Shown: positions 1-51,112 of the stretch, piece by piece
How the letters are laid out: the number at the start of each line of letters is the position of its first letter
How positions within the stretch are numbered: the stretch's first letter is position 1
Virus record (IMG/VR): IMGVR_UViG_3300027798_000058
Coordinates: 1-51,112 of that record
DNA from: a virus
Lineage: Duplodnaviria > Caudoviricetes
Strand: one strand, 5' to 3'
DNA length: 51,112 nucleotides
The notes under the pieces: generated by a model
The model's input: only the letters and a program-made list of their open reading frames with translations
Database searches by the model: none
What the model was told of the DNA's origin: nothing
Program-made: the position numbers and the translations under genes

Positions 1-1
1 T

Positions 2-1702
2 GACCAAGACATCAAGATTGGCCGCGTCCGTAACGCATTTAGCGTTTACATGGACCCAACCATCCAAGACCCATGCGGCTCAGACGCCGAATGGTGTTTT
101 ATCACCGAAGATATACTAAAGTCAGAATATGAGCGTTTGTTCCCTGACGCATCGCCAATTAGCACATTATATAGCCAAGGCGTTGGTGATCAGGGTATGT
201 CATCGTGGCTGCAAGAAGACACGATCCGCATTGCAGAGTATTTTTACAACGTCTACGAGCCTGAAACGCTGCATCTGTATCCAAATAACCAGACTGCAAA
301 AGCTAACTCGCCAGAAGACAAGCAGCTTAAAGAAATGTACGGCAAACCACTTCGCACACGCAAAGTAGACCGTAAAAAAGTCATGTGGATGAAGACCAAT
401 GGCTTTGACGTTCTTGACGAGCGCGAGTGGTCAGGCAAATACATCCCTGTCGTGCGCGTCATCGGCAACGAATTTGAAGTTGACGGTCAAATATACATTT
501 CTGGGCTTGTGCGTAATGCCAAAGATGCCCAGCGTATGTATAACTATTGGACCAGCCAAGAGGCAGAAATGCTTGCTTTGGCCCCTAAAGCACCATTTAT
601 CGGTTACGGCGGCCAATTTGAAGGCTACGAGAACCAATGGAAGACCGCCAACACGACCAACTGGCCGTATTTGGAAGTCAACCCAGACGTTACAGACGGC
701 TCTGGCGGCGTTCTACCGCTTCCGCAGCGCGCCCAGCCACCTTTACCCCAAACAGGTCTGATACAGGCTAAAATGGGCGCTGGCGAAGACATCAAGTCCA
801 CTACCGGCCAATACGACTCTTCTTTGGGTATGCAAGGCAACGAACGGTCTGCAAAAGCCATTACTGCACGCGAAAAGCAAGGCGATGTTGGCACGTATCA
901 CTATGTTGACAACCTTGCGCGGGCAATTCGCTATATCACACGCCAAATTGTCGATATGATCCCTAAAATCTACGACACGCAGCGCATTGCACGCATTATT
1001 GGTGCTGACGGCGAAGTCAGCATGGTCAAAATGGACCCGTCGCAGGAAGAACCTGTGCGCGAAGTGCGTGACGAAAACGGCGGTTTGATCGAAAAAATTT
1101 ACAACCCCGGCGTAGGCACATACGACGTTATGGTTACAACTGGCCCCGGCTACATGACCAAGCGTCAAGAGGCTTTGGATGCCATGAGCCAGATTTTGCA
1201 GTCCAACCCGCAACTTTGGTCCGTTGCTGGCGATTTGTTTGTCAAGAACATGGATTGGCCCGGCGCGCAGGAAATGGCGAATCGGTTTAGAAAGATACTT
1301 GACCCTAAAGTGTTGGCTACAGACGAAGAATCGCCTGAAATGGTTGCGGCGCAGCAGCAAATGGAAGTTATGGCTGAAGAACTGAACCGTATGGTCGATA
1401 TTATCGAAGGTGTTCAGGCTGACGTTGCAAAACGCGAAGTAGACATCAAGGAGTTTAAGGCACAGGTAGACGCTTACGATGCTGAGACAAAACGCATTAG
1501 CGCAATGCAAGCAGGGATGACAGAAGAGCAAATTCAGGATATTGTCATGGGTACGATTGCTGGCGCGCTAGATACCGGCGATTTAATTAGCGGATCACCA
1601 GAAATGCGTGAGCAACCTGAAATGATCGAAGAAATGCCTCAACAGCAACCAATGCAAGATATGGGCGGTATGCCTGAGATGCCCCCTGAAGGAATGATGT
1701 AA
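2..1702 (+). CDS. P22-like portal protein, phage B (5'-truncated)
   Basis: Frame is open from base 2 (DQDIKIGRVRNAFSVYMDP). Motifs KDAQRMYNYW..APKA, G.YDV.VTTGP.Y.TKR.EA and DWPGA match the second portal at 41338-43437. Confidence 0.9.
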   Translation, partial: DQDIKIGRVRNAFSVYMDPTIQDPCGSDAEWCFITEDILKSEYERLFPDASPISTLYSQGVGDQGMSSWLQEDTIRIAEYFYNVYEPETLHLYPNNQTAKANSPEDKQLKEMYGKPLRTRKVDRKKVMWMKTNGFDVLDEREWSGKYIPVVRVIGNEFEVDGQIYISGLVRNAKDAQRMYNYWTSQEAEMLALAPKAPFIGYGGQFEGYENQWKTANTTNWPYLEVNPDVTDGSGGVLPLPQRAQPPLPQTGLIQAKMGAGEDIKSTTGQYDSSLGMQGNERSAKAITAREKQGDVGTYHYVDNLARAIRYITRQIVDMIPKIYDTQRIARIIGADGEVSMVKMDPSQEEPVREVRDENGGLIEKIYNPGVGTYDVMVTTGPGYMTKRQEALDAMSQILQSNPQLWSVAGDLFVKNMDWPGAQEMANRFRKILDPKVLATDEESPEMVAAQQQMEVMAEELNRMVDIIEGVQADVAKREVDIKEFKAQVDAYDAETKRISAMQAGMTEEQIQDIVMGTIAGALDTGDLISGSPEMREQPEMIEEMPQQQPMQDMGGMPEMPPEGMM

Positions 1703-2460
1703 TGACTGTAAGCCTCAAACACACCTTTCAGTCAGCCAAAACTGACAGCACCGACGTAACAATTATCCAGCCGTCCAACTGGAACCAAGAGCATGAATTA
1801 ACGCTTGCCACTAACAAATTGCTGGGCCGCGCTACCGCTGGCACAGGCGCCGCTGAAGAACTTAGCGTCGGTACTGCATTGTCTGTATCAGGCGGCACAT
1901 TAGCGGTTACTACAGTGCTTGCCGCTAACGGCGGCACGGGCTTAACATCCTCTGGTGCTTCAGGAAATGTGCTAACCAGCAACGGCACGACATGGACTTC
2001 TGCGGTCCCTCCGGGGGGCGCTTGGACGCAGATTGCAACAACAACAATAAGCAGTCCCGTAGCCAACGTCACGTTCAGTAGCATCCCACAGACCTATAAC
2101 GACGTACTGCTTTTGTTTAATGGCGTAAGCCACACATCGGCGTTTAGTACGCAGTTGGCGGTATTATCTAGCAGCGACAACGGAACAACCATAAACAGCG
2201 CCTTTACCGTTTTTGTTGGGGAATCTACAGCGGCGTCTGCTTCTGTACATGGTGGTTTTTTGGTGACGGGGTATAAAAACCTTTATGGTGTTGTCTCTGC
2301 TGGGGCCGCTGATTTTGGCAGCGACTACGGTTTTGGTACTACAGCCAGTAGTGGAAGGTCTGTCCCGTTCCGTCTTGCAGCGGCACTTAACTGGCTTCGT
2401 GTCGAAAACTCAAACGCAGACAACCTCGACGCTGGAACAATCACGCTATTAGGGCGCTAA
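1702..2460 (+). CDS. tail fibre-like virion protein, phage B
   Basis: Gly/Thr-rich with an NGGTGLTS..GNVLTSNGTTW.S fibre motif. C-terminal domain resembles that of 9409-10257. TAATG overlap with the portal stop. Confidence 0.65.
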   Translation: MTVSLKHTFQSAKTDSTDVTIIQPSNWNQEHELTLATNKLLGRATAGTGAAEELSVGTALSVSGGTLAVTTVLAANGGTGLTSSGASGNVLTSNGTTWTSAVPPGGAWTQIATTTISSPVANVTFSSIPQTYNDVLLLFNGVSHTSAFSTQLAVLSSSDNGTTINSAFTVFVGESTAASASVHGGFLVTGYKNLYGVVSAGAADFGSDYGFGTTASSGRSVPFRLAAALNWLRVENSNADNLDAGTITLLGR

Positions 2461-2463
2461 CAT

Positions 2464-2733
2464 ATGACACACCAAATTATCATTGACTGTGAAACTGGCG
2501 AAGAAATCTTTGCAGAGTTTGCGCCTGCGCCGCCAACCAACGCCGATATTGCAGCACGTTGGACAGCTATCCGCATTCAGCGCAACAAACTTCTGGCCGA
2601 TTGCGATTGGACACAACTTGCCGACGCGCCTGTAGACGCCGCTGCATGGACGCCCTACCGCCAAGCATTACGCGATGTAACAGCTCAACCTGATCCGTTT
2701 GCTATTGTCTGGCCTGAAAGTCCATCACTATGA
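2464..2733 (+). CDS. tail fibre assembly chaperone-like protein
   Basis: RNKLLADCDWTQL.DAP...W..YRQALRD.T.Q......WP signature, directly after a fibre gene. Confidence 0.85.
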   Translation: MTHQIIIDCETGEEIFAEFAPAPPTNADIAARWTAIRIQRNKLLADCDWTQLADAPVDAAAWTPYRQALRDVTAQPDPFAIVWPESPSL

Positions 2734-3092
2734 AATGCGCTGACTTTGTAGGCACACTGTTTCTAGCGCGCGATGTGGCTCATTCAACGCACCTAAACAC
2801 ACGCAGCTTTGCCAAGCATTCCGCGTTAAACACTTTTTACGACGAAGTAATTGAATTAGCGGATAAATTTGCCGAAGCTTACCAAGGTAAATATGGACTA
2901 ATCGGCCCTATTTCGCTTATGTCAGCTAAGAAAACTAACAACATTGTTGCGTTTCTTGAGGGTCAAGTAGACGAACTTGAAGAAATGCGGTATAAAGTAG
3001 TAGATAAGGATTGCACTCCAATCCAAAACATTATCGACGAAATTTTTGGGTTGTACTATTCAACCTTGTATAAACTCAAATTTTTGGCTTAG
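2730..3092 (+). CDS. ferritin/Dps-like four-helix protein (DUF5856-like)
   Basis: H..HL.TRSFAKH.AL..FYD.....D..AE.YQG.YG pattern, ending TLYKLKFL. Confidence 0.7.
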   Translation: MKCADFVGTLFLARDVAHSTHLNTRSFAKHSALNTFYDEVIELADKFAEAYQGKYGLIGPISLMSAKKTNNIVAFLEGQVDELEEMRYKVVDKDCTPIQNIIDEIFGLYYSTLYKLKFLA

Positions 3093-3102
3093 GGACGCTT
3101 AA

Positions 3103-3507
3103 ATGGCTAACGCATTATATCAAAAGTGGAAGGAGCAGTTGCTCCAGTTCACGACGAACAACAACCTATCGGCAGGCACCGTTAAGGTGGCGTTGATTGA
3201 CACGGGCGTGTATACTTACAACGCGGCGGATCAGTTTTATTCGGCTGCGTCCGCTGCCGCTGTAGGCACGCCCCAGACGATTGGCTCCAAGACCTTCACC
3301 AATGGGGTGTTCGACGGCGCAGATGTCACCTTCACGGCGGTAACTGGCAGTTCGGTTGAGGCGCTGATCATATACGTTGATACAGGTGTGTCCGCTACAT
3401 CTCCGCTGGTGGCGTACATCGATACAAGCGTAACCGGCCTACCTGTAACACCAAATGGTGGTAACATTGATATTACGTGGAATGCCTCTGGTATCTTTGC
3501 GCTTTAA
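3103..3507 (+). CDS. putative virion structural protein
   Basis: Clean ORF in the structural operon; beta-rich, FDGADVTF..V and WNASGIFAL motifs. Confidence 0.6.
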   Translation: MANALYQKWKEQLLQFTTNNNLSAGTVKVALIDTGVYTYNAADQFYSAASAAAVGTPQTIGSKTFTNGVFDGADVTFTAVTGSSVEALIIYVDTGVSATSPLVAYIDTSVTGLPVTPNGGNIDITWNASGIFAL

Positions 3508-3516
3508 GAGGTTAAT

Positions 3517-3705
3517 ATGGCAAATATCGACTTTTTCTTTGAGACAAAATACGGCAAATACTCTGACGCAATTATCTTTCCAGATGATGAGCCTATGACA
3601 GAAGAGCAGATTGCCACTGAGAAGCAGCGCCGTCTTGATAACTGGATTGCGCTCATTGAAGCGCCGATAACGCCAGAAGAGCCAGCGCCAGAACCAGAGG
3701 CGTAA
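3517..3705 (+). CDS. small acidic hypothetical protein (copy 1)
   Basis: GAGG RBS; identical to 47973-48158 from TKYGKY onward, with a different N-terminus. Confidence 0.75.
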   Translation: MANIDFFFETKYGKYSDAIIFPDDEPMTEEQIATEKQRRLDNWIALIEAPITPEEPAPEPEA

Positions 3706-4865
3706 GCCGTGGCGGATAGATATTGGGTAGGCGGCACAGGAACGTGGAACACTACGTCCACAACAGTTTGGTCTGCTACATCGGGCGGAGCATCTGGCGC
3801 TTCTGTGCCTACCGCTGCCGATAGCGTTTTCTTTGACCAAGCGGGAACATTCACTATTACCCTGACGGGCGCTTTACTGTGCCTTGATATTACGGTTTCT
3901 GCCGGGACATATACGTTTACCAGCACTGGTACGATAGCTATCAGTGGCTCTATGTCGTTGCTGGCGGGGACTGTGTGGGACGCCACAGGCAACCTTACGT
4001 TTAACGCTACAACCACAGGTAAGACAGTCACAACAAATGGCGTGATTATGTCAGGGAATATAACATTCAACGGCGTTGGCGGTTCATGGACGCTCGGTAG
4101 CGCACTAACAACGACAGCATCACGCTCACTCACGCTAACCAGAGGAACGCTTAACCTAAGCACATTCACGCTGACAATAGGTGCGTTCAGTTCTAGCAAC
4201 GCTAACACTCGCACTATTGCTTTTGGCACTGGAAACATTACGCTCTTGTCTAACGGTTCGCTTTGGACAACATCTACAACTGCGGGGCTATCAACCACAG
4301 GCACTCAAGTAGTCAATGTGTCGTACACTGGCGCAAGCGCAGTAACGATAACGTCTGGTTCGCTAAACGAAGCTAACAGCATCAGCTTTAATTACACGGC
4401 TGGCACGTACTCGCTGACGCTCTCATCAGGGACACAGCGCAACCTTAACTTCACAGGCTTTGCAGGAACAGTCAGTAACGCCGCGCAGTTCATTTACGGC
4501 AACCTCACACTGGCGGCAGCGGCTACCTACACGGGTGGCCTATCCTCTTGGACTTTTGCGGCTACATCCACTGGCAAGACAATCACTACTAATGGCAAGA
4601 CAATGGACTTTCCCATTACGTTTGACGGCGTTGGAGGTTCATGGATACTGCAAGATGCGCTGACAATGGGGTCAACGCGAAGGCTATCACAGACTAACGG
4701 GACGCTTGACCTTAACGGTAAGACGCTGACTGTTGGCTCAGATTACAGAACCGCTACTGGAACCAAAAATCTGACGTTTAATGGCGGTACTTTGGTCTGC
4801 CCCGCGGCTTCGGCTATAGCATTCAACAACCTGCAACCCACTAATTTTACGACAACCGCTGGAAC
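3544..4865 (+). repeat. 1,322-bp direct repeat, copy 1
   Basis: Matches 47997-49318, starting ACAAAATACGGC and ending ACCGCTGGAAC. Translations are identical throughout and I saw no nucleotide differences. Confidence 0.95.
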
Positions 4866-5316
4866 TGGCACCGGCACAATATCAATGGCATCAGGATCGT
4901 CTACAGCCAGAACATTCGTCGGCGGCGGTTCCACGTTCAACTGCACTTTAAATTTGAGTGGTAATGGAACTGGCACTACGATTACGGGCAACAATACCTT
5001 TAACGACATTACCAACTCATTCATTACATCAGCAATTAGTGTAAGTTTCGCTGATGGGTCTACTAACACATTTAATAACTTCAATCTAAAGGGTTTCTCT
5101 GGAAGCAATGTTGGAATTAATAGTGTAGCTACACACACGCTTTCAAAAGCATCAGGAACGGTGTCATCTAACTTTTTATCACTGACCAATTCCATCGCAA
5201 CAGGCGGCGCAGCTTGGTACGCAGGGGCCAACAGTACAGACGACGGCGGCAACACGGGTTGGATTTTTGCAGCAGCACCCGACACAAACACTGGTAACTT
5301 TTTCAGCATTTTGTAG
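3709..5316 (+). CDS. Gly/Thr-rich repetitive virion/tail-associated protein (535-aa allele)
   Basis: GTG start. Internal repeat TGKT.TTNG......ITF.GVGGSW.L..ALT. About the first 390 aa are identical to 48162-50150. Confidence 0.75.
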   Translation: MADRYWVGGTGTWNTTSTTVWSATSGGASGASVPTAADSVFFDQAGTFTITLTGALLCLDITVSAGTYTFTSTGTIAISGSMSLLAGTVWDATGNLTFNATTTGKTVTTNGVIMSGNITFNGVGGSWTLGSALTTTASRSLTLTRGTLNLSTFTLTIGAFSSSNANTRTIAFGTGNITLLSNGSLWTTSTTAGLSTTGTQVVNVSYTGASAVTITSGSLNEANSISFNYTAGTYSLTLSSGTQRNLNFTGFAGTVSNAAQFIYGNLTLAAAATYTGGLSSWTFAATSTGKTITTNGKTMDFPITFDGVGGSWILQDALTMGSTRRLSQTNGTLDLNGKTLTVGSDYRTATGTKNLTFNGGTLVCPAASAIAFNNLQPTNFTTTAGTGTGTISMASGSSTARTFVGGGSTFNCTLNLSGNGTGTTITGNNTFNDITNSFITSAISVSFADGSTNTFNNFNLKGFSGSNVGINSVATHTLSKASGTVSSNFLSLTNSIATGGAAWYAGANSTDDGGNTGWIFAAAPDTNTGNFFSIL

Positions 5317-5328
5317 TAAGGGCAGACC

Positions 5329-5430
5329 ATGAGCGTCCATTCAGTCTTAAATCATTTGGGCGATAACGTGAAGTATAGTGTGGCCAACTCTACCAGGGGC
5401 TTAAAATTTGACGATAAGGATAAAAGATGA
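5329..5430 (+). other. 33-aa ORF, possible gene remnant at a recombination junction
   Basis: MSVHSVLNHLGDNVKYSVANSTRGLKFDDKDKR*, preceded by AAGGG; ATGA overlap with the next gene. Confidence 0.3.
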
Positions 5431-6203
5431 CTCTTGTTTCTGAAATCATTACTGACGCTTTTAGGCAGAGCAACCTTTTAGCCATTGGCTCTAGTCCCAC
5501 CACTAACCAACAAACTGAAGCCTTGCGTTACGTCAACCGTATCGTAGTCTCAGTCTTAGGCAACGAGGCAGGGGAAAACCTAGAAGCATTTGCTTTAGGC
5601 GGCAACAACATTGAAGCTCCCTCGGGCTATCCTTGGTATGGCGAAGCACCTTTTGGTGATTGGTATTTGCCAATGAACAAACGGGTAATGCTAAACCTGA
5701 CACAATCAGCAACGATTCCCCTGCACCCAATGCCTTCAGACGGTGCGCGGTTTGGTGTAGTAGATACGTCTACTAACCTAGCCACTAACACAGTAACAGT
5801 TATTGGTAACGGACGTACAATTGAAGGCGTCTCAAGTATAGTGCTTGACACAGACGGTCTAAAACGACAATGGTTCTACAGGCAGGACCTTGGCAACTGG
5901 ATGCGGATTACAGACCTAATCCTTACGGATGAGTTTCCGTTTCCGTTAGAGTTCGACCAGATGTTTATCACCTTGTTGGCCATGTCAATAAACCCGGCAT
6001 ATGGCGCATCAATTGATGAGCAGCTTAGCATGTTGTATACACGAGCCCGCTCTCAGTTTCGTGCACGATACCACAACGCAATCCAAACTAACTCAGAACA
6101 AGGGTTACTTCGTCTCTCTGGTATCTTTGGCAATTCGCGCTTCTACGAACACAACTATTTGTCTGACCCTGAAACAATATTTGATAGAGGTTATCCGTGG
6201 TAA
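5427..6203 (+). CDS. head-to-tail adaptor (P22 gp4-like)
   Basis: AAGGA RBS; N-terminal II.DAFR..N.....P..Q..EAL..N and C-terminal LA....P.YG patterns; lies just before the tail hub gene. Confidence 0.65.
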   Translation: MTLVSEIITDAFRQSNLLAIGSSPTTNQQTEALRYVNRIVVSVLGNEAGENLEAFALGGNNIEAPSGYPWYGEAPFGDWYLPMNKRVMLNLTQSATIPLHPMPSDGARFGVVDTSTNLATNTVTVIGNGRTIEGVSSIVLDTDGLKRQWFYRQDLGNWMRITDLILTDEFPFPLEFDQMFITLLAMSINPAYGASIDEQLSMLYTRARSQFRARYHNAIQTNSEQGLLRLSGIFGNSRFYEHNYLSDPETIFDRGYPW

Positions 6204-7465
6204 GCATCAGCTTTAACAAAAGAGATTATCGTCGTGGTGTAGCCAATCAGGCTAACCTGCCTCTTGAGAATCGGTACTACGAACAAAACCCCGTACTAAC
6301 CGATGAGGGCACAGCTCTTCTTGCACGACCCGGTACTAGGAAGTTTCTTGAAAGCGGGCCCGGCCCAGTACGGGCAGTGTTTAGTGAGCCCGGAGTATTT
6401 GACGATGCGCTCTTTTTTGTAAGCGAAAACGAATTACACGAATTTAATAGTTCGACTAATGTCGATACAAATATTGGGACTATCACAGGCTTTGAAACAC
6501 AGGCTGCTGTATCCTTTGCAGCAACGGGTAACATCGGAGAAGAAATTCCTGAACATCTGTTTATTGCAGATGGCGCTATTCTTTGGGTATACACAGAAAA
6601 TGGCTTTGCTCGAGGAACTCTTACAGCTTCGGGTTTGATTGCTAATAACGATGTAATTCTTATTGATTCTGTATATTATCAATGGAAAAGTGGAAGTGTT
6701 GATGGAGGTACTCCTGCGGGTACGTTGGCAAGTCCTTGGCATGTACACTTGGGAGCTAGCAACGCAGAAGCTTTGACTAATATGTACAAAGCTATTAATG
6801 ATAGTGGTATTCCTGGTACAGATTACAGTACACTTCTTACCATTCATCCTACTTGCACATCAACTTTTGCAGGCAGTAGCAGTCTTGTCGTACGGGCAAA
6901 AGCCGCGGGCATTGTCGGTAATGGTATTGTTACTACAGAAACAGGCGCTAATATTGCTTGGGGTTCAGGTACTCTGACGCTCGGCGGCACTCCTTCCTTC
7001 CTACAAATACCTACGCCTGATGACATTGGTGTTATTGACGTATTGCATATTGCTTCTTATGTTATTGTCATACCTGCTCAAAGCGAGGGAATTAACGGGC
7101 GTTTCTATTGGATTGAACCAGGAGAAACTTCTATTGATCCGCTGAACTATGCTACTGCTGAATCTGCGCCAGACTCTATATTACAGGTTATTGGATACGG
7201 AGATCAATTCTGGCTTTGTGGTTCTTCAACTACCGAAGTATGGTTTCCTAGCGGAGATCCTGCTGCGCCAATGCAACGTCTCAAAGGGGTTGCCTTTAGT
7301 CGCGGTATTTGGGAAGGAACTGCTGTACAAGTTAAGGACTCTTTGATTATCGTAGACAACGAAGGCGGAGTCTTTCAGGTATCGGGAGGAGTCAAACGTA
7401 TATCTTCTCCAGATATTGAGGAGCGTATTCGTAAGGCTATTATGACGCAAGAATTGTTAACTTAA
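6197..7465 (+). CDS. tail hub / DNA stabilisation protein (P22 gp10-like), N-terminal part
   Basis: L..RPG, DPLNYATAES.PD, G..TTEVW..SG and RIS...IE motifs; ends before the usual GH.FYVL segment. Confidence 0.75.
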   Translation: MVSISFNKRDYRRGVANQANLPLENRYYEQNPVLTDEGTALLARPGTRKFLESGPGPVRAVFSEPGVFDDALFFVSENELHEFNSSTNVDTNIGTITGFETQAAVSFAATGNIGEEIPEHLFIADGAILWVYTENGFARGTLTASGLIANNDVILIDSVYYQWKSGSVDGGTPAGTLASPWHVHLGASNAEALTNMYKAINDSGIPGTDYSTLLTIHPTCTSTFAGSSSLVVRAKAAGIVGNGIVTTETGANIAWGSGTLTLGGTPSFLQIPTPDDIGVIDVLHIASYVIVIPAQSEGINGRFYWIEPGETSIDPLNYATAESAPDSILQVIGYGDQFWLCGSSTTEVWFPSGDPAAPMQRLKGVAFSRGIWEGTAVQVKDSLIIVDNEGGVFQVSGGVKRISSPDIEERIRKAIMTQELLT

Positions 7466-7482
7466 TTTAAGGTGCTTATATA

Positions 7483-8568
7483 ATGTCAATTTCTCACATG
7501 GACAACTTCTCAATCTACGGCACTACCACTTCTTTAATGCTTAATGGTATTTATGCGGAAGTTGGTGGTGAGTCAGGTCCGGGGTCAGCTCCAGCTCTGT
7601 CTGCCGACCCAGACGGTGTTTCAGGGGGGAAAGTTCTCAAAATGACCCTGACCACCGGCGCCCTTAACAACTACACCCGCGTTAGATATGCGTTGCAAGG
7701 CTCTCCTCAACCCGTTGTCGGCGTTGCTCAACGTGTGTGGCTTGAAAATTTACCGCCTGACGATGTTAGTCGAAAAGTCTGCCCTGTAAACTGGCGAGAC
7801 GCTTCAAACAACCCGCTTTTTGCTATTACAATAAACCCAACAGGTCGTCTTGAAATTAGATCAGGCAACCACACTGGTACGGTTCTCGCTACAACCGCAG
7901 CCCCTGTTATTATTTCAAACGCCTGGCTCCACCTAGAATCAAGACTTACTATCGCAGGAGCAAGCGGAAACGTTCAAGTTCGCGTCGAAGGCGCCACTGT
8001 ACTTGACGTTACCCTAAACACTGGCGCAGTCAATATTGCAGGCGTGTCAATCATTAACGACCCTGACGCTTCTTCCGCGGGTACTATTTACTATGTTAAA
8101 GACTATGTAATTTGGGATGGACTTGGTTCAACTAACAATAATTTTCTTGGCTCCGTAATTGTTACGTCGCTTTTGCCCGACTCTGATGTCGCCCTTAACT
8201 GGGCCCCAACAGGAGCGGCAAACGGCTATAGCATCTTAGACAATATCCCGCCGACTGATGCCGCTTTTATTACAGCAATTACTCCGCCTCCGGCTCCATA
8301 TCAAGCAACACTAACTAACTTACCGCCAGACGTTACGTCAGTCAAGGCACTGATGACAATAGTGCGGGCAGCTAAGACAGACGGCGGAGATGGCAGCTTA
8401 CAGATATCGGTTGTTAGTGGGGCCAGCACGGGTAACGGAACAAATAGGCCAATCACTGTAGCGCAAACCTACTGGAGAGATATCTTTGAGATTGATCCTG
8501 CAACCAGTGCCGCGTGGCTACCTACTGCAGTGGATGCGGCACAGCTTAAGATTAACCGAACACTCTAA
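7483..8568 (+). CDS. beta-rich tail-associated protein (possibly lectin/LamG-like)
   Basis: W.HLE.R......G.VQVRVEG beta-sandwich-like pattern; sits between the two hub halves. Confidence 0.55.
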   Translation: MSISHMDNFSIYGTTTSLMLNGIYAEVGGESGPGSAPALSADPDGVSGGKVLKMTLTTGALNNYTRVRYALQGSPQPVVGVAQRVWLENLPPDDVSRKVCPVNWRDASNNPLFAITINPTGRLEIRSGNHTGTVLATTAAPVIISNAWLHLESRLTIAGASGNVQVRVEGATVLDVTLNTGAVNIAGVSIINDPDASSAGTIYYVKDYVIWDGLGSTNNNFLGSVIVTSLLPDSDVALNWAPTGAANGYSILDNIPPTDAAFITAITPPPAPYQATLTNLPPDVTSVKALMTIVRAAKTDGGDGSLQISVVSGASTGNGTNRPITVAQTYWRDIFEIDPATSAAWLPTAVDAAQLKINRTL

Positions 8569-8577
8569 GGAAATACT

Positions 8578-9405
8578 ATGGGCGACATTAGAGCGACAGA
8601 AGGTGTTGGACTTGTCACAACTCTGACAACTTCACCAGCGCTAAAAACCCTACAGGCAATTACCTTAGCGGCATATAGCATCTCAGCCGAGGCTTTAAAC
8701 ACAGAGGGGGCATTAGTTAATGCGGCAATTCGTCAGAACTCTCAGATGAAAATACCACAAGCCAATGTCATGGTTCTTGTAAGATCACGAGCAGCTTCTC
8801 CTAAGGTCAAAGCCTGGACTTTTACGCTAGACGGTCACGACTTCTACGTCTTACGTCTAGGAGATACTTCTACTCTGGTGTACGATGTGTATTCAGAACA
8901 GTGGATGGATTGGTACTCTGCGGACAGCCCTAGACTACGCATTACCCAAGGCATTAACTGGCTAGGGGCAGGGGCTTACGCCGCAGGGTATGGTTCTAAC
9001 ATTGTAGCAGGAGACGACACCTACGGAGTTCTTTGGTTTTTAGATCCTAATGCAGTCTATGACGACGACCCTCGTCCAGATATCGACGCCCAGTTACCTT
9101 TCACGCGCAAGGCAATCGGCCAAGTATCTGTCCCTATGCGGCAAGCTATTCCTTGCTACGAAGTATATCTATCGGCAGATACAGGATACGCATCGGGTGA
9201 CATAGTTCTGTACACCAGTGACGACAACGGTAATACATACAACGATCAGGGCACTATTACCGCAACCATAGACGACTATAATCAAGAGTTTGTTTGGAGA
9301 AGCCTTGGTCAAATTAGAGACCCTGGCAGGTTATTCTTAATTGAGGATACCGGCGCTCTCAAACGAATCAATAACTTTGATATGTCGCTAGGGTCTGAAG
9401 GATAA
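8578..9405 (+). CDS. tail hub (P22 gp10-like), C-terminal part
   Basis: AWTFTLDGHDFYVL..LVYD....W, SDDNGNTY and W.SLG..R..R.F motifs; ~75-aa N-terminal extension. Confidence 0.7.
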   Translation: MGDIRATEGVGLVTTLTTSPALKTLQAITLAAYSISAEALNTEGALVNAAIRQNSQMKIPQANVMVLVRSRAASPKVKAWTFTLDGHDFYVLRLGDTSTLVYDVYSEQWMDWYSADSPRLRITQGINWLGAGAYAAGYGSNIVAGDDTYGVLWFLDPNAVYDDDPRPDIDAQLPFTRKAIGQVSVPMRQAIPCYEVYLSADTGYASGDIVLYTSDDNGNTYNDQGTITATIDDYNQEFVWRSLGQIRDPGRLFLIEDTGALKRINNFDMSLGSEG

Positions 9406-9408
9406 AAT

Positions 9409-10257
9409 ATGGTAGGAACATTCCAGCCTTTAATGAGTGACCAAAAGATTGTAGATGAGGCAGGCAGGCCCACTCAATACTTTATTCGTTTCATGCAAGA
9501 AAAGCAAAACGAAATAGGTGCTTCGATAGACGAGCCGCAAGCAACTGCCGCTGCAATAACTGAGATAGACGCGTTTGCTGCTGATAGAGATGTTATTGCA
9601 GGCGCAGGTCTTACTGGCGGCGGGGCATTGTCTTCAGACGTAACCCTTAACGTTGGAGCAGGTACAGGCATTAGTGTTGCGGCAGACAGTGTTGGTCTTG
9701 CGAACACTGCGGTCACTCCTGGTAGCTATACTAACACCAATTTAACTGTTGATGCTCAAGGACGTTTGACTGCCGCTAGTAACGGAAGCGGCGGTGGCGG
9801 GGGTTCTTCCTGGGCGCTTATTAATACTAATACTATTTCTACCCCAGTTGCAAACGTAGATTTTACAGGCCTAGGTGCATATAGCGACCTAATGGTTGTC
9901 ACAAGGAGTGCGGTACTCAGCGTTGCAGGCACTATGTCAATGCGGGTAAGTGTAGATAACGGGGCTAGCTATTTTGCAGCCACTGGCGATTACACGGTTT
10001 TTCCCTCCTCAGGCGCGGAGACACTCGCTAACCTTATCGGGCTTACAGGCACAAACTCATCAGCGGCGAGGTCATCAATCGTTAGACTTTATGGTACGAG
10101 CCTTACCAGTCCTGTTAAAGTAATCCACCGCATTACTCGTGACGACACCTCAAGCGTTTTATTTTTAGGCAGCTCGTCCCCAATAAACGCAATTACATTG
10201 TTCCCGTCAGCCGGAGGAAACATCAGTTCCGGGACAATATATTTGTTTGCAAGGTAA
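9409..10257 (+). CDS. tail needle/fibre protein
   Basis: AG.GLTGGG.LSSDVTL and VTPGSYTN.N.TVDAQGRLTAASNG fibre motifs, Gly linker, C-terminal domain shared with 1702-2460. Confidence 0.7.
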   Translation: MVGTFQPLMSDQKIVDEAGRPTQYFIRFMQEKQNEIGASIDEPQATAAAITEIDAFAADRDVIAGAGLTGGGALSSDVTLNVGAGTGISVAADSVGLANTAVTPGSYTNTNLTVDAQGRLTAASNGSGGGGGSSWALINTNTISTPVANVDFTGLGAYSDLMVVTRSAVLSVAGTMSMRVSVDNGASYFAATGDYTVFPSSGAETLANLIGLTGTNSSAARSSIVRLYGTSLTSPVKVIHRITRDDTSSVLFLGSSSPINAITLFPSAGGNISSGTIYLFAR

Positions 10258-10261
10258 CCGA

Positions 10262-10690
10262 GTGACAGTAACTCGCACACACAACATCGACATTATTAAC
10301 AAAGCTACTGAAGATTACAAGCACGAGCTAACAGGTTTTGTCCCTGACTTCTGGCTTTGTATTCCTACTAACGTAGCGTTAACTAATGAGTACGGCGACG
10401 TAGCCTTGTTCGAACGAAAAGCGGAACTAGCTGGTACAGTAATGGGCCATTACTTCTTTCACTCTCGTGGCAAGCAAGCGCGTACTACTGCAAAAGAAAT
10501 GATACGTGAAATATTTACGGGACCTTATGATGTTACTTCCATCACAGGCCTTACGCCTATTGAAAAGAGGGGCGCTCTTTGGATGAACCGACAACTAGGT
10601 TTCAGCCATGAAGAAGAAGTATTTACAACAGCGGGGCCTTGTCGTTTCGTACTACTAACAAAACAAGAATGGGAATTGCTTCATGGGTAA
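10262..10690 (+). CDS. GNAT-fold virion assembly protein (P22 gp14-like position)
   Basis: H.FF..RG..A and ITGLTP....A......LGF pattern. GTG at 10262 preferred over TTG at 10247. Confidence 0.55.
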   Translation: MTVTRTHNIDIINKATEDYKHELTGFVPDFWLCIPTNVALTNEYGDVALFERKAELAGTVMGHYFFHSRGKQARTTAKEMIREIFTGPYDVTSITGLTPIEKRGALWMNRQLGFSHEEEVFTTAGPCRFVLLTKQEWELLHG

Positions 10691-11357
10691 GATAATGCAG
10701 TCTGTCTTTGGCGGTAAAAGGTCAAAGCAAGAATCAAAGAACCTTGCGTATCCTGACCTAAAACAGGATTTTGGCGGCCTGCAAAGTAACGCTACGACGG
10801 GAGCAAATTCTCTTAACGCCCTGTTGTCCGGGGATACAACTGGTTTTGACCAGTTTAAAAAGTCTACTGGCTATGACTTTATGTCAGAGCAAGGCTCTCG
10901 TGGTATCACAGGCAATGCTGCCGCTCGTGGCCTCCTGCGTTCCGGCTCGTCGGGCAGGGCCTTGATGAACTACGGCAATCAGATGAATAACCAATACGCC
11001 AAGGACTACATGGATCGTCTTGGCAGTCAAGCTGAGATGGGCTTTAAAGCCGGTGGTTTGATTAGCGGCGCTGGTAACTATACCAAGGGAACTTCATCTG
11101 AGAAGCCAGACATCACTAAATACATTGGTATGATAGCCGCTTCTGATGAGCGTCTTAAACAGAACATCAAAAAGATTGGTGACTTCGGAGACGTTGGCAT
11201 GTACCGCTACCACTACATCAGCGGGCAAGGCCCGTACGTTGGGGTAATGGCGCAAGAAGTTGAGGAGCATTATCCTGAAGCACTTGGTCCAGTCATTGGT
11301 GGTTACATGACCGTAGACTACGGCAAACTCCGGGAGATTGTAAATGAACTTTCTTAA
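10683..11357 (+). CDS. ejection/pilot protein with C-terminal S74-type intramolecular chaperone domain
   Basis: GY.F...QG.......AAARGLL.SG...AL..YG pilot motif, then SDERLKQNI..YRY.Y..GVMAQEV..P.A..VDY. Confidence 0.75.
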   Translation: MGKIMQSVFGGKRSKQESKNLAYPDLKQDFGGLQSNATTGANSLNALLSGDTTGFDQFKKSTGYDFMSEQGSRGITGNAAARGLLRSGSSGRALMNYGNQMNNQYAKDYMDRLGSQAEMGFKAGGLISGAGNYTKGTSSEKPDITKYIGMIAASDERLKQNIKKIGDFGDVGMYRYHYISGQGPYVGVMAQEVEEHYPEALGPVIGGYMTVDYGKLREIVNELS

Positions 11358-12429
11358 TCTGCTGCTGCAAAGCATAGCTCCTGGCGCTTCTGGCAATAAC
11401 CAAAACTATGACGATGAACTGACGCCCGAGCAAATAGCGGAGATGGAGCGAGACGGCATTAATGTAATGGGTAGTAAAAGAGTTATTGAAGAAGCTCCTC
11501 CTCCCCCGCCTAGCTACCGTCAACCCGATCCTCGCCCACAGTCTCGGAATCCATCGTACACAGATCCTGCTGAACGGCCGGAAGTAACTCCGCGGTACGT
11601 CACAACCGATGACCGCATGCCTCCTACCGAAGAAGAGATGAGAGAACTCCTTCCTCGTAAGAGGGGTTACTGGGGTACTACGGGTAAAGCCCGAGATATC
11701 CTGGGCACAATTAGCGATGCCTTTCTTGTACAGGGCGGTGAGAAACCCATGTACAGGAATCTTCGTGACCAAGAACGAATAGCTGACGCTTTGTATGGCG
11801 CCACCGATGATCCTATGGCGGCAGTAGAACGTCTGGCTATGATGGGTTATGGTAAAGAGGCTGCTGATTTTCTAAAAGAAACCCAAACTAATCAGTATAA
11901 TACGGCAAACTTACAAAGCCAAAACGCCGGACGTCAATCACTTGCAAACGACCGTGCGTTTGACAATAAAGACAAAGGCTTCAATCGCATAGCTCGGTGG
12001 ACTGCTGGCGGTGTTCCGTATCCTAAGCTAGTAACTGCTGCTGCAAACTATGGCATCACTGAAGAAGAGTTGAATGGTCTGGGCATAACGCCAGACATGA
12101 CCGATGAACAACGTAGTCAAATTGGTGCAATGGATATGACTGTTAATCAGCAGTTCATGTTACCAATTCAACAGCAAAGGGCTGACGCAACGACAAGCCA
12201 AGCGCTCTCGTCACGCATCAGGGCTAACCGTGCCCCTGCTGGGCGTGCTCCTCCTCGTCCTGAATCCGCTAGCGAATTTGAAGCACGTATTAGAGGTAAG
12301 ATTGCTAACGGTACAGCTACTCAAGCAGAGATTAATTCTCTGAGTGTAGGCAAACGCACAAGCGGCAATGGTCGCAGGCCGGTAACCCCTGAGCCCTCAC
12401 CTAGATTCCGTATATTAAATCCTAAGTAA
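11344..12429 (+). CDS. ejection (internal virion) protein
   Basis: Position between the pilot and the large ejection gene; Pro-rich and helical. Confidence 0.55.
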   Translation: MNFLNLLLQSIAPGASGNNQNYDDELTPEQIAEMERDGINVMGSKRVIEEAPPPPPSYRQPDPRPQSRNPSYTDPAERPEVTPRYVTTDDRMPPTEEEMRELLPRKRGYWGTTGKARDILGTISDAFLVQGGEKPMYRNLRDQERIADALYGATDDPMAAVERLAMMGYGKEAADFLKETQTNQYNTANLQSQNAGRQSLANDRAFDNKDKGFNRIARWTAGGVPYPKLVTAAANYGITEEELNGLGITPDMTDEQRSQIGAMDMTVNQQFMLPIQQQRADATTSQALSSRIRANRAPAGRAPPRPESASEFEARIRGKIANGTATQAEINSLSVGKRTSGNGRRPVTPEPSPRFRILNPK

Positions 12430-12443
12430 TCTGGAGAAAAGAA

Positions 12444-15400
12444 TTGGCCGAGAAGCTATTCGTTTATAAAGTAGAAGATAGCGAAACCGGAGAAATCTAC
12501 GATGTAGAAGGCCCCGAAGGAGCTACTGCTGATGAGCTAGGAGAATTTGTTCTATCTCAAAACCTCGGCCAATCTTCTCCAGCCCCTGCCCAACAAGTTG
12601 CGCCTACCCAACAGCAAGCCCCGGCTATCCGTGCTCCTGGTGTAGACAAATCAACTGCTACTATGGCTTTGCCAGATACCTATAACAATGTGACTCGTAG
12701 TCTCGAGACTGTGCCCGGTGCTCAAGACTATATTAACAAAGCATTCTTCGGGAATAAAAGCTTTGGAGAACTGCAACGTGGGTGGGCAGAGATGTCAGCT
12801 CCAGGCCAGCCATTCGAAGGCATCCCTCTCGGCCCTACTACTCCTGCTGTCTGGGCCGAAGCTCGTCGTCGGTACGCCACAAACCCAACAGACAAACAGT
12901 TCTACGATACCTATGGCGTAGCTGCTCCTGTTAATCGTCCTACTGGTGTTGCTGATGAAAAAACTCCTGACTCAATGTTGGGAGAGTTTGGTAACGCAGC
13001 TGTCCGCTCTGCGTCTAACATGGCTAACAGCACCATTGGTCTGACTGCACAAGCAGCTGACATTGTAGGCGCTGATGAAACAGCAGAAGCTCTGCTCGAT
13101 GGTTACTTGTACAACCAAGCTGCTATTAACCAGACCTATCCGTCAGGCGCTAAGAACGTTGTAGACATACGGTCTTTCGGTGACGCGGGCATGAAAGCTG
13201 CCGCCATTCTTGGTGAGCTGACTCCACAGCTGGCTTCTTCCGTCGGCTTCGGTCTTATCGGCACGGCAGCTGCTAAGAAAATTGCTATGAGTACGGTCGA
13301 GCAAAGTGTCATAGACCTAGTAGAAAGCGGTATACAAAAAGAAATCGCTGAGCAGATGGTCCTCAAGACTGTGCAAGCTAAGGCGGCACGGGGCGCTATT
13401 GCTGGTACTACTGCATCTTCCGTAGCTCAATCGTCTGGTTCTATCTATGGCGACACCTATGGCGCTAACGGAGAACGCAGTCCTTGGCTATCTTTGTTTG
13501 CTGGTACAGCTGCTGGTAGCCTTGATGCCATTCTTCCCGCTATTGTAGCCAAGCGTCTTGGCCTCAACGGCGCTGTCGCTGACACAGCTATTGCACAAAG
13601 TCTTGTTAAGAAAGTTGGCAAGGACGCCGCCTCTGCTTTCCTAATGGAGGGCGGAACAGAAGCCCTTCAAACTATTATCGAAAATCTGCCTGCTGGCAAG
13701 TCAATCAACTGGGATAGTGTAGTAGAAGCGGCATTGTCTGGTGGCTTTGGCGGGTCTGTAGCTGGTGGCGCATCGAGTGCCTATGAAGGCAGCGTACAGA
13801 ATAAGGCTTTAGCTCAAGCGGCTCCCCCGAAGAATGCCTTCGAAGGGGACCCTATCAGTGTGCCTACCACACGGGGCAAGCGTGACGGCAAGAAGTACCT
13901 TGGCCAGATTGACAAGACTCAGAATGAAGTAGTTGCTCGTGTCGACCAGCTTACCCAGACCTGGGAGAACAAGCCTGTCTTCGAAGTATATAAGAACTTC
14001 AATGACGTAGACGGGATACCTAACGACACCGTTGGCGTGTACCGTGACGGCAAGGTGTACCTAAACACAGAAGCTATCGTTGCTGAAGCCAAGCAACGTG
14101 ACGTTACTCCTGATGACATCGTGTCATCGGTTACCTACCACGAAGCGCTTGGTCACTACGGTCTTACTCAGCAGTTCGGGGATGCGCTAGACACTACCCT
14201 GTCTAAAATCCTAGCCAACAGCACTATCTACCAGCAACGTGTAAACAACTGGATGGCTAAGAATCCTAACGCATATCCAGGCCGCGACAACCGTGACATA
14301 CTTGCCTTAGAAGAAATCCTAGCAGAGCGTAGTGAGAAAGGTCACATGCCTGCGTCCATCATTAACATCTTCAAGAACCAGATTAAGGACTTCGGTCGGC
14401 GAATGGGCCTTGACCTGCAGTACTCTACTCGTGAAGTAGAAACTATCCTTGGTATGGCACATGCTGCTGTAGTTAAGGGTCCGGCTCGTGATGTCCGCGA
14501 CAATGGCTATCGTACTATGTACGCCGGTGTTAACGCAGCTAATCCGCCTAAGACTTGGTTGGGCATGCGTGACGAGAAGCGTTGGTTCTCTGGGCCTGAC
14601 GGTCTTGCTCGCTTTGAGTTCTCTGACGCAAACGCTAAGCTATTTGAGGATGACCTCAAAAGACTTGCGGGTACTGCTACGTATCTGCCTGCAGTTCTGG
14701 AACACAAAGAACTGTTCAAGCAATACCCTCAACTACGAGACACTCGTATTGTAATGAGGGACATGGCGCCCGGTTTTCTGGGATCGTATGACCCAAGCAA
14801 GAATCTTATTGCTGTATCTACTACAAACCCTGACAAGCTTGGCACAATTTTGCATGAAATTCAGCACAACATTCAAGAGATTGAAGGCTTTGCCAAAGGC
14901 GGCAATTCCGAGACGGCTGTTGATTCGCTAAATCCTGAGATGACTTTACGGGCTGGCAAGAACCTTCTTGATTATAACAAGAAGAAGACGCAACAATTGG
15001 CTGTCGAAGTAGGGGCTATAGCAGCTGCTCGTGACATGCCAGAAGGCAGGCAAGTAATTGAAAATGCTGCTGTCGCTCGGGAAATCTACGCTGAGATGGA
15101 CGCTCGTGAGCGTTTCTTACAAGAAGAAAGCGAAAAGTTTAACTTTGGCAATCGTCTGACTAGAGACGATCTTCTGCAAGACTTTGAATATAATAAACTT
15201 AACGAAGAATACCGAAGTTTCTTTCTTGGCGTACAGGAAGTTGGAAGAAAGGCTTTGCGGACTGCCTTGTTCCCACAAGGATACTTCCAAGCATCTAAGC
15301 AAGACCAGCAAGAATGGGGTGACCTAAAGTATGCCCTAGAAGCTGGTCCTGAATACATGGCAACCAAGGAGCAGGACCTCTACGAAGCTGAGCAGCAGCT

Positions 15401-17984
15401 TGGCTATCTCGAAGAAGATATCCAGAACAATAAAACTGATTTCATAAAGATACAATTGAAGAAAGACGAGAATCTTAATTTCCAAGCATACGAATCGCTG
15501 CTTGGGGAAGTGGAGGCCCGTGACACTCAAGCTCGTCAGTACATGACTGATGCTGAACGTGCTGAGACTCCTGCTTACACATCGCAGAACGACACAGTCC
15601 CTGCTGACAACTACGTAATCAGCGGTGTTGTTAAACCGGACGACGCTGAAACTGTACAGCTCAGAGAAGCATATGACCTTGCTGATGCGGCGGTTGTGGC
15701 AGCTGAAGCGGAATACACTGAAGCCGCTCAAGAGTTTGCCGACATTCTTGCAGAAGCTAACGCAGCAAATCGTAGTACTGCTGACGGATACTTGGCAACT
15801 CCTGACGGGCAGAAAGTAACTAAGCACCCCTCTAAAGCTAGGGAGACAGCTGCGATCAGAGCCTTACACGACGCAAGAAATGCTAGGTACGAAGCTAAGG
15901 CTGCTCTTGACGCAAAGCTGAATGCATCTGCTGTTAAGTTGTCGCAGGAGAATCCGAACGACAAGTACATGCGTATGTCCTCACCTGACAAGGTGCTGTA
16001 CACTGAAGATGAAATCAGTGCGATGACTCCCGAAGAGTTGTTTGATTCTGAGAACGCATTGAACATACTCAACGGTATGATGGAAGGCTACACGCCTACT
16101 GTTATGTCTCTTGACGAACTCAAGGGAGAGGTAGAAGCTCGTGGCTTGTCCCCTTCCAAGATTATCCGTAAGAACGGTATCGGCGCAGGTGAGCTAGTAA
16201 AGCGCTTGCAAATGTACGACATCGCTATGATTAAGATGAACGAACGTCTGTCTACCCTGTGGGAAAAGACACAAACAGGCAAGTTCACGATGGCCGACAA
16301 GGACGCCTACTTACGCGGGCTCTTTAAGCGTGACGAAATGGCTGCTCGTATCTTCGAGGACCAATCAGAAATAGCCCGTGCACTAGCCTCTTATAAGAGT
16401 CTTGTGTATACCCGTCGTCGTGTTAAGGGCATGCAGGAAACGTTGCTGCAGTTCAAGGAAGGAACGCCTTACGCTTCTCTCAATGACCCAGAAGTATTCT
16501 ACAAGTTTGCTTCACAGATTCAAGCGGAGATTGAGGCCAACAAGCAGAAGGCTAAGGACGCTGGCAAGGAATACTTGGGCAACGCCCTGAACCTGCCACG
16601 TGCGCTTATGTCTTCGATGGACCTTAGTGCACCGCTGCGTCAGGGTATCTTCCTCATACATAAGGCAGCGTGGTGGAGGTCTTTCTTCCAGATGTTCCGC
16701 TATGCTGGTGACCAGAAAGCGTTCGACGATTTAATGGAGGGCATTGCTGGCAGCAACATGTACTCATTAATGGTTGACTCTAAGCTGGCCCTGTCTAACA
16801 TGGGCTCTAAGCTTAGTGCCCGTGAAGAAGACTTCATGTCTACGTGGGCAGAAAAACTGCCTGTTGTCGGCAGGTTTGTGCGAGGTTCGGAACGAGCCTA
16901 TGTAGGGTTCCTTAACAAGTTACGGGCTGATGTCTTTACCGAACTGGTAACAAAGCTTGGTGATAATTATACTGAAAAAGATCTGACAGATATTGCAGGT
17001 TTTATTAACGCAGCTAGTGGTCGCGGCAATATGCCGGAAGCTTTGAACAAGGCTGCTCCTGTTCTCAACTCTCTGTTCTTCTCGCCTCGTCTAATGGCTT
17101 CGCGCCTTAAGATGACGACTGCTTTGATTGACCCGCGTACCTATATCACAATGAGCAAGACGGCTCGTAATGAGTACATTAAGTCTATCTTAACAGTGGG
17201 CGGATTGGCCTTGCTTATCAATACTCTTGCTAGTATGGGCGGAGCCGAGACAGAAGAAGATCCACGAGCGTCAGACTTTGGAAAGCTTAAGTTCGGCAAC
17301 ACTCGGTATGATATACTAGGTGGCGAAGGCCAGTACATTACCCTAGCAGCACGTATTGCTGCGGATTCATACAAGACAACTGATGGTGAAGTCAAGCCTT
17401 ATGGCACTAAGTTCGGTCAGACTAATCGGCTGGACGCTATTGGCAAGTTTCTTACCAACAAAGCGGCCCCTATTCCATCGTTCGTAATGGACTACTTCCG
17501 CGGCACGGATGCCGTAGGTAAAAAGTTTGAGATGGATAGCGCTGTAATGTCTCGGTTTGTTCCGATGTACCTTGCTGATATGCAAGAAAACATGGCAGAG
17601 GAAGGCATCCCTACTGGGTTAGCTATGTCTGTTCCTGGTTTGTTCGGCGTTGGTACGCAGACTTATGCGCCTGCTTCTACCCAAACAGATGAAAAGCTAG
17701 AGGCTCCTGATGAGTTCAACATGGTCGATGCAGTTGACGGTGACTACCCGTTTGCTACTGCAAAGGACGGAAAGATAACTCTGAAACCTGGGGCTAAAGA
17801 AGAGTGGGCATCGCGTCAGAACTTCTACTACAAAGAGTGGATGAAAGACGAGATGGCAAAACCTACTTGGAAGAAACTTGACAACAAGGCTAAGAAAGAC
17901 ATCATCAAAGATGTTCGGGCAGACGCCCGCAAGGAAGCTAAAGCAGACATGCTTGAGTTACTACAAATTCAGGAAGGCGAATAA
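12444..17984 (+). CDS. large polyvalent ejection protein with zincin-like and LPD23-like domains
   Basis: TTG start with GGAG RBS. HEALGH motif at about 14139; WF.GPDG..RFE.SD...HEIQH.IQ.IEGF..GG...GEVEAR block. Confidence 0.75.
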   Translation: MAEKLFVYKVEDSETGEIYDVEGPEGATADELGEFVLSQNLGQSSPAPAQQVAPTQQQAPAIRAPGVDKSTATMALPDTYNNVTRSLETVPGAQDYINKAFFGNKSFGELQRGWAEMSAPGQPFEGIPLGPTTPAVWAEARRRYATNPTDKQFYDTYGVAAPVNRPTGVADEKTPDSMLGEFGNAAVRSASNMANSTIGLTAQAADIVGADETAEALLDGYLYNQAAINQTYPSGAKNVVDIRSFGDAGMKAAAILGELTPQLASSVGFGLIGTAAAKKIAMSTVEQSVIDLVESGIQKEIAEQMVLKTVQAKAARGAIAGTTASSVAQSSGSIYGDTYGANGERSPWLSLFAGTAAGSLDAILPAIVAKRLGLNGAVADTAIAQSLVKKVGKDAASAFLMEGGTEALQTIIENLPAGKSINWDSVVEAALSGGFGGSVAGGASSAYEGSVQNKALAQAAPPKNAFEGDPISVPTTRGKRDGKKYLGQIDKTQNEVVARVDQLTQTWENKPVFEVYKNFNDVDGIPNDTVGVYRDGKVYLNTEAIVAEAKQRDVTPDDIVSSVTYHEALGHYGLTQQFGDALDTTLSKILANSTIYQQRVNNWMAKNPNAYPGRDNRDILALEEILAERSEKGHMPASIINIFKNQIKDFGRRMGLDLQYSTREVETILGMAHAAVVKGPARDVRDNGYRTMYAGVNAANPPKTWLGMRDEKRWFSGPDGLARFEFSDANAKLFEDDLKRLAGTATYLPAVLEHKELFKQYPQLRDTRIVMRDMAPGFLGSYDPSKNLIAVSTTNPDKLGTILHEIQHNIQEIEGFAKGGNSETAVDSLNPEMTLRAGKNLLDYNKKKTQQLAVEVGAIAAARDMPEGRQVIENAAVAREIYAEMDARERFLQEESEKFNFGNRLTRDDLLQDFEYNKLNEEYRSFFLGVQEVGRKALRTALFPQGYFQASKQDQQEWGDLKYALEAGPEYMATKEQDLYEAEQQLGYLEEDIQNNKTDFIKIQLKKDENLNFQAYESLLGEVEARDTQARQYMTDAERAETPAYTSQNDTVPADNYVISGVVKPDDAETVQLREAYDLADAAVVAAEAEYTEAAQEFADILAEANAANRSTADGYLATPDGQKVTKHPSKARETAAIRALHDARNARYEAKAALDAKLNASAVKLSQENPNDKYMRMSSPDKVLYTEDEISAMTPEELFDSENALNILNGMMEGYTPTVMSLDELKGEVEARGLSPSKIIRKNGIGAGELVKRLQMYDIAMIKMNERLSTLWEKTQTGKFTMADKDAYLRGLFKRDEMAARIFEDQSEIARALASYKSLVYTRRRVKGMQETLLQFKEGTPYASLNDPEVFYKFASQIQAEIEANKQKAKDAGKEYLGNALNLPRALMSSMDLSAPLRQGIFLIHKAAWWRSFFQMFRYAGDQKAFDDLMEGIAGSNMYSLMVDSKLALSNMGSKLSAREEDFMSTWAEKLPVVGRFVRGSERAYVGFLNKLRADVFTELVTKLGDNYTEKDLTDIAGFINAASGRGNMPEALNKAAPVLNSLFFSPRLMASRLKMTTALIDPRTYITMSKTARNEYIKSILTVGGLALLINTLASMGGAETEEDPRASDFGKLKFGNTRYDILGGEGQYITLAARIAADSYKTTDGEVKPYGTKFGQTNRLDAIGKFLTNKAAPIPSFVMDYFRGTDAVGKKFEMDSAVMSRFVPMYLADMQENMAEEGIPTGLAMSVPGLFGVGTQTYAPASTQTDEKLEAPDEFNMVDAVDGDYPFATAKDGKITLKPGAKEEWASRQNFYYKEWMKDEMAKPTWKKLDNKAKKDIIKDVRADARKEAKADMLELLQIQEGE

Positions 17985-17987
17985 GAA

Positions 17988-18200
17988 ATGTCAATGGCAA
18001 TTAAAGACGCAGAAAGAATTGCTGTTGTCGAGCATCAGGTGTCTAAGCTGGTTGAGGATGTCAAAAACATGGACGGCAAAATAGACCAGTTGTTGCAGCT
18101 AAAGTACAAAGGGATGGGGGCGTTCTGGTTTGCGTCCTTAATAGTAGGAACAGGCGTTGCTACTATGTTTACTACAATCGTAGCTTGGTTCAAAGGATAA
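17988..18200 (+). CDS. holin/antiholin-like membrane protein
   Basis: Coiled coil plus one C-terminal TM segment, directly before the endolysin. Confidence 0.55.
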   Translation: MSMAIKDAERIAVVEHQVSKLVEDVKNMDGKIDQLLQLKYKGMGAFWFASLIVGTGVATMFTTIVAWFKG

Positions 18201-18205
18201 TAAAC

Positions 18206-18682
18206 GTGAACTGGATGCAGACTGCTCGTGAGTCTATCGGCCTTAAAGAAGTCGTAGGCCCAAAACACAATACGACAATTCAGACGTGGCTCTCTAAGCT
18301 TGGCGCTTGGTGGAAAGATGATGAGATGCCGTGGTGTGGAACTTTTGTAGCCCACTGTCTGCGTGAATCTGGTCAGCCTGTCCCTCAACAATGGTATCGT
18401 GCACTGGCGTGGAAAGAGTACGGCTCTAACCTGCGTCCTACTCATGTATGTGAAGGAGCAATTCTTGTGTTCGCTCGTGAAGGCGGTGGTCACGTTGGGT
18501 TCTACGTAGGCGAAGACCGCTTCTATTACCGTGTACTTGGTGGCAATCAGAAGAACAGCGTCAACATTATGCGTATTGCTAAGAGCCGCTGTGTCGCTAT
18601 TCGCTGGCCCAAAGGTGTCCCCGTAATTGGTGGCCCTATCTTAGTTGCAACAAATGCTCCTGTCTCAGAGAATGAAGCATGA
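18206..18682 (+). CDS. endolysin, TIGR02594/NlpC-P60-like amidase
   Basis: DE.PWCG.FV, GGHVGF and LGGNQ motifs. GTG at 18206 follows an AAGGA RBS (ORF track start 18185). Confidence 0.85.
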   Translation: MNWMQTARESIGLKEVVGPKHNTTIQTWLSKLGAWWKDDEMPWCGTFVAHCLRESGQPVPQQWYRALAWKEYGSNLRPTHVCEGAILVFAREGGGHVGFYVGEDRFYYRVLGGNQKNSVNIMRIAKSRCVAIRWPKGVPVIGGPILVATNAPVSENEA

Positions 18683-18933
18683 GTTTAAGGGAGCGCCTAC
18701 TAAAGTTTGAAGCCGTTGCTCTTTGTGTAATGCGCAAGTGGTGGAGACCAGTCACTTGCATGTGGATTGCAGGAACCATGGCGGTGCACGGCGTAGTGGC
18801 TCCTCTCTACATGCTCTTTGCAAGAGGCGAGGCGCCAAGCGATATGACAGGACTGTCGTTGCTTGTAACGTCAGTGGCTGCAGCTTTTGCAGTTCGTGAA
18901 TGGGGTAAGATTAAAGGAGCAGACATTGACTAA
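18679..18933 (+). CDS. holin-like membrane protein
   Basis: WRP motif, two TM segments and a basic C-terminus. Confidence 0.6.
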   Translation: MSLRERLLKFEAVALCVMRKWWRPVTCMWIAGTMAVHGVVAPLYMLFARGEAPSDMTGLSLLVTSVAAAFAVREWGKIKGADID

Positions 18934-19276
18934 TGTACTTTCTATTATCTGGGGCTTCCGTCGATACTATGGGTACGTGGCCCTTCTGCTTGTCGTTGGA
19001 TGGCTATGGATTGCTAACTCCGGGCTGGAGAAAGATGTTCTTAAAGCAAAGCTTGCTAACACAGAGATGTTGTCAGCGCTAGACAAACAAAATGCGCGTG
19101 TCTCTCAGTTCGAAGACGAGGCCAAACGCCGCAAAGGCATAGCTGAAAAAGCTATGGCTTCAGCAAAGGTGATTGATAAAGCCCACGTTAATAAAGCAAA
19201 CCGCATTCTTCTTACTGTTCCCAAGACTAATGACGACTGCCTAGCTTCTCTTGAATTATTGCGGGAGTATCAATGA
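18926..19276 (+). CDS. inner-membrane spanin (Rz-like)
   Basis: N-terminal TM, coiled coil and C-terminal Cys; TTG at 18926 follows AAGGAG. Confidence 0.65.
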   Translation: MTNVLSIIWGFRRYYGYVALLLVVGWLWIANSGLEKDVLKAKLANTEMLSALDKQNARVSQFEDEAKRRKGIAEKAMASAKVIDKAHVNKANRILLTVPKTNDDCLASLELLREYQ

Positions 19277-19521
19277 TGCGTGTCTGGGTTTTCCCCTTGA
19301 TTTTTTTGGCGTTGACTGCCTGCTCTACTAAAACAATAGAAGTAAGAATACCTATTCCGGTGCCGTGTATTACTGAAACTATACCGGAACCTATTTACCC
19401 TATTGTTAAAGAAGATGCAGGTATATTTGAAAGAGTGAAGGCGCTACTTGCGGAACGAGAATTGCGTATTGGTTACGAGACCAAGTTACAAGCGGCACTG
19501 TCTGCTTGTGCAGAAATCTAA
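19273..19521 (+). CDS. outer-membrane spanin lipoprotein (Rz1-like)
   Basis: LTAC lipobox followed by a Pro-rich segment; implies a Gram-negative host. Confidence 0.7.
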   Translation: MMRVWVFPLIFLALTACSTKTIEVRIPIPVPCITETIPEPIYPIVKEDAGIFERVKALLAERELRIGYETKLQAALSACAEI

Positions 19522-19543
19522 CTGCTTTCCTACTATATAAAAC

Positions 19544-19584
19544 AAAACCCCCCTCCAGGCACAACGCTTAGAGGGGGGTTTTTT
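19544..19584. terminator. bidirectional intrinsic terminator
   Basis: AAAACCCCCCTC...GAGGGGGGTTTTTT between the convergent lysis and RNR genes. Confidence 0.85.
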
Positions 19585-19588
19585 ATTG

Positions 19589-21523
19589 TCAGTCTGCTAC
19601 AGAACCAATAGCAATAACTTCACACACTCCGCCAGAGCAAGCTAGCTCTTGGGAACCTGTGGTGTTATCCTCTTGTTCATATTCCGAAAGCCTGCTCCAG
19701 TCAATTACTGGGGTGGGCTTTTCTTTTATCCACTGTTCATACTCTTCCTCTGTCACTTCTGTGTACGGCGCTTGCTTATACGTGCCTCCGTCGTACGGCA
19801 GGAAGGCTACCCCTGACAGTGTGTCAAAGTTGTTGTAGACCCATGCGCCTACATCCATCCACTCATGCTCACGAACGTTCACAGTAGCAGACGGCTTGTG
19901 CTCACACCAGTTATCCTGCAAGCGTTTCCATCCCTCCAATGCAGAGATAGCTGTCTCGTCGTGTCGTGTCTTGGCCCCCTTCGGAGACTTAATTGGAAAG
20001 TAGAACACAGACGTATTGGCTGGCGCCATTACATCTTCTTCCCAGTAGACTCCTGCGTCTTTGAGAAAGGCTGTAAGAGGATCTTTGTTGTCCGCTCTAA
20101 CAGTACGTATATAGTAAGGACTGTGACGAGTGTGTAAACCAGAAGCGCTGTCAACAAGTTGACTAACTGTGCCAGAAGGTTTAACACAAGTAGTGGCAGT
20201 AGACTGATTAACACCAAGCCTATCAGCCCAGAGTTTGTTTGTCTCAATGACGATATCTCGGATGCGAGTGAGGACTTCGGGGTCTTCCAGAAGCTTAGGG
20301 TTGTCTTGGATTCCCGTGAGAGAAACTCCCAGAAGACGCTCTTCATTACACGTATCATGCCATATCTTTCTTAAGTATTTAAAATTTGTGAATGTCGATT
20401 GGACCGTTCCAAGGATTGCAGCGACCCGAGCTTTTCGTTCAAGGCTCTCAACTGTATCTGTGCTTCTAACAACAATCTCTGTAAGGTTGCAGAACTGGAA
20501 AGGCCGGAGAATAATTTCCGAACAAGGGTTCGTGCCAAACTCATGTGAACTATCTCGACGTCCGTTTCGAGCAGCAATGTTTTGACAGGCGTATCGACTG
20601 AATAGGCCGGGCTCTCCTGACTTCGAATCGTACAGTTCTTTCCACTTCTTCATAAAGAAACCAACGTCTGGCTTCCTATGTTCGTACACAGCAGAGTTGT
20701 TAGCTAGTCGGCGTATACCTGCCTTCTCCCACCACGCACCCATCTTACTGGTAGACATGCGGTCATCTGTCACATCGAACAATGATATCATAGCTGACCG
20801 ACGGACACCGCCTACAACTACAACGTCACCTACCTTACACATAAGATCATGACACTCTAGCGAAGTAAGGTGACGACCAGCTGCGTTGGTAAATGTGTCA
20901 ACAGAGAACTGAAACAAATCAACTAAAGGAGCAGGCCCACTTGCCCTACCCCCAAAGGTTTTAAGTCGAGCACCTGCGGGGCGCACAGTAGATACATCCC
21001 ATGCAGGAATCTGTCCTGCAATAAGAAGGCTTATGACTTCTCGGAAAGCTTTTGCCCAGCCTTCCTTAGAGTCGGCAACCTTAACCACAGTTTCTGTCTT
21101 CTCAAATTGCTCGCTTATCTTGGGCAGCTGCTCAACATACTTATTCTCTACACTAAAGCCCACTCCTGTGCCACACATCAGTATGTACATTGCCTCGTCG
21201 AATGACCGAGGACTATCTACTGGTAGGTAGGCGCAGTTGTAGGCAGGTACATGGCATCGGTCCAACGCAGCACCTGATGTCATCAGCGCCCTCATTGAGG
21301 GCATTACTTCTAGTCCGTAGATTGCGTCGTAAATTTCTCTAAACGTTCCCGCATGTTTATCAACATTGATTGTGCTAGAGATCTGTGACTTGTAGTACTC
21401 AACAAGGCGGCTAACAGTTTCATCCCAATCCTCTCGTCGTGTCTCGTCTTGTTTCCATTTTGCGTATCGGCTCTTATAAATAAATTCTTGAAATTGATTC
21501 TTGAACGGACTGTTGGTTATCAA
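19589..21523 (-). CDS. nrdJ: class II (B12-dependent) ribonucleotide reductase, monomeric type
   Basis: PSMR..YNC, GGVRRSA, TNPCSEI, TCVKPSGT and C-terminal LACSGGVC motifs; no NrdB partner. Confidence 0.92.
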   Translation of the reverse strand: MITNSPFKNQFQEFIYKSRYAKWKQDETRREDWDETVSRLVEYYKSQISSTINVDKHAGTFREIYDAIYGLEVMPSMRALMTSGAALDRCHVPAYNCAYLPVDSPRSFDEAMYILMCGTGVGFSVENKYVEQLPKISEQFEKTETVVKVADSKEGWAKAFREVISLLIAGQIPAWDVSTVRPAGARLKTFGGRASGPAPLVDLFQFSVDTFTNAAGRHLTSLECHDLMCKVGDVVVVGGVRRSAMISLFDVTDDRMSTSKMGAWWEKAGIRRLANNSAVYEHRKPDVGFFMKKWKELYDSKSGEPGLFSRYACQNIAARNGRRDSSHEFGTNPCSEIILRPFQFCNLTEIVVRSTDTVESLERKARVAAILGTVQSTFTNFKYLRKIWHDTCNEERLLGVSLTGIQDNPKLLEDPEVLTRIRDIVIETNKLWADRLGVNQSTATTCVKPSGTVSQLVDSASGLHTRHSPYYIRTVRADNKDPLTAFLKDAGVYWEEDVMAPANTSVFYFPIKSPKGAKTRHDETAISALEGWKRLQDNWCEHKPSATVNVREHEWMDVGAWVYNNFDTLSGVAFLPYDGGTYKQAPYTEVTEEEYEQWIKEKPTPVIDWSRLSEYEQEDNTTGSQELACSGGVCEVIAIGSVAD

Positions 21524-21741
21524 TTGCTGTCGCTTTCTATTTCTTCTAGTTCAATCAGAAGTTCGATGTTGTGAATTGCTTTACGCAAGTCTTCAATACC
21601 GTTCTTGTCTTTGTACCTGGTTACATATTTAATTGCATTGGCTTGGCAGTAATTTAGGTTGTTGGCCATGGCGTATTCTATTGGCTGTACCTTGTACTTC
21701 TTGTAGTGACTTCCTCCTACTTGTTTAGTTAAGCTCAACAT
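21520..21741 (-). CDS. DUF3310 / T7 gp1.7-like protein
   Basis: QVGGSHY..IQP-like and NAIKYVTRY..KNG.EDLRKA motifs; ATG at 21741. Confidence 0.85.
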   Translation of the reverse strand: MLSLTKQVGGSHYKKYKVQPIEYAMANNLNYCQANAIKYVTRYKDKNGIEDLRKAIHNIELLIELEEIESDSN

Positions 21742-21865
21742 CTCGCCACTTCCTTTCAGCTTCTTGAGTTGCCTCAATCCTATCACTAAAATCTTTTTCT
21801 GTTAAAGATTGCGCCAGCCCCTCATCTTCTAGCCAGAAAAAGAATTCCATCGGCTTGTCATCCAT
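21725..21865 (-). CDS. 46-aa hypothetical protein (not in ORF track)
   Basis: MDDKPMEFFFWLEDEG...VELN*; fills the gap and overlaps both neighbours. Confidence 0.55.
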   Translation of the reverse strand: MDDKPMEFFFWLEDEGLAQSLTEKDFSDRIEATQEAERKWRDVELN

Positions 21866-22046
21866 TGTAGTCTGTATCCATTTCTTCATCATCTAAGGTA
21901 AGACCTACAAATTCCTGCAGGTCTATCATCTTGTCTTCAATTAACTCTTCGAACGCATCAATGATTTCGACCATAGGTATCTGCAAATACTCTACTAGTT
22001 CCCAAGGTTCAAGGCGGTCGAGGATTGCTTTATGCAGTTCTTCCAT
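21858..22046 (-). CDS. small acidic hypothetical protein
   Basis: Tightly packed ORF; ELVEYLQI....IIDAFEE. Confidence 0.65.
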   Translation of the reverse strand: MEELHKAILDRLEPWELVEYLQIPMVEIIDAFEELIEDKMIDLQEFVGLTLDDEEMDTDYNG

Positions 22047-22398
22047 TGACCAATCCTTTATACATGCTCTCTACTAGGTACTGTATAAGGTATGCAGTAG
22101 CCTCGCTGCCCGCCTTGTCCTCTCCTAGGTACTCATAGATACCCTCCACTATATGCCATGCTTCATGGGCTATAATTGCAGGCAGACTATCGTGGGGAAT
22201 GTCTGGGTTGTACGTTACAATGAATGCGTTAGTACCCGAATCGTCTACAAAGCCGTGAGTTGTGGCCATTGCTGTGTCAGTTGCCATCCAATCGTTACAA
22301 TCAATATCCTTGATTAGTTTGGCAAAAGCTTTCTTACTGTCGGTAAACCCTACCATCACTGGCCATGAGCCCATGGCTATGTATTCCATCTTGTTCAT
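22030..22398 (-). CDS. hypothetical protein with HExxH motif
   Basis: IAHEAWH...E..AY; ATG at 22398 overlaps the upstream stop. Confidence 0.6.
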   Translation of the reverse strand: MNKMEYIAMGSWPVMVGFTDSKKAFAKLIKDIDCNDWMATDTAMATTHGFVDDSGTNAFIVTYNPDIPHDSLPAIIAHEAWHIVEGIYEYLGEDKAGSEATAYLIQYLVESMYKGLVNGRTA

Positions 22399-23126
22399 GC
22401 GACTTTTATTTTCTCTCTTGTTCCCTCTGACCATGACCCGCAGGCTTGGCATTGAAGGCGTTGAATCTTGAACGACTTAGTACGGCGGTAACCCCGGCTT
22501 TGAACGTGCTTAGAACCACATGCACCACACGCACTGCTGCCTGTCTCGCCAAGGTGAGGGTGGTTACGAATGTAAGGCTTGACTTCATCGTATAGTTTCT
22601 CTAGTAGCAGTACGTCTTGTATGCAGTACTTTTCCATACGCCTCTGTGCCTTAGCATCGCCCTCCATGACTGACCGCCAGAGACCAAAGCCTTCGTGCTT
22701 CAGCTTCTTGCCAATCTTAAGTAATGGGCCAATGTAGGCCAGTCGATTCATGTCAAAGCCTAGCTTCTTCACTGCCTTAAGAACGTCAATAGAAGTCGGA
22801 GGTTGAGGCGGCCTCATCTTGTTGAGAAGGAACTCGCCCTGTAACTTAGGTAAATCAAACTTGTCCCCGTTGTATGTAACAATTGCATCTGCTTCTGTCA
22901 TCAGGGCATGAACCCCTCGTAACATCTCTTCGTGCCCATGATCCCAGTCCGAGTAGAAGAGTGTCTCCTTGCTGCCTTGCCACTTAGCGCCAACACATAT
23001 CGTGCCGCCTGGTTCGATGACTTGTTCTGGGTTTATGGACGTGTCCCACATACGGAACGTATACACCGTTGCCGGTTTAGTTTCGATATCTAGGAAGAGT
23101 ATTTTATTCTGCATGCCATTGGCCAA
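22395..23126 (-). CDS. RNase H-like (DEDD) exonuclease with C-terminal Zn ribbon
   Basis: LDIET, YNGDKFD and YCIQDV motifs; CxxC...CxxC. Start may be 23114. Confidence 0.85.
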   Translation of the reverse strand: MANGMQNKILFLDIETKPATVYTFRMWDTSINPEQVIEPGGTICVGAKWQGSKETLFYSDWDHGHEEMLRGVHALMTEADAIVTYNGDKFDLPKLQGEFLLNKMRPPQPPTSIDVLKAVKKLGFDMNRLAYIGPLLKIGKKLKHEGFGLWRSVMEGDAKAQRRMEKYCIQDVLLLEKLYDEVKPYIRNHPHLGETGSSACGACGSKHVQSRGYRRTKSFKIQRLQCQACGSWSEGTREKIKVA

Positions 23127-23277
23127 TCGTGTTCTTGAAGGCCTCGATAAAGCCCTTCTTTTGATAATGTGATGGTTGTATTTGCTGCGTCTCTAGTAGG
23201 TAGTAGTAGTTCTTTATAATTGCTTGGGCAGCTTCTTCACCCTCGCGGTAACCAGATTCATAGTCTTCGTTATCCAT
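23104..23277 (-). CDS. small hypothetical protein
   Basis: MDNEDYESGY..., with GGAAGG upstream. Confidence 0.5.
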   Translation of the reverse strand: MDNEDYESGYREGEEAAQAIIKNYYYLLETQQIQPSHYQKKGFIEAFKNTIGQWHAE

Positions 23278-23572
23278 AGAATTTATGCCTTCCAATAATG
23301 TATAAGATTGTTTTATTAAATGTAACACTAAAGTTAGTAAAGAACAGAGCCCCTCGAACGTTGTTGCGATGCTTACCCTTCAATACTTCTGCAGCTAGTT
23401 GCTGCTTCTCATTAGTCATAGGCTTCTTGCCATACCAAGAGAACTGTCCGCGCTGTTTAACTACGCCACATACTGTGCGAGGGAACTTGCCTGACTGTAC
23501 TCTATTCATTACGACATTGGCCACCGCTAGTTGCCCTTCCCGTGGTTCTCCCTTAGCTTCGTGATAAATCAC
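23270..23572 (-). CDS. SleB-like cell wall hydrolase (Hydrolase_2)
   Basis: IYHEA.GE...GQ.AVA.VV.NRV....P.TVC.VV.Q..QFSW...IG.H.FY; start uncertain. Confidence 0.85.
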   Translation of the reverse strand: MIYHEAKGEPREGQLAVANVVMNRVQSGKFPRTVCGVVKQRGQFSWYGKKPMTNEKQQLAAEVLKGKHRNNVRGALFFTNFSVTFNKTILYIIGRHKFYG

Positions 23573-23627
23573 AGAGCTTAAGCAGAGAGCCGCGGAGGCT
23601 AGCGTCTCATTAACAAGACTGCATGTA

Positions 23628-24014
23628 CTATCCTTTTTCTAATATCCATGAGAGGGGAATAGTTTTCTCAGCCCACTGGTACCCCAGTCGCTCCGCCCAT
23701 TCCCCATACGTCTCGCTGTTCTTAGCTTTCGAGAGACGTTTGTTTGCTACTTGAAACACGAAGCGTATATCTAACTCCGAGTTCTGCTCCTTAATCTTAC
23801 GCATCTTAGTCCGGTCTCGTGGCCGCAGATAACCTTTGGCCTCAATGATGATGCCGTTAGACAGCCGAAAGTCGGCTATGTATCTGTAAGGTATGACGTA
23901 GTTTATCTTGAGGTCGGCTGGCTCAAACTCTATGCCAGCATCATTCTCCTTTGCTGCTTCCCATATGGTACGCTCAAAGCCTGAACGAAAAGCAGGCTCT
24001 TTATCTTTCTTCAA
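23628..24014 (-). CDS. T7 endonuclease I-like Holliday junction resolvase
   Basis: FRSGFE, Y..DF.L.NGIIIEAKG, LDIRFVF and TYG.WA motifs. Confidence 0.88.
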   Translation of the reverse strand: MKKDKEPAFRSGFERTIWEAAKENDAGIEFEPADLKINYVIPYRYIADFRLSNGIIIEAKGYLRPRDRTKMRKIKEQNSELDIRFVFQVANKRLSKAKNSETYGEWAERLGYQWAEKTIPLSWILEKG

Positions 24015-24850
24015 ACAACAAACTCCATAACGTCAGGCGTCTTAGATACCTGAGTAAGGTAACGAGGGCCACCACTATAAGCAAAGCCACGAAGACCTGG
24101 CCAGCACTCCTTTTTGTACGTACAATAAGAGCAGCCTGTGCCAAGCTTCATGTTACCAGACTTGCCGTCCTCGACTGCGGGATAGCAGCGTTCGGGTGGC
24201 TCGTCTGATGCGATAACTTCTTTGAGGTGAGTGATGCGGGGAGCAGGCTTGTGGTCTGCAATGATGGAGGAAGATAGTGTAGCGAGACACATGTCGCCGT
24301 CTACCTTGTTAAGAGCCAGCCATGCAGCGGACTCGCCTGGAGTTAGTACGTCAGCGTATCCTGCTAGCTGTTGTGTGTATCCGAACGGGTCGTCCTGTAC
24401 CACACTGTTGTTCTCGAACTTCTTGAAGCCGAAGGGTGAGGCAGACTTGACGTCTACTACCACGCCGTCAATGATGGCGTCGATGTGACCCTTGACTCCG
24501 TCGACTTCTACTTCCTCTTGTAACGCTTCGACACTGTGCCCTGCCTCTTTGGCTAAGAACAACAGCATCAGTTCAATGATGTCACCATATAGGAACTTGA
24601 AGTATGTCTTGCTTGTGAACTCTTCTTGTGCGTATCCCTTGGCAGCGTACCATGCCTGTCGGTCTGGCCTGCCTAGGGCGGAGAACCGCAGGGCTCCTGT
24701 CCGTTCTTCGCCTCGAGCCAGTCGCCGTCGAAAGATATCCTTGAGGCTGTCTGCAAACTCGTCTAGGTTTTCCTCGGACGGGACGTGTGTTTCTTTAGGG
24801 TCGAACAGCTGATAGATGTCAGCTACTAACGTCTCTATTTGTTTTGTCAT
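24011..24850 (-). CDS. PD-(D/E)XK Cas4/RecB-like exonuclease
   Basis: GHIDAIIDG..VDVKSAS, Y..QL..Y and C.YC.YK..CW motifs. Confidence 0.8.
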   Translation of the reverse strand: MTKQIETLVADIYQLFDPKETHVPSEENLDEFADSLKDIFRRRLARGEERTGALRFSALGRPDRQAWYAAKGYAQEEFTSKTYFKFLYGDIIELMLLFLAKEAGHSVEALQEEVEVDGVKGHIDAIIDGVVVDVKSASPFGFKKFENNSVVQDDPFGYTQQLAGYADVLTPGESAAWLALNKVDGDMCLATLSSSIIADHKPAPRITHLKEVIASDEPPERCYPAVEDGKSGNMKLGTGCSYCTYKKECWPGLRGFAYSGGPRYLTQVSKTPDVMEFVV

Positions 24851-25053
24851 GGTTGTGGACTTTCTACTGGGGTGAATTCCCAGCTGCTGTTAGAGTACTC
24901 TTTATCCTGACAAAGATACTCTGAGAATAATCCTTGCAAGGCTTGGTCTTGTGCATCGCTGTCATTGTATGCATCTACTGACATGTACCCTGTCTCCCGT
25001 ACTTCTGTAGTATGTACAAAAGAGAAGTAATATCTGCGCTTCTTCTTAGCCAT
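24847..25053 (-). CDS. small hypothetical protein
   Basis: AGGAG RBS before ATG at 25053 (MAKKKRRYY...). Confidence 0.6.
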   Translation of the reverse strand: MAKKKRRYYFSFVHTTEVRETGYMSVDAYNDSDAQDQALQGLFSEYLCQDKEYSNSSWEFTPVESPQP

Positions 25054-25055
25054 TC

Positions 25056-25186
25056 GTGGGCTCCTATGGTGTGGGCCTTTCACCCACTGGGGAGGTTACG
25101 TACCGCTCCTCAGCCTGTCCAGCACAAGAGACCTCCCTCAGTGCACTCCCTCTAGGCGGGGAGCCTGACCTTAGTCAGGTATCTGG
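25056..25186 (-). ncRNA. candidate structured intergenic RNA
   Basis: Stems 25085-96/25131-43 (12 bp, one bulge), 25146-50/25159-63, 25164-69/25174-79 and 25071-75/25083-87. Confidence 0.4.
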
Positions 25187-25804
25187 TTAAAGTAATTCGT
25201 CCATGTCGTCGTCTAGCTCATCCACTTTGTCTCCTTCAGGTGTGAAGGGTGGTTCAGGGTCAACCAAGTCAAAGTCTTTCTTAAACTGGGCTGACTCACG
25301 GGCGCGTTGTTCCGCAAGAGCCTTGGCTTCTGCTGCGAACTCGTCGTCATCGGAGACTGCATCAAACTCTTGCTTGTTATATTCTACTAGCTTGAGTACC
25401 CGAATGGAACGGATGTAGATGCCGTGCTTCTTGCCTGGCCCGTAATCAACAACAACAAACTTAACGTCAATGTCTGAGCCATTGCCAATCAACTTGTCTT
25501 GTGACCAAGGGTTGCCGAGGATGTCCGTAATTTTAATACGTTCATTAGCCTCGCCATTGCGCTTATACTCAGCTTGCTTGAAGGTCATGTACGGCATGCC
25601 GTCCACGTACTCATCTTTCTGCTTCACTCGGTCAGCGATGCCGAGCTTCTTGGCCTCCGCCTTGATTCCCTTTTCATCTGTAAAGTATACGTCTATCTTC
25701 CACTCTTTGCCATCCTTGTTGTAGTTCAACATCGGTTCGCCAAGAATCTTTGCATACTGTGCTTTGCCACGGAATACTGCGGTCTGCGGTTTACTAATAG
25801 TCAT
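25187..25804 (-). CDS. single-stranded DNA-binding protein (T7 gp2.5-like)
   Basis: G...YAK, IGNGS...V and IRVL.LVEY motifs; acidic C-terminal tail; adjacent to PolA. Confidence 0.75.
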   Translation of the reverse strand: MTISKPQTAVFRGKAQYAKILGEPMLNYNKDGKEWKIDVYFTDEKGIKAEAKKLGIADRVKQKDEYVDGMPYMTFKQAEYKRNGEANERIKITDILGNPWSQDKLIGNGSDIDVKFVVVDYGPGKKHGIYIRSIRVLKLVEYNKQEFDAVSDDDEFAAEAKALAEQRARESAQFKKDFDLVDPEPPFTPEGDKVDELDDDMDELL

Positions 25805-25858
25805 GTCTAATCAATTACCTTTCACAATAGGGAGGGAGTTTCCCTAACCCTATAACAT

Positions 25859-25887
25859 ATTATACCAAGTTTATACTCAAATGTCAA
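25859..25887 (-). promoter_or_regulatory. sigma70 consensus promoter for the SSB/nuclease operon
   Basis: TTGACA-N17-TATAAT on the minus strand with an extended -10 TG. Confidence 0.85.
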
Positions 25888-25900
25888 CACTTATTTTATA

Positions 25901-27730
25901 TTAGTGTGTCTCTGCCCAAGTCATGCCGACCTTAGCATCGCAGTCAATAGGAAGGCGGTAGTTAAAGAACTCACCGCTAGCATTAAAAGCTTTAGGGCAA
26001 ACGTCATTTGCAAATTCGTCTGCGTGTATTCTAAGTGCATCGTTCTGCCATTCATCATGTATGTCTCCTACTTTTAGTACATCTAATCGTCTCCGTCGTA
26101 CGTCGGCTGCTGTAAAGATAGCTGCCTTCTTCATCAGTCTTGACTCATCTCCTTGCAAGAGGTAACCAAGCCGAGTGTGCATTGTGGTGACGATAAGGGG
26201 AGTCCCGTCGCAAAGTCTAATGCGCCCACCTCGCGTGACCTGTCGCTCAAGGCTGTCGAGTAGTTGCTTAAGACCTGGGAAGTTTCCAATAAACCTTTCT
26301 TTAATTTGTTTACCATCTCGTGTCGTTCCGCCAATGATTTGTCCAACCTTAGCATCTCCTGCTCCGAGTAAGAAAGCATAGATGAAAGTCTTAGCAACAG
26401 CTCGTGATTGAAAGCCTCCCATCTGTTGGTTGTATGAGTGTGGGTCTCCATCTAATACTGCCTCCGTAAATTTCTTGTTGTTAAGATAGTGAGCGAGGAC
26501 TCGTAGCTGTATACCCTTAGCATCAACACCAATCAGTACTCGTTTGCTTGTATCCCTGACCGTCCATAGGTCACGGGCTTCATACGTATAGACGCCGTCC
26601 TGTCCCTTGAGAGGGCCGTCTGCCCCTACTCTTACGGCAGGGATGTTAGCGGTATTAGGATTGCTATGCCGATAGCGCAGAGTATTAGCGTACCACAGGT
26701 TGCCATGAATACACTTGGTCTCTTCATTGTATGCCTCAATCCATGTGTTAATCATGTTGGCCCGAGAGTTGTACTCAATCCATCGTGCTATAAGTCGGGC
26801 GCCTTGGTCGTCAGTCTCTTCTACAAACTTCTCAAGTGATGGGCTTAGCTTTCCCTTGTCAGTGGGCTTGGGCTTGCCTGTCTTAGTGAACTCTCCAGGA
26901 ATCCAACCGAGTCCAAGAAGTTTCTCAGCTCGTTGGTCAGGGCTTCCGATGTTGAAAGCAACGTAGTCATAGCAATCGTATCGGTCTCCGTCCATAACAT
27001 CAACTCGGACATACTGCTCGGTGTGCTTGGTAAAGTTAGCAGTTGGTTCGCCATCGTTCTTGTAAGGTTTCTTAAACGACTTGATGAGTTCGAGAACGGG
27101 AGGCCACTGCTCATGTATCTTCTCCTGTAGTTTGTTCTCCTCCTGCCGTAGCTTGGAGTAAAGAACGTGGGCCTGCTGGATATTGAATGCGAACCCTGTC
27201 TGCTGCTGCTTCTGTATCAGCTGCCATGACCGATGCTCTAGTTCAAGGCCCATGTCTGTGAACCCAAGCCGTGTCATACGGGTGACCAATACGTTGTATA
27301 CCTCGACACACAAGGCTGTGTCCTGTACACAATAGCGCATCATCTGGTCACTGAACTGGGAGAAGTCATGGAAGTCACCCTTGAGAAAGCGGAGGCGGAT
27401 ACCCCATGCCCCTAGCGAGTGACCCCCTGCGAGGGAGGGACTGAACAGCATCGACAGTATCATAGTGTCAATGATGTCAGCCATGCCCAAGCGTAGACCT
27501 AGCAAGCGGTTCAGGGTGGGTGCGTCATAGCCTATGATGTTGTGGCCTATGAACTTGCACCCGTCCTTGTGCTTGTCATTCATCCAGTCTCGTATGGCAT
27601 CGTGACCAACGAGGGATACTTCTTGACGTGTCTTTACATTCTTGGCGGCCATGCACCAGATGCGGTTAGAGGGTAGGTTGTCGCCCTCGATGTCGATGGC
27701 CCAGTACTTTTCGGTTGGGTTTAGGTACAT
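25901..27730 (-). CDS. DNA polymerase, family A (T7-like) with 3'-5' exonuclease
   Basis: Exo motifs DIE, HNIIGYD and YCVQD; motif A DAKGIQLR, motif B R..AKTFIYAFLLG, motif C IHDE. Confidence 0.95.
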   Translation of the reverse strand: MYLNPTEKYWAIDIEGDNLPSNRIWCMAAKNVKTRQEVSLVGHDAIRDWMNDKHKDGCKFIGHNIIGYDAPTLNRLLGLRLGMADIIDTMILSMLFSPSLAGGHSLGAWGIRLRFLKGDFHDFSQFSDQMMRYCVQDTALCVEVYNVLVTRMTRLGFTDMGLELEHRSWQLIQKQQQTGFAFNIQQAHVLYSKLRQEENKLQEKIHEQWPPVLELIKSFKKPYKNDGEPTANFTKHTEQYVRVDVMDGDRYDCYDYVAFNIGSPDQRAEKLLGLGWIPGEFTKTGKPKPTDKGKLSPSLEKFVEETDDQGARLIARWIEYNSRANMINTWIEAYNEETKCIHGNLWYANTLRYRHSNPNTANIPAVRVGADGPLKGQDGVYTYEARDLWTVRDTSKRVLIGVDAKGIQLRVLAHYLNNKKFTEAVLDGDPHSYNQQMGGFQSRAVAKTFIYAFLLGAGDAKVGQIIGGTTRDGKQIKERFIGNFPGLKQLLDSLERQVTRGGRIRLCDGTPLIVTTMHTRLGYLLQGDESRLMKKAAIFTAADVRRRRLDVLKVGDIHDEWQNDALRIHADEFANDVCPKAFNASGEFFNYRLPIDCDAKVGMTWAETH

Positions 27731-29364
27731 TAGAATCCTTCATCATCTCCAATCTGGCCACCATTCTCATAGGTCTCTGCCTCTTCGGGGTCTAGCTCTG
27801 TGAGACGGGCAGTGTCCTTGTTGTACCATAGGTAACACGCAGGTCCAGTATACCCGCAGAACCTATTCTTTTCCACCGTAATCTTAGTGATGTTACGGCG
27901 CCACTCAGATGGGTCAATCTTATCTCGCTGTAATCGAATAACGATATTAGCCAGTTGCTCGACACCTGCCGTGCCCCTAATCTGACCCTGTCTATTCGTA
28001 TGTATGACAGCAATGACGGCGATGTCCAGCTCCATCGTGAGCGTCTTGAGCTTGGTTGCAATTTCATCTAGCTGCTTTCTTTCGTCACCAGATTGGTCCG
28101 AGACAACAATAGAAAGATGGTCAAGGACAATATATTTGCACCCAAGAGCAGCCATATGTCTAACCTTGTCAATAACTTTATCGACAGAGTTGCTACCAAA
28201 ATGGTCCCAAAGAACAAGGCGGTTGTGGTTAACCACGTCATCAAAAGCTTGCTTAAGCTCAGCTTCATTCCTTTCAACACCTGGAATGTGGTACGGAATG
28301 CGATTGTGGATACTAAGGAGGCCAAGAGTAGTATCGCCATTAGGTTCTTCAAGATGTAATAGTCCAACACCATATCCTTTTTCAATAACTTCAGGGTTCA
28401 TTAGAAGACTGTGTTCAATGTGCTTGAGCAGGGCAGTCTTACCAACCCCTGTATCAGCAGTAACAATGACCATCTCTGAGAGACGGATACCGAATGTCAA
28501 ATCGTTAAGCCCCTTGAACGGGTACTGTACAGTAAAGGAAGACTTGCGATTGATAGTCTCCTCCCACATGTCCGAGCCTAGCTTAAGACCATCGGGCTTG
28601 TAGGTTGGCGCTTGCCACCACTCCTTAGTGAACTCATCAGAGATGCCGTTGAGTAGGTAGTCATTGGCATCCTTGTACTTACGCAGGTTTAAAACCTTTA
28701 CCTTACCAAGAGGAAAGGCAATGCTAGACACAGCTTTGGCTGCTTTTTTTCCTGCATCATCGCCGTCAAAACAAATGACAATCGTCTCAAAAGAATTAAG
28801 GTATTCGAAATCACGCCGAACATCTGCCTCGGCAGTGGTTGCATTGTGTACTGATACCACGGGATACTTAGAGCCCATGATTTGATAGGCAGCGAGTGCG
28901 TCGTCTTGTCCCTCCACAATAGTGATTGCCTTGGCACAGGCAGGCGGAAATGAGAACTTACCAAACAACCCAGCCCCATCCATAGACCCCTCAACAGAGA
29001 AGCCCTTGTTCTTGTAACGTACCTTGTTACCTATGTGCTCACCTGTCTCGGCATTAAACAGGGGGTACTTGGCCTCGAAGTTATCTCCGTCATGACCGGC
29101 GTGTACTTTGTATCGTTGAAGGGTGTCCTTAACAAACCCTCTCTCAGTGAATGGGCGAAAGACTTCCGTAATAGGGGTAAACGGTTTTACTTTAGTCTCT
29201 TTTGCTGCTGCTGTATCTTCATTGTCTGCTATCATATCTGCTTTCTCTGGAGGAATCCGTACGCCACACGAAAAACATTTGCCCCATCCGTTACTCTGGA
29301 TACTGTATGCATCTGTTGATGAACACTTAGGGCAGGGCAAGTGGCTCTGTTTCACTGGTCTCAT
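27730..29364 (-). CDS. T7 gp4-like primase-helicase
   Basis: CPKC...CFSC Zn finger; TOPRIM EG..D, D.D.AG and KDAND; helicase TGVGKT, LDHLS and KNRF.G.TG. Confidence 0.95.
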   Translation of the reverse strand: MRPVKQSHLPCPKCSSTDAYSIQSNGWGKCFSCGVRIPPEKADMIADNEDTAAAKETKVKPFTPITEVFRPFTERGFVKDTLQRYKVHAGHDGDNFEAKYPLFNAETGEHIGNKVRYKNKGFSVEGSMDGAGLFGKFSFPPACAKAITIVEGQDDALAAYQIMGSKYPVVSVHNATTAEADVRRDFEYLNSFETIVICFDGDDAGKKAAKAVSSIAFPLGKVKVLNLRKYKDANDYLLNGISDEFTKEWWQAPTYKPDGLKLGSDMWEETINRKSSFTVQYPFKGLNDLTFGIRLSEMVIVTADTGVGKTALLKHIEHSLLMNPEVIEKGYGVGLLHLEEPNGDTTLGLLSIHNRIPYHIPGVERNEAELKQAFDDVVNHNRLVLWDHFGSNSVDKVIDKVRHMAALGCKYIVLDHLSIVVSDQSGDERKQLDEIATKLKTLTMELDIAVIAVIHTNRQGQIRGTAGVEQLANIVIRLQRDKIDPSEWRRNITKITVEKNRFCGYTGPACYLWYNKDTARLTELDPEEAETYENGGQIGDDEGF

Positions 29365-29423
29365 ATGTATGTTGTTCCTTATACAGCATGGGTATATCTA
29401 ACCTCGCTGTATCCTGTAAGAAT

Positions 29424-29452
29424 ATTATACCGTGTATCGGACAGATTGTCAA
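29424..29452 (-). promoter_or_regulatory. sigma70 consensus promoter for primase-helicase/PolA
   Basis: TTGACA-ATCTGTCCGATACACGG-TATAAT (17-bp spacer). Confidence 0.85.
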
Positions 29453-29661
29453 GAAGTTTCTGGCTCCATGTCTATAGCGTCTTGACATTGCGTGTATAAA
29501 ATAGCAAACTCTAGCTGCTCGTCAATAATACTTTCATCATCATGACTGAACACATCGCCTATAACCTCGAGGCATGTGCCGCAAGGGTCAAAGTCCCCGT
29601 GGTCACGATTAATCTGTACCTCTTTCTCACCAAGGGTGGTGTTACAAATATGGCATCTCAT
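29449..29661 (-). CDS. small Zn-finger protein
   Basis: MRCHIC...CGTC; ATGA overlap with the ATP-grasp gene. Confidence 0.7.
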   Translation of the reverse strand: MRCHICNTTLGEKEVQINRDHGDFDPCGTCLEVIGDVFSHDDESIIDEQLEFAILYTQCQDAIDMEPETS

Positions 29662-30392
29662 AAATAATACTCCTTGAAATAATTAGCGTAATCAATAACT
29701 GTCTGACCCTCAAGGCCAGGTGCTGTGTTAACTTCTAGTACAGTGGCCAACTCATAGTGATTGTTCCAAACAATATCAACAGCGCCGAAGTCAAGGCCAA
29801 GGGCCCGCACTGCCAGCATACTCTGCTCAATGACTTGCTCGGGCGGGTTGACATCACCCCGTACATAGACATAGCCCGTGCCATGATTACGAACACGAGT
29901 ATCGGTAGCGGGTTGCCCAGCCCTGATACCCTTGCGTTGCATGCCGATGATGCCGTGCATACCTATGTGTATACGATACTCATCGCGCTTCTTCATATAC
30001 TTTACATACAGGGGTGCGTTGACAAGGTCGTCTCTAGTGTCAGCAATAACAATACCAGCACCACTGTGCCCATTGAGAATGGTGCGGCAAACAACAGGGA
30101 ATGCTTCGTCGGGTATGTCATCTCGGTTAGTCCAGAACGGGGGGATTTGAACACCCCTATTAGACAGGCAAACAAACGATTCAAGTTTATCGGCGGCAAT
30201 GCGTACATTATAGGGGTTGTTAATCATGTTGGGGTAGTTGGCTTGAGCAGATGACCCCCAGTTAATGATGGTATCGCGCCGACGAGGGCGGTAGCGTGAC
30301 CCCTGTAGGTATAGCACTCGGCCCCGAAGAGCGCGAGACAGGGTATGCGCGGACTTACTACCCTGCTTGTACGGGTATATTTTAACTGACAT
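29658..30392 (-). CDS. ATP-grasp peptide ligase (phiEco32-like)
   Basis: IINWG, GHSGAGI, EYRIH, LGLDFGAVD and LEVNTAPGL motifs. Confidence 0.9.
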   Translation of the reverse strand: MSVKIYPYKQGSKSAHTLSRALRGRVLYLQGSRYRPRRRDTIINWGSSAQANYPNMINNPYNVRIAADKLESFVCLSNRGVQIPPFWTNRDDIPDEAFPVVCRTILNGHSGAGIVIADTRDDLVNAPLYVKYMKKRDEYRIHIGMHGIIGMQRKGIRAGQPATDTRVRNHGTGYVYVRGDVNPPEQVIEQSMLAVRALGLDFGAVDIVWNNHYELATVLEVNTAPGLEGQTVIDYANYFKEYYL

Positions 30393-30491
30393 TTTACTGT
30401 CCTCTCTCTCTGTCTATGTCTTCTTGCTGGAACCTAAGAATCAAATCGTATAAGTCTCGGTCTAACTCTCGCTCAACGCCGTTGCCGTCTA

Positions 30492-31511
30492 CTAGAAAGT
30501 CTCTCTCCCTCTGTGATTGAAAGGGTTAGGGACGTATGCTTTGTTGATTAGTCCATCCCACTCATGCCAAGGAAACTCGAAGCACAATGGCTGCACAATG
30601 TGGAACGATTCCATGCAGCCTTGGTTGAAGTCGCGCTCGAACTGGTCGCCCACAATCTCCTCACAAAAAGAGGTGAGGCACTCATCCTGACGGCAGATGT
30701 TCTCAAGCATAAGCCGAGCGCCCTGCTCAGAGATGTCGTATGCAATCTGATTGGGATTATTATAGTTGTTGACAGCGTATTTAACTAGGTAATGCAAGAA
30801 CTTAGCCCACACTATAGCCTTCTCAGGGTCGTTAGGTTCTTGGCCACAGCGAAACTCGAACGAACCAAAGCGCCACAAAGTAAGGACATTGAGCGCTGAA
30901 TACTTACCCCCCTCCTCGCGCGGCGTCTGGCCGTGACGTAATAGCGTCTTCCATAAATTGAGTGTGGTGTTGCTGTCCTTGAACCCAAGACAGAAGTGAT
31001 TGCGAGTACGGTTAACCCCGTGCCACTTGATGAGTTGCTCCTCAAACACAGCCCACAGGATGAGGATAGATGTCAGCACATTGATACGCTGTGCACCTAC
31101 GTTGATGTGTACGTGTGTCGAGCAACGATTGCTGTTCTCTACCTTGGAACCAGCGGTATCCAGCTTCTCGAACAACCCATTAACAAGACTGTCTACCTCG
31201 TCAACTGCACAAGGGGTTGACAGGACATACTCTATACCGCCGTTACGCAGTGAGCCGTCAGGCTTAGCCTGCCACCGTGCTCCAGTGATAGGGCCAGCCA
31301 CATCAAACAAGTCGCCGCTGTTAGCGATAAGTCCACGGCCCTCCATCTCTAGCTCAAGACCGATAGTGCCGAGAGGTACGTTGCCTGTGTAGATAGGGCG
31401 GTTAAGGGCTAGGCCAGGGACGCCTGGCTTCTTGGCAAATGCCTTGCGATACTTAGTGAAGAACTCTTTGTTAGCCTCAGACATTGTATCAATACTCCTG
31501 TATATTGTCAA
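30492..31511 (-). CDS. putative amidoligase (Amidoligase_2-like, glutamine synthetase fold)
   Basis: GLELE.E, DGSLR..G.E, RCSTHVH.N, KYSALN and GSFEFR motifs. Start may be 31484. Confidence 0.85.
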   Translation of the reverse strand: MTIYRSIDTMSEANKEFFTKYRKAFAKKPGVPGLALNRPIYTGNVPLGTIGLELEMEGRGLIANSGDLFDVAGPITGARWQAKPDGSLRNGGIEYVLSTPCAVDEVDSLVNGLFEKLDTAGSKVENSNRCSTHVHINVGAQRINVLTSILILWAVFEEQLIKWHGVNRTRNHFCLGFKDSNTTLNLWKTLLRHGQTPREEGGKYSALNVLTLWRFGSFEFRCGQEPNDPEKAIVWAKFLHYLVKYAVNNYNNPNQIAYDISEQGARLMLENICRQDECLTSFCEEIVGDQFERDFNQGCMESFHIVQPLCFEFPWHEWDGLINKAYVPNPFNHRGRETF

Positions 31512-32154
31512 GCGTAAACTTAGGGTCTTTCATAATCTCTTCCCGATAGTACTTGAACTTCTCGAGAAGGTTAAGAGAGTTAGCGTTAGTAAAGATACCT
31601 ATACGTTCTGTCTCACGATACAGCCAGCGCAACCCAAGGTCGTCACGATACACTGCAAACTTACGAGAGAAACCAAGAGCGCTGCCCTCCTGTACGTTGA
31701 GGAGCACGTCACCTAGTGGTGGGTAGCTGTCATTGCACAGGTCTACGAAAGCCTCTGTGTCGTATACGTAATCCCACGCACGTTCGAACTGAGTGGTGGA
31801 GTAAGCTGGTGCATTGTAGAAAAAGTCTGCCCGTACATTAGTGGCATTAAGTCCGTGTAACCTAGTACGGGTAGCCCTGCGGTACAACAGGATAGCCCCG
31901 TACTTGTGGTTATTCAGCCAACCCAAGGTAGGTAGGTCGCGGAACTTATTGAACTTGGGAGAGTCAAGACGCTTACGCTGCCGCTTGCCATCGGGGTCAC
32001 CGCAGAAGGTGATGTTGGCACGGGGTATGCTGTCGTCAAAGTCTTCGCCATTCTCAATGTCGTGCACATATACGGGTAGGCTGTCGTACATAACGACAGT
32101 GCCTGCCAAACGCTCACGCGCTTGGATAGTGTCAGTCCAAAAGATATCTAGCAT
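31489..32154 (-). CDS. hypothetical protein of the peptide-ligase cluster
   Basis: LGW.N.......R...R....GL pattern; GGAG RBS before ATG at 32154. Confidence 0.65.
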   Translation of the reverse strand: MLDIFWTDTIQARERLAGTVVMYDSLPVYVHDIENGEDFDDSIPRANITFCGDPDGKRQRKRLDSPKFNKFRDLPTLGWLNNHKYGAILLYRRATRTRLHGLNATNVRADFFYNAPAYSTTQFERAWDYVYDTEAFVDLCNDSYPPLGDVLLNVQEGSALGFSRKFAVYRDDLGLRWLYRETERIGIFTNANSLNLLEKFKYYREEIMKDPKFTLDNIQEY

Positions 32155-32159
32155 GTTGC

Positions 32160-33032
32160 TTACTCCGTTGCTAAGCGAGGGTCTTTGCGAACTCTTGACC
32201 ACGGCCCACCCCAGCGGCCCAGCAATCTGTCCACTGCCAGCTCGGCAGTCATGTAGTCACCTGTATTGATGACCTCTTGTATACGTGCCTCAGTTAAGCC
32301 AATGACATCCTCAACTGTGCGGGCAGACCGCATCTTTTGAATAGCGGAATTGACAAGAGAGTACATGCACTCGCGGCGGTCACGATTAACAATCCAAGCA
32401 TTAGAAGGGGTGCGATACTCAACGCCGTATGGTTTGTAACGACACGCACCGGCCTTGCCGTACATCTCGCGGCGTCGAGGGTCGCGGTCAATGAACGTCA
32501 TAAACATACCGACAGTGGCATCCAACATCTTGATGAAGCCGTTGCAAATCTCGCGGTGTTCCTCGTTATCCGTAGGAATGTCAGCGCCCCAACCTACGTG
32601 AACGTGACCCGCTGCAGTACGGAAAGGACGAGTGCCGTCAGGACGGGGGTTCTCCTCGCCAGTGTACGCATTGAAGTCAGGGTCACAACCCAACTCAAGG
32701 GCAGCGGCAGGTTGGTTGGCCAGATACTTTTCAGAGAAATCTTGAGTCGGCTGGATAGCAAACGTATACTTCTTAGTCGTATTATTCTGAGCTACTCGCT
32801 TCTTCATCTCCTCAATAGTATTGATGATGTTCCTGTTGAACTGGTCGAAGGCGTAGGAGGTAGACACAGGGTCGATGTTAAACTCCAGCGCCATACCATC
32901 TACCTGATACGCACCGTTGGCCGTCTTGTGTGGGCTTTCCTTAGTACCCTCGACCATGCCGAAAGCACTGATTGCTTTGCCATTCTCACGCAGAAACAAC
33001 TCGGGGTCTGCGCCAATAGTAAATCCGTTCAT
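32160..33032 (-). CDS. phiEco32-like COOH-NH2 ligase type 2
   Basis: IGADPELF, GTK..P, QVDG.ALEFN, GCDPDFNAY, GHVHVG and RR.MYGKAG..R.KPYGVEYRT.SN motifs. Confidence 0.92.
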   Translation of the reverse strand: MNGFTIGADPELFLRENGKAISAFGMVEGTKESPHKTANGAYQVDGMALEFNIDPVSTSYAFDQFNRNIINTIEEMKKRVAQNNTTKKYTFAIQPTQDFSEKYLANQPAAALELGCDPDFNAYTGEENPRPDGTRPFRTAAGHVHVGWGADIPTDNEEHREICNGFIKMLDATVGMFMTFIDRDPRRREMYGKAGACRYKPYGVEYRTPSNAWIVNRDRRECMYSLVNSAIQKMRSARTVEDVIGLTEARIQEVINTGDYMTAELAVDRLLGRWGGPWSRVRKDPRLATE

Positions 33033-33044
33033 GCTATATACTCC

Positions 33045-34457
33045 TTAATTATACATGCTAAGTTTAATGGGGGTAACACAGGTGGTACAAATAAAATTAT
33101 TTTTATCAATGAACTCATGTACTTCTACTAAGTCACCTACTGGTGAATTGCAGTGGCAGCATACGCCCTTGGTGTTCTCCTCGAACTGCTCCACACTATA
33201 CTCTATCTCCTTAATGTTATCACGAATAAATGTGCCAACTTTCTTAACCTCCCGCACCGACACTGGCATGCGGGATGCTCTCCGCTGTTCGGAAAGGGAC
33301 GCGATGTTTACGAGCGACTTGTTTGATACGTCCGAGTGCCCGCTTTTGTTGGTTGGCGGAGAGCTCTTCGTATTCTTTTGAGGCAGGCAAAGAATTGGTT
33401 TGGGAAATCGAGGCGAGGGTGTCTGTCCCGTCTTGGAATCCAAGCCTCTCGCAGAAGTCTTGATGAAGGAGACGTTGCCAATGCTCGTACTCCCAGACTC
33501 GTCCGCTTTGCCAGTGGTATCCTGGGGGATGAGGTGAGCGGGTGCTCCCTCCGCGTCCCAAGGTATGATGTCGTCTATCTTGTCGTCGAGATTGTCTACC
33601 AGAAAAGGGTTAGCTACCTCTCCTCCCGCTGGCTTCCAGTCCTGACTGCCCTCTACTCGTGTCCATACCTTGGCATAGACGCCCGACATGGGGGCAACAG
33701 GCTCGGGCTTGGGGGGGATAGTCTTGATGGGCTTCATAGTAAGTACAGCCTCATTGACTGCAGCCTTGGCGTTGATAGTGAAAGACCACAGTGAGTGAGG
33801 TTTAATCTGAACATACTTACCCTCGCCATCATCCTTGATGCCATTCCACAAGGCCAGCTTACGCTCGACTGCACTGAACATCCAGACTTCAGAGGCCCAG
33901 AACATCATGTCCATATCTTTAGACCACGTAAACCAGAGAGGGCGCTCGTCATTGCGGATAAAGTTAAGGGTTTTCTTGTTGTCATCCCACCATACGCAGG
34001 CATACGCGCCCTTGACTACGTTGAACGTATTGTCGGGACCATTCTTGGCAAGGTGTCCATACAATACATCACTATCTACCCTGCTAGCACTGTATCCGTC
34101 CAGCTTGTAGTGTTCCCGCAATGTGCCGTTGTGCACACCAACTATGCCATCGTCGGGATAGTCAAAAGGATGTGCGTTCTTAAGGCTGATGTCGCCTACT
34201 GTACGTGAACGAGTGTGCCCAATAAGTGCGACTGCATCTCCACGCTCAATCTCTGACTCATACTTGCGATAGTCAAAGAGATTAGAGGGTGGGCCGACAG
34301 CCTTAACCCATGTGTACGTCTGGTCTGCATCGTTGCGTACCTTAATTACACCAGCACTGTCGCGGCCACGCACTTGGCACACGTCCATCATGTCCTTGAA
34401 CAGCGTATTCTTAGCGGTGTTAGTAATCTTACCCGCCATACCTACTATGCCACACAT
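33045..34457 (-). CDS. class II (Ntn) glutamine amidotransferase with C-terminal Zn finger
   Basis: MCGIVG, RG.DSAG, GHTR, NAHPF, HNGTL and DS motifs; terminal CxxC...CxxC after a low-complexity linker. Confidence 0.9.
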   Translation of the reverse strand: MCGIVGMAGKITNTAKNTLFKDMMDVCQVRGRDSAGVIKVRNDADQTYTWVKAVGPPSNLFDYRKYESEIERGDAVALIGHTRSRTVGDISLKNAHPFDYPDDGIVGVHNGTLREHYKLDGYSASRVDSDVLYGHLAKNGPDNTFNVVKGAYACVWWDDNKKTLNFIRNDERPLWFTWSKDMDMMFWASEVWMFSAVERKLALWNGIKDDGEGKYVQIKPHSLWSFTINAKAAVNEAVLTMKPIKTIPPKPEPVAPMSGVYAKVWTRVEGSQDWKPAGGEVANPFLVDNLDDKIDDIIPWDAEGAPAHLIPQDTTGKADESGSTSIGNVSFIKTSARGLDSKTGQTPSPRFPKPILCLPQKNTKSSPPTNKSGHSDVSNKSLVNIASLSEQRRASRMPVSVREVKKVGTFIRDNIKEIEYSVEQFEENTKGVCCHCNSPVGDLVEVHEFIDKNNFICTTCVTPIKLSMYN

Positions 34458-35227
34458 TAACTAGTCTCCTCTGCTGCCGTAAATAAATCGCTGTCGCCAT
34501 CGTCATCTTCTAGCGCCTCCAAATCAAACAACTCCCACTCAATAACGTGGTCGTACAGTTTGTTCATGCACCATGAACGATAGATGTCAGAGCCCACCTC
34601 GGGGTGGCCTTGAGTAAAGAACGAGCGGTCATCTACATAATAGCCTGCCTCAATCTCCTGCATGGTCTCGCCGTCAGACAAGTCCTCTGTCTGGTCATCG
34701 CACATAAACTTACGAGACACCTGACCAGAGCAGACGGCGGCGATGTCAATGTCCTCGTTCTCAATCAACATCTGGTGATGTATTGAGTTGGTGACAAGAA
34801 CATAGTTGTCCTCGAGGTCAGTGATGTAGTGGTTAGTGCCGCCGTGTCCCTCGACATGCTGCCACAGATGACCGCCATTCATAACGTGAATAAACTGTGC
34901 GCCACGACAGATACCAAACAGTGTCTTGTTGCGCTCGACTGCCTCGACATACACAGCAATCTCAGCGTCATCACGTTCACTAGACCAAGATGTCTCACGT
35001 ATAGGCTGTTGCCCATACAAGGCGGGGTTGACGTCAGCGCCGCCAGAGAACACCACGATGTCAGCGTCCTTGACACTGGTGGCACGGGTCATGCCAGACG
35101 CAGCCATCAGGCCGACAATCTGTGAATAGAACGCACCGCCAGTGACGAACACCTTGCGCCCATTAAAGTTAGGTAAATCAATACGTTCCCATGAACGGGG
35201 CGCTTGAGGTTTAATTGGAGGGGGCAT
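34457..35227 (-). CDS. class I glutamine amidotransferase / peptidase C26 (gamma-glutamyl hydrolase-like)
   Basis: GGADV.P.LYG, GICRGAQ (nucleophile Cys), NSIHHQ and QGHPE motifs. Confidence 0.88.
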   Translation of the reverse strand: MPPPIKPQAPRSWERIDLPNFNGRKVFVTGGAFYSQIVGLMAASGMTRATSVKDADIVVFSGGADVNPALYGQQPIRETSWSSERDDAEIAVYVEAVERNKTLFGICRGAQFIHVMNGGHLWQHVEGHGGTNHYITDLEDNYVLVTNSIHHQMLIENEDIDIAAVCSGQVSRKFMCDDQTEDLSDGETMQEIEAGYYVDDRSFFTQGHPEVGSDIYRSWCMNKLYDHVIEWELFDLEALEDDDGDSDLFTAAEETS

Positions 35228-36173
35228 TATAGAACATACCTTTCTCTTTCATATAAGGAATTACTACCTTGAAATACTCTTGATACGTAACCTCATCCGG
35301 CTTACGCAGCAGTACACGATTGTGAACAAACGGATTAGGTGGGCGGTATGAGTCAATCGACGAGTCCTCGTTACGAAAAATAGATAGTCGCTTGCGGAAC
35401 TCTTTGTCGTCAGCAATCAGGTCTTTGACAAAGTTTTCAGTATATCCTACCACGACAGGGCCTTGAAACAAATCGTGACAACCATACACTGACTTGCTGC
35501 GGCGATAGGTCAAGGTGCTGTAAGATTGCTGGCCCAAGTCACCCGCACAGAAGCGCTTCATACTCTCCATGTTAAGCAAATATGTGCTGGTGTGGAATGT
35601 GCGAGTCGTCACTATGTAGTCGTCGGGAAACTCTTGACTCATGCCGCCGGTCACACACATACATACCTGATAGGCAAAGTGAGGGTCAAACCCATCGTCA
35701 ACCAACTCTTTCCACTTGTTGAACTGCGTAACGCTGCGCTCGGAAAATGCGCGAGAGAATATCATAATCATCTGGAACAAGGGCTGCATAACATCAGACG
35801 ATACAATGATACCATTGTCAGCCACCCATTCGAGAGTGCGGTGCTCTGGCTTATTGACAATGAAGCGTGAAGCGAACGACTCGTTCAACATCCAATCAAG
35901 AAACTGCCATGCCGCAGCACACTCCTGCATCTTGTAGCGGGTAAGCGCAATCTCTGTGCCAACCAGAGCCACATCGTCTACCTTGTTATATCCAAGGGAA
36001 GCATGACAGGCTGCGTTAGGATTGACGGAAGAATTGGCGTTAAGCCCGACAATAATGTACTTGGTACAGCACATGTACTCCCTCTCCATCTCCTTGTCGA
36101 AAAACTTTATACACCTATCGTACTGCTTGTCTGTAAATTGAGGGTCAAACTCAAGGTCTTTTATCAATGCCAT
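35211..36173 (-). CDS. hypothetical protein, first gene of the peptide-ligase cluster
   Basis: 320-aa ORF with a GGAG RBS, overlapping the next gene; no family recognised. Confidence 0.7.
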   Translation of the reverse strand: MALIKDLEFDPQFTDKQYDRCIKFFDKEMEREYMCCTKYIIVGLNANSSVNPNAACHASLGYNKVDDVALVGTEIALTRYKMQECAAAWQFLDWMLNESFASRFIVNKPEHRTLEWVADNGIIVSSDVMQPLFQMIMIFSRAFSERSVTQFNKWKELVDDGFDPHFAYQVCMCVTGGMSQEFPDDYIVTTRTFHTSTYLLNMESMKRFCAGDLGQQSYSTLTYRRSKSVYGCHDLFQGPVVVGYTENFVKDLIADDKEFRKRLSIFRNEDSSIDSYRPPNPFVHNRVLLRKPDEVTYQEYFKVVIPYMKEKGMFYNAPSN

Positions 36174-36201
36174 GATTAGATACTCCAGTTAATTAAAAGG
36201 T

Positions 36202-36270
36202 TGGGGGTAGAGGGAGTCAAACCCTCACAACTGCTCGACCGAGGCTCACGTTGGCCAACTCAACACCCCC
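36202..36270 (-). ncRNA. tRNA-like element (pseudo-tRNA)
   Basis: Acceptor stem GGGGGTG/TACCCCC plus A; T-arm GAGGG-TTTGACT-CCCTC; noncanonical D and anticodon regions; no encoded CCA. Confidence 0.5.
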
Positions 36271-36333
36271 CTAAAACAGCCGTGTTACGGACTGTAAAAG
36301 ATTGTTCAATAACATAGGGTTATACGATTTATC

Positions 36334-36362
36334 TTGACAACTAGTGCAAAGTGTGGTATAAT
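36334..36362 (+). promoter_or_regulatory. sigma70 consensus promoter, antisense to the surrounding genes
   Basis: TTGACA-ACTAGTGCAAAGTGTGG-TATAAT with a 17-bp spacer and extended -10. Confidence 0.8.
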
Positions 36363-36393
36363 ACTATTATAGTAGTACGCCCCGGTTAATACA

Positions 36394-36939
36394 CTATATA
36401 CCTACCTCCCGAATAAGGGTGTAGAAGGCAGGACGATAACGTCTGGTAAACAAAGGCCGCTGTTTATCTAGATGCAGCCATTTGTTAGACATACACAACT
36501 GATAGTCATGAAAGACTGATATACCAGAACGCTGACCAGATGAATTGAAATTGAATATAAGTGGTAAGTCATCTACTGGATACCGCTCGTCAAGGACAGC
36601 AGCAGCAACATCAAGAATCTCAACACACTTATGGGTATGGAAACGATTGTCGTCGAGCAGGGACTTATCCTTGCGGCGAGTATTGTATCTGTACGCATAC
36701 TCATCAGCCAGTGCATACCCATGCTCGAGCATCCAAGAGAACGCTAGACGGGACGAACGAGTCCAGACAGCGCAAGGGTGGTTGACATGGGTATTTTTGT
36801 ATACACCGTCTGTCTGACCACGTGAACGCAACGCTGTGGAGAGCAACTGAGCAGTCTCGAGCAGCATTTTATTTACACGCTTATCGTCTAGGGATATCGC
36901 GCACAACTGTGGGCATGGTGACGTTAGGAATATGTTCAT
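36394..36939 (-). CDS. pyrimidine-dimer DNA glycosylase-like protein (DenV-related family)
   Basis: MNIF....P..CA..L.DK.V.KM.LE.AQLLS, YK.TH.NHPC.VW and EY.YRY...HKC motifs; GGAGG RBS. Confidence 0.8.
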   Translation of the reverse strand: MNIFLTSPCPQLCAISLDDKRVNKMLLETAQLLSTALRSRGQTDGVYKNTHVNHPCAVWTRSSRLAFSWMLEHGYALADEYAYRYNTRRKDKSLLDDNRFHTHKCVEILDVAAAVLDERYPVDDLPLIFNFNSSGQRSGISVFHDYQLCMSNKWLHLDKQRPLFTRRYRPAFYTLIREVGI

Positions 36940-37059
36940 TAAGTAATTGCCTCCGAGAGTCCGTATCGCGGACGATACGTCTCTCACTAAAGGTTAGACC
37001 ATTGGCTCCCGTTAAGGGCCACACAGAATCAGACGAACGCCTTAGGGGTATCTGCCATC

Positions 37060-37263
37060 TCATATGAACACGCCCCTACCATTGGGGTTTTTGGGGTTCA
37101 CCTTATAGGTGCGAAGTGACATCTTAGGATTTACCTTCATATTTTCATAGGCAAAACCCAAGTGCTTGAGGTATCCCTCTCTGGTAGTCACGCCCTGCTT
37201 CTCGAGATGCTTGGCAAAAGAGAAAGCATTGCGAGAGCGTATATGCGTCTTAATAAAAGCCAT
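37060..37263 (-). CDS. small basic early hypothetical protein
   Basis: AAGG upstream; Lys/Arg-rich ORF. Confidence 0.55.
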   Translation of the reverse strand: MAFIKTHIRSRNAFSFAKHLEKQGVTTREGYLKHLGFAYENMKVNPKMSLRTYKVNPKNPNGRGVFI

Positions 37264-37386
37264 ACAGCAAACCTTTCATACAGAGGGGGAAGATAACCCT
37301 CTATCGAATATTGCCTGTGCGAGGGGACTTACAAGCAATACTCGATAAAAGGTAGGCAGTTTTGCACCATGCCTAGGGTGTCGTAG

Positions 37387-37983
37387 TTATGCTGCAGCCT
37401 TAGCCGCAGCCTCATCATTAGCCGCAGCAGCAGCCACAGTATTATTGACTGTAGCGAACGTCATAGCTTTGAGAGCCGCAGATACCTTAGCCGCTTGTGC
37501 GAGCGCGTCTGCAACAATTTCTTTCTTGTCAATCTTGCTGTCGATACGCTTGGCAAGGGCTGGCAACATTGCGAGAATCTGCTCGAGAGTGAGCACTTGC
37601 GTAACAGATTCAGGCTCATCTAATTCATAGAATGGTGTCTCGTTAGCTTCCGCAAGCATCCAAAATGCTAGCTTAGCGTCAACGTCTTTTTCATTCTTAT
37701 ATTCTGGTGCATACTCGCACTTGTCATTCTTGGTGACTAGACGAATAGGCGTATATGCCTTGAACCAATTTTCTAGCTGAGTCTGCCATGATTTAGGCAT
37801 CTGCTTAGCTAGTTTGAGAGCACGAGTGCAATCGCCAGTGCCTGAACAATCGTCGGACACCTGCTTTGGTGCAGCATGATAGAAAATCATCATGCCAATT
37901 TCGTGGCCCAATTGCTGTAACTTGGCGCGATTGGTCGAGAAAGTAGCGATTTTGTCGTCGATTTTCTTTAAGGTAGTAGCCAT
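37387..37983 (-). CDS. early hypothetical protein
   Basis: 198-aa Ala/Lys-rich ORF with a GGGA RBS. Confidence 0.75.
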   Translation of the reverse strand: MATTLKKIDDKIATFSTNRAKLQQLGHEIGMMIFYHAAPKQVSDDCSGTGDCTRALKLAKQMPKSWQTQLENWFKAYTPIRLVTKNDKCEYAPEYKNEKDVDAKLAFWMLAEANETPFYELDEPESVTQVLTLEQILAMLPALAKRIDSKIDKKEIVADALAQAAKVSAALKAMTFATVNNTVAAAAANDEAAAKAAA

Positions 37984-38022
37984 AATAACTTTATCCCATA
38001 CATTAGAAAGCCCTAGCGGTTT

Positions 38023-38350
38023 TGCTAGGTTTAACGCTAGGAGTAAGGATTGATTAACGATAAACTAACGTAAGTTGATAATGACGGACATTGAGTGTTT
38101 TGCCATTGATTAAATCAAGTAATATGTGAGCACGAGTAGATTCAGGAAATTCGCGCGATATTAGCGAAATCCCTTTAACATCAACTCTCTTGATAATTTC
38201 ACCATCAGGCGACTTGAACGAGAAATAAGCCGTTTTTTGCTTAACGACTTGTTTTGTGGACATATTAGGGTTCAGACGTTGATACGATGACCTAGTAGAT
38301 ACCATACAGGGGTGACCTTTTCGGATGAACCCCTAGCGTTAAACCTAGCA
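38023..38350. repeat. 19-bp perfect inverted repeat flanking ORF 38054-38305
   Basis: TGCTAGGTTTAACGCTAGG (38023-41) and CCTAGCGTTAAACCTAGCA (38332-50). Confidence 0.9.
38054..38305 (-). CDS. early hypothetical protein
   Basis: 83-aa ORF filling the space between the inverted repeats. Confidence 0.55.
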   Translation of the reverse strand: MVSTRSSYQRLNPNMSTKQVVKQKTAYFSFKSPDGEIIKRVDVKGISLISREFPESTRAHILLDLINGKTLNVRHYQLTLVYR

Positions 38351-38760
38351 CCAAAGCCGAAGCATTGGCGCTAGGTGGGTGACTGCTGCGTCAATTCGCT
38401 AAGCTTAGATAAACCTGCCACCCGTTTCCGTTCATGCCCGACACTGTTGCAGTGTTGCACGAACCTACCCCGTCTTTACCCTAGTCAAAGCCTAATCACG
38501 GCTCACCCGTCCCTGCCAAGGGATGCATCGGTGCTAGGGCCAGCATTGTCTATGTCGCACGATTAGACGCACGTTATCAGAGGACAAACCACTGGCGGTC
38601 GATTAAAGGCATATTGCTGCACATAGGCGTTACCCTATGTCGTATCGCTACCTATGACACCTTACTATGCGGACATAGCTTGGCCTAGGACGAAAAGCGC
38701 CTAATTCAAATTTTGTGTGGCGGATTTCCGCTACCCCCTGGTTATGGGCTTGTCGAAACT
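38344..38760 (-). ncRNA. candidate ~400-nt structured RNA / early leader
   Basis: Many stems; G.U pairs and UUCG, UCCG and GAAA loops all fall on the minus strand; no convincing ORF. Confidence 0.5.
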
Positions 38761-38821
38761 GAAAGTAAATGTCGTTTTTTAACCTATTTCAGCATTAATA
38801 TGTCGCAATACCGATGGATTT

Positions 38822-39031
38822 TGTAACATTATTGCGCGATATTGATAGAATGTTGTGTTAAGAACGATTCGCAACATATTATTACAAGTGACCACGGAAG
38901 CGGCGCAACATTATTACGCATGACCACGCGGGCCACGCAACATTATTACGTTGGGGTTATTATACGACATTATATTGCGTATGAACTGGGCTTACTGTTA
39001 CTTTATTACGCATCGTTGTAATTTTATTGCG
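38822..39031. repeat. array of 15-bp quasi-palindromes (YGYWA-N5-TTRCG)
   Basis: Copies at 38822, 38904, 38936, 38996 and 39017; variants at 38870 and 38965. The 38904 and 38936 copies are identical (CGCAACATTATTACG). Confidence 0.8.
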
Positions 39032-39044
39032 GCAGACTGGTCAT

Positions 39045-39078
39045 GTTCCCGTTCCGTTCTCATGTTCTCGGTATGTTC
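39045..39078. promoter_or_regulatory. two tandem alphaproteobacterial-type LexA (SOS) boxes
   Basis: GTTC-CCGTTCC-GTTC (39045-59) and GTTC-TCGGTAT-GTTC (39064-78), both GTTC-N7-GTTC and each preceded by CAT. Confidence 0.65.
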
Positions 39079-39380
39079 CGTCAAAATCGATGGGGGGGGG
39101 ATGAACCCGCGCGCGTACCTGGGCGTAGAGGGGGGTACCTTAGTCACGAAATAAAAAATTTCATAAAAAAATATCCATTTTAAGCTATATCAACAGCAGT
39201 TTAGCTACTAGGGTAGCCAAGGTATACCACATGTGACTGTAGACCCTGTTTCCGGGGCGTAGACGGGGTATTGTTGACATTAGGAAAGGGCTCCCGAAGG
39301 TCGCCCCCACCCAGATGAGACCTTCTCTGTACGAAATCTACAACTATTTGTACGTTTTCACTGCCAAGTGAAATTTTGTC

Positions 39381-39409
39381 TTGACATTTGCCTGAAAATA
39401 TGGTATAAT
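39381..39409 (+). promoter_or_regulatory. sigma70 consensus promoter for the packaging/virion operon
   Basis: TTGACA-TTTGCCTGAAAATATGG-TATAAT, 26 bp upstream of terS. Confidence 0.88.
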
Positions 39410-39435
39410 ACTGTATAAGCTGGGAAAGGATAGCC

Positions 39436-39978
39436 ATGGGTGAACTAAGAAAAACAAAAATGGACCGGGCTTTAGAGTCTGAAGACATTACTCTTATCGC
39501 AGACGCTCTATCTTTCAAGCAACGTAACTTCTGCCACGCTTTCATCAAGCATTTTAATGGCGCAAAGGCGATTCTCGAGGCAGGATACGACACTCCAGCT
39601 GAGAACGCATCCCGAATGGGACATCAAGTTCTTAACGCAGCGGGTGTTCGACCCTATATTGACCATCTTTTAGCAGAGCGTTCGAAAGAAACTCACATCG
39701 ACATCGACTACGTTCTACGAGGGATCCTTCGTACAATAGGTAAGTCAGAAGACGGTGACAAAGCCAACCTAACCACTGCCCTCCGTGGCTACGAACTCCT
39801 GGCCAAGCATCTTGGAATGTTCATCGACAAACAGGAAGTAAAAATTGACGGCAACATTGAATATGAACAACGAGTCCGAGAAGACAATGCAGCTCTCGAA
39901 AGCGCAATTGCTCGCCTCTCTAAACGAGGAGGAACGTCAGGAGTGGCTAGCCTCGCTAACCGAGAAGCAGAGGGCTGA
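39436..39978 (+). CDS. terS: terminase small subunit
   Basis: LS.KQ..FC......N...A...AGY HTH and ELLAKHLGMF motifs; AAGGA RBS. Confidence 0.88.
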   Translation: MGELRKTKMDRALESEDITLIADALSFKQRNFCHAFIKHFNGAKAILEAGYDTPAENASRMGHQVLNAAGVRPYIDHLLAERSKETHIDIDYVLRGILRTIGKSEDGDKANLTTALRGYELLAKHLGMFIDKQEVKIDGNIEYEQRVREDNAALESAIARLSKRGGTSGVASLANREAEG

Positions 39979-41332
39979 CCTACGTTGGAACTGGGACTTC
40001 TGGGCACGCCCCAATCAGGTTGAGCCAGAGGGGTCCTGGAACACTTGGATGATTCTTGCTGGCCGCGGATTTGGTAAGACAAGGATTGGCAGTGAGTGGA
40101 TTAGAAAAAACACCTGCGGTGACACACCTCTTAGTAGGTCTGCATCAGGATGGGGACGAATTGCTCTTGTTGCTGAAACAGCAGCCGACGCAAGAGATGT
40201 TATGGTTGAAGGTGAGTCTGGAATACTTGCTTGTCACCCAAAGGATTATCGACCCGTATACGAAAAAACCAATCGAAAGCTTACCTGGCCAAATGGTGCA
40301 GTAGCTTTCTTGTACAATGCTACAGAGCCTGACCAGTTACGTGGACCACAGCATCATGCTGGATGGGTTGACGAGCTAGCCAAGTTCCGGTACATGCAGG
40401 AGTGTTGGGACCAGCTGCAGTTTGGTCTGCGTCTAGGCGATCACCCCCGGGTTCTAGTAACTACAACTCCTCGTCCTCTGCCTCTTGTTAAAAAGTTGAT
40501 GGTTGATGAAGATACGTTCGTTACCAGAGGGTCCACTATGGACAATGCCAGTAACCTGGCCGCAAATACCCTCAAACAACTGTATGACAGATACGGTTCC
40601 ACACGCCTGGGTCGCCAGGAACTTGAAGGAGAGGTTCTTGGAGATATTCCAGGAGCACTGTGGAATCGAGACGCTATCGACAATGGACGAGTAAAGGAAG
40701 CTCCTCTTGATTTAGAGCGGGTGTATGTAGCGGTTGACCCTGCTGCGTCGTCAGAAGAGAACAGCGATGAAAACGGCATTGTAGTCGTAGGCTTAGCTCG
40801 AGACAAAGACGGCTACGCTCGAGGATACGTTCTGGAAGATGGAACTCTAAGGGGTTCCCCAGAAGAATGGGCTTCGCAAGCTGTACGTCTGTACCGTAAG
40901 TGGCAGGCTGATAAGATTATTGCAGAAAAGAATAACGGCGGTGACATGGTGGCTTCGGTTATCCGTGCCCAAGACCGCTCTGTCCCCATTAAACTGGTTC
41001 ACGCTTCGCGCGGCAAGGTTGTCCGGGCAGAACCTATCTCTGCTCTGTACGAACAAGGCCGGATACACCACGTTGGTATGTTCGAAAAGCTGGAAGACCA
41101 AATGTGTCTGTTCTCAGTGGACAACGTACGTAACTCTTCTACGGGTTCACCTGACAGAGTCGATGCTTTGGTCTGGGGACTTACCGAACTGTTCGACAAA
41201 ATTACTGCACGGAGGAGAGTCTCGGCTGTACAAGGTGCCGCTGGCACTACTGCTACTAGCAGCCCCTACTATGACGCTTCGACCGGTTACGACCACCGGC
41301 TCTTTGCTTCTCCTAACGGATGGATGGCCTAA
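39887..41332 (+). CDS. terL: terminase large subunit
   Basis: AGRGFGKT (Walker A), LRGPQ..WVDE, TTTP, AVDPA and SPDRVDA motifs. ATG at 39887 preferred; overlaps terS. Confidence 0.95.
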   Translation: MQLSKAQLLASLNEEERQEWLASLTEKQRADLRWNWDFWARPNQVEPEGSWNTWMILAGRGFGKTRIGSEWIRKNTCGDTPLSRSASGWGRIALVAETAADARDVMVEGESGILACHPKDYRPVYEKTNRKLTWPNGAVAFLYNATEPDQLRGPQHHAGWVDELAKFRYMQECWDQLQFGLRLGDHPRVLVTTTPRPLPLVKKLMVDEDTFVTRGSTMDNASNLAANTLKQLYDRYGSTRLGRQELEGEVLGDIPGALWNRDAIDNGRVKEAPLDLERVYVAVDPAASSEENSDENGIVVVGLARDKDGYARGYVLEDGTLRGSPEEWASQAVRLYRKWQADKIIAEKNNGGDMVASVIRAQDRSVPIKLVHASRGKVVRAEPISALYEQGRIHHVGMFEKLEDQMCLFSVDNVRNSSTGSPDRVDALVWGLTELFDKITARRRVSAVQGAAGTTATSSPYYDASTGYDHRLFASPNGWMA

Positions 41333-41337
41333 TAACT

Positions 41338-43437
41338 ATGGATAAGACCAAACCCCACGAAAAGAAAGACGGTGATACCCTAGAGGTAATTGTCGTTGAA
41401 GGTATCACACCAGACAAGTATGTCCCCGAGGGTTTCGAATCCAAAGAAGCTTTCCTTAACGACATGCGAGCCGAGTACCAAGCAGACGTAGACTTTGACC
41501 GCATCAACCGAGATGCAGCTCTTGACGATAAGAAGTTTGCAGCTGGTGAACAGTGGGACCCAATTGTTCTTGAACAGCGCAAGGGTTTGCCCTGCCTAGT
41601 TATCAACAACATCCCGCAGTTTACTGCACAGTTGGTTGGTGACTGGCGCGAATCTCGCAAAGCAATCAAAGTTGTTCCATCTAACGACGAAGACGTAGAC
41701 GTTGCGCAAGTTCGTGGCGACTTAATTCGGTCAATCGAACTACAAAGCCGAGCACAGCGTGTATACGACACAGCGTTTGAAAGCCTTGTGCAGTGTGGCG
41801 ACGGAGCCTTCCGTGTCTCTGTTGAATACGCACGAGATAACGTCTTTGACCAGGATATCTTTATCCGCCCAATCGAAGATGCGCTTGCTGCTGTGTGGGA
41901 TCGCTACTCAGTAGACCCTACAGGACGTGACGCTCGTCGTTGCTATGTCAATGACCGGATTCCTAAGTCAGAGTTCGACAAGAAGTGGCCAGGCAAATCG
42001 CCTAGCGCTTTGGACGGCGATGACACAATGACTAGGATGTCAGTCGAAGGTTGGGTAGACGACGACTCTTATCAGATTACAGAATACTGGCGGCTAGTAG
42101 AACGGCAGCGACTCCTAGCACTTTTTGAGAACGGTAAAACGTTCATGCTCGAAGACGAGACCATGGATAAGCTGATTATGGAGAACGGTCCTCCGATCCG
42201 CACACGGGCAGCGTGGTGCACATACGCACAGATGCACCTAGTGACTGGGTTCGAGATCCTTTCAGGCCCCTTTGAGTACAAACTAAACCGCTTACCTATT
42301 GTACGGATGTCAGGTCGAGTCACTAACGTAGGTGGACGGCGTGTTCGTTACGGGCTGGTGCGCTTTATGAAAGACTCAGTCCGCCTCAAGAACTTCTGGC
42401 GTTCAGTTGCTGCAGAGCAGTTGGGTTACGCACCGAAGGCTAAGTGGATTGCGCCAGAGTCGGCTGTTGAAGGCCGGGAAGACACGTTCCGCAAGGCTCA
42501 CCTCTCCCGCGACCCTTTGCTTATCTACAACGATGGGGCAGAAGCGGCTCCACAACTTATACCTCCGCCTCCTGTTGAGGCAAGCCTGCTTAACGAAGCA
42601 GCTACAAACGCCCAAGACATTAAAGATGTCACAGGTATTCAGGACGCCTCGCTCGGCATACGTAGCAACGAGACTTCTGGTCGAGCCATCATGGCACGGC
42701 AGCGTGAAGGCGACATTGCTAACCTAACTTTCCACGACAACGGCAATCACGCTGTTCTGGAATGTGGCGACATTATCAACCAGCTCATCCCCCAAATCTA
42801 CGACGGTACTCGTACCATTCGTTTGCTGGGAGAAGACATGGCTGAGAAGTTTGCTCGTATTAACGACCCAATGGATCCTGAAGCCGTTGACCTGTCAGTA
42901 GGCGAATACGATGTTGCGCTGTCAACAGGCTCAAGCTATACAACTAAGCGAGTTGAAGCAGCTCAGGCAATGATGGACGCTATTCAAGTATGGCCACAGT
43001 TAATGACTGTTGCTGGTGACTTGGTAGCTAAAGCCCAGGATTGGCCGGGAGCTGACAAGCTTGCTGAACGTCTTAAGAAAACCATACCTCCGCATTTCCT
43101 CGAAGAAGAGGGCGAAGGCGGTATGTCTCCAGAACATATGCAGCAGATGCAACAGATGCAGCAGCAGATGGAGCAACTGTCTATGGAGAATCAAACTCTT
43201 AAGATGGAAAAATATAACAAAGAAGTTGAGCACGAGATTGCTTTGTACAATGCTGAGACGCAGCGTATACGGGCTCTGTCAGACCACGAGGTCGATGCTC
43301 AGCAACAGTCGCTTACAGCGATTAAACAAATTCTTGACGGATCTGATAAAGTAGATCAACAAGAGATGAAGCGAGAAGCGATGGAGTACGAACGGGCACA
43401 AGCCCAGCAGGCTCAACAAGCTTCAATGCCTCTATAA
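41338..43437 (+). CDS. P22-like portal protein, phage A
   Basis: F..GEQW, P.L.IN, G.G.FRV, APKA and DWPGA motifs; follows terL. Confidence 0.92.
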   Translation: MDKTKPHEKKDGDTLEVIVVEGITPDKYVPEGFESKEAFLNDMRAEYQADVDFDRINRDAALDDKKFAAGEQWDPIVLEQRKGLPCLVINNIPQFTAQLVGDWRESRKAIKVVPSNDEDVDVAQVRGDLIRSIELQSRAQRVYDTAFESLVQCGDGAFRVSVEYARDNVFDQDIFIRPIEDALAAVWDRYSVDPTGRDARRCYVNDRIPKSEFDKKWPGKSPSALDGDDTMTRMSVEGWVDDDSYQITEYWRLVERQRLLALFENGKTFMLEDETMDKLIMENGPPIRTRAAWCTYAQMHLVTGFEILSGPFEYKLNRLPIVRMSGRVTNVGGRRVRYGLVRFMKDSVRLKNFWRSVAAEQLGYAPKAKWIAPESAVEGREDTFRKAHLSRDPLLIYNDGAEAAPQLIPPPPVEASLLNEAATNAQDIKDVTGIQDASLGIRSNETSGRAIMARQREGDIANLTFHDNGNHAVLECGDIINQLIPQIYDGTRTIRLLGEDMAEKFARINDPMDPEAVDLSVGEYDVALSTGSSYTTKRVEAAQAMMDAIQVWPQLMTVAGDLVAKAQDWPGADKLAERLKKTIPPHFLEEEGEGGMSPEHMQQMQQMQQQMEQLSMENQTLKMEKYNKEVEHEIALYNAETQRIRALSDHEVDAQQQSLTAIKQILDGSDKVDQQEMKREAMEYERAQAQQAQQASMPL

Positions 43438-43442
43438 GTTTT

Positions 43443-43519
43443 CGATGCCTCGGGCCCAAACGCACAAACGGTCCGGGGATTACATCGCAATAAAGTTTGT
43501 GCAAACGGTTAAAGGACCG
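43443..43519 (+). promoter_or_regulatory. structured (pseudoknot-like) scaffold mRNA leader
   Basis: Stem 43448-56/43470-78; its loop GCACAAAC is complementary to 43495-502; a small hairpin covers AAAGGA. Confidence 0.5.
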
Positions 43520-43532
43520 ATAAACCTTATTT

Positions 43533-44537
43533 ATGAGTACTGATGACACAGACACCCCCGTCGAATCTAACGACGTAGACTTGGACACATTTGCCACTGA
43601 GTTCTTTGGCCAGAACGAAGTAGCCGAGGAGCAGGCCAGCTCGGATGTAGAAGAAGATACAGAAGAAGATGTCGACGCTCAAGAAGACCAAGATACTCAT
43701 GCTGACGAGGATGACGATACCCTCGCACCTGATGAAGATGAAACTGAAGAAGCCGATGGAAATGAAACACCTAAGCCTAAGAAGAATCGTTTTCAGGAAC
43801 GTATCGATGAAGTAGTAGGTAAGCAACGGGAAACAGAGCGCAAGCTTGAAGAAGCCCTAGCTAAACTACAGAACCTTCAACAAGAACCTAAGCCAGAGCC
43901 AGAGCCACTTAAGGCTGTAGCTATTACCACCACTGGTCCAAGTCCTGATGCAACTAACGAAGACGGTACTGAGAAGTATCCTCTCGGTGAGTTTGACCCC
44001 AACTATATTAAAGACCTTACGTTGTACACTCTCCGCGAGGAGCGTGAGAACGAGAAGCGTCTTTCAATACAAGAGGAACAGGACAAAGCAGACGCTCAGG
44101 CCAAGCTTGAGATTGCTGCGGACTGGCAAGAAAAACTTGGTCCCGCCAAGGAGCGTTACCCTGATTTCGAAAAGAAGGGCGAACAACTGTTCGGCACCTT
44201 TGATTCAATCGACCAAAAGTATGGCGAGTATTTAGCAGCAACTTTGATGTCCTTGGAGTATGGGCCCGACGTCTTGTACTACCTCTCCAACAACCTAGAC
44301 GAAGCAGACAAGATTGTCAAGAGCGGGCCTACAAAGGCTACGGTTGCTCTTGGCCGTATCGAAGCTAAGTTTGCGGATGTTGCAGCGGAAAAACAACTGT
44401 CCAAACCTCGAGTATCTAAAGCCCCCGCACCACCAGGCCACCTGAATAAGGGAACCTCTACTGCAAGGGCAGCGATTAAGGGTGATGAGGACGACCTCGA
44501 CGCCTTTGCCAGAGAACTTTTTAAAAAGAAAAGGTAA
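43533..44537 (+). CDS. scaffolding protein
   Basis: Acidic N-terminus, RFQERID coiled coil, GP.VLYYL..N..EA.KI and S.AP.P motifs; between portal and coat. Confidence 0.85.
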   Translation: MSTDDTDTPVESNDVDLDTFATEFFGQNEVAEEQASSDVEEDTEEDVDAQEDQDTHADEDDDTLAPDEDETEEADGNETPKPKKNRFQERIDEVVGKQRETERKLEEALAKLQNLQQEPKPEPEPLKAVAITTTGPSPDATNEDGTEKYPLGEFDPNYIKDLTLYTLREERENEKRLSIQEEQDKADAQAKLEIAADWQEKLGPAKERYPDFEKKGEQLFGTFDSIDQKYGEYLAATLMSLEYGPDVLYYLSNNLDEADKIVKSGPTKATVALGRIEAKFADVAAEKQLSKPRVSKAPAPPGHLNKGTSTARAAIKGDEDDLDAFARELFKKKR

Positions 44538-44572
44538 GGGCGTTATCTCATAATAAAGGATAACTACCTACA

Positions 44573-45859
44573 ATGCCTACTGTAACTGTAGATCAAGCAA
44601 AACTAGTCCTTAACTCGTTTGCCGCAATCTTCCAAAACAACCTTATGTCGAAGGACCTCGTCACATGGCGCAAGTTCGACGGCGAAATGAATGACCGCAA
44701 TGGCTTGACTGTTGTTGAGCAGGTCACTCCTGACTACACTACCACGTTCACTAGTGCGGCTGTTGCCGACCTTTCTTCGGGTACTCAAGATTCCATCTTT
44801 GGTTCTGAGCAGTACAAGTTGCAACAGGTCATCGGCAGTTCGATGGGCTGGTCGGACTTCGTTAAGATTCGTGACATCGGCGCAGCTCGTGAAAGTGAAG
44901 CCCTTAAAAAGGCTGCTCTCCGTCTTGCAACGGACATCGACTCGTACATCATGGGCTTCGTAGCTAAAGCTTCGAACAACTGGGTCGGAAACGCCAACGG
45001 TACGGCTAACGTCGCAACGTTCGCTGACATCGCAACAGCTGTTACCCGTCTGAAGAAAGAAGGCTGCGAGGACGATATCCGCGCTGTTCTTTCCTATGAT
45101 GACTGGCAGGCACTTGGCTCTAACGTCGTAACGAACAACGCATCGCTTACCGATATCGGCGGTGGCACGTATCGTCAGGGCTTTAACGGCACTATTGCTG
45201 GTATTCAAACTGCATTCACTCAACAGCTCCAGCCTCTCACGACTGGTACTCGTTCGACTGCTGCTGCTTTGACCGCTGGTACTGCCGACTCGGCTACGAC
45301 CTACGCATCAGTTGCTATCTCGGGTGCGCCGGGCCAGTATCTGACTCAGTTGGTTAACCTTGGCTCGCTTGGCGCTAACGCAACCATCGCGGACGGCGAA
45401 GTATTCACCATTGCTGGTGTTTATGCTTACGACAACCGCGCTAAAAAGGCTCTGGAGCATCTGCAACAGTTCCGTGTTGTCGGCGCCTTCACAGCTTCGG
45501 CTGGTGGTGCTGTCGCTGCTCGTGTGTTCCCTGCGATTATTACGTCGGGCCCGCATCGTACAGTATCGGCTGCTGCTGGTAACACTGCTGTCGTTACGTT
45601 TGTTGGTCAACCAAGCACTGCAACACTGCCGCGCTTCTTGGCTAATAAGAGTGCAGTCATCTGCAACACCGCTGACCTTATCATGCCAGCAACTGGTACT
45701 GCAAGCCGCAAGGCCTTGACAGCTGTCCCGTTGTCTGTCCGCATGTGGCAGGACTCGGTCTTTGCAACTGGTGAGCACCGTATCCGCTTTGATGTGGCTA
45801 TGGAATGCAACGTCGCGGCCGATGGTCGCCGTCGTTTGGTACGTCTCAACGGTTCGTAA
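44573..45859 (+). CDS. major capsid protein (P22 coat-like)
   Basis: Position after the scaffold; GEVFTIAGV....K.....LQQF.V insertion and RFDV C-terminal motif; strong codon bias. Confidence 0.9.
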   Translation: MPTVTVDQAKLVLNSFAAIFQNNLMSKDLVTWRKFDGEMNDRNGLTVVEQVTPDYTTTFTSAAVADLSSGTQDSIFGSEQYKLQQVIGSSMGWSDFVKIRDIGAARESEALKKAALRLATDIDSYIMGFVAKASNNWVGNANGTANVATFADIATAVTRLKKEGCEDDIRAVLSYDDWQALGSNVVTNNASLTDIGGGTYRQGFNGTIAGIQTAFTQQLQPLTTGTRSTAAALTAGTADSATTYASVAISGAPGQYLTQLVNLGSLGANATIADGEVFTIAGVYAYDNRAKKALEHLQQFRVVGAFTASAGGAVAARVFPAIITSGPHRTVSAAAGNTAVVTFVGQPSTATLPRFLANKSAVICNTADLIMPATGTASRKALTAVPLSVRMWQDSVFATGEHRIRFDVAMECNVAADGRRRLVRLNGS

Positions 45860-45869
45860 GAACTAAAGG

Positions 45870-45909
45870 AACTGGCCCCTCTGCCGAAAGGTACGGGCCA
45901 GTTTTTCTT
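45870..45909 (+). terminator. intrinsic terminator after the capsid gene
   Basis: AACTGGCCC...GGGCCAGTT followed by TTTCTT. Confidence 0.8.
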
Positions 45910-45935
45910 ATATAATAACTAGAGGTCTATAACAC

Positions 45936-46205
45936 ATGGATATTCAAGAACGCTATTCACCATACCCTGTTGCAGCTAACGCGACTGTTCAAGTGTCGGC
46001 CAACGCTGTTGGCGGTTTTCTTTGCACTACTGCGGGCACGTATACTCTTACTCGTAACGCTTCTGGAGGTAATCCAGCCCTGACTCTTCTTACTGCACAA
46101 CCTGTTTCTGCAGGAGTTTACTATCCCTTGCCCTTTTATCTTGGCACTCAAGGCGGCACATTTGTAGCAGCTGGCGGGGCCTCTGGCTTGCTCGGAGTAG
46201 CATAG
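45936..46205 (+). CDS. small virion-associated protein
   Basis: GAGG RBS; beta-rich 89-aa ORF. Confidence 0.65.
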   Translation: MDIQERYSPYPVAANATVQVSANAVGGFLCTTAGTYTLTRNASGGNPALTLLTAQPVSAGVYYPLPFYLGTQGGTFVAAGGASGLLGVA

Positions 46206-46206
46206 T

Positions 46207-46341
46207 ATGGCGTTAGCCTCTAAGTTTTTTAGCTGGTGGCTTCTTTTAGAAGGTGGCGGCGGCGGAGGCGGATGGATATTAGCTACTGGTAGCTGGGACG
46301 ATGCTGCTTCTTGGGATGACCTTAGTACTTGGATTGATTAA
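46207..46341 (+). CDS. 44-aa Trp/Gly-rich protein (not in ORF track)
   Basis: MALASKFFSWWLLLEGGGGGGGWILATGSWDDAASWDDLSTWID*; TAATG overlap with the next gene. Confidence 0.6.
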   Translation: MALASKFFSWWLLLEGGGGGGGWILATGSWDDAASWDDLSTWID

Positions 46342-47972
46342 TGGTACAACAAACTATAAATAATGGCGAGACTGGGTTAGTTGTTAGAGGCAAAATCAAC
46401 GACAACTTTACTGAAGTTTACAACTTAACAGCTAATCCGTATCCACGGGTTACTGACTACGCGTCTCTTCCTGCTGCCTCTACGCAAGCGGGCAAAATCT
46501 ATATTGTAGAAACAAGCACGGGCATTTGGCCTTTACGTAAATCTGCTGGTATGTGGATAAGCAACGGCTCTGTCTGGGCATGGCTTGGCAACGAGTCTTT
46601 GTTAGCAGAACAGATTACCTTTACTGGTAGTGGAACTATTGCAGCAACAAATCTACAGGCGGCTATTCAAGAGCTAGACTCTGAGACGCAGGGCTCGCTT
46701 GCTAACAGGCAGCCTTTGGCAGCAGTACTTACTAACACAACTGCATCGTTCACAACTGCACTAGAGACAAAGCTTAACGGCATTGCTACTGGCGCTACAG
46801 CGAACAACACTGACGCTTTTTTAATAGCTCGTGCTAATCACACGGGAACTCAGCTTGCTTCTACGGTTAGCGATTTTAGCGAAGCTGTTGATGATCGCGT
46901 AGCTGCTCTGCTTTTGCAGGGTTCTAACATAACTCTTACGTATGACGACACTGCCAACACCATAACGGTTAGTTCGGCAGCAGCTTCTTGGGGTTCTATC
47001 ACAGGTACGTTGTCTTCGCAAACAGATCTAAGCACAGCTTTAAACGGCAAGCAGCCTTTGGCTACTGTGCTAACTAATACTACTGCCAGCTTTACCACTG
47101 CACAAGAAACAAAACTTGCGGGTATCGCTACGGGTGCAACAGTTAACAGCACCGACGCTTTTCTTTTAGCTCGTGCCAACCATACTGGTACGCAAGACGT
47201 AGCAACAATAACAGGTCTCGCAACCGTAGCTACAACAGGCAGTGCGGCTGACCTTACAGGAAACCTTGCAGTTGCTCGATTGAACAGCGGCACTAGCGCA
47301 TCGGCCTCAACCTTCTGGCGCGGTGATGGTACTTGGGCAACCCCCTCGGGCGGCGCTGGCACTGTAACGTCCGTTGGTGGCACTGGCACGGTTAACGGCA
47401 TTACGCTTACTGGAACAGTCACATCAAGCGGTTCATTGACGTTGGGCGGCACTCTTTCTGGCGTTGACCTGACGACACAGGTCACAGGAACCTTGCCTGT
47501 TGGCAACGGCGGCACGGGAGCGACCACACTCACAGGTGTTGTTATCGGCAACGGCACATCTGCGTTTACGGTTAAAACCAACCCAACTGGCGCTTTTGTC
47601 GGCACAACAGACACGCAGACGCTGACTAACAAGCGCGTCACATCTCGCGTTAATGCACAGACAACAACTGCTTCACCTTTTGCGTGGAACTCTGACAGCT
47701 TTGACCAGCAATCGTTTTCGGCTTTAGCTAACGCCCTGACGATTAACGCTGATGCAGGAACGCCCACAGACGGGCAGCGCACTATCTTTCGCTTTAAGGA
47801 CAATGGTGTGGCCCGTGCGCTAACTTGGACAACAGGTGCGACGAAGGCGTTTCGGGCAGTTGGTGTTACGCTGCCGACAACAACCGTTATTAGCAAAACT
47901 ACTTATGTTGGCTGCATCTACAACGTAGCAGATAGCCGCTGGGACGCAGTGGCAGTTTCGCAGGAGGCGTAA
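46341..47972 (+). CDS. tail fibre-like protein, phage A
   Basis: Two ~48-aa repeats ending RANHTGTQ; TFWRGDGTW, GTVTSV, NGGTG and QTLTNK fibre motifs. Confidence 0.75.
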   Translation: MVQQTINNGETGLVVRGKINDNFTEVYNLTANPYPRVTDYASLPAASTQAGKIYIVETSTGIWPLRKSAGMWISNGSVWAWLGNESLLAEQITFTGSGTIAATNLQAAIQELDSETQGSLANRQPLAAVLTNTTASFTTALETKLNGIATGATANNTDAFLIARANHTGTQLASTVSDFSEAVDDRVAALLLQGSNITLTYDDTANTITVSSAAASWGSITGTLSSQTDLSTALNGKQPLATVLTNTTASFTTAQETKLAGIATGATVNSTDAFLLARANHTGTQDVATITGLATVATTGSAADLTGNLAVARLNSGTSASASTFWRGDGTWATPSGGAGTVTSVGGTGTVNGITLTGTVTSSGSLTLGGTLSGVDLTTQVTGTLPVGNGGTGATTLTGVVIGNGTSAFTVKTNPTGAFVGTTDTQTLTNKRVTSRVNAQTTTASPFAWNSDSFDQQSFSALANALTINADAGTPTDGQRTIFRFKDNGVARALTWTTGATKAFRAVGVTLPTTTVISKTTYVGCIYNVADSRWDAVAVSQEA

Positions 47973-48158
47973 ATGATAATCGAATTTGAATACACAACAA
48001 AATACGGCAAATACTCTGACGCAATTATCTTTCCAGATGATGAGCCTATGACAGAAGAGCAGATTGCCACTGAGAAGCAGCGCCGTCTTGATAACTGGAT
48101 TGCGCTCATTGAAGCGCCGATAACGCCAGAAGAGCCAGCGCCAGAACCAGAGGCGTAA
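47973..48158 (+). CDS. small acidic hypothetical protein (copy 2)
   Basis: GGAGG RBS; shares all but its N-terminus with 3517-3705. Confidence 0.75.
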   Translation: MIIEFEYTTKYGKYSDAIIFPDDEPMTEEQIATEKQRRLDNWIALIEAPITPEEPAPEPEA

Positions 48159-49318
48159 GCCGTGGCGGATAGATATTGGGTAGGCGGCACAGGAACGTGG
48201 AACACTACGTCCACAACAGTTTGGTCTGCTACATCGGGCGGAGCATCTGGCGCTTCTGTGCCTACCGCTGCCGATAGCGTTTTCTTTGACCAAGCGGGAA
48301 CATTCACTATTACCCTGACGGGCGCTTTACTGTGCCTTGATATTACGGTTTCTGCCGGGACATATACGTTTACCAGCACTGGTACGATAGCTATCAGTGG
48401 CTCTATGTCGTTGCTGGCGGGGACTGTGTGGGACGCCACAGGCAACCTTACGTTTAACGCTACAACCACAGGTAAGACAGTCACAACAAATGGCGTGATT
48501 ATGTCAGGGAATATAACATTCAACGGCGTTGGCGGTTCATGGACGCTCGGTAGCGCACTAACAACGACAGCATCACGCTCACTCACGCTAACCAGAGGAA
48601 CGCTTAACCTAAGCACATTCACGCTGACAATAGGTGCGTTCAGTTCTAGCAACGCTAACACTCGCACTATTGCTTTTGGCACTGGAAACATTACGCTCTT
48701 GTCTAACGGTTCGCTTTGGACAACATCTACAACTGCGGGGCTATCAACCACAGGCACTCAAGTAGTCAATGTGTCGTACACTGGCGCAAGCGCAGTAACG
48801 ATAACGTCTGGTTCGCTAAACGAAGCTAACAGCATCAGCTTTAATTACACGGCTGGCACGTACTCGCTGACGCTCTCATCAGGGACACAGCGCAACCTTA
48901 ACTTCACAGGCTTTGCAGGAACAGTCAGTAACGCCGCGCAGTTCATTTACGGCAACCTCACACTGGCGGCAGCGGCTACCTACACGGGTGGCCTATCCTC
49001 TTGGACTTTTGCGGCTACATCCACTGGCAAGACAATCACTACTAATGGCAAGACAATGGACTTTCCCATTACGTTTGACGGCGTTGGAGGTTCATGGATA
49101 CTGCAAGATGCGCTGACAATGGGGTCAACGCGAAGGCTATCACAGACTAACGGGACGCTTGACCTTAACGGTAAGACGCTGACTGTTGGCTCAGATTACA
49201 GAACCGCTACTGGAACCAAAAATCTGACGTTTAATGGCGGTACTTTGGTCTGCCCCGCGGCTTCGGCTATAGCATTCAACAACCTGCAACCCACTAATTT
49301 TACGACAACCGCTGGAAC
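47997..49318 (+). repeat. 1,322-bp direct repeat, copy 2
   Basis: Matches 3544-4865; the flanks on both sides are homologous but diverged. Confidence 0.95.
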
Positions 49319-50150
49319 GGGCACTGGCACAATCTCTATGACAGCGGCGACAGCCAAAACCTTTGTCGGCGGCGGGTCTACGTTCAACTGCACTATCAAT
49401 CAGGGTGGCGCTGGTGCGCTGACGATCACGGGCGCTAACACGTTTAACAACATCACGAACACCGTGCAGCCAGCGTCGGTGCTTTTCACCGCCGGGACTA
49501 CTACGACATTTAACAACTTTAACCTGAGCGGCACGGCTGGGAACCTCATCACGATTGCCAGCGCCACGGCGGCTACGCACACGCTGTCAAAGGCAAGCGG
49601 CACTGTTTCTGTAGACTATCTCTCAATCACTAACTCCATCGCAACAGGCGGCGCGGCTTGGTACGCGGGCGCGAATAGTACAAACGTCAGCGGAAACACG
49701 GGCTGGATATTCACAGCACCTCCGGGCGGTTTGCAAACGCTTTTGCCAAGCCTGTACACTAATACCAACACTTTTTACTTAACAACAATCACACAGACAG
49801 GCCCCCCGCAGACGCTGACGCCTGATCGCTACGACAACACGAATGTCTTCTACGATGCCACGGTATCGTCAAGCAACACGCTTACGCCCGACCGCTACGA
49901 CAACACAAATGTCTTTTACGCAGCTACGATATCGGCAAGCAACGAGCTTATCCCCGACCGGTATGACAACACAAACATCTTCTATGCGGCTACGGTTATA
50001 CAGCCGGGCGGCACACAGACGTTAATACCCGCGCGATACGACAACGTAAACACACTGTTTTCACCAACTGTATCGGCGGTATTGCCTCCTGATGAAAATT
50101 TTGTTATGGATGTCAAGTTACGCTCATTTACTGAGCGGAGGAGATTTTAA
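48162..50150 (+). CDS. Gly/Thr-rich virion/tail-associated protein (662-aa allele, phage B C-terminus)
   Basis: Same N-terminus as 3709-5316, plus five TL.P.RYDNTN.FY..T-type repeats. Confidence 0.75.
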   Translation: MADRYWVGGTGTWNTTSTTVWSATSGGASGASVPTAADSVFFDQAGTFTITLTGALLCLDITVSAGTYTFTSTGTIAISGSMSLLAGTVWDATGNLTFNATTTGKTVTTNGVIMSGNITFNGVGGSWTLGSALTTTASRSLTLTRGTLNLSTFTLTIGAFSSSNANTRTIAFGTGNITLLSNGSLWTTSTTAGLSTTGTQVVNVSYTGASAVTITSGSLNEANSISFNYTAGTYSLTLSSGTQRNLNFTGFAGTVSNAAQFIYGNLTLAAAATYTGGLSSWTFAATSTGKTITTNGKTMDFPITFDGVGGSWILQDALTMGSTRRLSQTNGTLDLNGKTLTVGSDYRTATGTKNLTFNGGTLVCPAASAIAFNNLQPTNFTTTAGTGTGTISMTAATAKTFVGGGSTFNCTINQGGAGALTITGANTFNNITNTVQPASVLFTAGTTTTFNNFNLSGTAGNLITIASATAATHTLSKASGTVSVDYLSITNSIATGGAAWYAGANSTNVSGNTGWIFTAPPGGLQTLLPSLYTNTNTFYLTTITQTGPPQTLTPDRYDNTNVFYDATVSSSNTLTPDRYDNTNVFYAATISASNELIPDRYDNTNIFYAATVIQPGGTQTLIPARYDNVNTLFSPTVSAVLPPDENFVMDVKLRSFTERRRF

Positions 50151-50458
50151 TGGCTATCAACTTAAAAGCAATTACTAGCTGTCTGGGCTACCAGCAAATT
50201 ACTTCGCTTAGTTCCGCGCAATATCTAACAGTGCCTTCAGTTGACCCCAACACAGGGTTAAATTTAATGCCCACGATTGCCATTATCACCGCTGAAACAA
50301 CTGGTGTTCGCTGGCGCGATGATGGTGTAGCCCCGACCGCGTCAATAGGTATGCCTTTGGCAGCGGGCGTTACTTTGCAGTACGACGGCGACTTGAGAAA
50401 AATTCGGTTCATTGAGCAGACCCCATCTGCCAAAATCAACATTACATATTACTCGTAA
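50150..50458 (+). CDS. hypothetical virion-operon protein, phage B
   Basis: GGAG RBS; VRWRDDG.APTAS.GMPL motif. Confidence 0.7.
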   Translation: MAINLKAITSCLGYQQITSLSSAQYLTVPSVDPNTGLNLMPTIAIITAETTGVRWRDDGVAPTASIGMPLAAGVTLQYDGDLRKIRFIEQTPSAKINITYYS

Positions 50459-50469
50459 GGATCGCAGGC

Positions 50470-50958
50470 ATGAACATCTCTGGCGACACCCCCGGCGTTA
50501 ACTACGTCGATTACTTTACCCAGCAGCTACCCAAAGATTTGGCCGCTATGGCTGCTTTGCGCGATGAACTGGCTGTACGCCAAGGCGCGCTGTCAGCCGC
50601 AGAGTCGGCAATTGCTGACCGCGATGCAGCAGCAGCCGAATTGGCCGCGGCCAAAGAAGAAGCCGCAGCAATAAAAGCTGACGCAACTAAAATAAACGCA
50701 AAATCCAAAGAGCGTGAATCCGCTGTAGCAGCTAGCGAAACTGCTGTTAACGCGCGCGAAGCTGCGTCGGCAAAAACAATTGCTAGCGCCGAAGCTGAAT
50801 TGGCCGTGCGGTTAAACGCGTGCAACACTCTTGAAGCTGGGCAAACAAAGCTGGCTGCCGAATTGGCAGATCGCAGCGCCAAGATAGCCAGCGATAGCGC
50901 GGCTCTTGAAGCCCGCATTAAAGCATTTCAGGAAAAGGTTGCTAACCTTTCTGCCTGA
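50470..50958 (+). CDS. Ala-rich coiled-coil protein, phage B
   Basis: AAGGA upstream; heptad-like Ala/Glu/Lys sequence. Confidence 0.7.
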   Translation: MNISGDTPGVNYVDYFTQQLPKDLAAMAALRDELAVRQGALSAAESAIADRDAAAAELAAAKEEAAAIKADATKINAKSKERESAVAASETAVNAREAASAKTIASAEAELAVRLNACNTLEAGQTKLAAELADRSAKIASDSAALEARIKAFQEKVANLSA

Positions 50959-51007
50959 TAGACTACCGTACTGGTGCGGCACATCAGGAACTCCATAGGA
51001 GTTACAC

Positions 51008-51112
51008 ATGGACGAAATAGTCCCCAACGTAGCGGATGCCTCCGCGCCAGAACTCGAAGCCACGGCAGCAATTGAGCCTGTAGAAAATACGACGCCGGAA
51101 ACGCCTGCTGAA
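51008..51112 (+). CDS. probable scaffolding protein, phage B (3'-truncated)
   Basis: AGGAG RBS; acidic Pro-rich start MDEIVPNVADASAPELEATAAIEPVENTTPETPAE; structured leader. Confidence 0.6.
   Translation, partial: MDEIVPNVADASAPELEATAAIEPVENTTPETPAE

What the first reader, a model, noticed from the sequence alone, without database searches (positions are those of the whole stretch)
1..51112. A complete 44,453-bp phage nested inside a second phage's head operon through a shared 1,322-bp tail module
Seen: two divergent portals and two scaffold-like genes. Removing 3544-47996 rejoins phage B into a portal-to-scaffold operon and leaves a circular phage A with one full gene set. Both repeat ends fall inside ORFs, and diverged homology continues beyond them. 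No integrase is recognisable. Inference: most likely an assembler path through a segment shared by two co-occurring phages; a recombination co-integrate is the alternative. Either way, near-identity implies very recent exchange of a virion module between otherwise distant phages that share a host.
Basis: partly seen in the sequence, partly recalled or inferred. Interest (0 to 1): 0.7.

Follow-up and report, generated by a model that had tools for sequence, protein, structure and literature searches.

The report
Two lake phages joined by assembly
This contig is most likely an assembly join of two different freshwater phages that share an identical 1.3-kb spike-like gene segment, so the "phage inside a phage" is probably not a real molecule, while the shared segment is an ordinary but clean case of recent gene exchange.

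Summary
Positions 3544-4865 and 47997-49318 are an exact 1,322-bp direct repeat. The contig carries two P22-type portal genes only 32% identical in protein.

- **Phage A.** Cutting out one repeat-to-repeat unit leaves a 44,453-bp circle with one full lytic gene set and no integrase.
- **Phage B.** What remains is a 6,659-bp fragment running from the portal gene to the start of the scaffold gene.
- **Relatives.** In 48 of 80 A-type loci the capsid gene is followed within 74-4,361 bp by the gene at 5427. In 19 of 79 B-type loci the B portal is followed within 661-6,795 bp by the window's last 150 bases. Five contigs show the full B gene order with this fibre in the middle.
- **Reads.** In the probable source run, one 43,382-nt contig closes the A circle at depth 14.7. 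B-only pieces lie at 4.9-9.2 and the repeat at 24.0, about the sum. A second study holds both B junctions.

Verdict: an assembler path through a truly shared segment (about 0.85). A co-integrate cannot be excluded without molecules that span the repeat. The shared segment encodes a beta-helix, tailspike-like protein. This is familiar phage mosaicism.

The parts
1..3543 (+). B-left flank (X): unique part of phage B upstream of the repeat
   Evidence: 90% nt identity to IMG/VR contig L163 over 1-1941 and 86% over 2570-3098. No similarity to any of the 80 A-type loci except the distant portal match.
2..1702 (+). Phage B portal gene, cut by the contig's 5' end (566 aa present; relative L163 has 741 aa)
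   Evidence: PF16510 P22_portal E 6e-127 and phrog_156 E 4e-95, both starting at profile position about 129-145. 96% aa identity to L163. L163 ORF length.
1702..2460 (+). B 252-aa ORF, unknown function
   Evidence: No PHROG or Pfam hit. Homologues in 12 of 82 B-type loci.
2464..2733 (+). B 89-aa ORF, tail-fibre-assembly-like
   Evidence: phrog_4912 'tail fiber assembly' E 5.5e-18.
2730..3092 (+). B 120-aa Dps-like ('starvation-inducible regulator') gene, a marker of the B lineage
   Evidence: phrog_858 E 3e-26. Found in 75 of 82 B-type loci, 100% aa identity in L163. It follows the portal in DSL-LC05 and MW202483.
3103..3507 (+). B 134-aa ORF (phrog_644, unknown function)
   Evidence: One homologue at 82% aa identity, in B-type locus L192.
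3517..3705 (+). Small 62-aa ORF, copy with the B-type first 9 codons; the repeat starts 27 nt into it
   Evidence: Homologues sit just upstream of the fibre in 39 of 80 fibre-bearing IMG/VR loci.
3544..4865 (+). Repeat copy 1 (R)
   Evidence: Exact 1,322-bp match to 47997-49318.
3709..5316 (+). Fibre/spike gene, 535 aa. Codons 1-386 lie in R; the 3' part is A-type
   Evidence: AlphaFold model of aa 1-386 has pLDDT 96 and is all-beta. Beta-helix matches at Z 13-15.6.
4866..47996 (.). Unique part of phage A (Y), 43,131 bp. Together with one R copy it forms a 44,453-bp circle
   Evidence: A Logan contig of 43,382 nt in run X1 covers 4836-10000, then 37,996 further letters, then 3544-3764. Gene content.
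5427..6203 (+). A 258-aa ORF, first conserved A gene after the fibre cassette
   Evidence: Homologues in 48 of 80 A-type loci, always 74-4,361 bp downstream of the capsid gene and on the same strand.
6197..7465 (+). A head-closure / DNA-stabilisation protein, 422 aa
   Evidence: phrog_578 E 2.6e-28.
12444..17984 (+). A 1,846-aa ORF; its place after DNA-ejection-like genes suggests an internal virion or ejection protein
   Evidence: Only phrog_13543 (unknown function) E 4e-15; upstream ORF 10683-11357 hits DNA-ejection families. The role is inferred from position.
19589..29364 (-). A replication block: ribonucleotide reductase, DNA polymerase exonuclease and polymerase parts, Cas4-like exonuclease, endonuclease, primase-helicase
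   Evidence: phrog_367 E 9e-176, phrog_403 E 6e-74, phrog_17 E 3e-102, phrog_1990, phrog_945, phrog_239 E 8e-141.
39436..41332 (+). A terminase small and large subunits
   Evidence: phrog_51 E 2e-20; phrog_979 E 5e-36.
41320..43437 (+). Phage A portal gene, complete, 705 aa
   Evidence: PF16510 E 6e-151. 91% aa identity to four IMG/VR contigs. At most 36% to any deposited phage among the 12 rows listed, with all 117 matching records under 60%.
43533..45859 (+). A scaffold (334 aa) and major capsid protein (428 aa)
   Evidence: phrog_8865 E 2e-21; phrog_283 E 2e-25.
46341..47972 (+). A 543-aa ORF directly upstream of the small ORF
   Evidence: phrog_3030 E 5e-26 plus weak tail and decoration hits. 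Homologues in 25 of 80 fibre-bearing loci; in L012 it lies directly upstream of a small-ORF and fibre pair.
47973..48158 (+). Small 61-aa ORF, copy with the A-type first 8 codons
47997..49318 (+). Repeat copy 2 (R)
48162..50150 (+). Fibre/spike gene, 662 aa, with the B-type 3' part and a longer C-terminus
   Evidence: Fibres of B-type contigs match this version better than the 535-aa one, for example 62% against 54% in L004 and 69% against 55% in L035.
49812..49984 (+). 66-nt tandem repeat, 2.6 copies, inside the B-type C-terminal extension
50150..50958 (+). B 102-aa and 162-aa ORFs, unknown function, markers of the B lineage
   Evidence: No family hit. They follow the fibre in L004, L031, L010, L020, L003, L035 and L047.
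51008..51112 (+). First 35 codons of the phage B scaffold gene; the contig ends here
   Evidence: An ATG-started frame runs off the contig end. 50965-51112 is 97% identical to L163 9413-9560, where a 261-aa ORF starts at 9456 and precedes a 402-aa capsid-sized ORF.

Best explanation
The contig is a walk through an assembly graph, not one molecule. Two different freshwater podophages with P22-type head genes were present in the same sample.
- **Phage A** is a complete circular or circularly permuted genome of 44,453 bp. It is lytic-looking, with its own polymerase, primase-helicase and ribonucleotide reductase.
- **Phage B** belongs to an abundant, microdiverse lineage of about 34-40 kb whose fibre cassette sits between the portal and scaffold genes.

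The two share an identical 1,322-bp stretch covering most of a 62-aa ORF and the first 386 codons of a beta-helix fibre/spike gene. In a short-read graph this stretch is one node with two entries and two exits. The assembler went B-left, R, once round the A loop, R, B-right. The contig stops at both ends in conserved B genes, where many B-like strains tangle the graph.

The shared stretch itself is real. It reflects a recent homologous-recombination (gene-conversion-like) event inside a fibre gene that both phages already carried in older, 31%-diverged versions. The fibre family is native to the B lineage and absent from other A-lineage contigs, so A is the more likely recipient.

**Shown:** the repeat, the two gene sets, the conserved gene orders, the unequal and additive depths, the closure of the A circle, and the B junctions in a second study.

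**Inferred:** the assembler's behaviour, the direction of transfer, co-infection of one host, and the protein's role as a receptor-binding spike.
For: 1. **Repeat and boundaries.** The repeat is exact and 1,322 bp long, with sharp edges. There are 0 differences inside it against 69% identity in the next 404 aligned bases.

2. **Two head gene sets.**
- Two P22-type portals are 32% identical.
- A carries one full set: terminases, portal, scaffold, capsid, head closure, ejection, lysozyme and replication genes.
- B contributes a second portal and the start of a second scaffold gene.

3. **A gene order in relatives.**
- 48 of 80 A-type IMG/VR loci hold both the capsid gene and the homologue of ORF 5427-6203. 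The two genes lie on the same strand and 74-4,361 bp apart.
- The A circle gives 4,020 bp. In the contig as laid out, ORF 5427-6203 lies 40,432 bp upstream of the capsid gene's end instead of following it.

4. **B gene order in relatives.**
- 19 of 79 B-type loci hold both the portal and a match to window positions from about 50,900 to the end. The match starts 661-6,795 bp after the end of the portal match, which in the window reaches positions 1365-1988.
- The join X-R-Z gives 4,570 bp from position 1941.
- L004, L031, L010, L020 and L018 show portal, Dps-like gene, this fibre family, then the 102-aa ORF. The small ORF is present in L004, L031 and L010; the 162-aa ORF is missing only in L018.
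- Deposited relatives DSL-LC05 and MW202483 also carry a spike cassette between portal and scaffold.

5. **Probable source run X1, Logan contigs.**
- One 43,382-nt contig at depth 14.7 covers 4836-10000, then 37,996 further letters (exactly the length of 10001-47996), then 3544-3764. That is the A circle.
- The R piece 3823-4865 has depth 24.0 with 0 differences and ends exactly at 4865.
- B-only pieces have depths 8.37, 9.2 and 4.88. 14.7 + 9.2 = 23.9.

6. **Run X2, a different study.**
- A contig at 3370-3616 with 0 differences bridges X into R.
- A contig at 4645-4947 runs on into letters identical to window 49395-49424, which bridges R into Z.

7. **Genome sizes.** Longer A-type contigs are 42-50 kb. 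Longer B-type contigs are 34-40.5 kb, and the two circular B-type records are 37.6 and 38.8 kb. A co-integrate would therefore be about 80 kb.

8. **Integration machinery.** No integrase was found in the 50 ORFs scanned.

9. **Prior record of this artefact class.** Passages of the CheckV paper (PMC8116208) describe assembly artefacts in IMG/VR contigs and note that chimeras between viruses are not yet screened for.
Against: - Nothing available spans the 1,322-bp repeat. All four junctions would also exist in a true co-integrate.
- The depths fit any mixture of free A, free B and co-integrate in which A exceeds B, so a minor co-integrate fraction is not excluded.
- Among the pieces listed for run X1, none covers 3415-3543. 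The X-to-R junction is therefore not confirmed in that run by Logan's contigs, although 1,274 pieces were not shown.
- The A contig in X1 passes the left repeat edge unbroken and stops at 3764, and the R contig starts at 3823. I cannot explain this 58-nt gap. It may mean a further variant.
- Depth is one mean figure per contig, and X1 may be the window's own source, so it is not independent evidence for the sequence itself.
- I do not know which assembler made the contig.
Confidence: 0.85

Rival explanations
1. The contig is a real co-integrate. Phage A DNA recombined with phage B DNA by a single homologous crossover within the shared 1,322 bp during co-infection. The result is B-left, R, whole A, R, B-right as an actual replicative or concatemeric molecule that was abundant enough to be assembled.
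For: - The structure is exactly what a single crossover between a circle and a second genome produces. The direct repeats flank the insert, and every ORF at the four junctions stays intact.
- Identical sequence over 1.3 kb is ample substrate for recombination.
- Both phages occur in the same run.
Against: - Depths in run X1 are unequal: A 14.7 against 4.9-9.2 for the B-only pieces. At most a minority of A copies could therefore be in such a molecule.
- A is closed as a circle by one contig.
- B junctions occur in another study.
- The product would be about 80 kb. Related genomes are 34-50 kb, so it could not fit one headful of either capsid. That last step rests on general knowledge of headful packaging.
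- A short-read assembler cannot resolve a true 1.3-kb duplication any better than a false one, so the contig itself is no evidence for this reading.
Confidence: 0.08
2. The 100% identity of the repeat is a product of consensus. A and B carry similar but not identical copies, a few per cent apart, that the assembler merged into one node. The exchange would then be older than it looks.
For: - In a graph walk both copies are printed from one node, so identity between them is automatic.
- Assemblers pop small bubbles.
- In X1 there is a break inside R between 3764 and 3823 that may be a variant site.
Against: - An independent k=31 assembly (Logan) gives 3823-4865 as one unbroken 1,043-nt contig. 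It has 0 differences from the window and depth 24.0, the sum of A and B. That depth requires nearly all 31-mers to be shared by both populations.
- R pieces in runs X2, X3 and X4 show 0-1 differences: 3370-3616, 4320-4541, 3962-4142, 4563-4737, 3823-3965, 4100-4250, 4231-4379 and 4393-4543.
- None of the 40 variant positions printed for the laid stretch falls within 3544-4865, though 108 more were not shown.
Confidence: 0.1
3. The contig is part of one genuine phage genome larger than 51 kb that carries two head-gene sets and a duplicated fibre segment.
For: Only the contig itself supports this.
Against: - None of the 80 A-type loci carries any B-specific gene, and none of the 82 B-type loci carries the A 258-aa or 89-aa genes.
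- The depths of the two parts differ.
- No relative separates the capsid gene from the 258-aa gene, or the B portal from the B scaffold, by more than 6.8 kb.
Confidence: 0.01

Closest known systems
Inter-genome chimeric contigs in short-read viral metagenomes (loop traversal at a shared repeat)
   Same: - The layout is X-R-Y-R-Z with an exact repeat longer than a read.
- The components differ in depth, and the repeat lies at their sum.
- The contig ends sit in conserved, multi-strain regions.
- From passages I read, the CheckV paper (PMC8116208) reports IMG/VR contigs that repeat one genome as probable assembly artefacts, and names chimeras of related viruses as a class not yet detected.
- From passages I read, a simulation study (PMC4247695) reports that most Illumina virome contigs draw reads from more than one genome.
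   Different: - Here the two partners are not close relatives (portals 32% identical). They meet only in one 1.3-kb module.
- One partner is included whole. The product therefore looks like an insertion rather than a strain mix or a concatemer of one genome.
Phage mosaicism by exchange of tail-fibre or tailspike modules between unrelated phages (recalled from the general phage literature; no paper read here)
   Same: - A receptor-binding-type beta-helix gene segment is identical in two otherwise distant phages.
- The boundaries are sharp and fall inside genes.
- Older, diverged homology lies beside it.
- The module family is spread over at least 581 IMG/VR stretches on several backbones.
   Different: - The module sits in different places in the two genomes: after the capsid gene in A, between portal and scaffold in B.
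- The identical part includes the very N-terminus, where a virion-specific anchor domain would usually be expected. The beta-helix starts at residue 1-3 of the model.
Phage DSL-LC05 (OR003940; proposed family 'Luchaoviridae', PMC10611076, passages read) and Caudoviricetes sp. MW202483
   Same: - These are the closest deposited relatives of phage B.
- Portal identity is 72% and 69% aa, and the Dps-like gene 66% and 71% aa.
- The order is the same: terminase, portal, Dps-like gene, spike cassette, scaffold, capsid.
- Both are circular records of 37.6 and 38.8 kb from fresh water.
   Different: - Their spike cassettes are unrelated to R at E <= 1e-3.
- IMG/VR contigs such as L163 are much closer to B (96% aa identity in the portal).
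P22-like podoviruses (portal family PF16510)
   Same: - Both portals pass the Pfam gathering score by a wide margin.
- A also has scaffold, coat and head-closure genes in P22-like order.
   Different: - Neither phage has an integrase in the ORFs scanned.
- A carries T7-style replication genes and a ribonucleotide reductase.
- A's portal is at most 36% identical to any deposited phage among the 12 rows listed. A's capsid protein found no tblastn match among 50,697 phage records.

Membership tests
Assembly chimera through an inter-genome repeat | Layout X-R-Y-R-Z with the two R copies identical | tested here: met
   1,322 bp with 0 mismatches.
Assembly chimera through an inter-genome repeat | The components have different depths and the repeat lies at about their sum | tested here: met
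   Run X1: Y 14.7; X pieces 8.37, 9.2 and 4.88; R 24.0. These are contig-mean depths, not per-base depths.
Assembly chimera through an inter-genome repeat | Each component exists on its own with the parental junctions | tested here: met
   The A circle is closed by one 43,382-nt contig in X1. The X-to-R and R-to-Z junction contigs occur in X2. Relatives show the gene orders of both parents.
Assembly chimera through an inter-genome repeat | No single molecule links X to Y or Y to Z across R | not testable with these tools
   Only k=31 contigs were on hand. None can span 1,322 bp of shared sequence.
Co-integrate by homologous recombination | Equal copy number of X, Y and Z, with R at twice that number | tested here: not met
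   Y/X is 1.6-3.0 in run X1. A minor co-integrate fraction remains possible.
Integrated element (prophage-like insertion by site-specific recombination) | An integrase or recombinase gene, and short attachment-site repeats at the ends | tested here: not met
   0 of 50 ORFs hit an integrase family at E <= 1e-3. The flanking repeat is 1,322 bp of coding sequence rather than a short att core. No tRNA gene was found.
P22-like portal protein (PF16510) | Score above Pfam's gathering cut-off (26.1 bits) over most of the profile | tested here: met
   B portal: 425 bits, profile positions 129-593, cut by the contig end. A portal: 504 bits, profile positions 2-589.
Phage tailspike / tail fibre (right-handed parallel beta-helix receptor-binding protein) | Parallel beta-helix fold | tested here: met
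   The model of aa 1-386 has pLDDT 96.1 and pTM 0.92. VIA-align gives Z 15.6 to the Vag8 passenger domain and Z 13.1-13.4 to K5A lyase, CBA120 TSP3, the APK16 depolymerase, the Pam1 tailspike and phi92 gp150. The tool warns that repeat folds score high by arrangement alone.
Phage tailspike / tail fibre (right-handed parallel beta-helix receptor-binding protein) | Sequence membership in a named tail-fibre or tailspike family | tested here: inconclusive
   Neither the 535-aa nor the 662-aa protein hit PHROGs at E <= 1e-3 or Pfam at E <= 0.01. tblastn of the 662-aa protein found nothing among deposited phages. Foldseek against PDB gave nothing at E <= 0.001. BFVD hits are uncharacterised proteins of uncultured phages, best E 1.7e-22.
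Phage tailspike / tail fibre (right-handed parallel beta-helix receptor-binding protein) | A separate N-terminal domain that docks on the tail, and presence in the virion | not testable with these tools
   The helix starts at residue 1-3 of the model and no distinct N-terminal domain is seen. Virion location needs proteomics or microscopy.

The most novel reading that the evidence does not exclude
The contig could be a real molecule: a hybrid of two unrelated lytic phages, roughly 80 kb in its complete form. It would have formed by homologous crossover in the shared fibre segment inside a co-infected cell, and been caught in a lake metagenome as a replicative intermediate. That would be a direct snapshot of the step by which phage mosaics arise. 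The evidence allows it only as a minority species beside free A and free B.
Probability: 0.07. Interest if true: 0.6.

Novelty: new member of a known kind. Interest (0 to 1): 0.28.

Why it matters
- **Database quality.** The record should not be treated as one 51-kb viral genome. It holds a complete 44.5-kb genome of an uncultured lineage with no close deposited relative, plus a 6.7-kb island of a second phage. Screens for repeated genomes would miss this kind of join, which looks like an insertion.
- **Biology.** The case is a clean, datable example of module exchange. A beta-helix spike segment is identical over 1.3 kb in two phages whose portals are 32% identical, and it sits at different positions in their genomes. 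The pair could be used to ask how one spike N-terminus serves two different virions, and whether the two phages share a host.
- **Level of surprise.** Neither point would surprise a specialist.

Tried and rejected
- **Exact search for the repeat elsewhere.** A 50-base stretch from the middle of the repeat found 0 matches in IMG/VR and 0 in JGI metagenome contigs. No independent assembly of R with its flanks could be examined. The window's own record may be hidden from these scans. I did not use the second metagenome scan that was allowed.
- **Deposited phages.**
  - blastn of 1-8000 and of 43200-51112 found only the B portal at 69-72% plus short scraps.
  - tblastn of the A capsid protein and of the 662-aa fibre found nothing.
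- **Run X2.** No contig was laid on 5011-10000, the A-only part, while pieces of X and R were.
- **Run X1.** Among the listed pieces nothing lies on 3415-3543, and 1,274 pieces were not shown. I draw no conclusion from this.
- **Fold search.** Foldseek against PDB gave no match at E <= 0.001.
- **Scaffold claim.** The 162-aa ORF compared with the A scaffold gave no similarity.
- **Earlier notes of this scan.** None exist for this genome.
- **Site-specific integration.** Rejected: no integrase, no tRNA, and the repeat is coding sequence.
- **Terminal redundancy of one genome.** Rejected: outside R the two contig ends are unrelated in register.

Full report
**What is in the sequence**

The window is the whole record, one contig of 51,112 bp. 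Positions 3544-4865 and 47997-49318 are identical over 1,322 bp, and the offset is 44,453. Everywhere else the two contig ends, compared in register, are at background identity of 14-36% per 100 nt. This is therefore not the terminal overlap of one circular genome.

The left edge of the repeat lies 27 and 24 nt into a small ORF of 62 and 61 codons (3517-3705 and 47973-48158). The first 8-9 codons differ between the two copies.

The right edge lies at codon 386 of a larger ORF. That ORF is 535 codons in the first copy (3709-5316) and 662 in the second (48162-50150). Past this edge the two genes stay alignable for about 420 nt at 69% identity (278 of 404 aligned bases, 21 gap columns). Homology is then lost near 5284 and 49728. 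The longer version carries a 66-nt tandem repeat of 2.6 copies.

**Two phages**

ORF 2-1702 and ORF 41320-43437 are both P22-type portal proteins (PF16510, E 6e-127 and 6e-151). They share only 32% identity.

The stretch from one repeat copy to the next holds a single complete gene set:
- terminase small and large subunits, portal, scaffold, major capsid protein, head-closure proteins and DNA-ejection-like proteins;
- a 1,846-aa ORF, a lysozyme, a ribonucleotide reductase and a DNA polymerase in two parts;
- a Cas4-like exonuclease, an endonuclease and a primase-helicase.

None of the 50 ORFs scanned against PHROGs matched an integrase, and there is no tRNA gene. I call this 44,453-bp unit phage A.

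The remainder is 1-3543 plus one repeat copy plus 49319-51112, in all 6,659 bp. I call it phage B. It holds, in order:
- a portal cut by the contig end and a 252-aa ORF;
- a tail-fibre-assembly-like ORF, a Dps-like ORF and a 134-aa ORF;
- the small ORF and the fibre gene;
- ORFs of 102 and 162 aa, and the first 35 codons of a further gene that runs off the contig.

**Do the two halves of B belong together, and does A close on itself?**

Relatives answer both questions.

For A, 80 IMG/VR loci were retrieved with the A portal.
- 48 of them hold both a capsid-gene homologue and a homologue of ORF 5427-6203. The two genes are always on the same strand, with the second 74-4,361 bp after the first.
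- The A circle gives 4,020 bp. In the contig as printed, ORF 5427-6203 lies 40,432 bp upstream of the capsid gene's end.

For B, 79 loci were retrieved with the B portal; the best have 96% aa and 90% nt identity.
- 19 of them also match the window from about position 50,900 to its end, at up to 97.5% identity. The match starts 661-6,795 bp after the end of the portal match, which in the window reaches positions 1365-1988.
- The join X-R-Z gives 4,570 bp from position 1941. The contig as printed gives about 49 kb.
- In L163 that terminal match is the start of a 261-aa ORF followed by a 402-aa ORF, the scaffold and capsid positions. The window therefore ends 105 nt into the B scaffold gene.
- Contigs L004, L031, L010, L020 and L018 show the B order with this fibre family in the middle: portal, Dps-like gene, fibre, 102-aa ORF. 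The small ORF is present in L004, L031 and L010. The 162-aa ORF follows in all but L018.
- The two closest deposited genomes are DSL-LC05 (37.6 kb, circular) and MW202483 (38.8 kb, circular). Both also carry a spike cassette between portal and scaffold. From passages of PMC10611076, DSL-LC05 is a lake metagenome phage proposed as the family 'Luchaoviridae'.

No A-type locus carries any B-specific gene, and no B-type locus carries the A 258-aa or 89-aa genes.

**Read-level evidence**

One run, X1, a freshwater metagenome, holds 90% of the sampled words of window 1-10000. It may be the window's own source. Only Logan's k=31 contigs are kept for it.
- 37,996 is exactly the length of 10001-47996. 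Also 43,382 = 43,131 (the A-only part) + 30 + 221. This contig is therefore phage A running out of the repeat's right end and back into its left end.
- The repeat piece 3823-4865 is a separate contig. It has 0 differences, depth 24.0, and ends exactly at 4865, where the A and B paths part.
- B-only pieces with 0 differences have depth 8.37 (1654-2759), 9.2 (2735-2927) and 4.88 (3011-3414).
- 14.7 + 9.2 = 23.9. Two populations of unequal abundance share the repeat. A pure co-integrate would require equal depths of the unique parts.
- The B portal region lies at summed depths of 147-376, with many variant positions. Many B-like strains are present, which explains why the contig breaks off in the portal and scaffold genes.

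A run from a different study, X2, holds two further contigs.
- One at 3370-3616 has 0 differences and bridges B-left into the repeat.
- One at 4645-4947 runs on into 30 letters identical to window 49395-49424, so it bridges the repeat into B-right.

Runs X3 and X4 hold pieces of the repeat and of A-only sequence with 0-3 differences.

**What cannot be settled**

Nothing on hand spans 1,322 bp of shared sequence. The four junctions exist under either reading, and the depths fit any mixture in which A exceeds B. A minority of true co-integrate molecules is therefore not excluded.

Three further considerations bear on this.
- Such a molecule would be about 80 kb, against 34-50 kb for related genomes. 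By general knowledge of headful packaging it could not be a virion genome.
- Among the listed pieces for X1, none covers 3415-3543.
- The A contig stops at 3764 while the repeat contig starts at 3823. I cannot explain that 58-nt gap. A further variant is the likeliest cause.

**The shared module**

I built an alignment of the first 386 residues with 37 translated IMG/VR homologues (42-65% identical). It gave an AlphaFold model with pLDDT 96.1 and pTM 0.92, all beta.
- VIA-align finds right-handed parallel beta-helices: Z 15.6 to the Vag8 autotransporter passenger, and Z 13.1-13.4 to five phage tailspikes or depolymerases.
- Foldseek against PDB finds nothing at E <= 0.001.
- Against predicted viral structures, Foldseek finds uncharacterised proteins of uncultured phages, best E 1.7e-22.
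- PHROGs and Pfam give no family.

The fold and the gene neighbourhood make a receptor-binding spike the best guess. Its place on the virion is not shown. The helix begins at the first residues, with no separate docking domain.

The family is widespread.
- At least 581 IMG/VR stretches encode a relative.
- Of the best 80 loci, 39 also carry the small ORF just upstream.
- 13 carry a B-type portal, 18 the B 102-aa ORF, and none the A 258-aa or 89-aa genes.
- None of the 80 A-type loci has a fibre homologue, including the 48 that span the interval where A carries it.
- Fibres on B-type backbones match the 662-aa version better than the 535-aa version.

The family therefore looks native to the B lineage and acquired by A. 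The step from 0 differences in 1,322 bp to 31% divergence next door marks a recent recombination inside a gene both phages already had. The additive depth of an unbroken k=31 contig over 3823-4865 argues that the identity is real and not a merged consensus.

**Comparison with what is known**

The joined contig belongs to the known class of metagenome assembly artefacts.
- From passages of the CheckV paper (PMC8116208): IMG/VR holds contigs that repeat a genome, described as probable assembly artefacts, and chimeras between viruses are named as not yet screened.
- From passages of a simulation study (PMC4247695): most Illumina virome contigs draw reads from more than one genome.

I saw no supplements. 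Exchange of fibre or spike modules between unrelated phages is textbook mosaicism; I recall this and read no paper on it here.

**Verdict**

The finding is ordinary in kind. The useful outcomes are:
- a warning on this record;
- a complete genome of an uncultured phage lineage, whose portal is at most 36% identical to any deposited phage among the rows listed and whose capsid protein has no tblastn match;
- a clean pair for studying spike-module exchange.

Noticed in passing
window 29658-35227 (- strand): Phage A carries a run of five amide-bond and glutamine-handling enzyme genes: an ATP-grasp 'S6 glutaminyl transferase'-like gene (phrog_2599, E 4e-69), an amidoligase (phrog_7469), a COOH-NH2 ligase (phrog_3815, E 5e-76), a GFAT-like amidotransferase (phrog_4736/18128) and a glutamine amidotransferase (phrog_7218). 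An unknown 237-aa ORF sits among them. The target of this chemistry is unknown.
   Followed up: no
window 12444-17984 (+): An ORF of 1,846 aa has only one weak match, to a PHROG of unknown function (phrog_13543, residues 712-829). It lies after ejection-protein-like genes and before a lysozyme.
   Followed up: no
window 2730-3092 (+) and B-type loci: A 120-aa Dps-like gene (phrog_858) follows the portal in 75 of 82 B-type loci. It is 100% identical in protein to that of L163, although the surrounding DNA is only 86-90% identical. Its conservation is unusually strong for a small gene in a variable island.
   Followed up: partly
window 3765-3822 (inside the repeat): In run X1 the phage A contig enters the repeat and stops at 3764, and the shared-repeat contig starts at 3823. 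The 58-nt gap suggests a variant or a third haplotype that joins there. The pieces that would show it were not listed.
   Followed up: no
window 1-1670 and 2673-3006: Summed contig depth over the B portal and Dps-like genes is 68-376 in X1 and 17-645 in X4. Over the B-specific stretch 2005-2672 it is 8.4 in X1. Many related B-like strains co-occur, and the B lineage is far more abundant as a group than this genotype.
   Followed up: partly
window 3709-4866 / 48162-49319: The beta-helix starts at residue 1-3, with no separate N-terminal domain. Yet the N-terminal 386 residues are identical in two phages whose portals are 32% identical. Attachment to the virion may depend on the diverged C-terminal part, on the co-transferred 62-aa protein or on the upstream gene.
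   Followed up: no
L012 9311-11614; L054 301-5864: Homologues of the C-terminal part of the A 543-aa ORF occur on other backbones. In L012 one lies directly upstream of a small-ORF and fibre pair, and the locus shows no A or B marker within the fetched flanks. In L054 the homologue lies about 1.9 kb upstream of the fibre matches, with no small-ORF match listed. This suggests a three-gene cassette that moves as a unit. Homologues occur in 25 of 80 fibre-bearing loci.
   Followed up: partly
L031 6463-6765 and 8226-8528: One B-type contig carries two copies of the 102-aa ORF homologue in opposite orientation (76% and 77% aa identity). This may be an inversion or another assembly artefact in the same variable island.
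   Followed up: no

What the first reader, a model, noticed from the sequence alone, without database searches (positions are those of the whole stretch)
29449..36173. Seven-gene peptide-ligase factory: three ligases of two folds, two glutamine amidotransferase classes and two unknown proteins
Seen: a tightly coupled minus-strand run of unknown 320 aa, class I GATase/peptidase C26, class II GATase with a Zn finger, COOH-NH2 ligase type 2, unknown ~220 aa, amidoligase and ATP-grasp ligase, followed by a small Zn-finger gene. Catalytic motifs look intact, and the block takes about 15% of the genome. Known: related clusters occur in phiEco32-like and LUZ24/PaP3-like podophages and were predicted to make peptide or amide modifications, possibly of the cell wall; I know of no established product. 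Inference: this variant, with a C26 gamma-glutamyl hydrolase-like enzyme and no recognisable gamma-glutamyl cyclotransferase in a P22-type virion background, could add and remove a gamma-glutamyl or amide tag on peptidoglycan precursors or host proteins, or make a small anti-defence or superinfection-exclusion metabolite.
Basis: partly seen in the sequence, partly recalled or inferred. Interest (0 to 1): 0.8.

Follow-up and report, generated by a model that had tools for sequence, protein, structure and literature searches.

The report
Known phage amide-ligase gene cassette
This uncultured marine phage carries an intact copy of a gene cassette, recognised in phage genomes since 2009, that makes and trims glutamate-type amide bonds and whose product is still unknown, so it is a well-conserved example rather than a new system.

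Summary
Window 29449-36173 (minus strand) carries eight tightly packed genes:
- unknown 320 aa (A)
- class I GATase/Peptidase_C26 (B)
- Ntn class II GATase with a C-terminal Zn ribbon (C)
- COOH-NH2 ligase PF14395 (D)
- unknown 221 aa (E)
- Amidoligase_2 (F)
- RimK-like ATP-grasp (G)
- a 70-aa CxxC..CxxC protein (H)

Family-conserved residues are all present.

This is the phiEco32/RIO-1/LUZ24-type cassette, called a "putative peptidoglycan modification" module in print. It appears here in the layout shared by Zobellviridae phages (CVT22, K4, CW02).

Counts from 80 IMG/VR loci:

| Gene | Present |
|---|---|
| E | 72/72 |
| F | 72/72 |
| G | 71/72 |
| C | 64/64 |
| B | 61/64 |
| A | 55/64 |
| H | 26/69 |
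| GGCT | 8/53 |
| primase-helicase directly downstream | 69/69 |

So "C26 and no GGCT" is the common form, not a special variant.

Both unknowns are conserved cassette members. A belongs to an unnamed family of 553 cluster representatives. E has an SH3/Tudor-like N-domain, and there is only weak predicted-complex support for E contacting D/F.

The product and target remain unknown, and I found no DNA-hypermodification genes. This scan has already reported the same cassette on other DNA, in at least 30 genomes.

The parts
35211..36173 (-). A: unknown 320-aa cassette protein (P0001). It belongs to an unnamed family. Conserved residues are C56-H57, R141, E145, H194, R267 and the PPNPF motif at 278-282.
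   Evidence: - No Pfam, NCBIfam or PDB sequence hit.
- 553 cluster representatives at E<=1e-3.
- Conserved residues come from the 129-sequence alignment A3.
- None of the 129 members matches a meaningful Pfam family.
- The AF2 model has pLDDT 77.8.
- BFVD Foldseek hits are uncharacterised proteins of CW02 (2.8e-8), CVT22 (7.4e-7) and GAP52 (1e-3).
- The best PDB hits by VIA are only PafA and Dop at Z 4.3.
34457..35227 (-). B: class I glutamine amidotransferase / Peptidase_C26-type Cys-His-Glu hydrolase, 256 aa.
   Evidence: - Pfam PF07722, 7e-21.
- phrog_7218, 1e-32.
- Solved Lin1909 3fij, 4.9e-10, and PuuD 6vtv, 3.5e-3.
- The best NCBIfam hits are gamma-glutamyl-CDP-amidate hydrolase and PuuD, both far below their cut-offs.
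- G105-x-C107-R-G109 and H208-P-E210 are 100% conserved in 61 sequences.
33045..34457 (-). C: Ntn class II glutamine amidotransferase domain (about residues 1-230), a long S/P/K-rich linker, and a C-terminal CxxC..CxxC Zn ribbon. 470 aa in total, with no synthase domain.
   Evidence: - Pfam GATase_6, 2.2e-16, covering residues 76-190.
- PurF 8w7d, 2e-9, over residues 1-119.
- The protein starts M-C-G-I-V-G.
- The x-C-G-x-x-G N-terminus is present in 68 of 76 homologues.
- C433, C436, C457 and C460 are conserved in 94-95% of 73 sequences.
- A C-terminal Cys pair-of-pairs is seen in 11 of 11 lineages.
32160..33032 (-). D: phiEco32-type COOH-NH2 ligase (PF14395), 290 aa.
   Evidence: - Pfam, 37.9 bits (cut-off 25).
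- phrog_3815, 4.7e-76.
- 318 phage records by tblastn.
- Residues invariant in 59 sequences: D9-P10-E11, E50, C116, D119, R138, H143, H145, E205, R207.
- No solved relative by sequence.
31489..32154 (-). E: unknown 221-aa cassette protein. It always lies between D and F. It has an N-terminal SH3/Tudor/KOW-like barrel.
   Evidence: - phrog_11055, 9.1e-10.
- The AF2 model has pLDDT 89.4.
- VIA gives Z about 5 to Tudor/KOW/SH3 domains, over residues 1-105 only.
- Present in 72 of 72 surveyed loci.
- Its profile reaches CVT22, K4, CW02 and Vp_R1.
- Predicted complex with D and F: score 0.32, best control 0.00, rated weak support.
30492..31484 (-). F: Amidoligase_2 (PF12224), 330 aa counted from ATG 31484.
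   Evidence: - Pfam, 34.5 bits (cut-off 22).
- phrog_7469, 2.1e-45.
- Start revised.
- Residues invariant in 48 sequences: E44, E46, E48, E85, H124, H126, R159, E210, R212.
- No solved relative by sequence.
29658..30392 (-). G: RimK-like ATP-grasp ligase, 244 aa. Alignments to solved RimK begin only at G residue 36-58.
   Evidence: - phrog_2599, 3.6e-69.
- Solved RimK 7qys, 3.9e-9, and 5zct, 4.2e-7.
- NCBIfam rimK_fam, 1.9e-8, below its cut-off.
- K69, R103, E138, R140, K154, D206, E220 and N222 are conserved in at least 98% of 77 sequences.
29449..29661 (-). H: 70-aa CxxC..CxxC protein with an acidic C-terminal tail. It is a lineage-specific add-on.
   Evidence: - Sequence.
- Homologues found only in close relatives.
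- Present in 26 of 69 surveyed loci.
- Not detectably related to the Zn ribbon of C.
- It is not a missing primase Zn domain, because the primase has its own CPKC..CFSC motif.
29424..29452 (-). Perfect sigma-70-type promoter consensus (TTGACA, 17 nt, TATAAT). It sits in the 84-nt gap between H and the primase-helicase gene and marks the downstream edge of the cassette.
   Evidence: This is a consensus match only; function was not shown.
27730..29364 (-). Primase-helicase (Toprim + DnaB_C). It is the invariant downstream neighbour of the cassette.
   Evidence: - Pfam hits.
- It follows the cassette in 69 of 69 surveyed loci.
- It also follows the cassette in CVT22, K4, CW02, Kuravirus 172-1 and a PaP3-like phage.

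Best explanation
The block is an intact, Zobellviridae-layout copy of the known phiEco32/RIO-1/LUZ24-type phage amidoligase cassette. It is a cytoplasmic enzyme set, probably expressed early. It builds a glutamate-containing, amide-linked product and trims or amidates it.

Inferred steps:
1. D (COOH-NH2 ligase), F (Amidoligase_2) and G (RimK-like ATP-grasp) each make one amide bond from a carboxylate and an amine, using ATP. G most likely adds an alpha-linked glutamate.
2. C (an Ntn glutaminase domain with no synthase domain, tethered to a Zn ribbon) and B (a C26-type Cys-His-Glu hydrolase) cleave a glutamine or gamma-glutamyl amide. This either supplies ammonia for an amidation or removes a gamma-glutamyl group.
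3. E is a non-enzymatic partner of the D-E-F core.
4. A is a conserved accessory protein of unknown activity.

Shown here: the gene set, its conservation, the presence of the family-conserved residues, the lack of hydrophobic membrane-type segments, and the fixed position in front of primase-helicase.

Inferred: every chemical step. The acceptor is not known. It could be a small molecule, a cell-wall precursor or a protein.
For: Family-conserved residues are all present in the window's proteins:
- B: C107, H208, E210.
- C: Cys2, H81, R83, N110-G111, D128.
- D: E11, E50, H143, H145, R138, E205, R207.
- F: E44, E46, E48, H124, H126, R159, E210, R212.
- G: K69, R103, E138, R140, D206, E220, N222.
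That they are the catalytic residues is recalled family knowledge, not tested.

The same order occurs in L001-L004 at 27-80% identity and in cultured CVT22, K4, CW02 and PQ867848.

The core C, D, F, G is present in 11 of 11 lineage loci, including Kuravirus, Bruynoghevirus and Grimontviridae.

Survey of 80 IMG/VR loci:

| Gene | Present |
|---|---|
| E | 72/72 |
| F | 72/72 |
| G | 71/72 |
| C | 64/64 |
| B | 61/64 |
| A | 55/64 |
| primase-helicase | 69/69 |

No 19-residue window exceeds Kyte-Doolittle 1.6 in any of the eight proteins.

Published context:
- A passage in PMC7082346 says the homologous predicted peptidoglycan-modification genes of phage HP1 were expressed immediately.
- Passages in PMC5498523 and PMC11945000 describe the same module in RIO-1-like and LUZ24-like phages.

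The closest named relatives of B are gamma-glutamyl-amide hydrolases (PuuD, gamma-glutamyl-CDP-amidate hydrolase), although below their cut-offs.

The D family is essentially phage-only. Only 26 loci were found among 185,579 species genomes, and all are in MAGs, mostly on contigs of about 40-50 kb.
Against: - No step of the chemistry was observed, and no product is known for any member of the cassette in the literature I could search.
- The key papers, Iyer et al. 2009 and Hardies et al. 2013, were not held. Their arguments are cited only through other papers and from recall.
- G matches Pfam RimK below the cut-off.
- B resembles ammonia-delivering GATase subunits (carbamoyl-phosphate synthase small chain, 6.9e-6) about as well as it resembles hydrolases. 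Hydrolase versus ammonia donor is therefore open.
- A and E have no assignable activity.
- Early expression is taken from a distant relative, not from this phage.
Confidence: 0.6

Rival explanations
1. Peptidoglycan-precursor modification, the hypothesis in print. The ligases would add unusual amide or peptide links to cytoplasmic UDP-MurNAc-peptide or lipid II stem peptides, and the hydrolases would amidate or trim them. This would change the wall to block superinfection or to prepare for lysis.
For: - It is the reading given in passages of PMC5498523, PMC11945000 and PMC10580990.
- All eight proteins lack hydrophobic membrane-type segments, so only cytoplasmic precursors could be reached. 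That is consistent with known precursor-level amidation by MurT/GatD (recalled).
- Hosts of cultured carriers are Gram-negative bacteria.
Against: - No cassette protein matches a Mur ligase, Fem or cell-wall-binding family.
- No experiment supports this reading in any paper I could read.
- The invariant neighbour is primase-helicase, not the lysis genes.
Confidence: 0.2
2. Protein tagging. G would extend, and D and F would attach, glutamate or gamma-glutamyl-amide tails on a host or phage protein, in the way RimK acts on ribosomal protein S6. B and C would trim the tail. A and E would be target adaptors.
For: - The nearest solved relatives of G are RimK enzymes.
- The top VIA hits of A, though weak, are the Pup ligase PafA and the depupylase Dop (Z 4.3, rmsd 4.3-4.4 A, 164-169 residues aligned). 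Three further carboxylate-amine ligases (1tt4, 2gwc, 3ig5) are also among the top 11 rows.
- E has a Tudor/SH3-like barrel.
- E gives a weak-support score with D and F: 0.32, best control 0.00. The mark was reached by 58 of 80 solved complexes and 2 of 110 mismatched pairs, but scores at or below 0.60 are more often wrong than right. The runs agree in at least 72% of contacts, and partner pLDDT is at least 83.
- C is tethered to a Zn ribbon by a long linker, which suits docking on a macromolecule.
Against: - Z 4.3 is below the level at which unrelated folds commonly score (note).
- Profile comparison finds no A-D or A-F relation.
- A keeps only two conserved Glu residues. From recall, that is few for a metal-dependent ligase.
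- The conserved E-[YFIL] C-terminus of E holds only in the window's own sub-lineage. E is therefore not a general C-terminal substrate.
Confidence: 0.12
3. DNA or nucleotide hypermodification. The cassette would decorate a base, before or after replication, with an amino-acid or amide group to escape restriction.
For: - The cassette sits directly upstream of primase-helicase and PolA in 69 of 69 loci.
- Passages of PMC8989533 report amidoligase and amidotransferase domains next to thymidine-hypermodification genes in metagenomic contigs.
- A passage of PMC11990801 says Gordonclarkvirinae, which carry the cassette, resist RM systems without a known modification pathway.
Against: - No thymidylate-synthase-family hydroxymethylase is present in the whole record.
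- No kinase, pyrophosphorylase, DpdA or Que family appeared among the proteins I scanned. Not every ORF of the window was scanned.
- DNA of the LUZ24-like phage U17, which carries the module, was sensitive to 11 of 16 restriction enzymes (passage in PMC11945000).
- The authors of PMC11990801 attribute the resistance to other genes.
Confidence: 0.05
4. Remodelling of a glutamylated cofactor, thiol or polyamine. The cassette would act as a phage version of the gamma-glutamyl cycle, working on folate-type polyglutamate tails, a glutathione-like peptide or gamma-glutamyl polyamines to serve nucleotide synthesis or DNA packaging.
For: - C26 is the gamma-glutamyl hydrolase family, and B hits PuuD.
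- The RimK family also contains the cofactor glutamate ligase MptN, which G hits at 2e-6, below its cut-off.
- Relatives add a GGCT.
- A class II RNR lies in the same module.
Against: - No FolC/Mur-type, GshA/GshB-equivalog or polyamine-enzyme match reaches a cut-off.
- The analogy rests on recalled pathway knowledge.
- The two phage-only partner proteins A and E are not explained.
Confidence: 0.03

Closest known systems
Zobellviridae copies of the cassette: Pseudomonas phage K4 gp20-gp28 (PA11-like), Citrobacter phage CVT22, Salinivibrio phage CW02 gp2-gp12
   Same: - The gene content and order are the same: A-like protein, GATase I, GATase II, COOH-NH2 ligase, a protein of about 185-200 aa, amidoligase, ATP-grasp, then primase-helicase.
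- The A and E profiles hit their unnamed proteins.
   Different: - Identity is only 37-43% for D.
- Extra small ORFs are interspersed in those phages.
- H is absent from them.
- CW02 also has a GGCT.
- The window's portal is P22-type, at most about 36% identical to any cultured phage portal.
phiEco32 / 7-11 / GAP52 and LUZ24 / PaP3 cassettes (Kuravirus 172-1 gp099-gp107; vB_PaeP_p2-10_Or1 orf41-48)
   Same: - They share the core of COOH-NH2 ligase, a protein of about 200 aa, Amidoligase_2, Ntn GATase II with C-terminal Cys pairs, and ATP-grasp, placed in front of primase-helicase.
- In GAP52, two unnamed proteins lie just upstream of the ligase. Their lengths (290 and 314 aa) equal those of the BFVD structural matches to A.
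   Different: - No C26 gene.
- A GGCT is present.
- GATase II follows the amidoligase instead of preceding D.
- The ATP-grasp protein is longer (296-398 aa).
- Neither A nor E is linked to their unnamed proteins by sequence: hhalign probability is 23 at best for E and below 1 for A.
RIO-1-like 'seven-gene peptidoglycan modification cassette' (PSA-HP1 ORFs 40-47; passage in PMC5498523)
   Same: - It is the same named enzyme set, with the same placement among the replication genes.
- It is reported as expressed immediately on infection (passage in PMC7082346).
   Different: - It includes a GGCT.
- I did not fetch or align the HP1 or RIO-1 locus itself. A RIO-1 protein appears only as a weak BFVD match to A (E 0.016).
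Cellular gamma-glutamyl amide pathways that pair a GS-like ligase with a C26 hydrolase (PuuA/PuuD putrescine pathway; recalled)
   Same: B is in the C26 family and hits PuuD. D and F are annotated as carboxylate-amine ligases.
   Different: - All matches are far below the equivalog cut-offs.
- The D family is absent from isolate genomes.
- There are three ligases plus two phage-only proteins, not one ligase.

Membership tests
phiEco32/RIO-1/LUZ24-type phage amidoligase cassette | COOH-NH2 ligase of family PF14395 | tested here: met
   37.9 bits against a cut-off of 25. phrog_3815, 4.7e-76.
phiEco32/RIO-1/LUZ24-type phage amidoligase cassette | Second GS-like ligase, Amidoligase_2 PF12224 | tested here: met
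   34.5 bits against a cut-off of 22. The ExExE, HxH and R residues are invariant in 48 sequences.
phiEco32/RIO-1/LUZ24-type phage amidoligase cassette | RimK-like ATP-grasp ligase | tested here: met
   phrog_2599, 3.6e-69. RimK 7qys, 3.9e-9. The Pfam RimK hit alone is below its cut-off, 17.2 vs 21 bits.
phiEco32/RIO-1/LUZ24-type phage amidoligase cassette | Stand-alone Ntn class II glutamine amidotransferase | tested here: met
   GATase_6, 60.5 bits. The N-terminus is MCGIVG. No synthase domain is present; instead there is a linker plus a Zn ribbon.
phiEco32/RIO-1/LUZ24-type phage amidoligase cassette | Gamma-glutamyl cyclotransferase gene | tested here: not met
   No PF06094 match in the record, and no hit with an HMM built from phage GGCTs. 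The feature is optional in this layout, at 8 of 53 loci, so its absence does not exclude membership.
phiEco32/RIO-1/LUZ24-type phage amidoligase cassette | Position in the early/replication module, directly upstream of primase-helicase | tested here: met
   The same holds in 69 of 69 surveyed loci and in five cultured lineages.
Peptidase_C26 / class I GATase (protein B) | Cys-His-Glu triad in the G-x-C-x-G and H-x-E motifs | tested here: met
   C107, H208 and E210 are 100% conserved in 61 sequences. Pfam, 75.4 bits. The assignment of these residues to the triad is recalled.
Glutamine-synthetase / GCL / PafA-type carboxylate-amine ligase fold (protein A) | Structural match to the fold, plus a cluster of conserved acidic metal ligands | tested here: inconclusive
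   VIA gives Z 4.3 (PafA, Dop), 3.5 (YbdK-like 1tt4) and 2.9/2.7 (GCL), all in the noise range. Foldseek against the PDB found nothing. Only E145 and E299 are conserved acidic residues. hhalign to D and F is negative, but the D-F control is negative too.
Thymidine hypermodification pathway (5-hmdU kinase / aGPT-Pplase type) | dUMP hydroxymethylase of the thymidylate-synthase family in the genome | tested here: not met
   No PF00303 match in the complete record, while the control genomes ring in 10 of 14.
Thymidine hypermodification pathway (5-hmdU kinase / aGPT-Pplase type) | 5-HMUDK kinase and aGPT-Pplase genes | tested here: inconclusive
   None was found among the 27 window proteins scanned with Pfam and/or PHROGs. 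The remaining ORFs of the window were not scanned.
Zobellviridae (virus family) | Shared core genome and virion module with the family's members | not tested
   Only the cassette and replication genes were compared. The portal is P22-type and at most about 36% identical to any cultured phage portal. No taxonomic analysis was done.

The most novel reading that the evidence does not exclude
The cassette may not be a metabolite or cell-wall pathway. It could be a macromolecule-directed amide-tagging machine that acts at the onset of replication.

In this reading:
- A (possibly a very derived PafA/GCL-like fold) and E (a Tudor/SH3-like barrel) would be target-recognition subunits.
- E would dock on the amidoligase.
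- The glutaminase would be tethered through its Zn ribbon.
- Together they would write, and partly erase, a glutamyl or amide mark on a host or phage protein, or on a nucleic-acid-bound factor.

This would explain why the cassette precedes primase-helicase in 69 of 69 loci, and why it occurs in MAG contigs and in no isolate genome.
Probability: 0.1. Interest if true: 0.8.

Novelty: new member of a known kind. Interest (0 to 1): 0.3.

Why it matters
The cassette is one of the most widespread conserved enzyme sets in lytic podophage-type genomes. The D family alone gives 318 cultured phage records and at least 570 IMG/VR stretches. By recall it was predicted in 2009, and in the papers I could read it still has no known product.

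This copy adds no new kind of system. It does supply three things:
- A clean, minimal eight-gene example.
- Definitions of two conserved partner families, A and E.
- Survey numbers showing which genes are core (C, D, E, F, G), near-core (A, B) and optional (H, GGCT).

These could guide which genes to express together when someone finally assays the product.

Tried and rejected
- **Sequence searches with A and E against cultured phages.** tblastn found no match.
- **Foldseek against the PDB, for A and E.** Nothing at E<=0.001.
- **ESM Atlas, for A and E.** Only chance-level rows, and the Atlas models are poor, with pLDDT 0.34 and 0.30.
- **PDB profile searches with A1 and A3.** The hits were designed repeat proteins and are spurious.
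- **Pfam on 129 A-family members.** No meaningful family.
- **Pfam on the unnamed cassette proteins of Kuravirus, Bruynoghevirus, CVT22 and Vp_R1.** One sub-cut-off NMN_transporter hit and nothing else.
- **hhalign of A against D, F and G, and of E against D, F and G.**
  - All negative.
  - The D-versus-F control was also negative, so these negatives say little.
- **A3 profile against the Kuravirus, Bruynoghevirus and Vp_R1 ORFs.** No hit.
- **E as a C-terminal ligation substrate.** Rejected, because the E-[YFIL] end is restricted to the window's sub-lineage.
- **H as a detached primase Zn domain.** Rejected, because the primase has its own.
- **H as a paralogue of the Zn ribbon of C.** Rejected.
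  - The window's H scores 3.9 bits.
  - None of the 3 hits among 5732 small ORFs belongs to the H family.
- **The TTGACA-17-TACAAT match at 31511-31483 as a promoter for F.** Rejected. It lies in the coding end of E, and its -10 element overlaps the ATG of F.
- **Cellular homologues that might give context.** Only 26 MAG loci were found, most on phage-sized contigs.
- **Terminal repeats of the record.** None at 20-100 nt.
- **Technical failures.**
  - One Pfam call failed on wrong coordinates. The seven other small neighbouring proteins in that call were therefore never scanned against Pfam; only PHROGs covers six of them.
- **Papers not available.**
  - Iyer et al. 2009 and Hardies et al. 2013 were not held.
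  - Supplements of the papers I cite were not seen. They may hold expression or annotation tables that bear on the early-expression claim.

Full report
**What is there**

On the minus strand, window 29449-36173 holds eight ORFs:

| Gene | Coordinates | Length |
|---|---|---|
| A | 35211-36173 | 320 aa |
| B | 34457-35227 | 256 aa |
| C | 33045-34457 | 470 aa |
| D | 32160-33032 | 290 aa |
| E | 31489-32154 | 221 aa |
| F | 30492-31484 | 330 aa |
| G | 29658-30392 | 244 aa |
| H | 29449-29661 | 70 aa |

Pfam places four of them above the curated cut-offs: B in Peptidase_C26/GATase, C in class II GATase domains, D in COOH-NH2_lig and F in Amidoligase_2. G reaches Pfam RimK only below the cut-off. 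It matches phrog_2599 at 3.6e-69 and solved RimK proteins at 3.9e-9. A and E have no Pfam, NCBIfam or PDB sequence match.

Two starts were corrected:
- E begins at the Met 16 codons into the ORF, because 23 of 23 homologues cover only 74-94% of the longer ORF.
- F begins at ATG 31484, 4 nt after the stop of E.

The genes overlap or are separated by at most 12 nt, except for a 99-nt gap before G and an 84-nt gap after H. The block is about 13% of the record. The record is the whole window, an IMG/VR virus record that CheckV rates complete.

**Surroundings**

- Downstream, in transcription order, lie primase-helicase, family A DNA polymerase, a PD-(D/E)XK/Cas4-like nuclease, an endonuclease, an RNase H-like exonuclease and a class II ribonucleotide reductase.
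- Upstream lie a T4 endonuclease V-like protein and small unknown genes.
- The other strand carries the large terminase and a P22-type portal.
- A perfect sigma-70-type consensus sits in the gap between H and the primase-helicase gene, so the replication genes may have their own promoter.
- No tRNA genes are present.

**Are the enzymes intact?**

In alignments of 48 to 77 homologues, the residues conserved in each family are all present in the window's proteins:
- B: G-x-C107-R-G and H208-P-E210, in 100% of 61 sequences.
- C: H81, R83, N110-G111, D128 and the four Cys of the C-terminal ribbon.
- G: K69, R103, E138, R140, K154, D206, E220, N222.
- D: D9-P-E11, E50, R138, H143, H145, E205, R207.
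- F: E44, E46, E48, H124, H126, R159, E210, R212.

C starts M-C-G-I-V-G, and 68 of 76 homologues keep the x-C-G-x-x-G start. That these are the catalytic residues is recalled family knowledge; no active site was modelled. No 19-residue window exceeds Kyte-Doolittle 1.6 in any of the eight proteins, so none shows a hydrophobic membrane-type segment.

**The two unknowns**

Protein A:
- A has eight close relatives in the large protein collection, and 553 cluster representatives at E<=1e-3 with a profile.
- A 129-sequence alignment shows invariant C56, R141, P281 and F282. H57, E145, H194, R267, N280 and E299 are nearly invariant. That pattern suggests an enzyme or metal site.
- None of the 129 members matches a meaningful Pfam family.
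- Its AF2 model (pLDDT 77.8) has no Foldseek match in the PDB.
- By VIA-align against 48,161 chains, the best rows are PafA and Dop (Z 4.3, rmsd 4.3-4.4 A, 164-169 residues). A YbdK-like protein (Z 3.5) and two glutamate-cysteine ligases (Z 2.9, 2.7) follow.
- Five of the top eleven rows therefore come from one ligase superfamily. The scores are in the noise range, however, so I treat this as a lead only.
- Against predicted viral structures, A matches unnamed proteins of CW02 (2.8e-8), CVT22 (7.4e-7) and GAP52 (1e-3 and 0.09).
- In GAP52, the two genes just upstream of the COOH-NH2 ligase encode proteins of exactly the lengths of those two matches, 290 and 314 aa.

Protein E:
- Its AF2 model has pLDDT 89.4.
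- It has an N-terminal SH3/Tudor/KOW-like barrel (Z about 5, residues 1-105). The second half was barely tested by the list.

**Conservation**

- Four IMG/VR contigs found with the A profile carry A-B-C-D-E-F-G-H followed by primase-helicase and PolA in the same order, at 27-80% identity.
- Cultured Zobellviridae have the same layout: CVT22, K4, CW02 and an oyster-associated phage. The A and E profiles hit their unnamed proteins.
- Kuravirus 172-1 and a PaP3-like phage carry a related version. It has two unnamed proteins, D, a protein of about 200 aa, F, GATase II, ATP-grasp and GGCT, then primase-helicase. Vp_R1 shares C, D, F, G, an E homologue and a GGCT, but no primase-helicase lies within the stretch fetched.
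- C, D, F and G are present in 11 of 11 of these loci, and B in 8 of 11.
- D alone hits 318 cultured phage records.

I then surveyed 80 further IMG/VR loci, the best 80 of at least 570 D-encoding stretches. Four of them are the same contigs as L001-L004. A gene was counted only where the flank was long enough:

| Gene | Present |
|---|---|
| E | 72/72 |
| F | 72/72 |
| G | 71/72 |
| primase-helicase | 69/69 |
| C | 64/64 |
| B | 61/64 |
| A | 55/64 |
| H | 26/69 |
| GGCT | 8/53 |

Among 185,579 species genomes, only 26 loci encode a D relative. All are in MAGs, mostly on contigs of about 40-50 kb. The family is therefore essentially restricted to phages, and there is no cellular operon to borrow a function from.

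**What is known**

[quoted passage not shown] They list phiEco32, 7-11, PA11, tf, LUZ24, PaP3 and CW02 as carriers.
- PMC11945000 repeats the hypothesis for a LUZ24-like phage.
- PMC10580990 notes amidoligase and GATase genes in OM43 phages.
- PMC7082346 reports that the HP1 copy was expressed immediately on infection.
- I found no paper reporting a product.
- The founding analyses, Iyer et al. 2009 and Hardies et al. 2013, were not held.
- This scan has already reported the same cassette in at least 30 other genomes, with the same conclusion.

**Mechanism**

The best-supported reading is general. Three ATP-dependent carboxylate-amine ligases form amide bonds. Two Cys hydrolases of the glutamine/gamma-glutamyl type either deliver ammonia or remove a gamma-glutamyl group.

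Points that bear on this:
- B's closest named relatives are gamma-glutamyl-amide hydrolases. It resembles carbamoyl-phosphate synthase small chains about as well.
- C has no synthase domain. It is joined by a long low-complexity linker to a Zn ribbon that is conserved in all lineages. That suggests docking on a partner.
- A predicted complex of D, F and E (E scored as the partner) gave 0.32, against a best control of 0.00.
  - The mark was reached by 58 of 80 solved complexes and 2 of 110 mismatched pairs.
  - Scores at or below 0.60 are more often wrong than right.
  - The runs agree in at least 72% of contacts, and partner pLDDT is at least 83.
  - The tool's verdict was weak support.
  - The control that replaced F scored 0.00, which hints that the predicted contact is with F.
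- The acceptor is unknown.

**The DNA-modification rival**

For it:
- The invariant linkage to primase-helicase.
- A remark in PMC8989533 that amidoligase and amidotransferase domains accompany thymidine-hypermodification genes.
- The unexplained RM resistance of Gordonclarkvirinae.

Against it:
- The record has no thymidylate-synthase-family gene.
- No modification family was seen among the proteins scanned.
- DNA of a LUZ24-like carrier was cut by 11 of 16 restriction enzymes.

**Verdict**

The kinship and the "no known product" statement are right. The claim of a distinctive C26-without-GGCT variant is not, because that is the majority form.
- This is a new member of a known kind. Its value is as a compact reference copy, and for the definition of the A and E partner families.

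Noticed in passing
window 36334-36362 (+), 29452-29424 (-), 39381-39409 (+): Three perfect 12-of-12 sigma-70 consensus sites (TTGACA, 17 nt, TATAAT). The one at 36334-36362 lies in the 220-nt gap upstream of A. It points away from the cassette, antisense to the early genes. The one at 39381-39409 precedes the plus-strand late genes.
   Followed up: no
window 36394-36987 (-): A T4 endonuclease V-like protein (Pfam Pyr_excise 3.1e-7; phrog_624 5.9e-40) lies directly upstream of the cassette. It is conserved at 76% identity in contig L002. There, 1.9 kb of other DNA separates it from A.
   Followed up: partly
loci L013-L092, GATase II homologues: In 16 of the 68 homologues with the x-C-G-x-x-G start, the codon before the catalytic Cys is ATT or ATC rather than ATG, GTG or TTG. 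This suggests non-canonical start codons for this Ntn enzyme.
   Followed up: no
loci L030-L092 (for example L032, L036, L061): In many relatives an ATP-grasp gene sits between B and C. In some it replaces the copy after F (6 loci with order A B G C D E F I J). In others it is additional (6 loci with two copies).
   Followed up: no
L003:5874-6311, L004:2632-3150: A GGCT-like gene lies immediately upstream of A in the more distant relatives. It is absent from the window and from L001/L002, so GGCT was gained or lost within this lineage.
   Followed up: partly
window 33270-33750 (-), residues about 235-395 of protein C: A long Ser/Pro/Lys-rich low-complexity linker joins the glutaminase domain to the Zn ribbon. 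Total protein length varies from 392 to 653 aa between lineages.
   Followed up: no
window 12444-17984 (+): A single 1846-aa ORF in the structural module. It was not examined.
   Followed up: no
L093-L118: Cassette-bearing contigs of about 40-50 kb are binned into MAGs labelled Patescibacteria, Saccharibacteria, Pseudanabaena, Colwellia and others. These look like phage genomes carried along in binning, so the MAG labels are not reliable host assignments.
   Followed up: no
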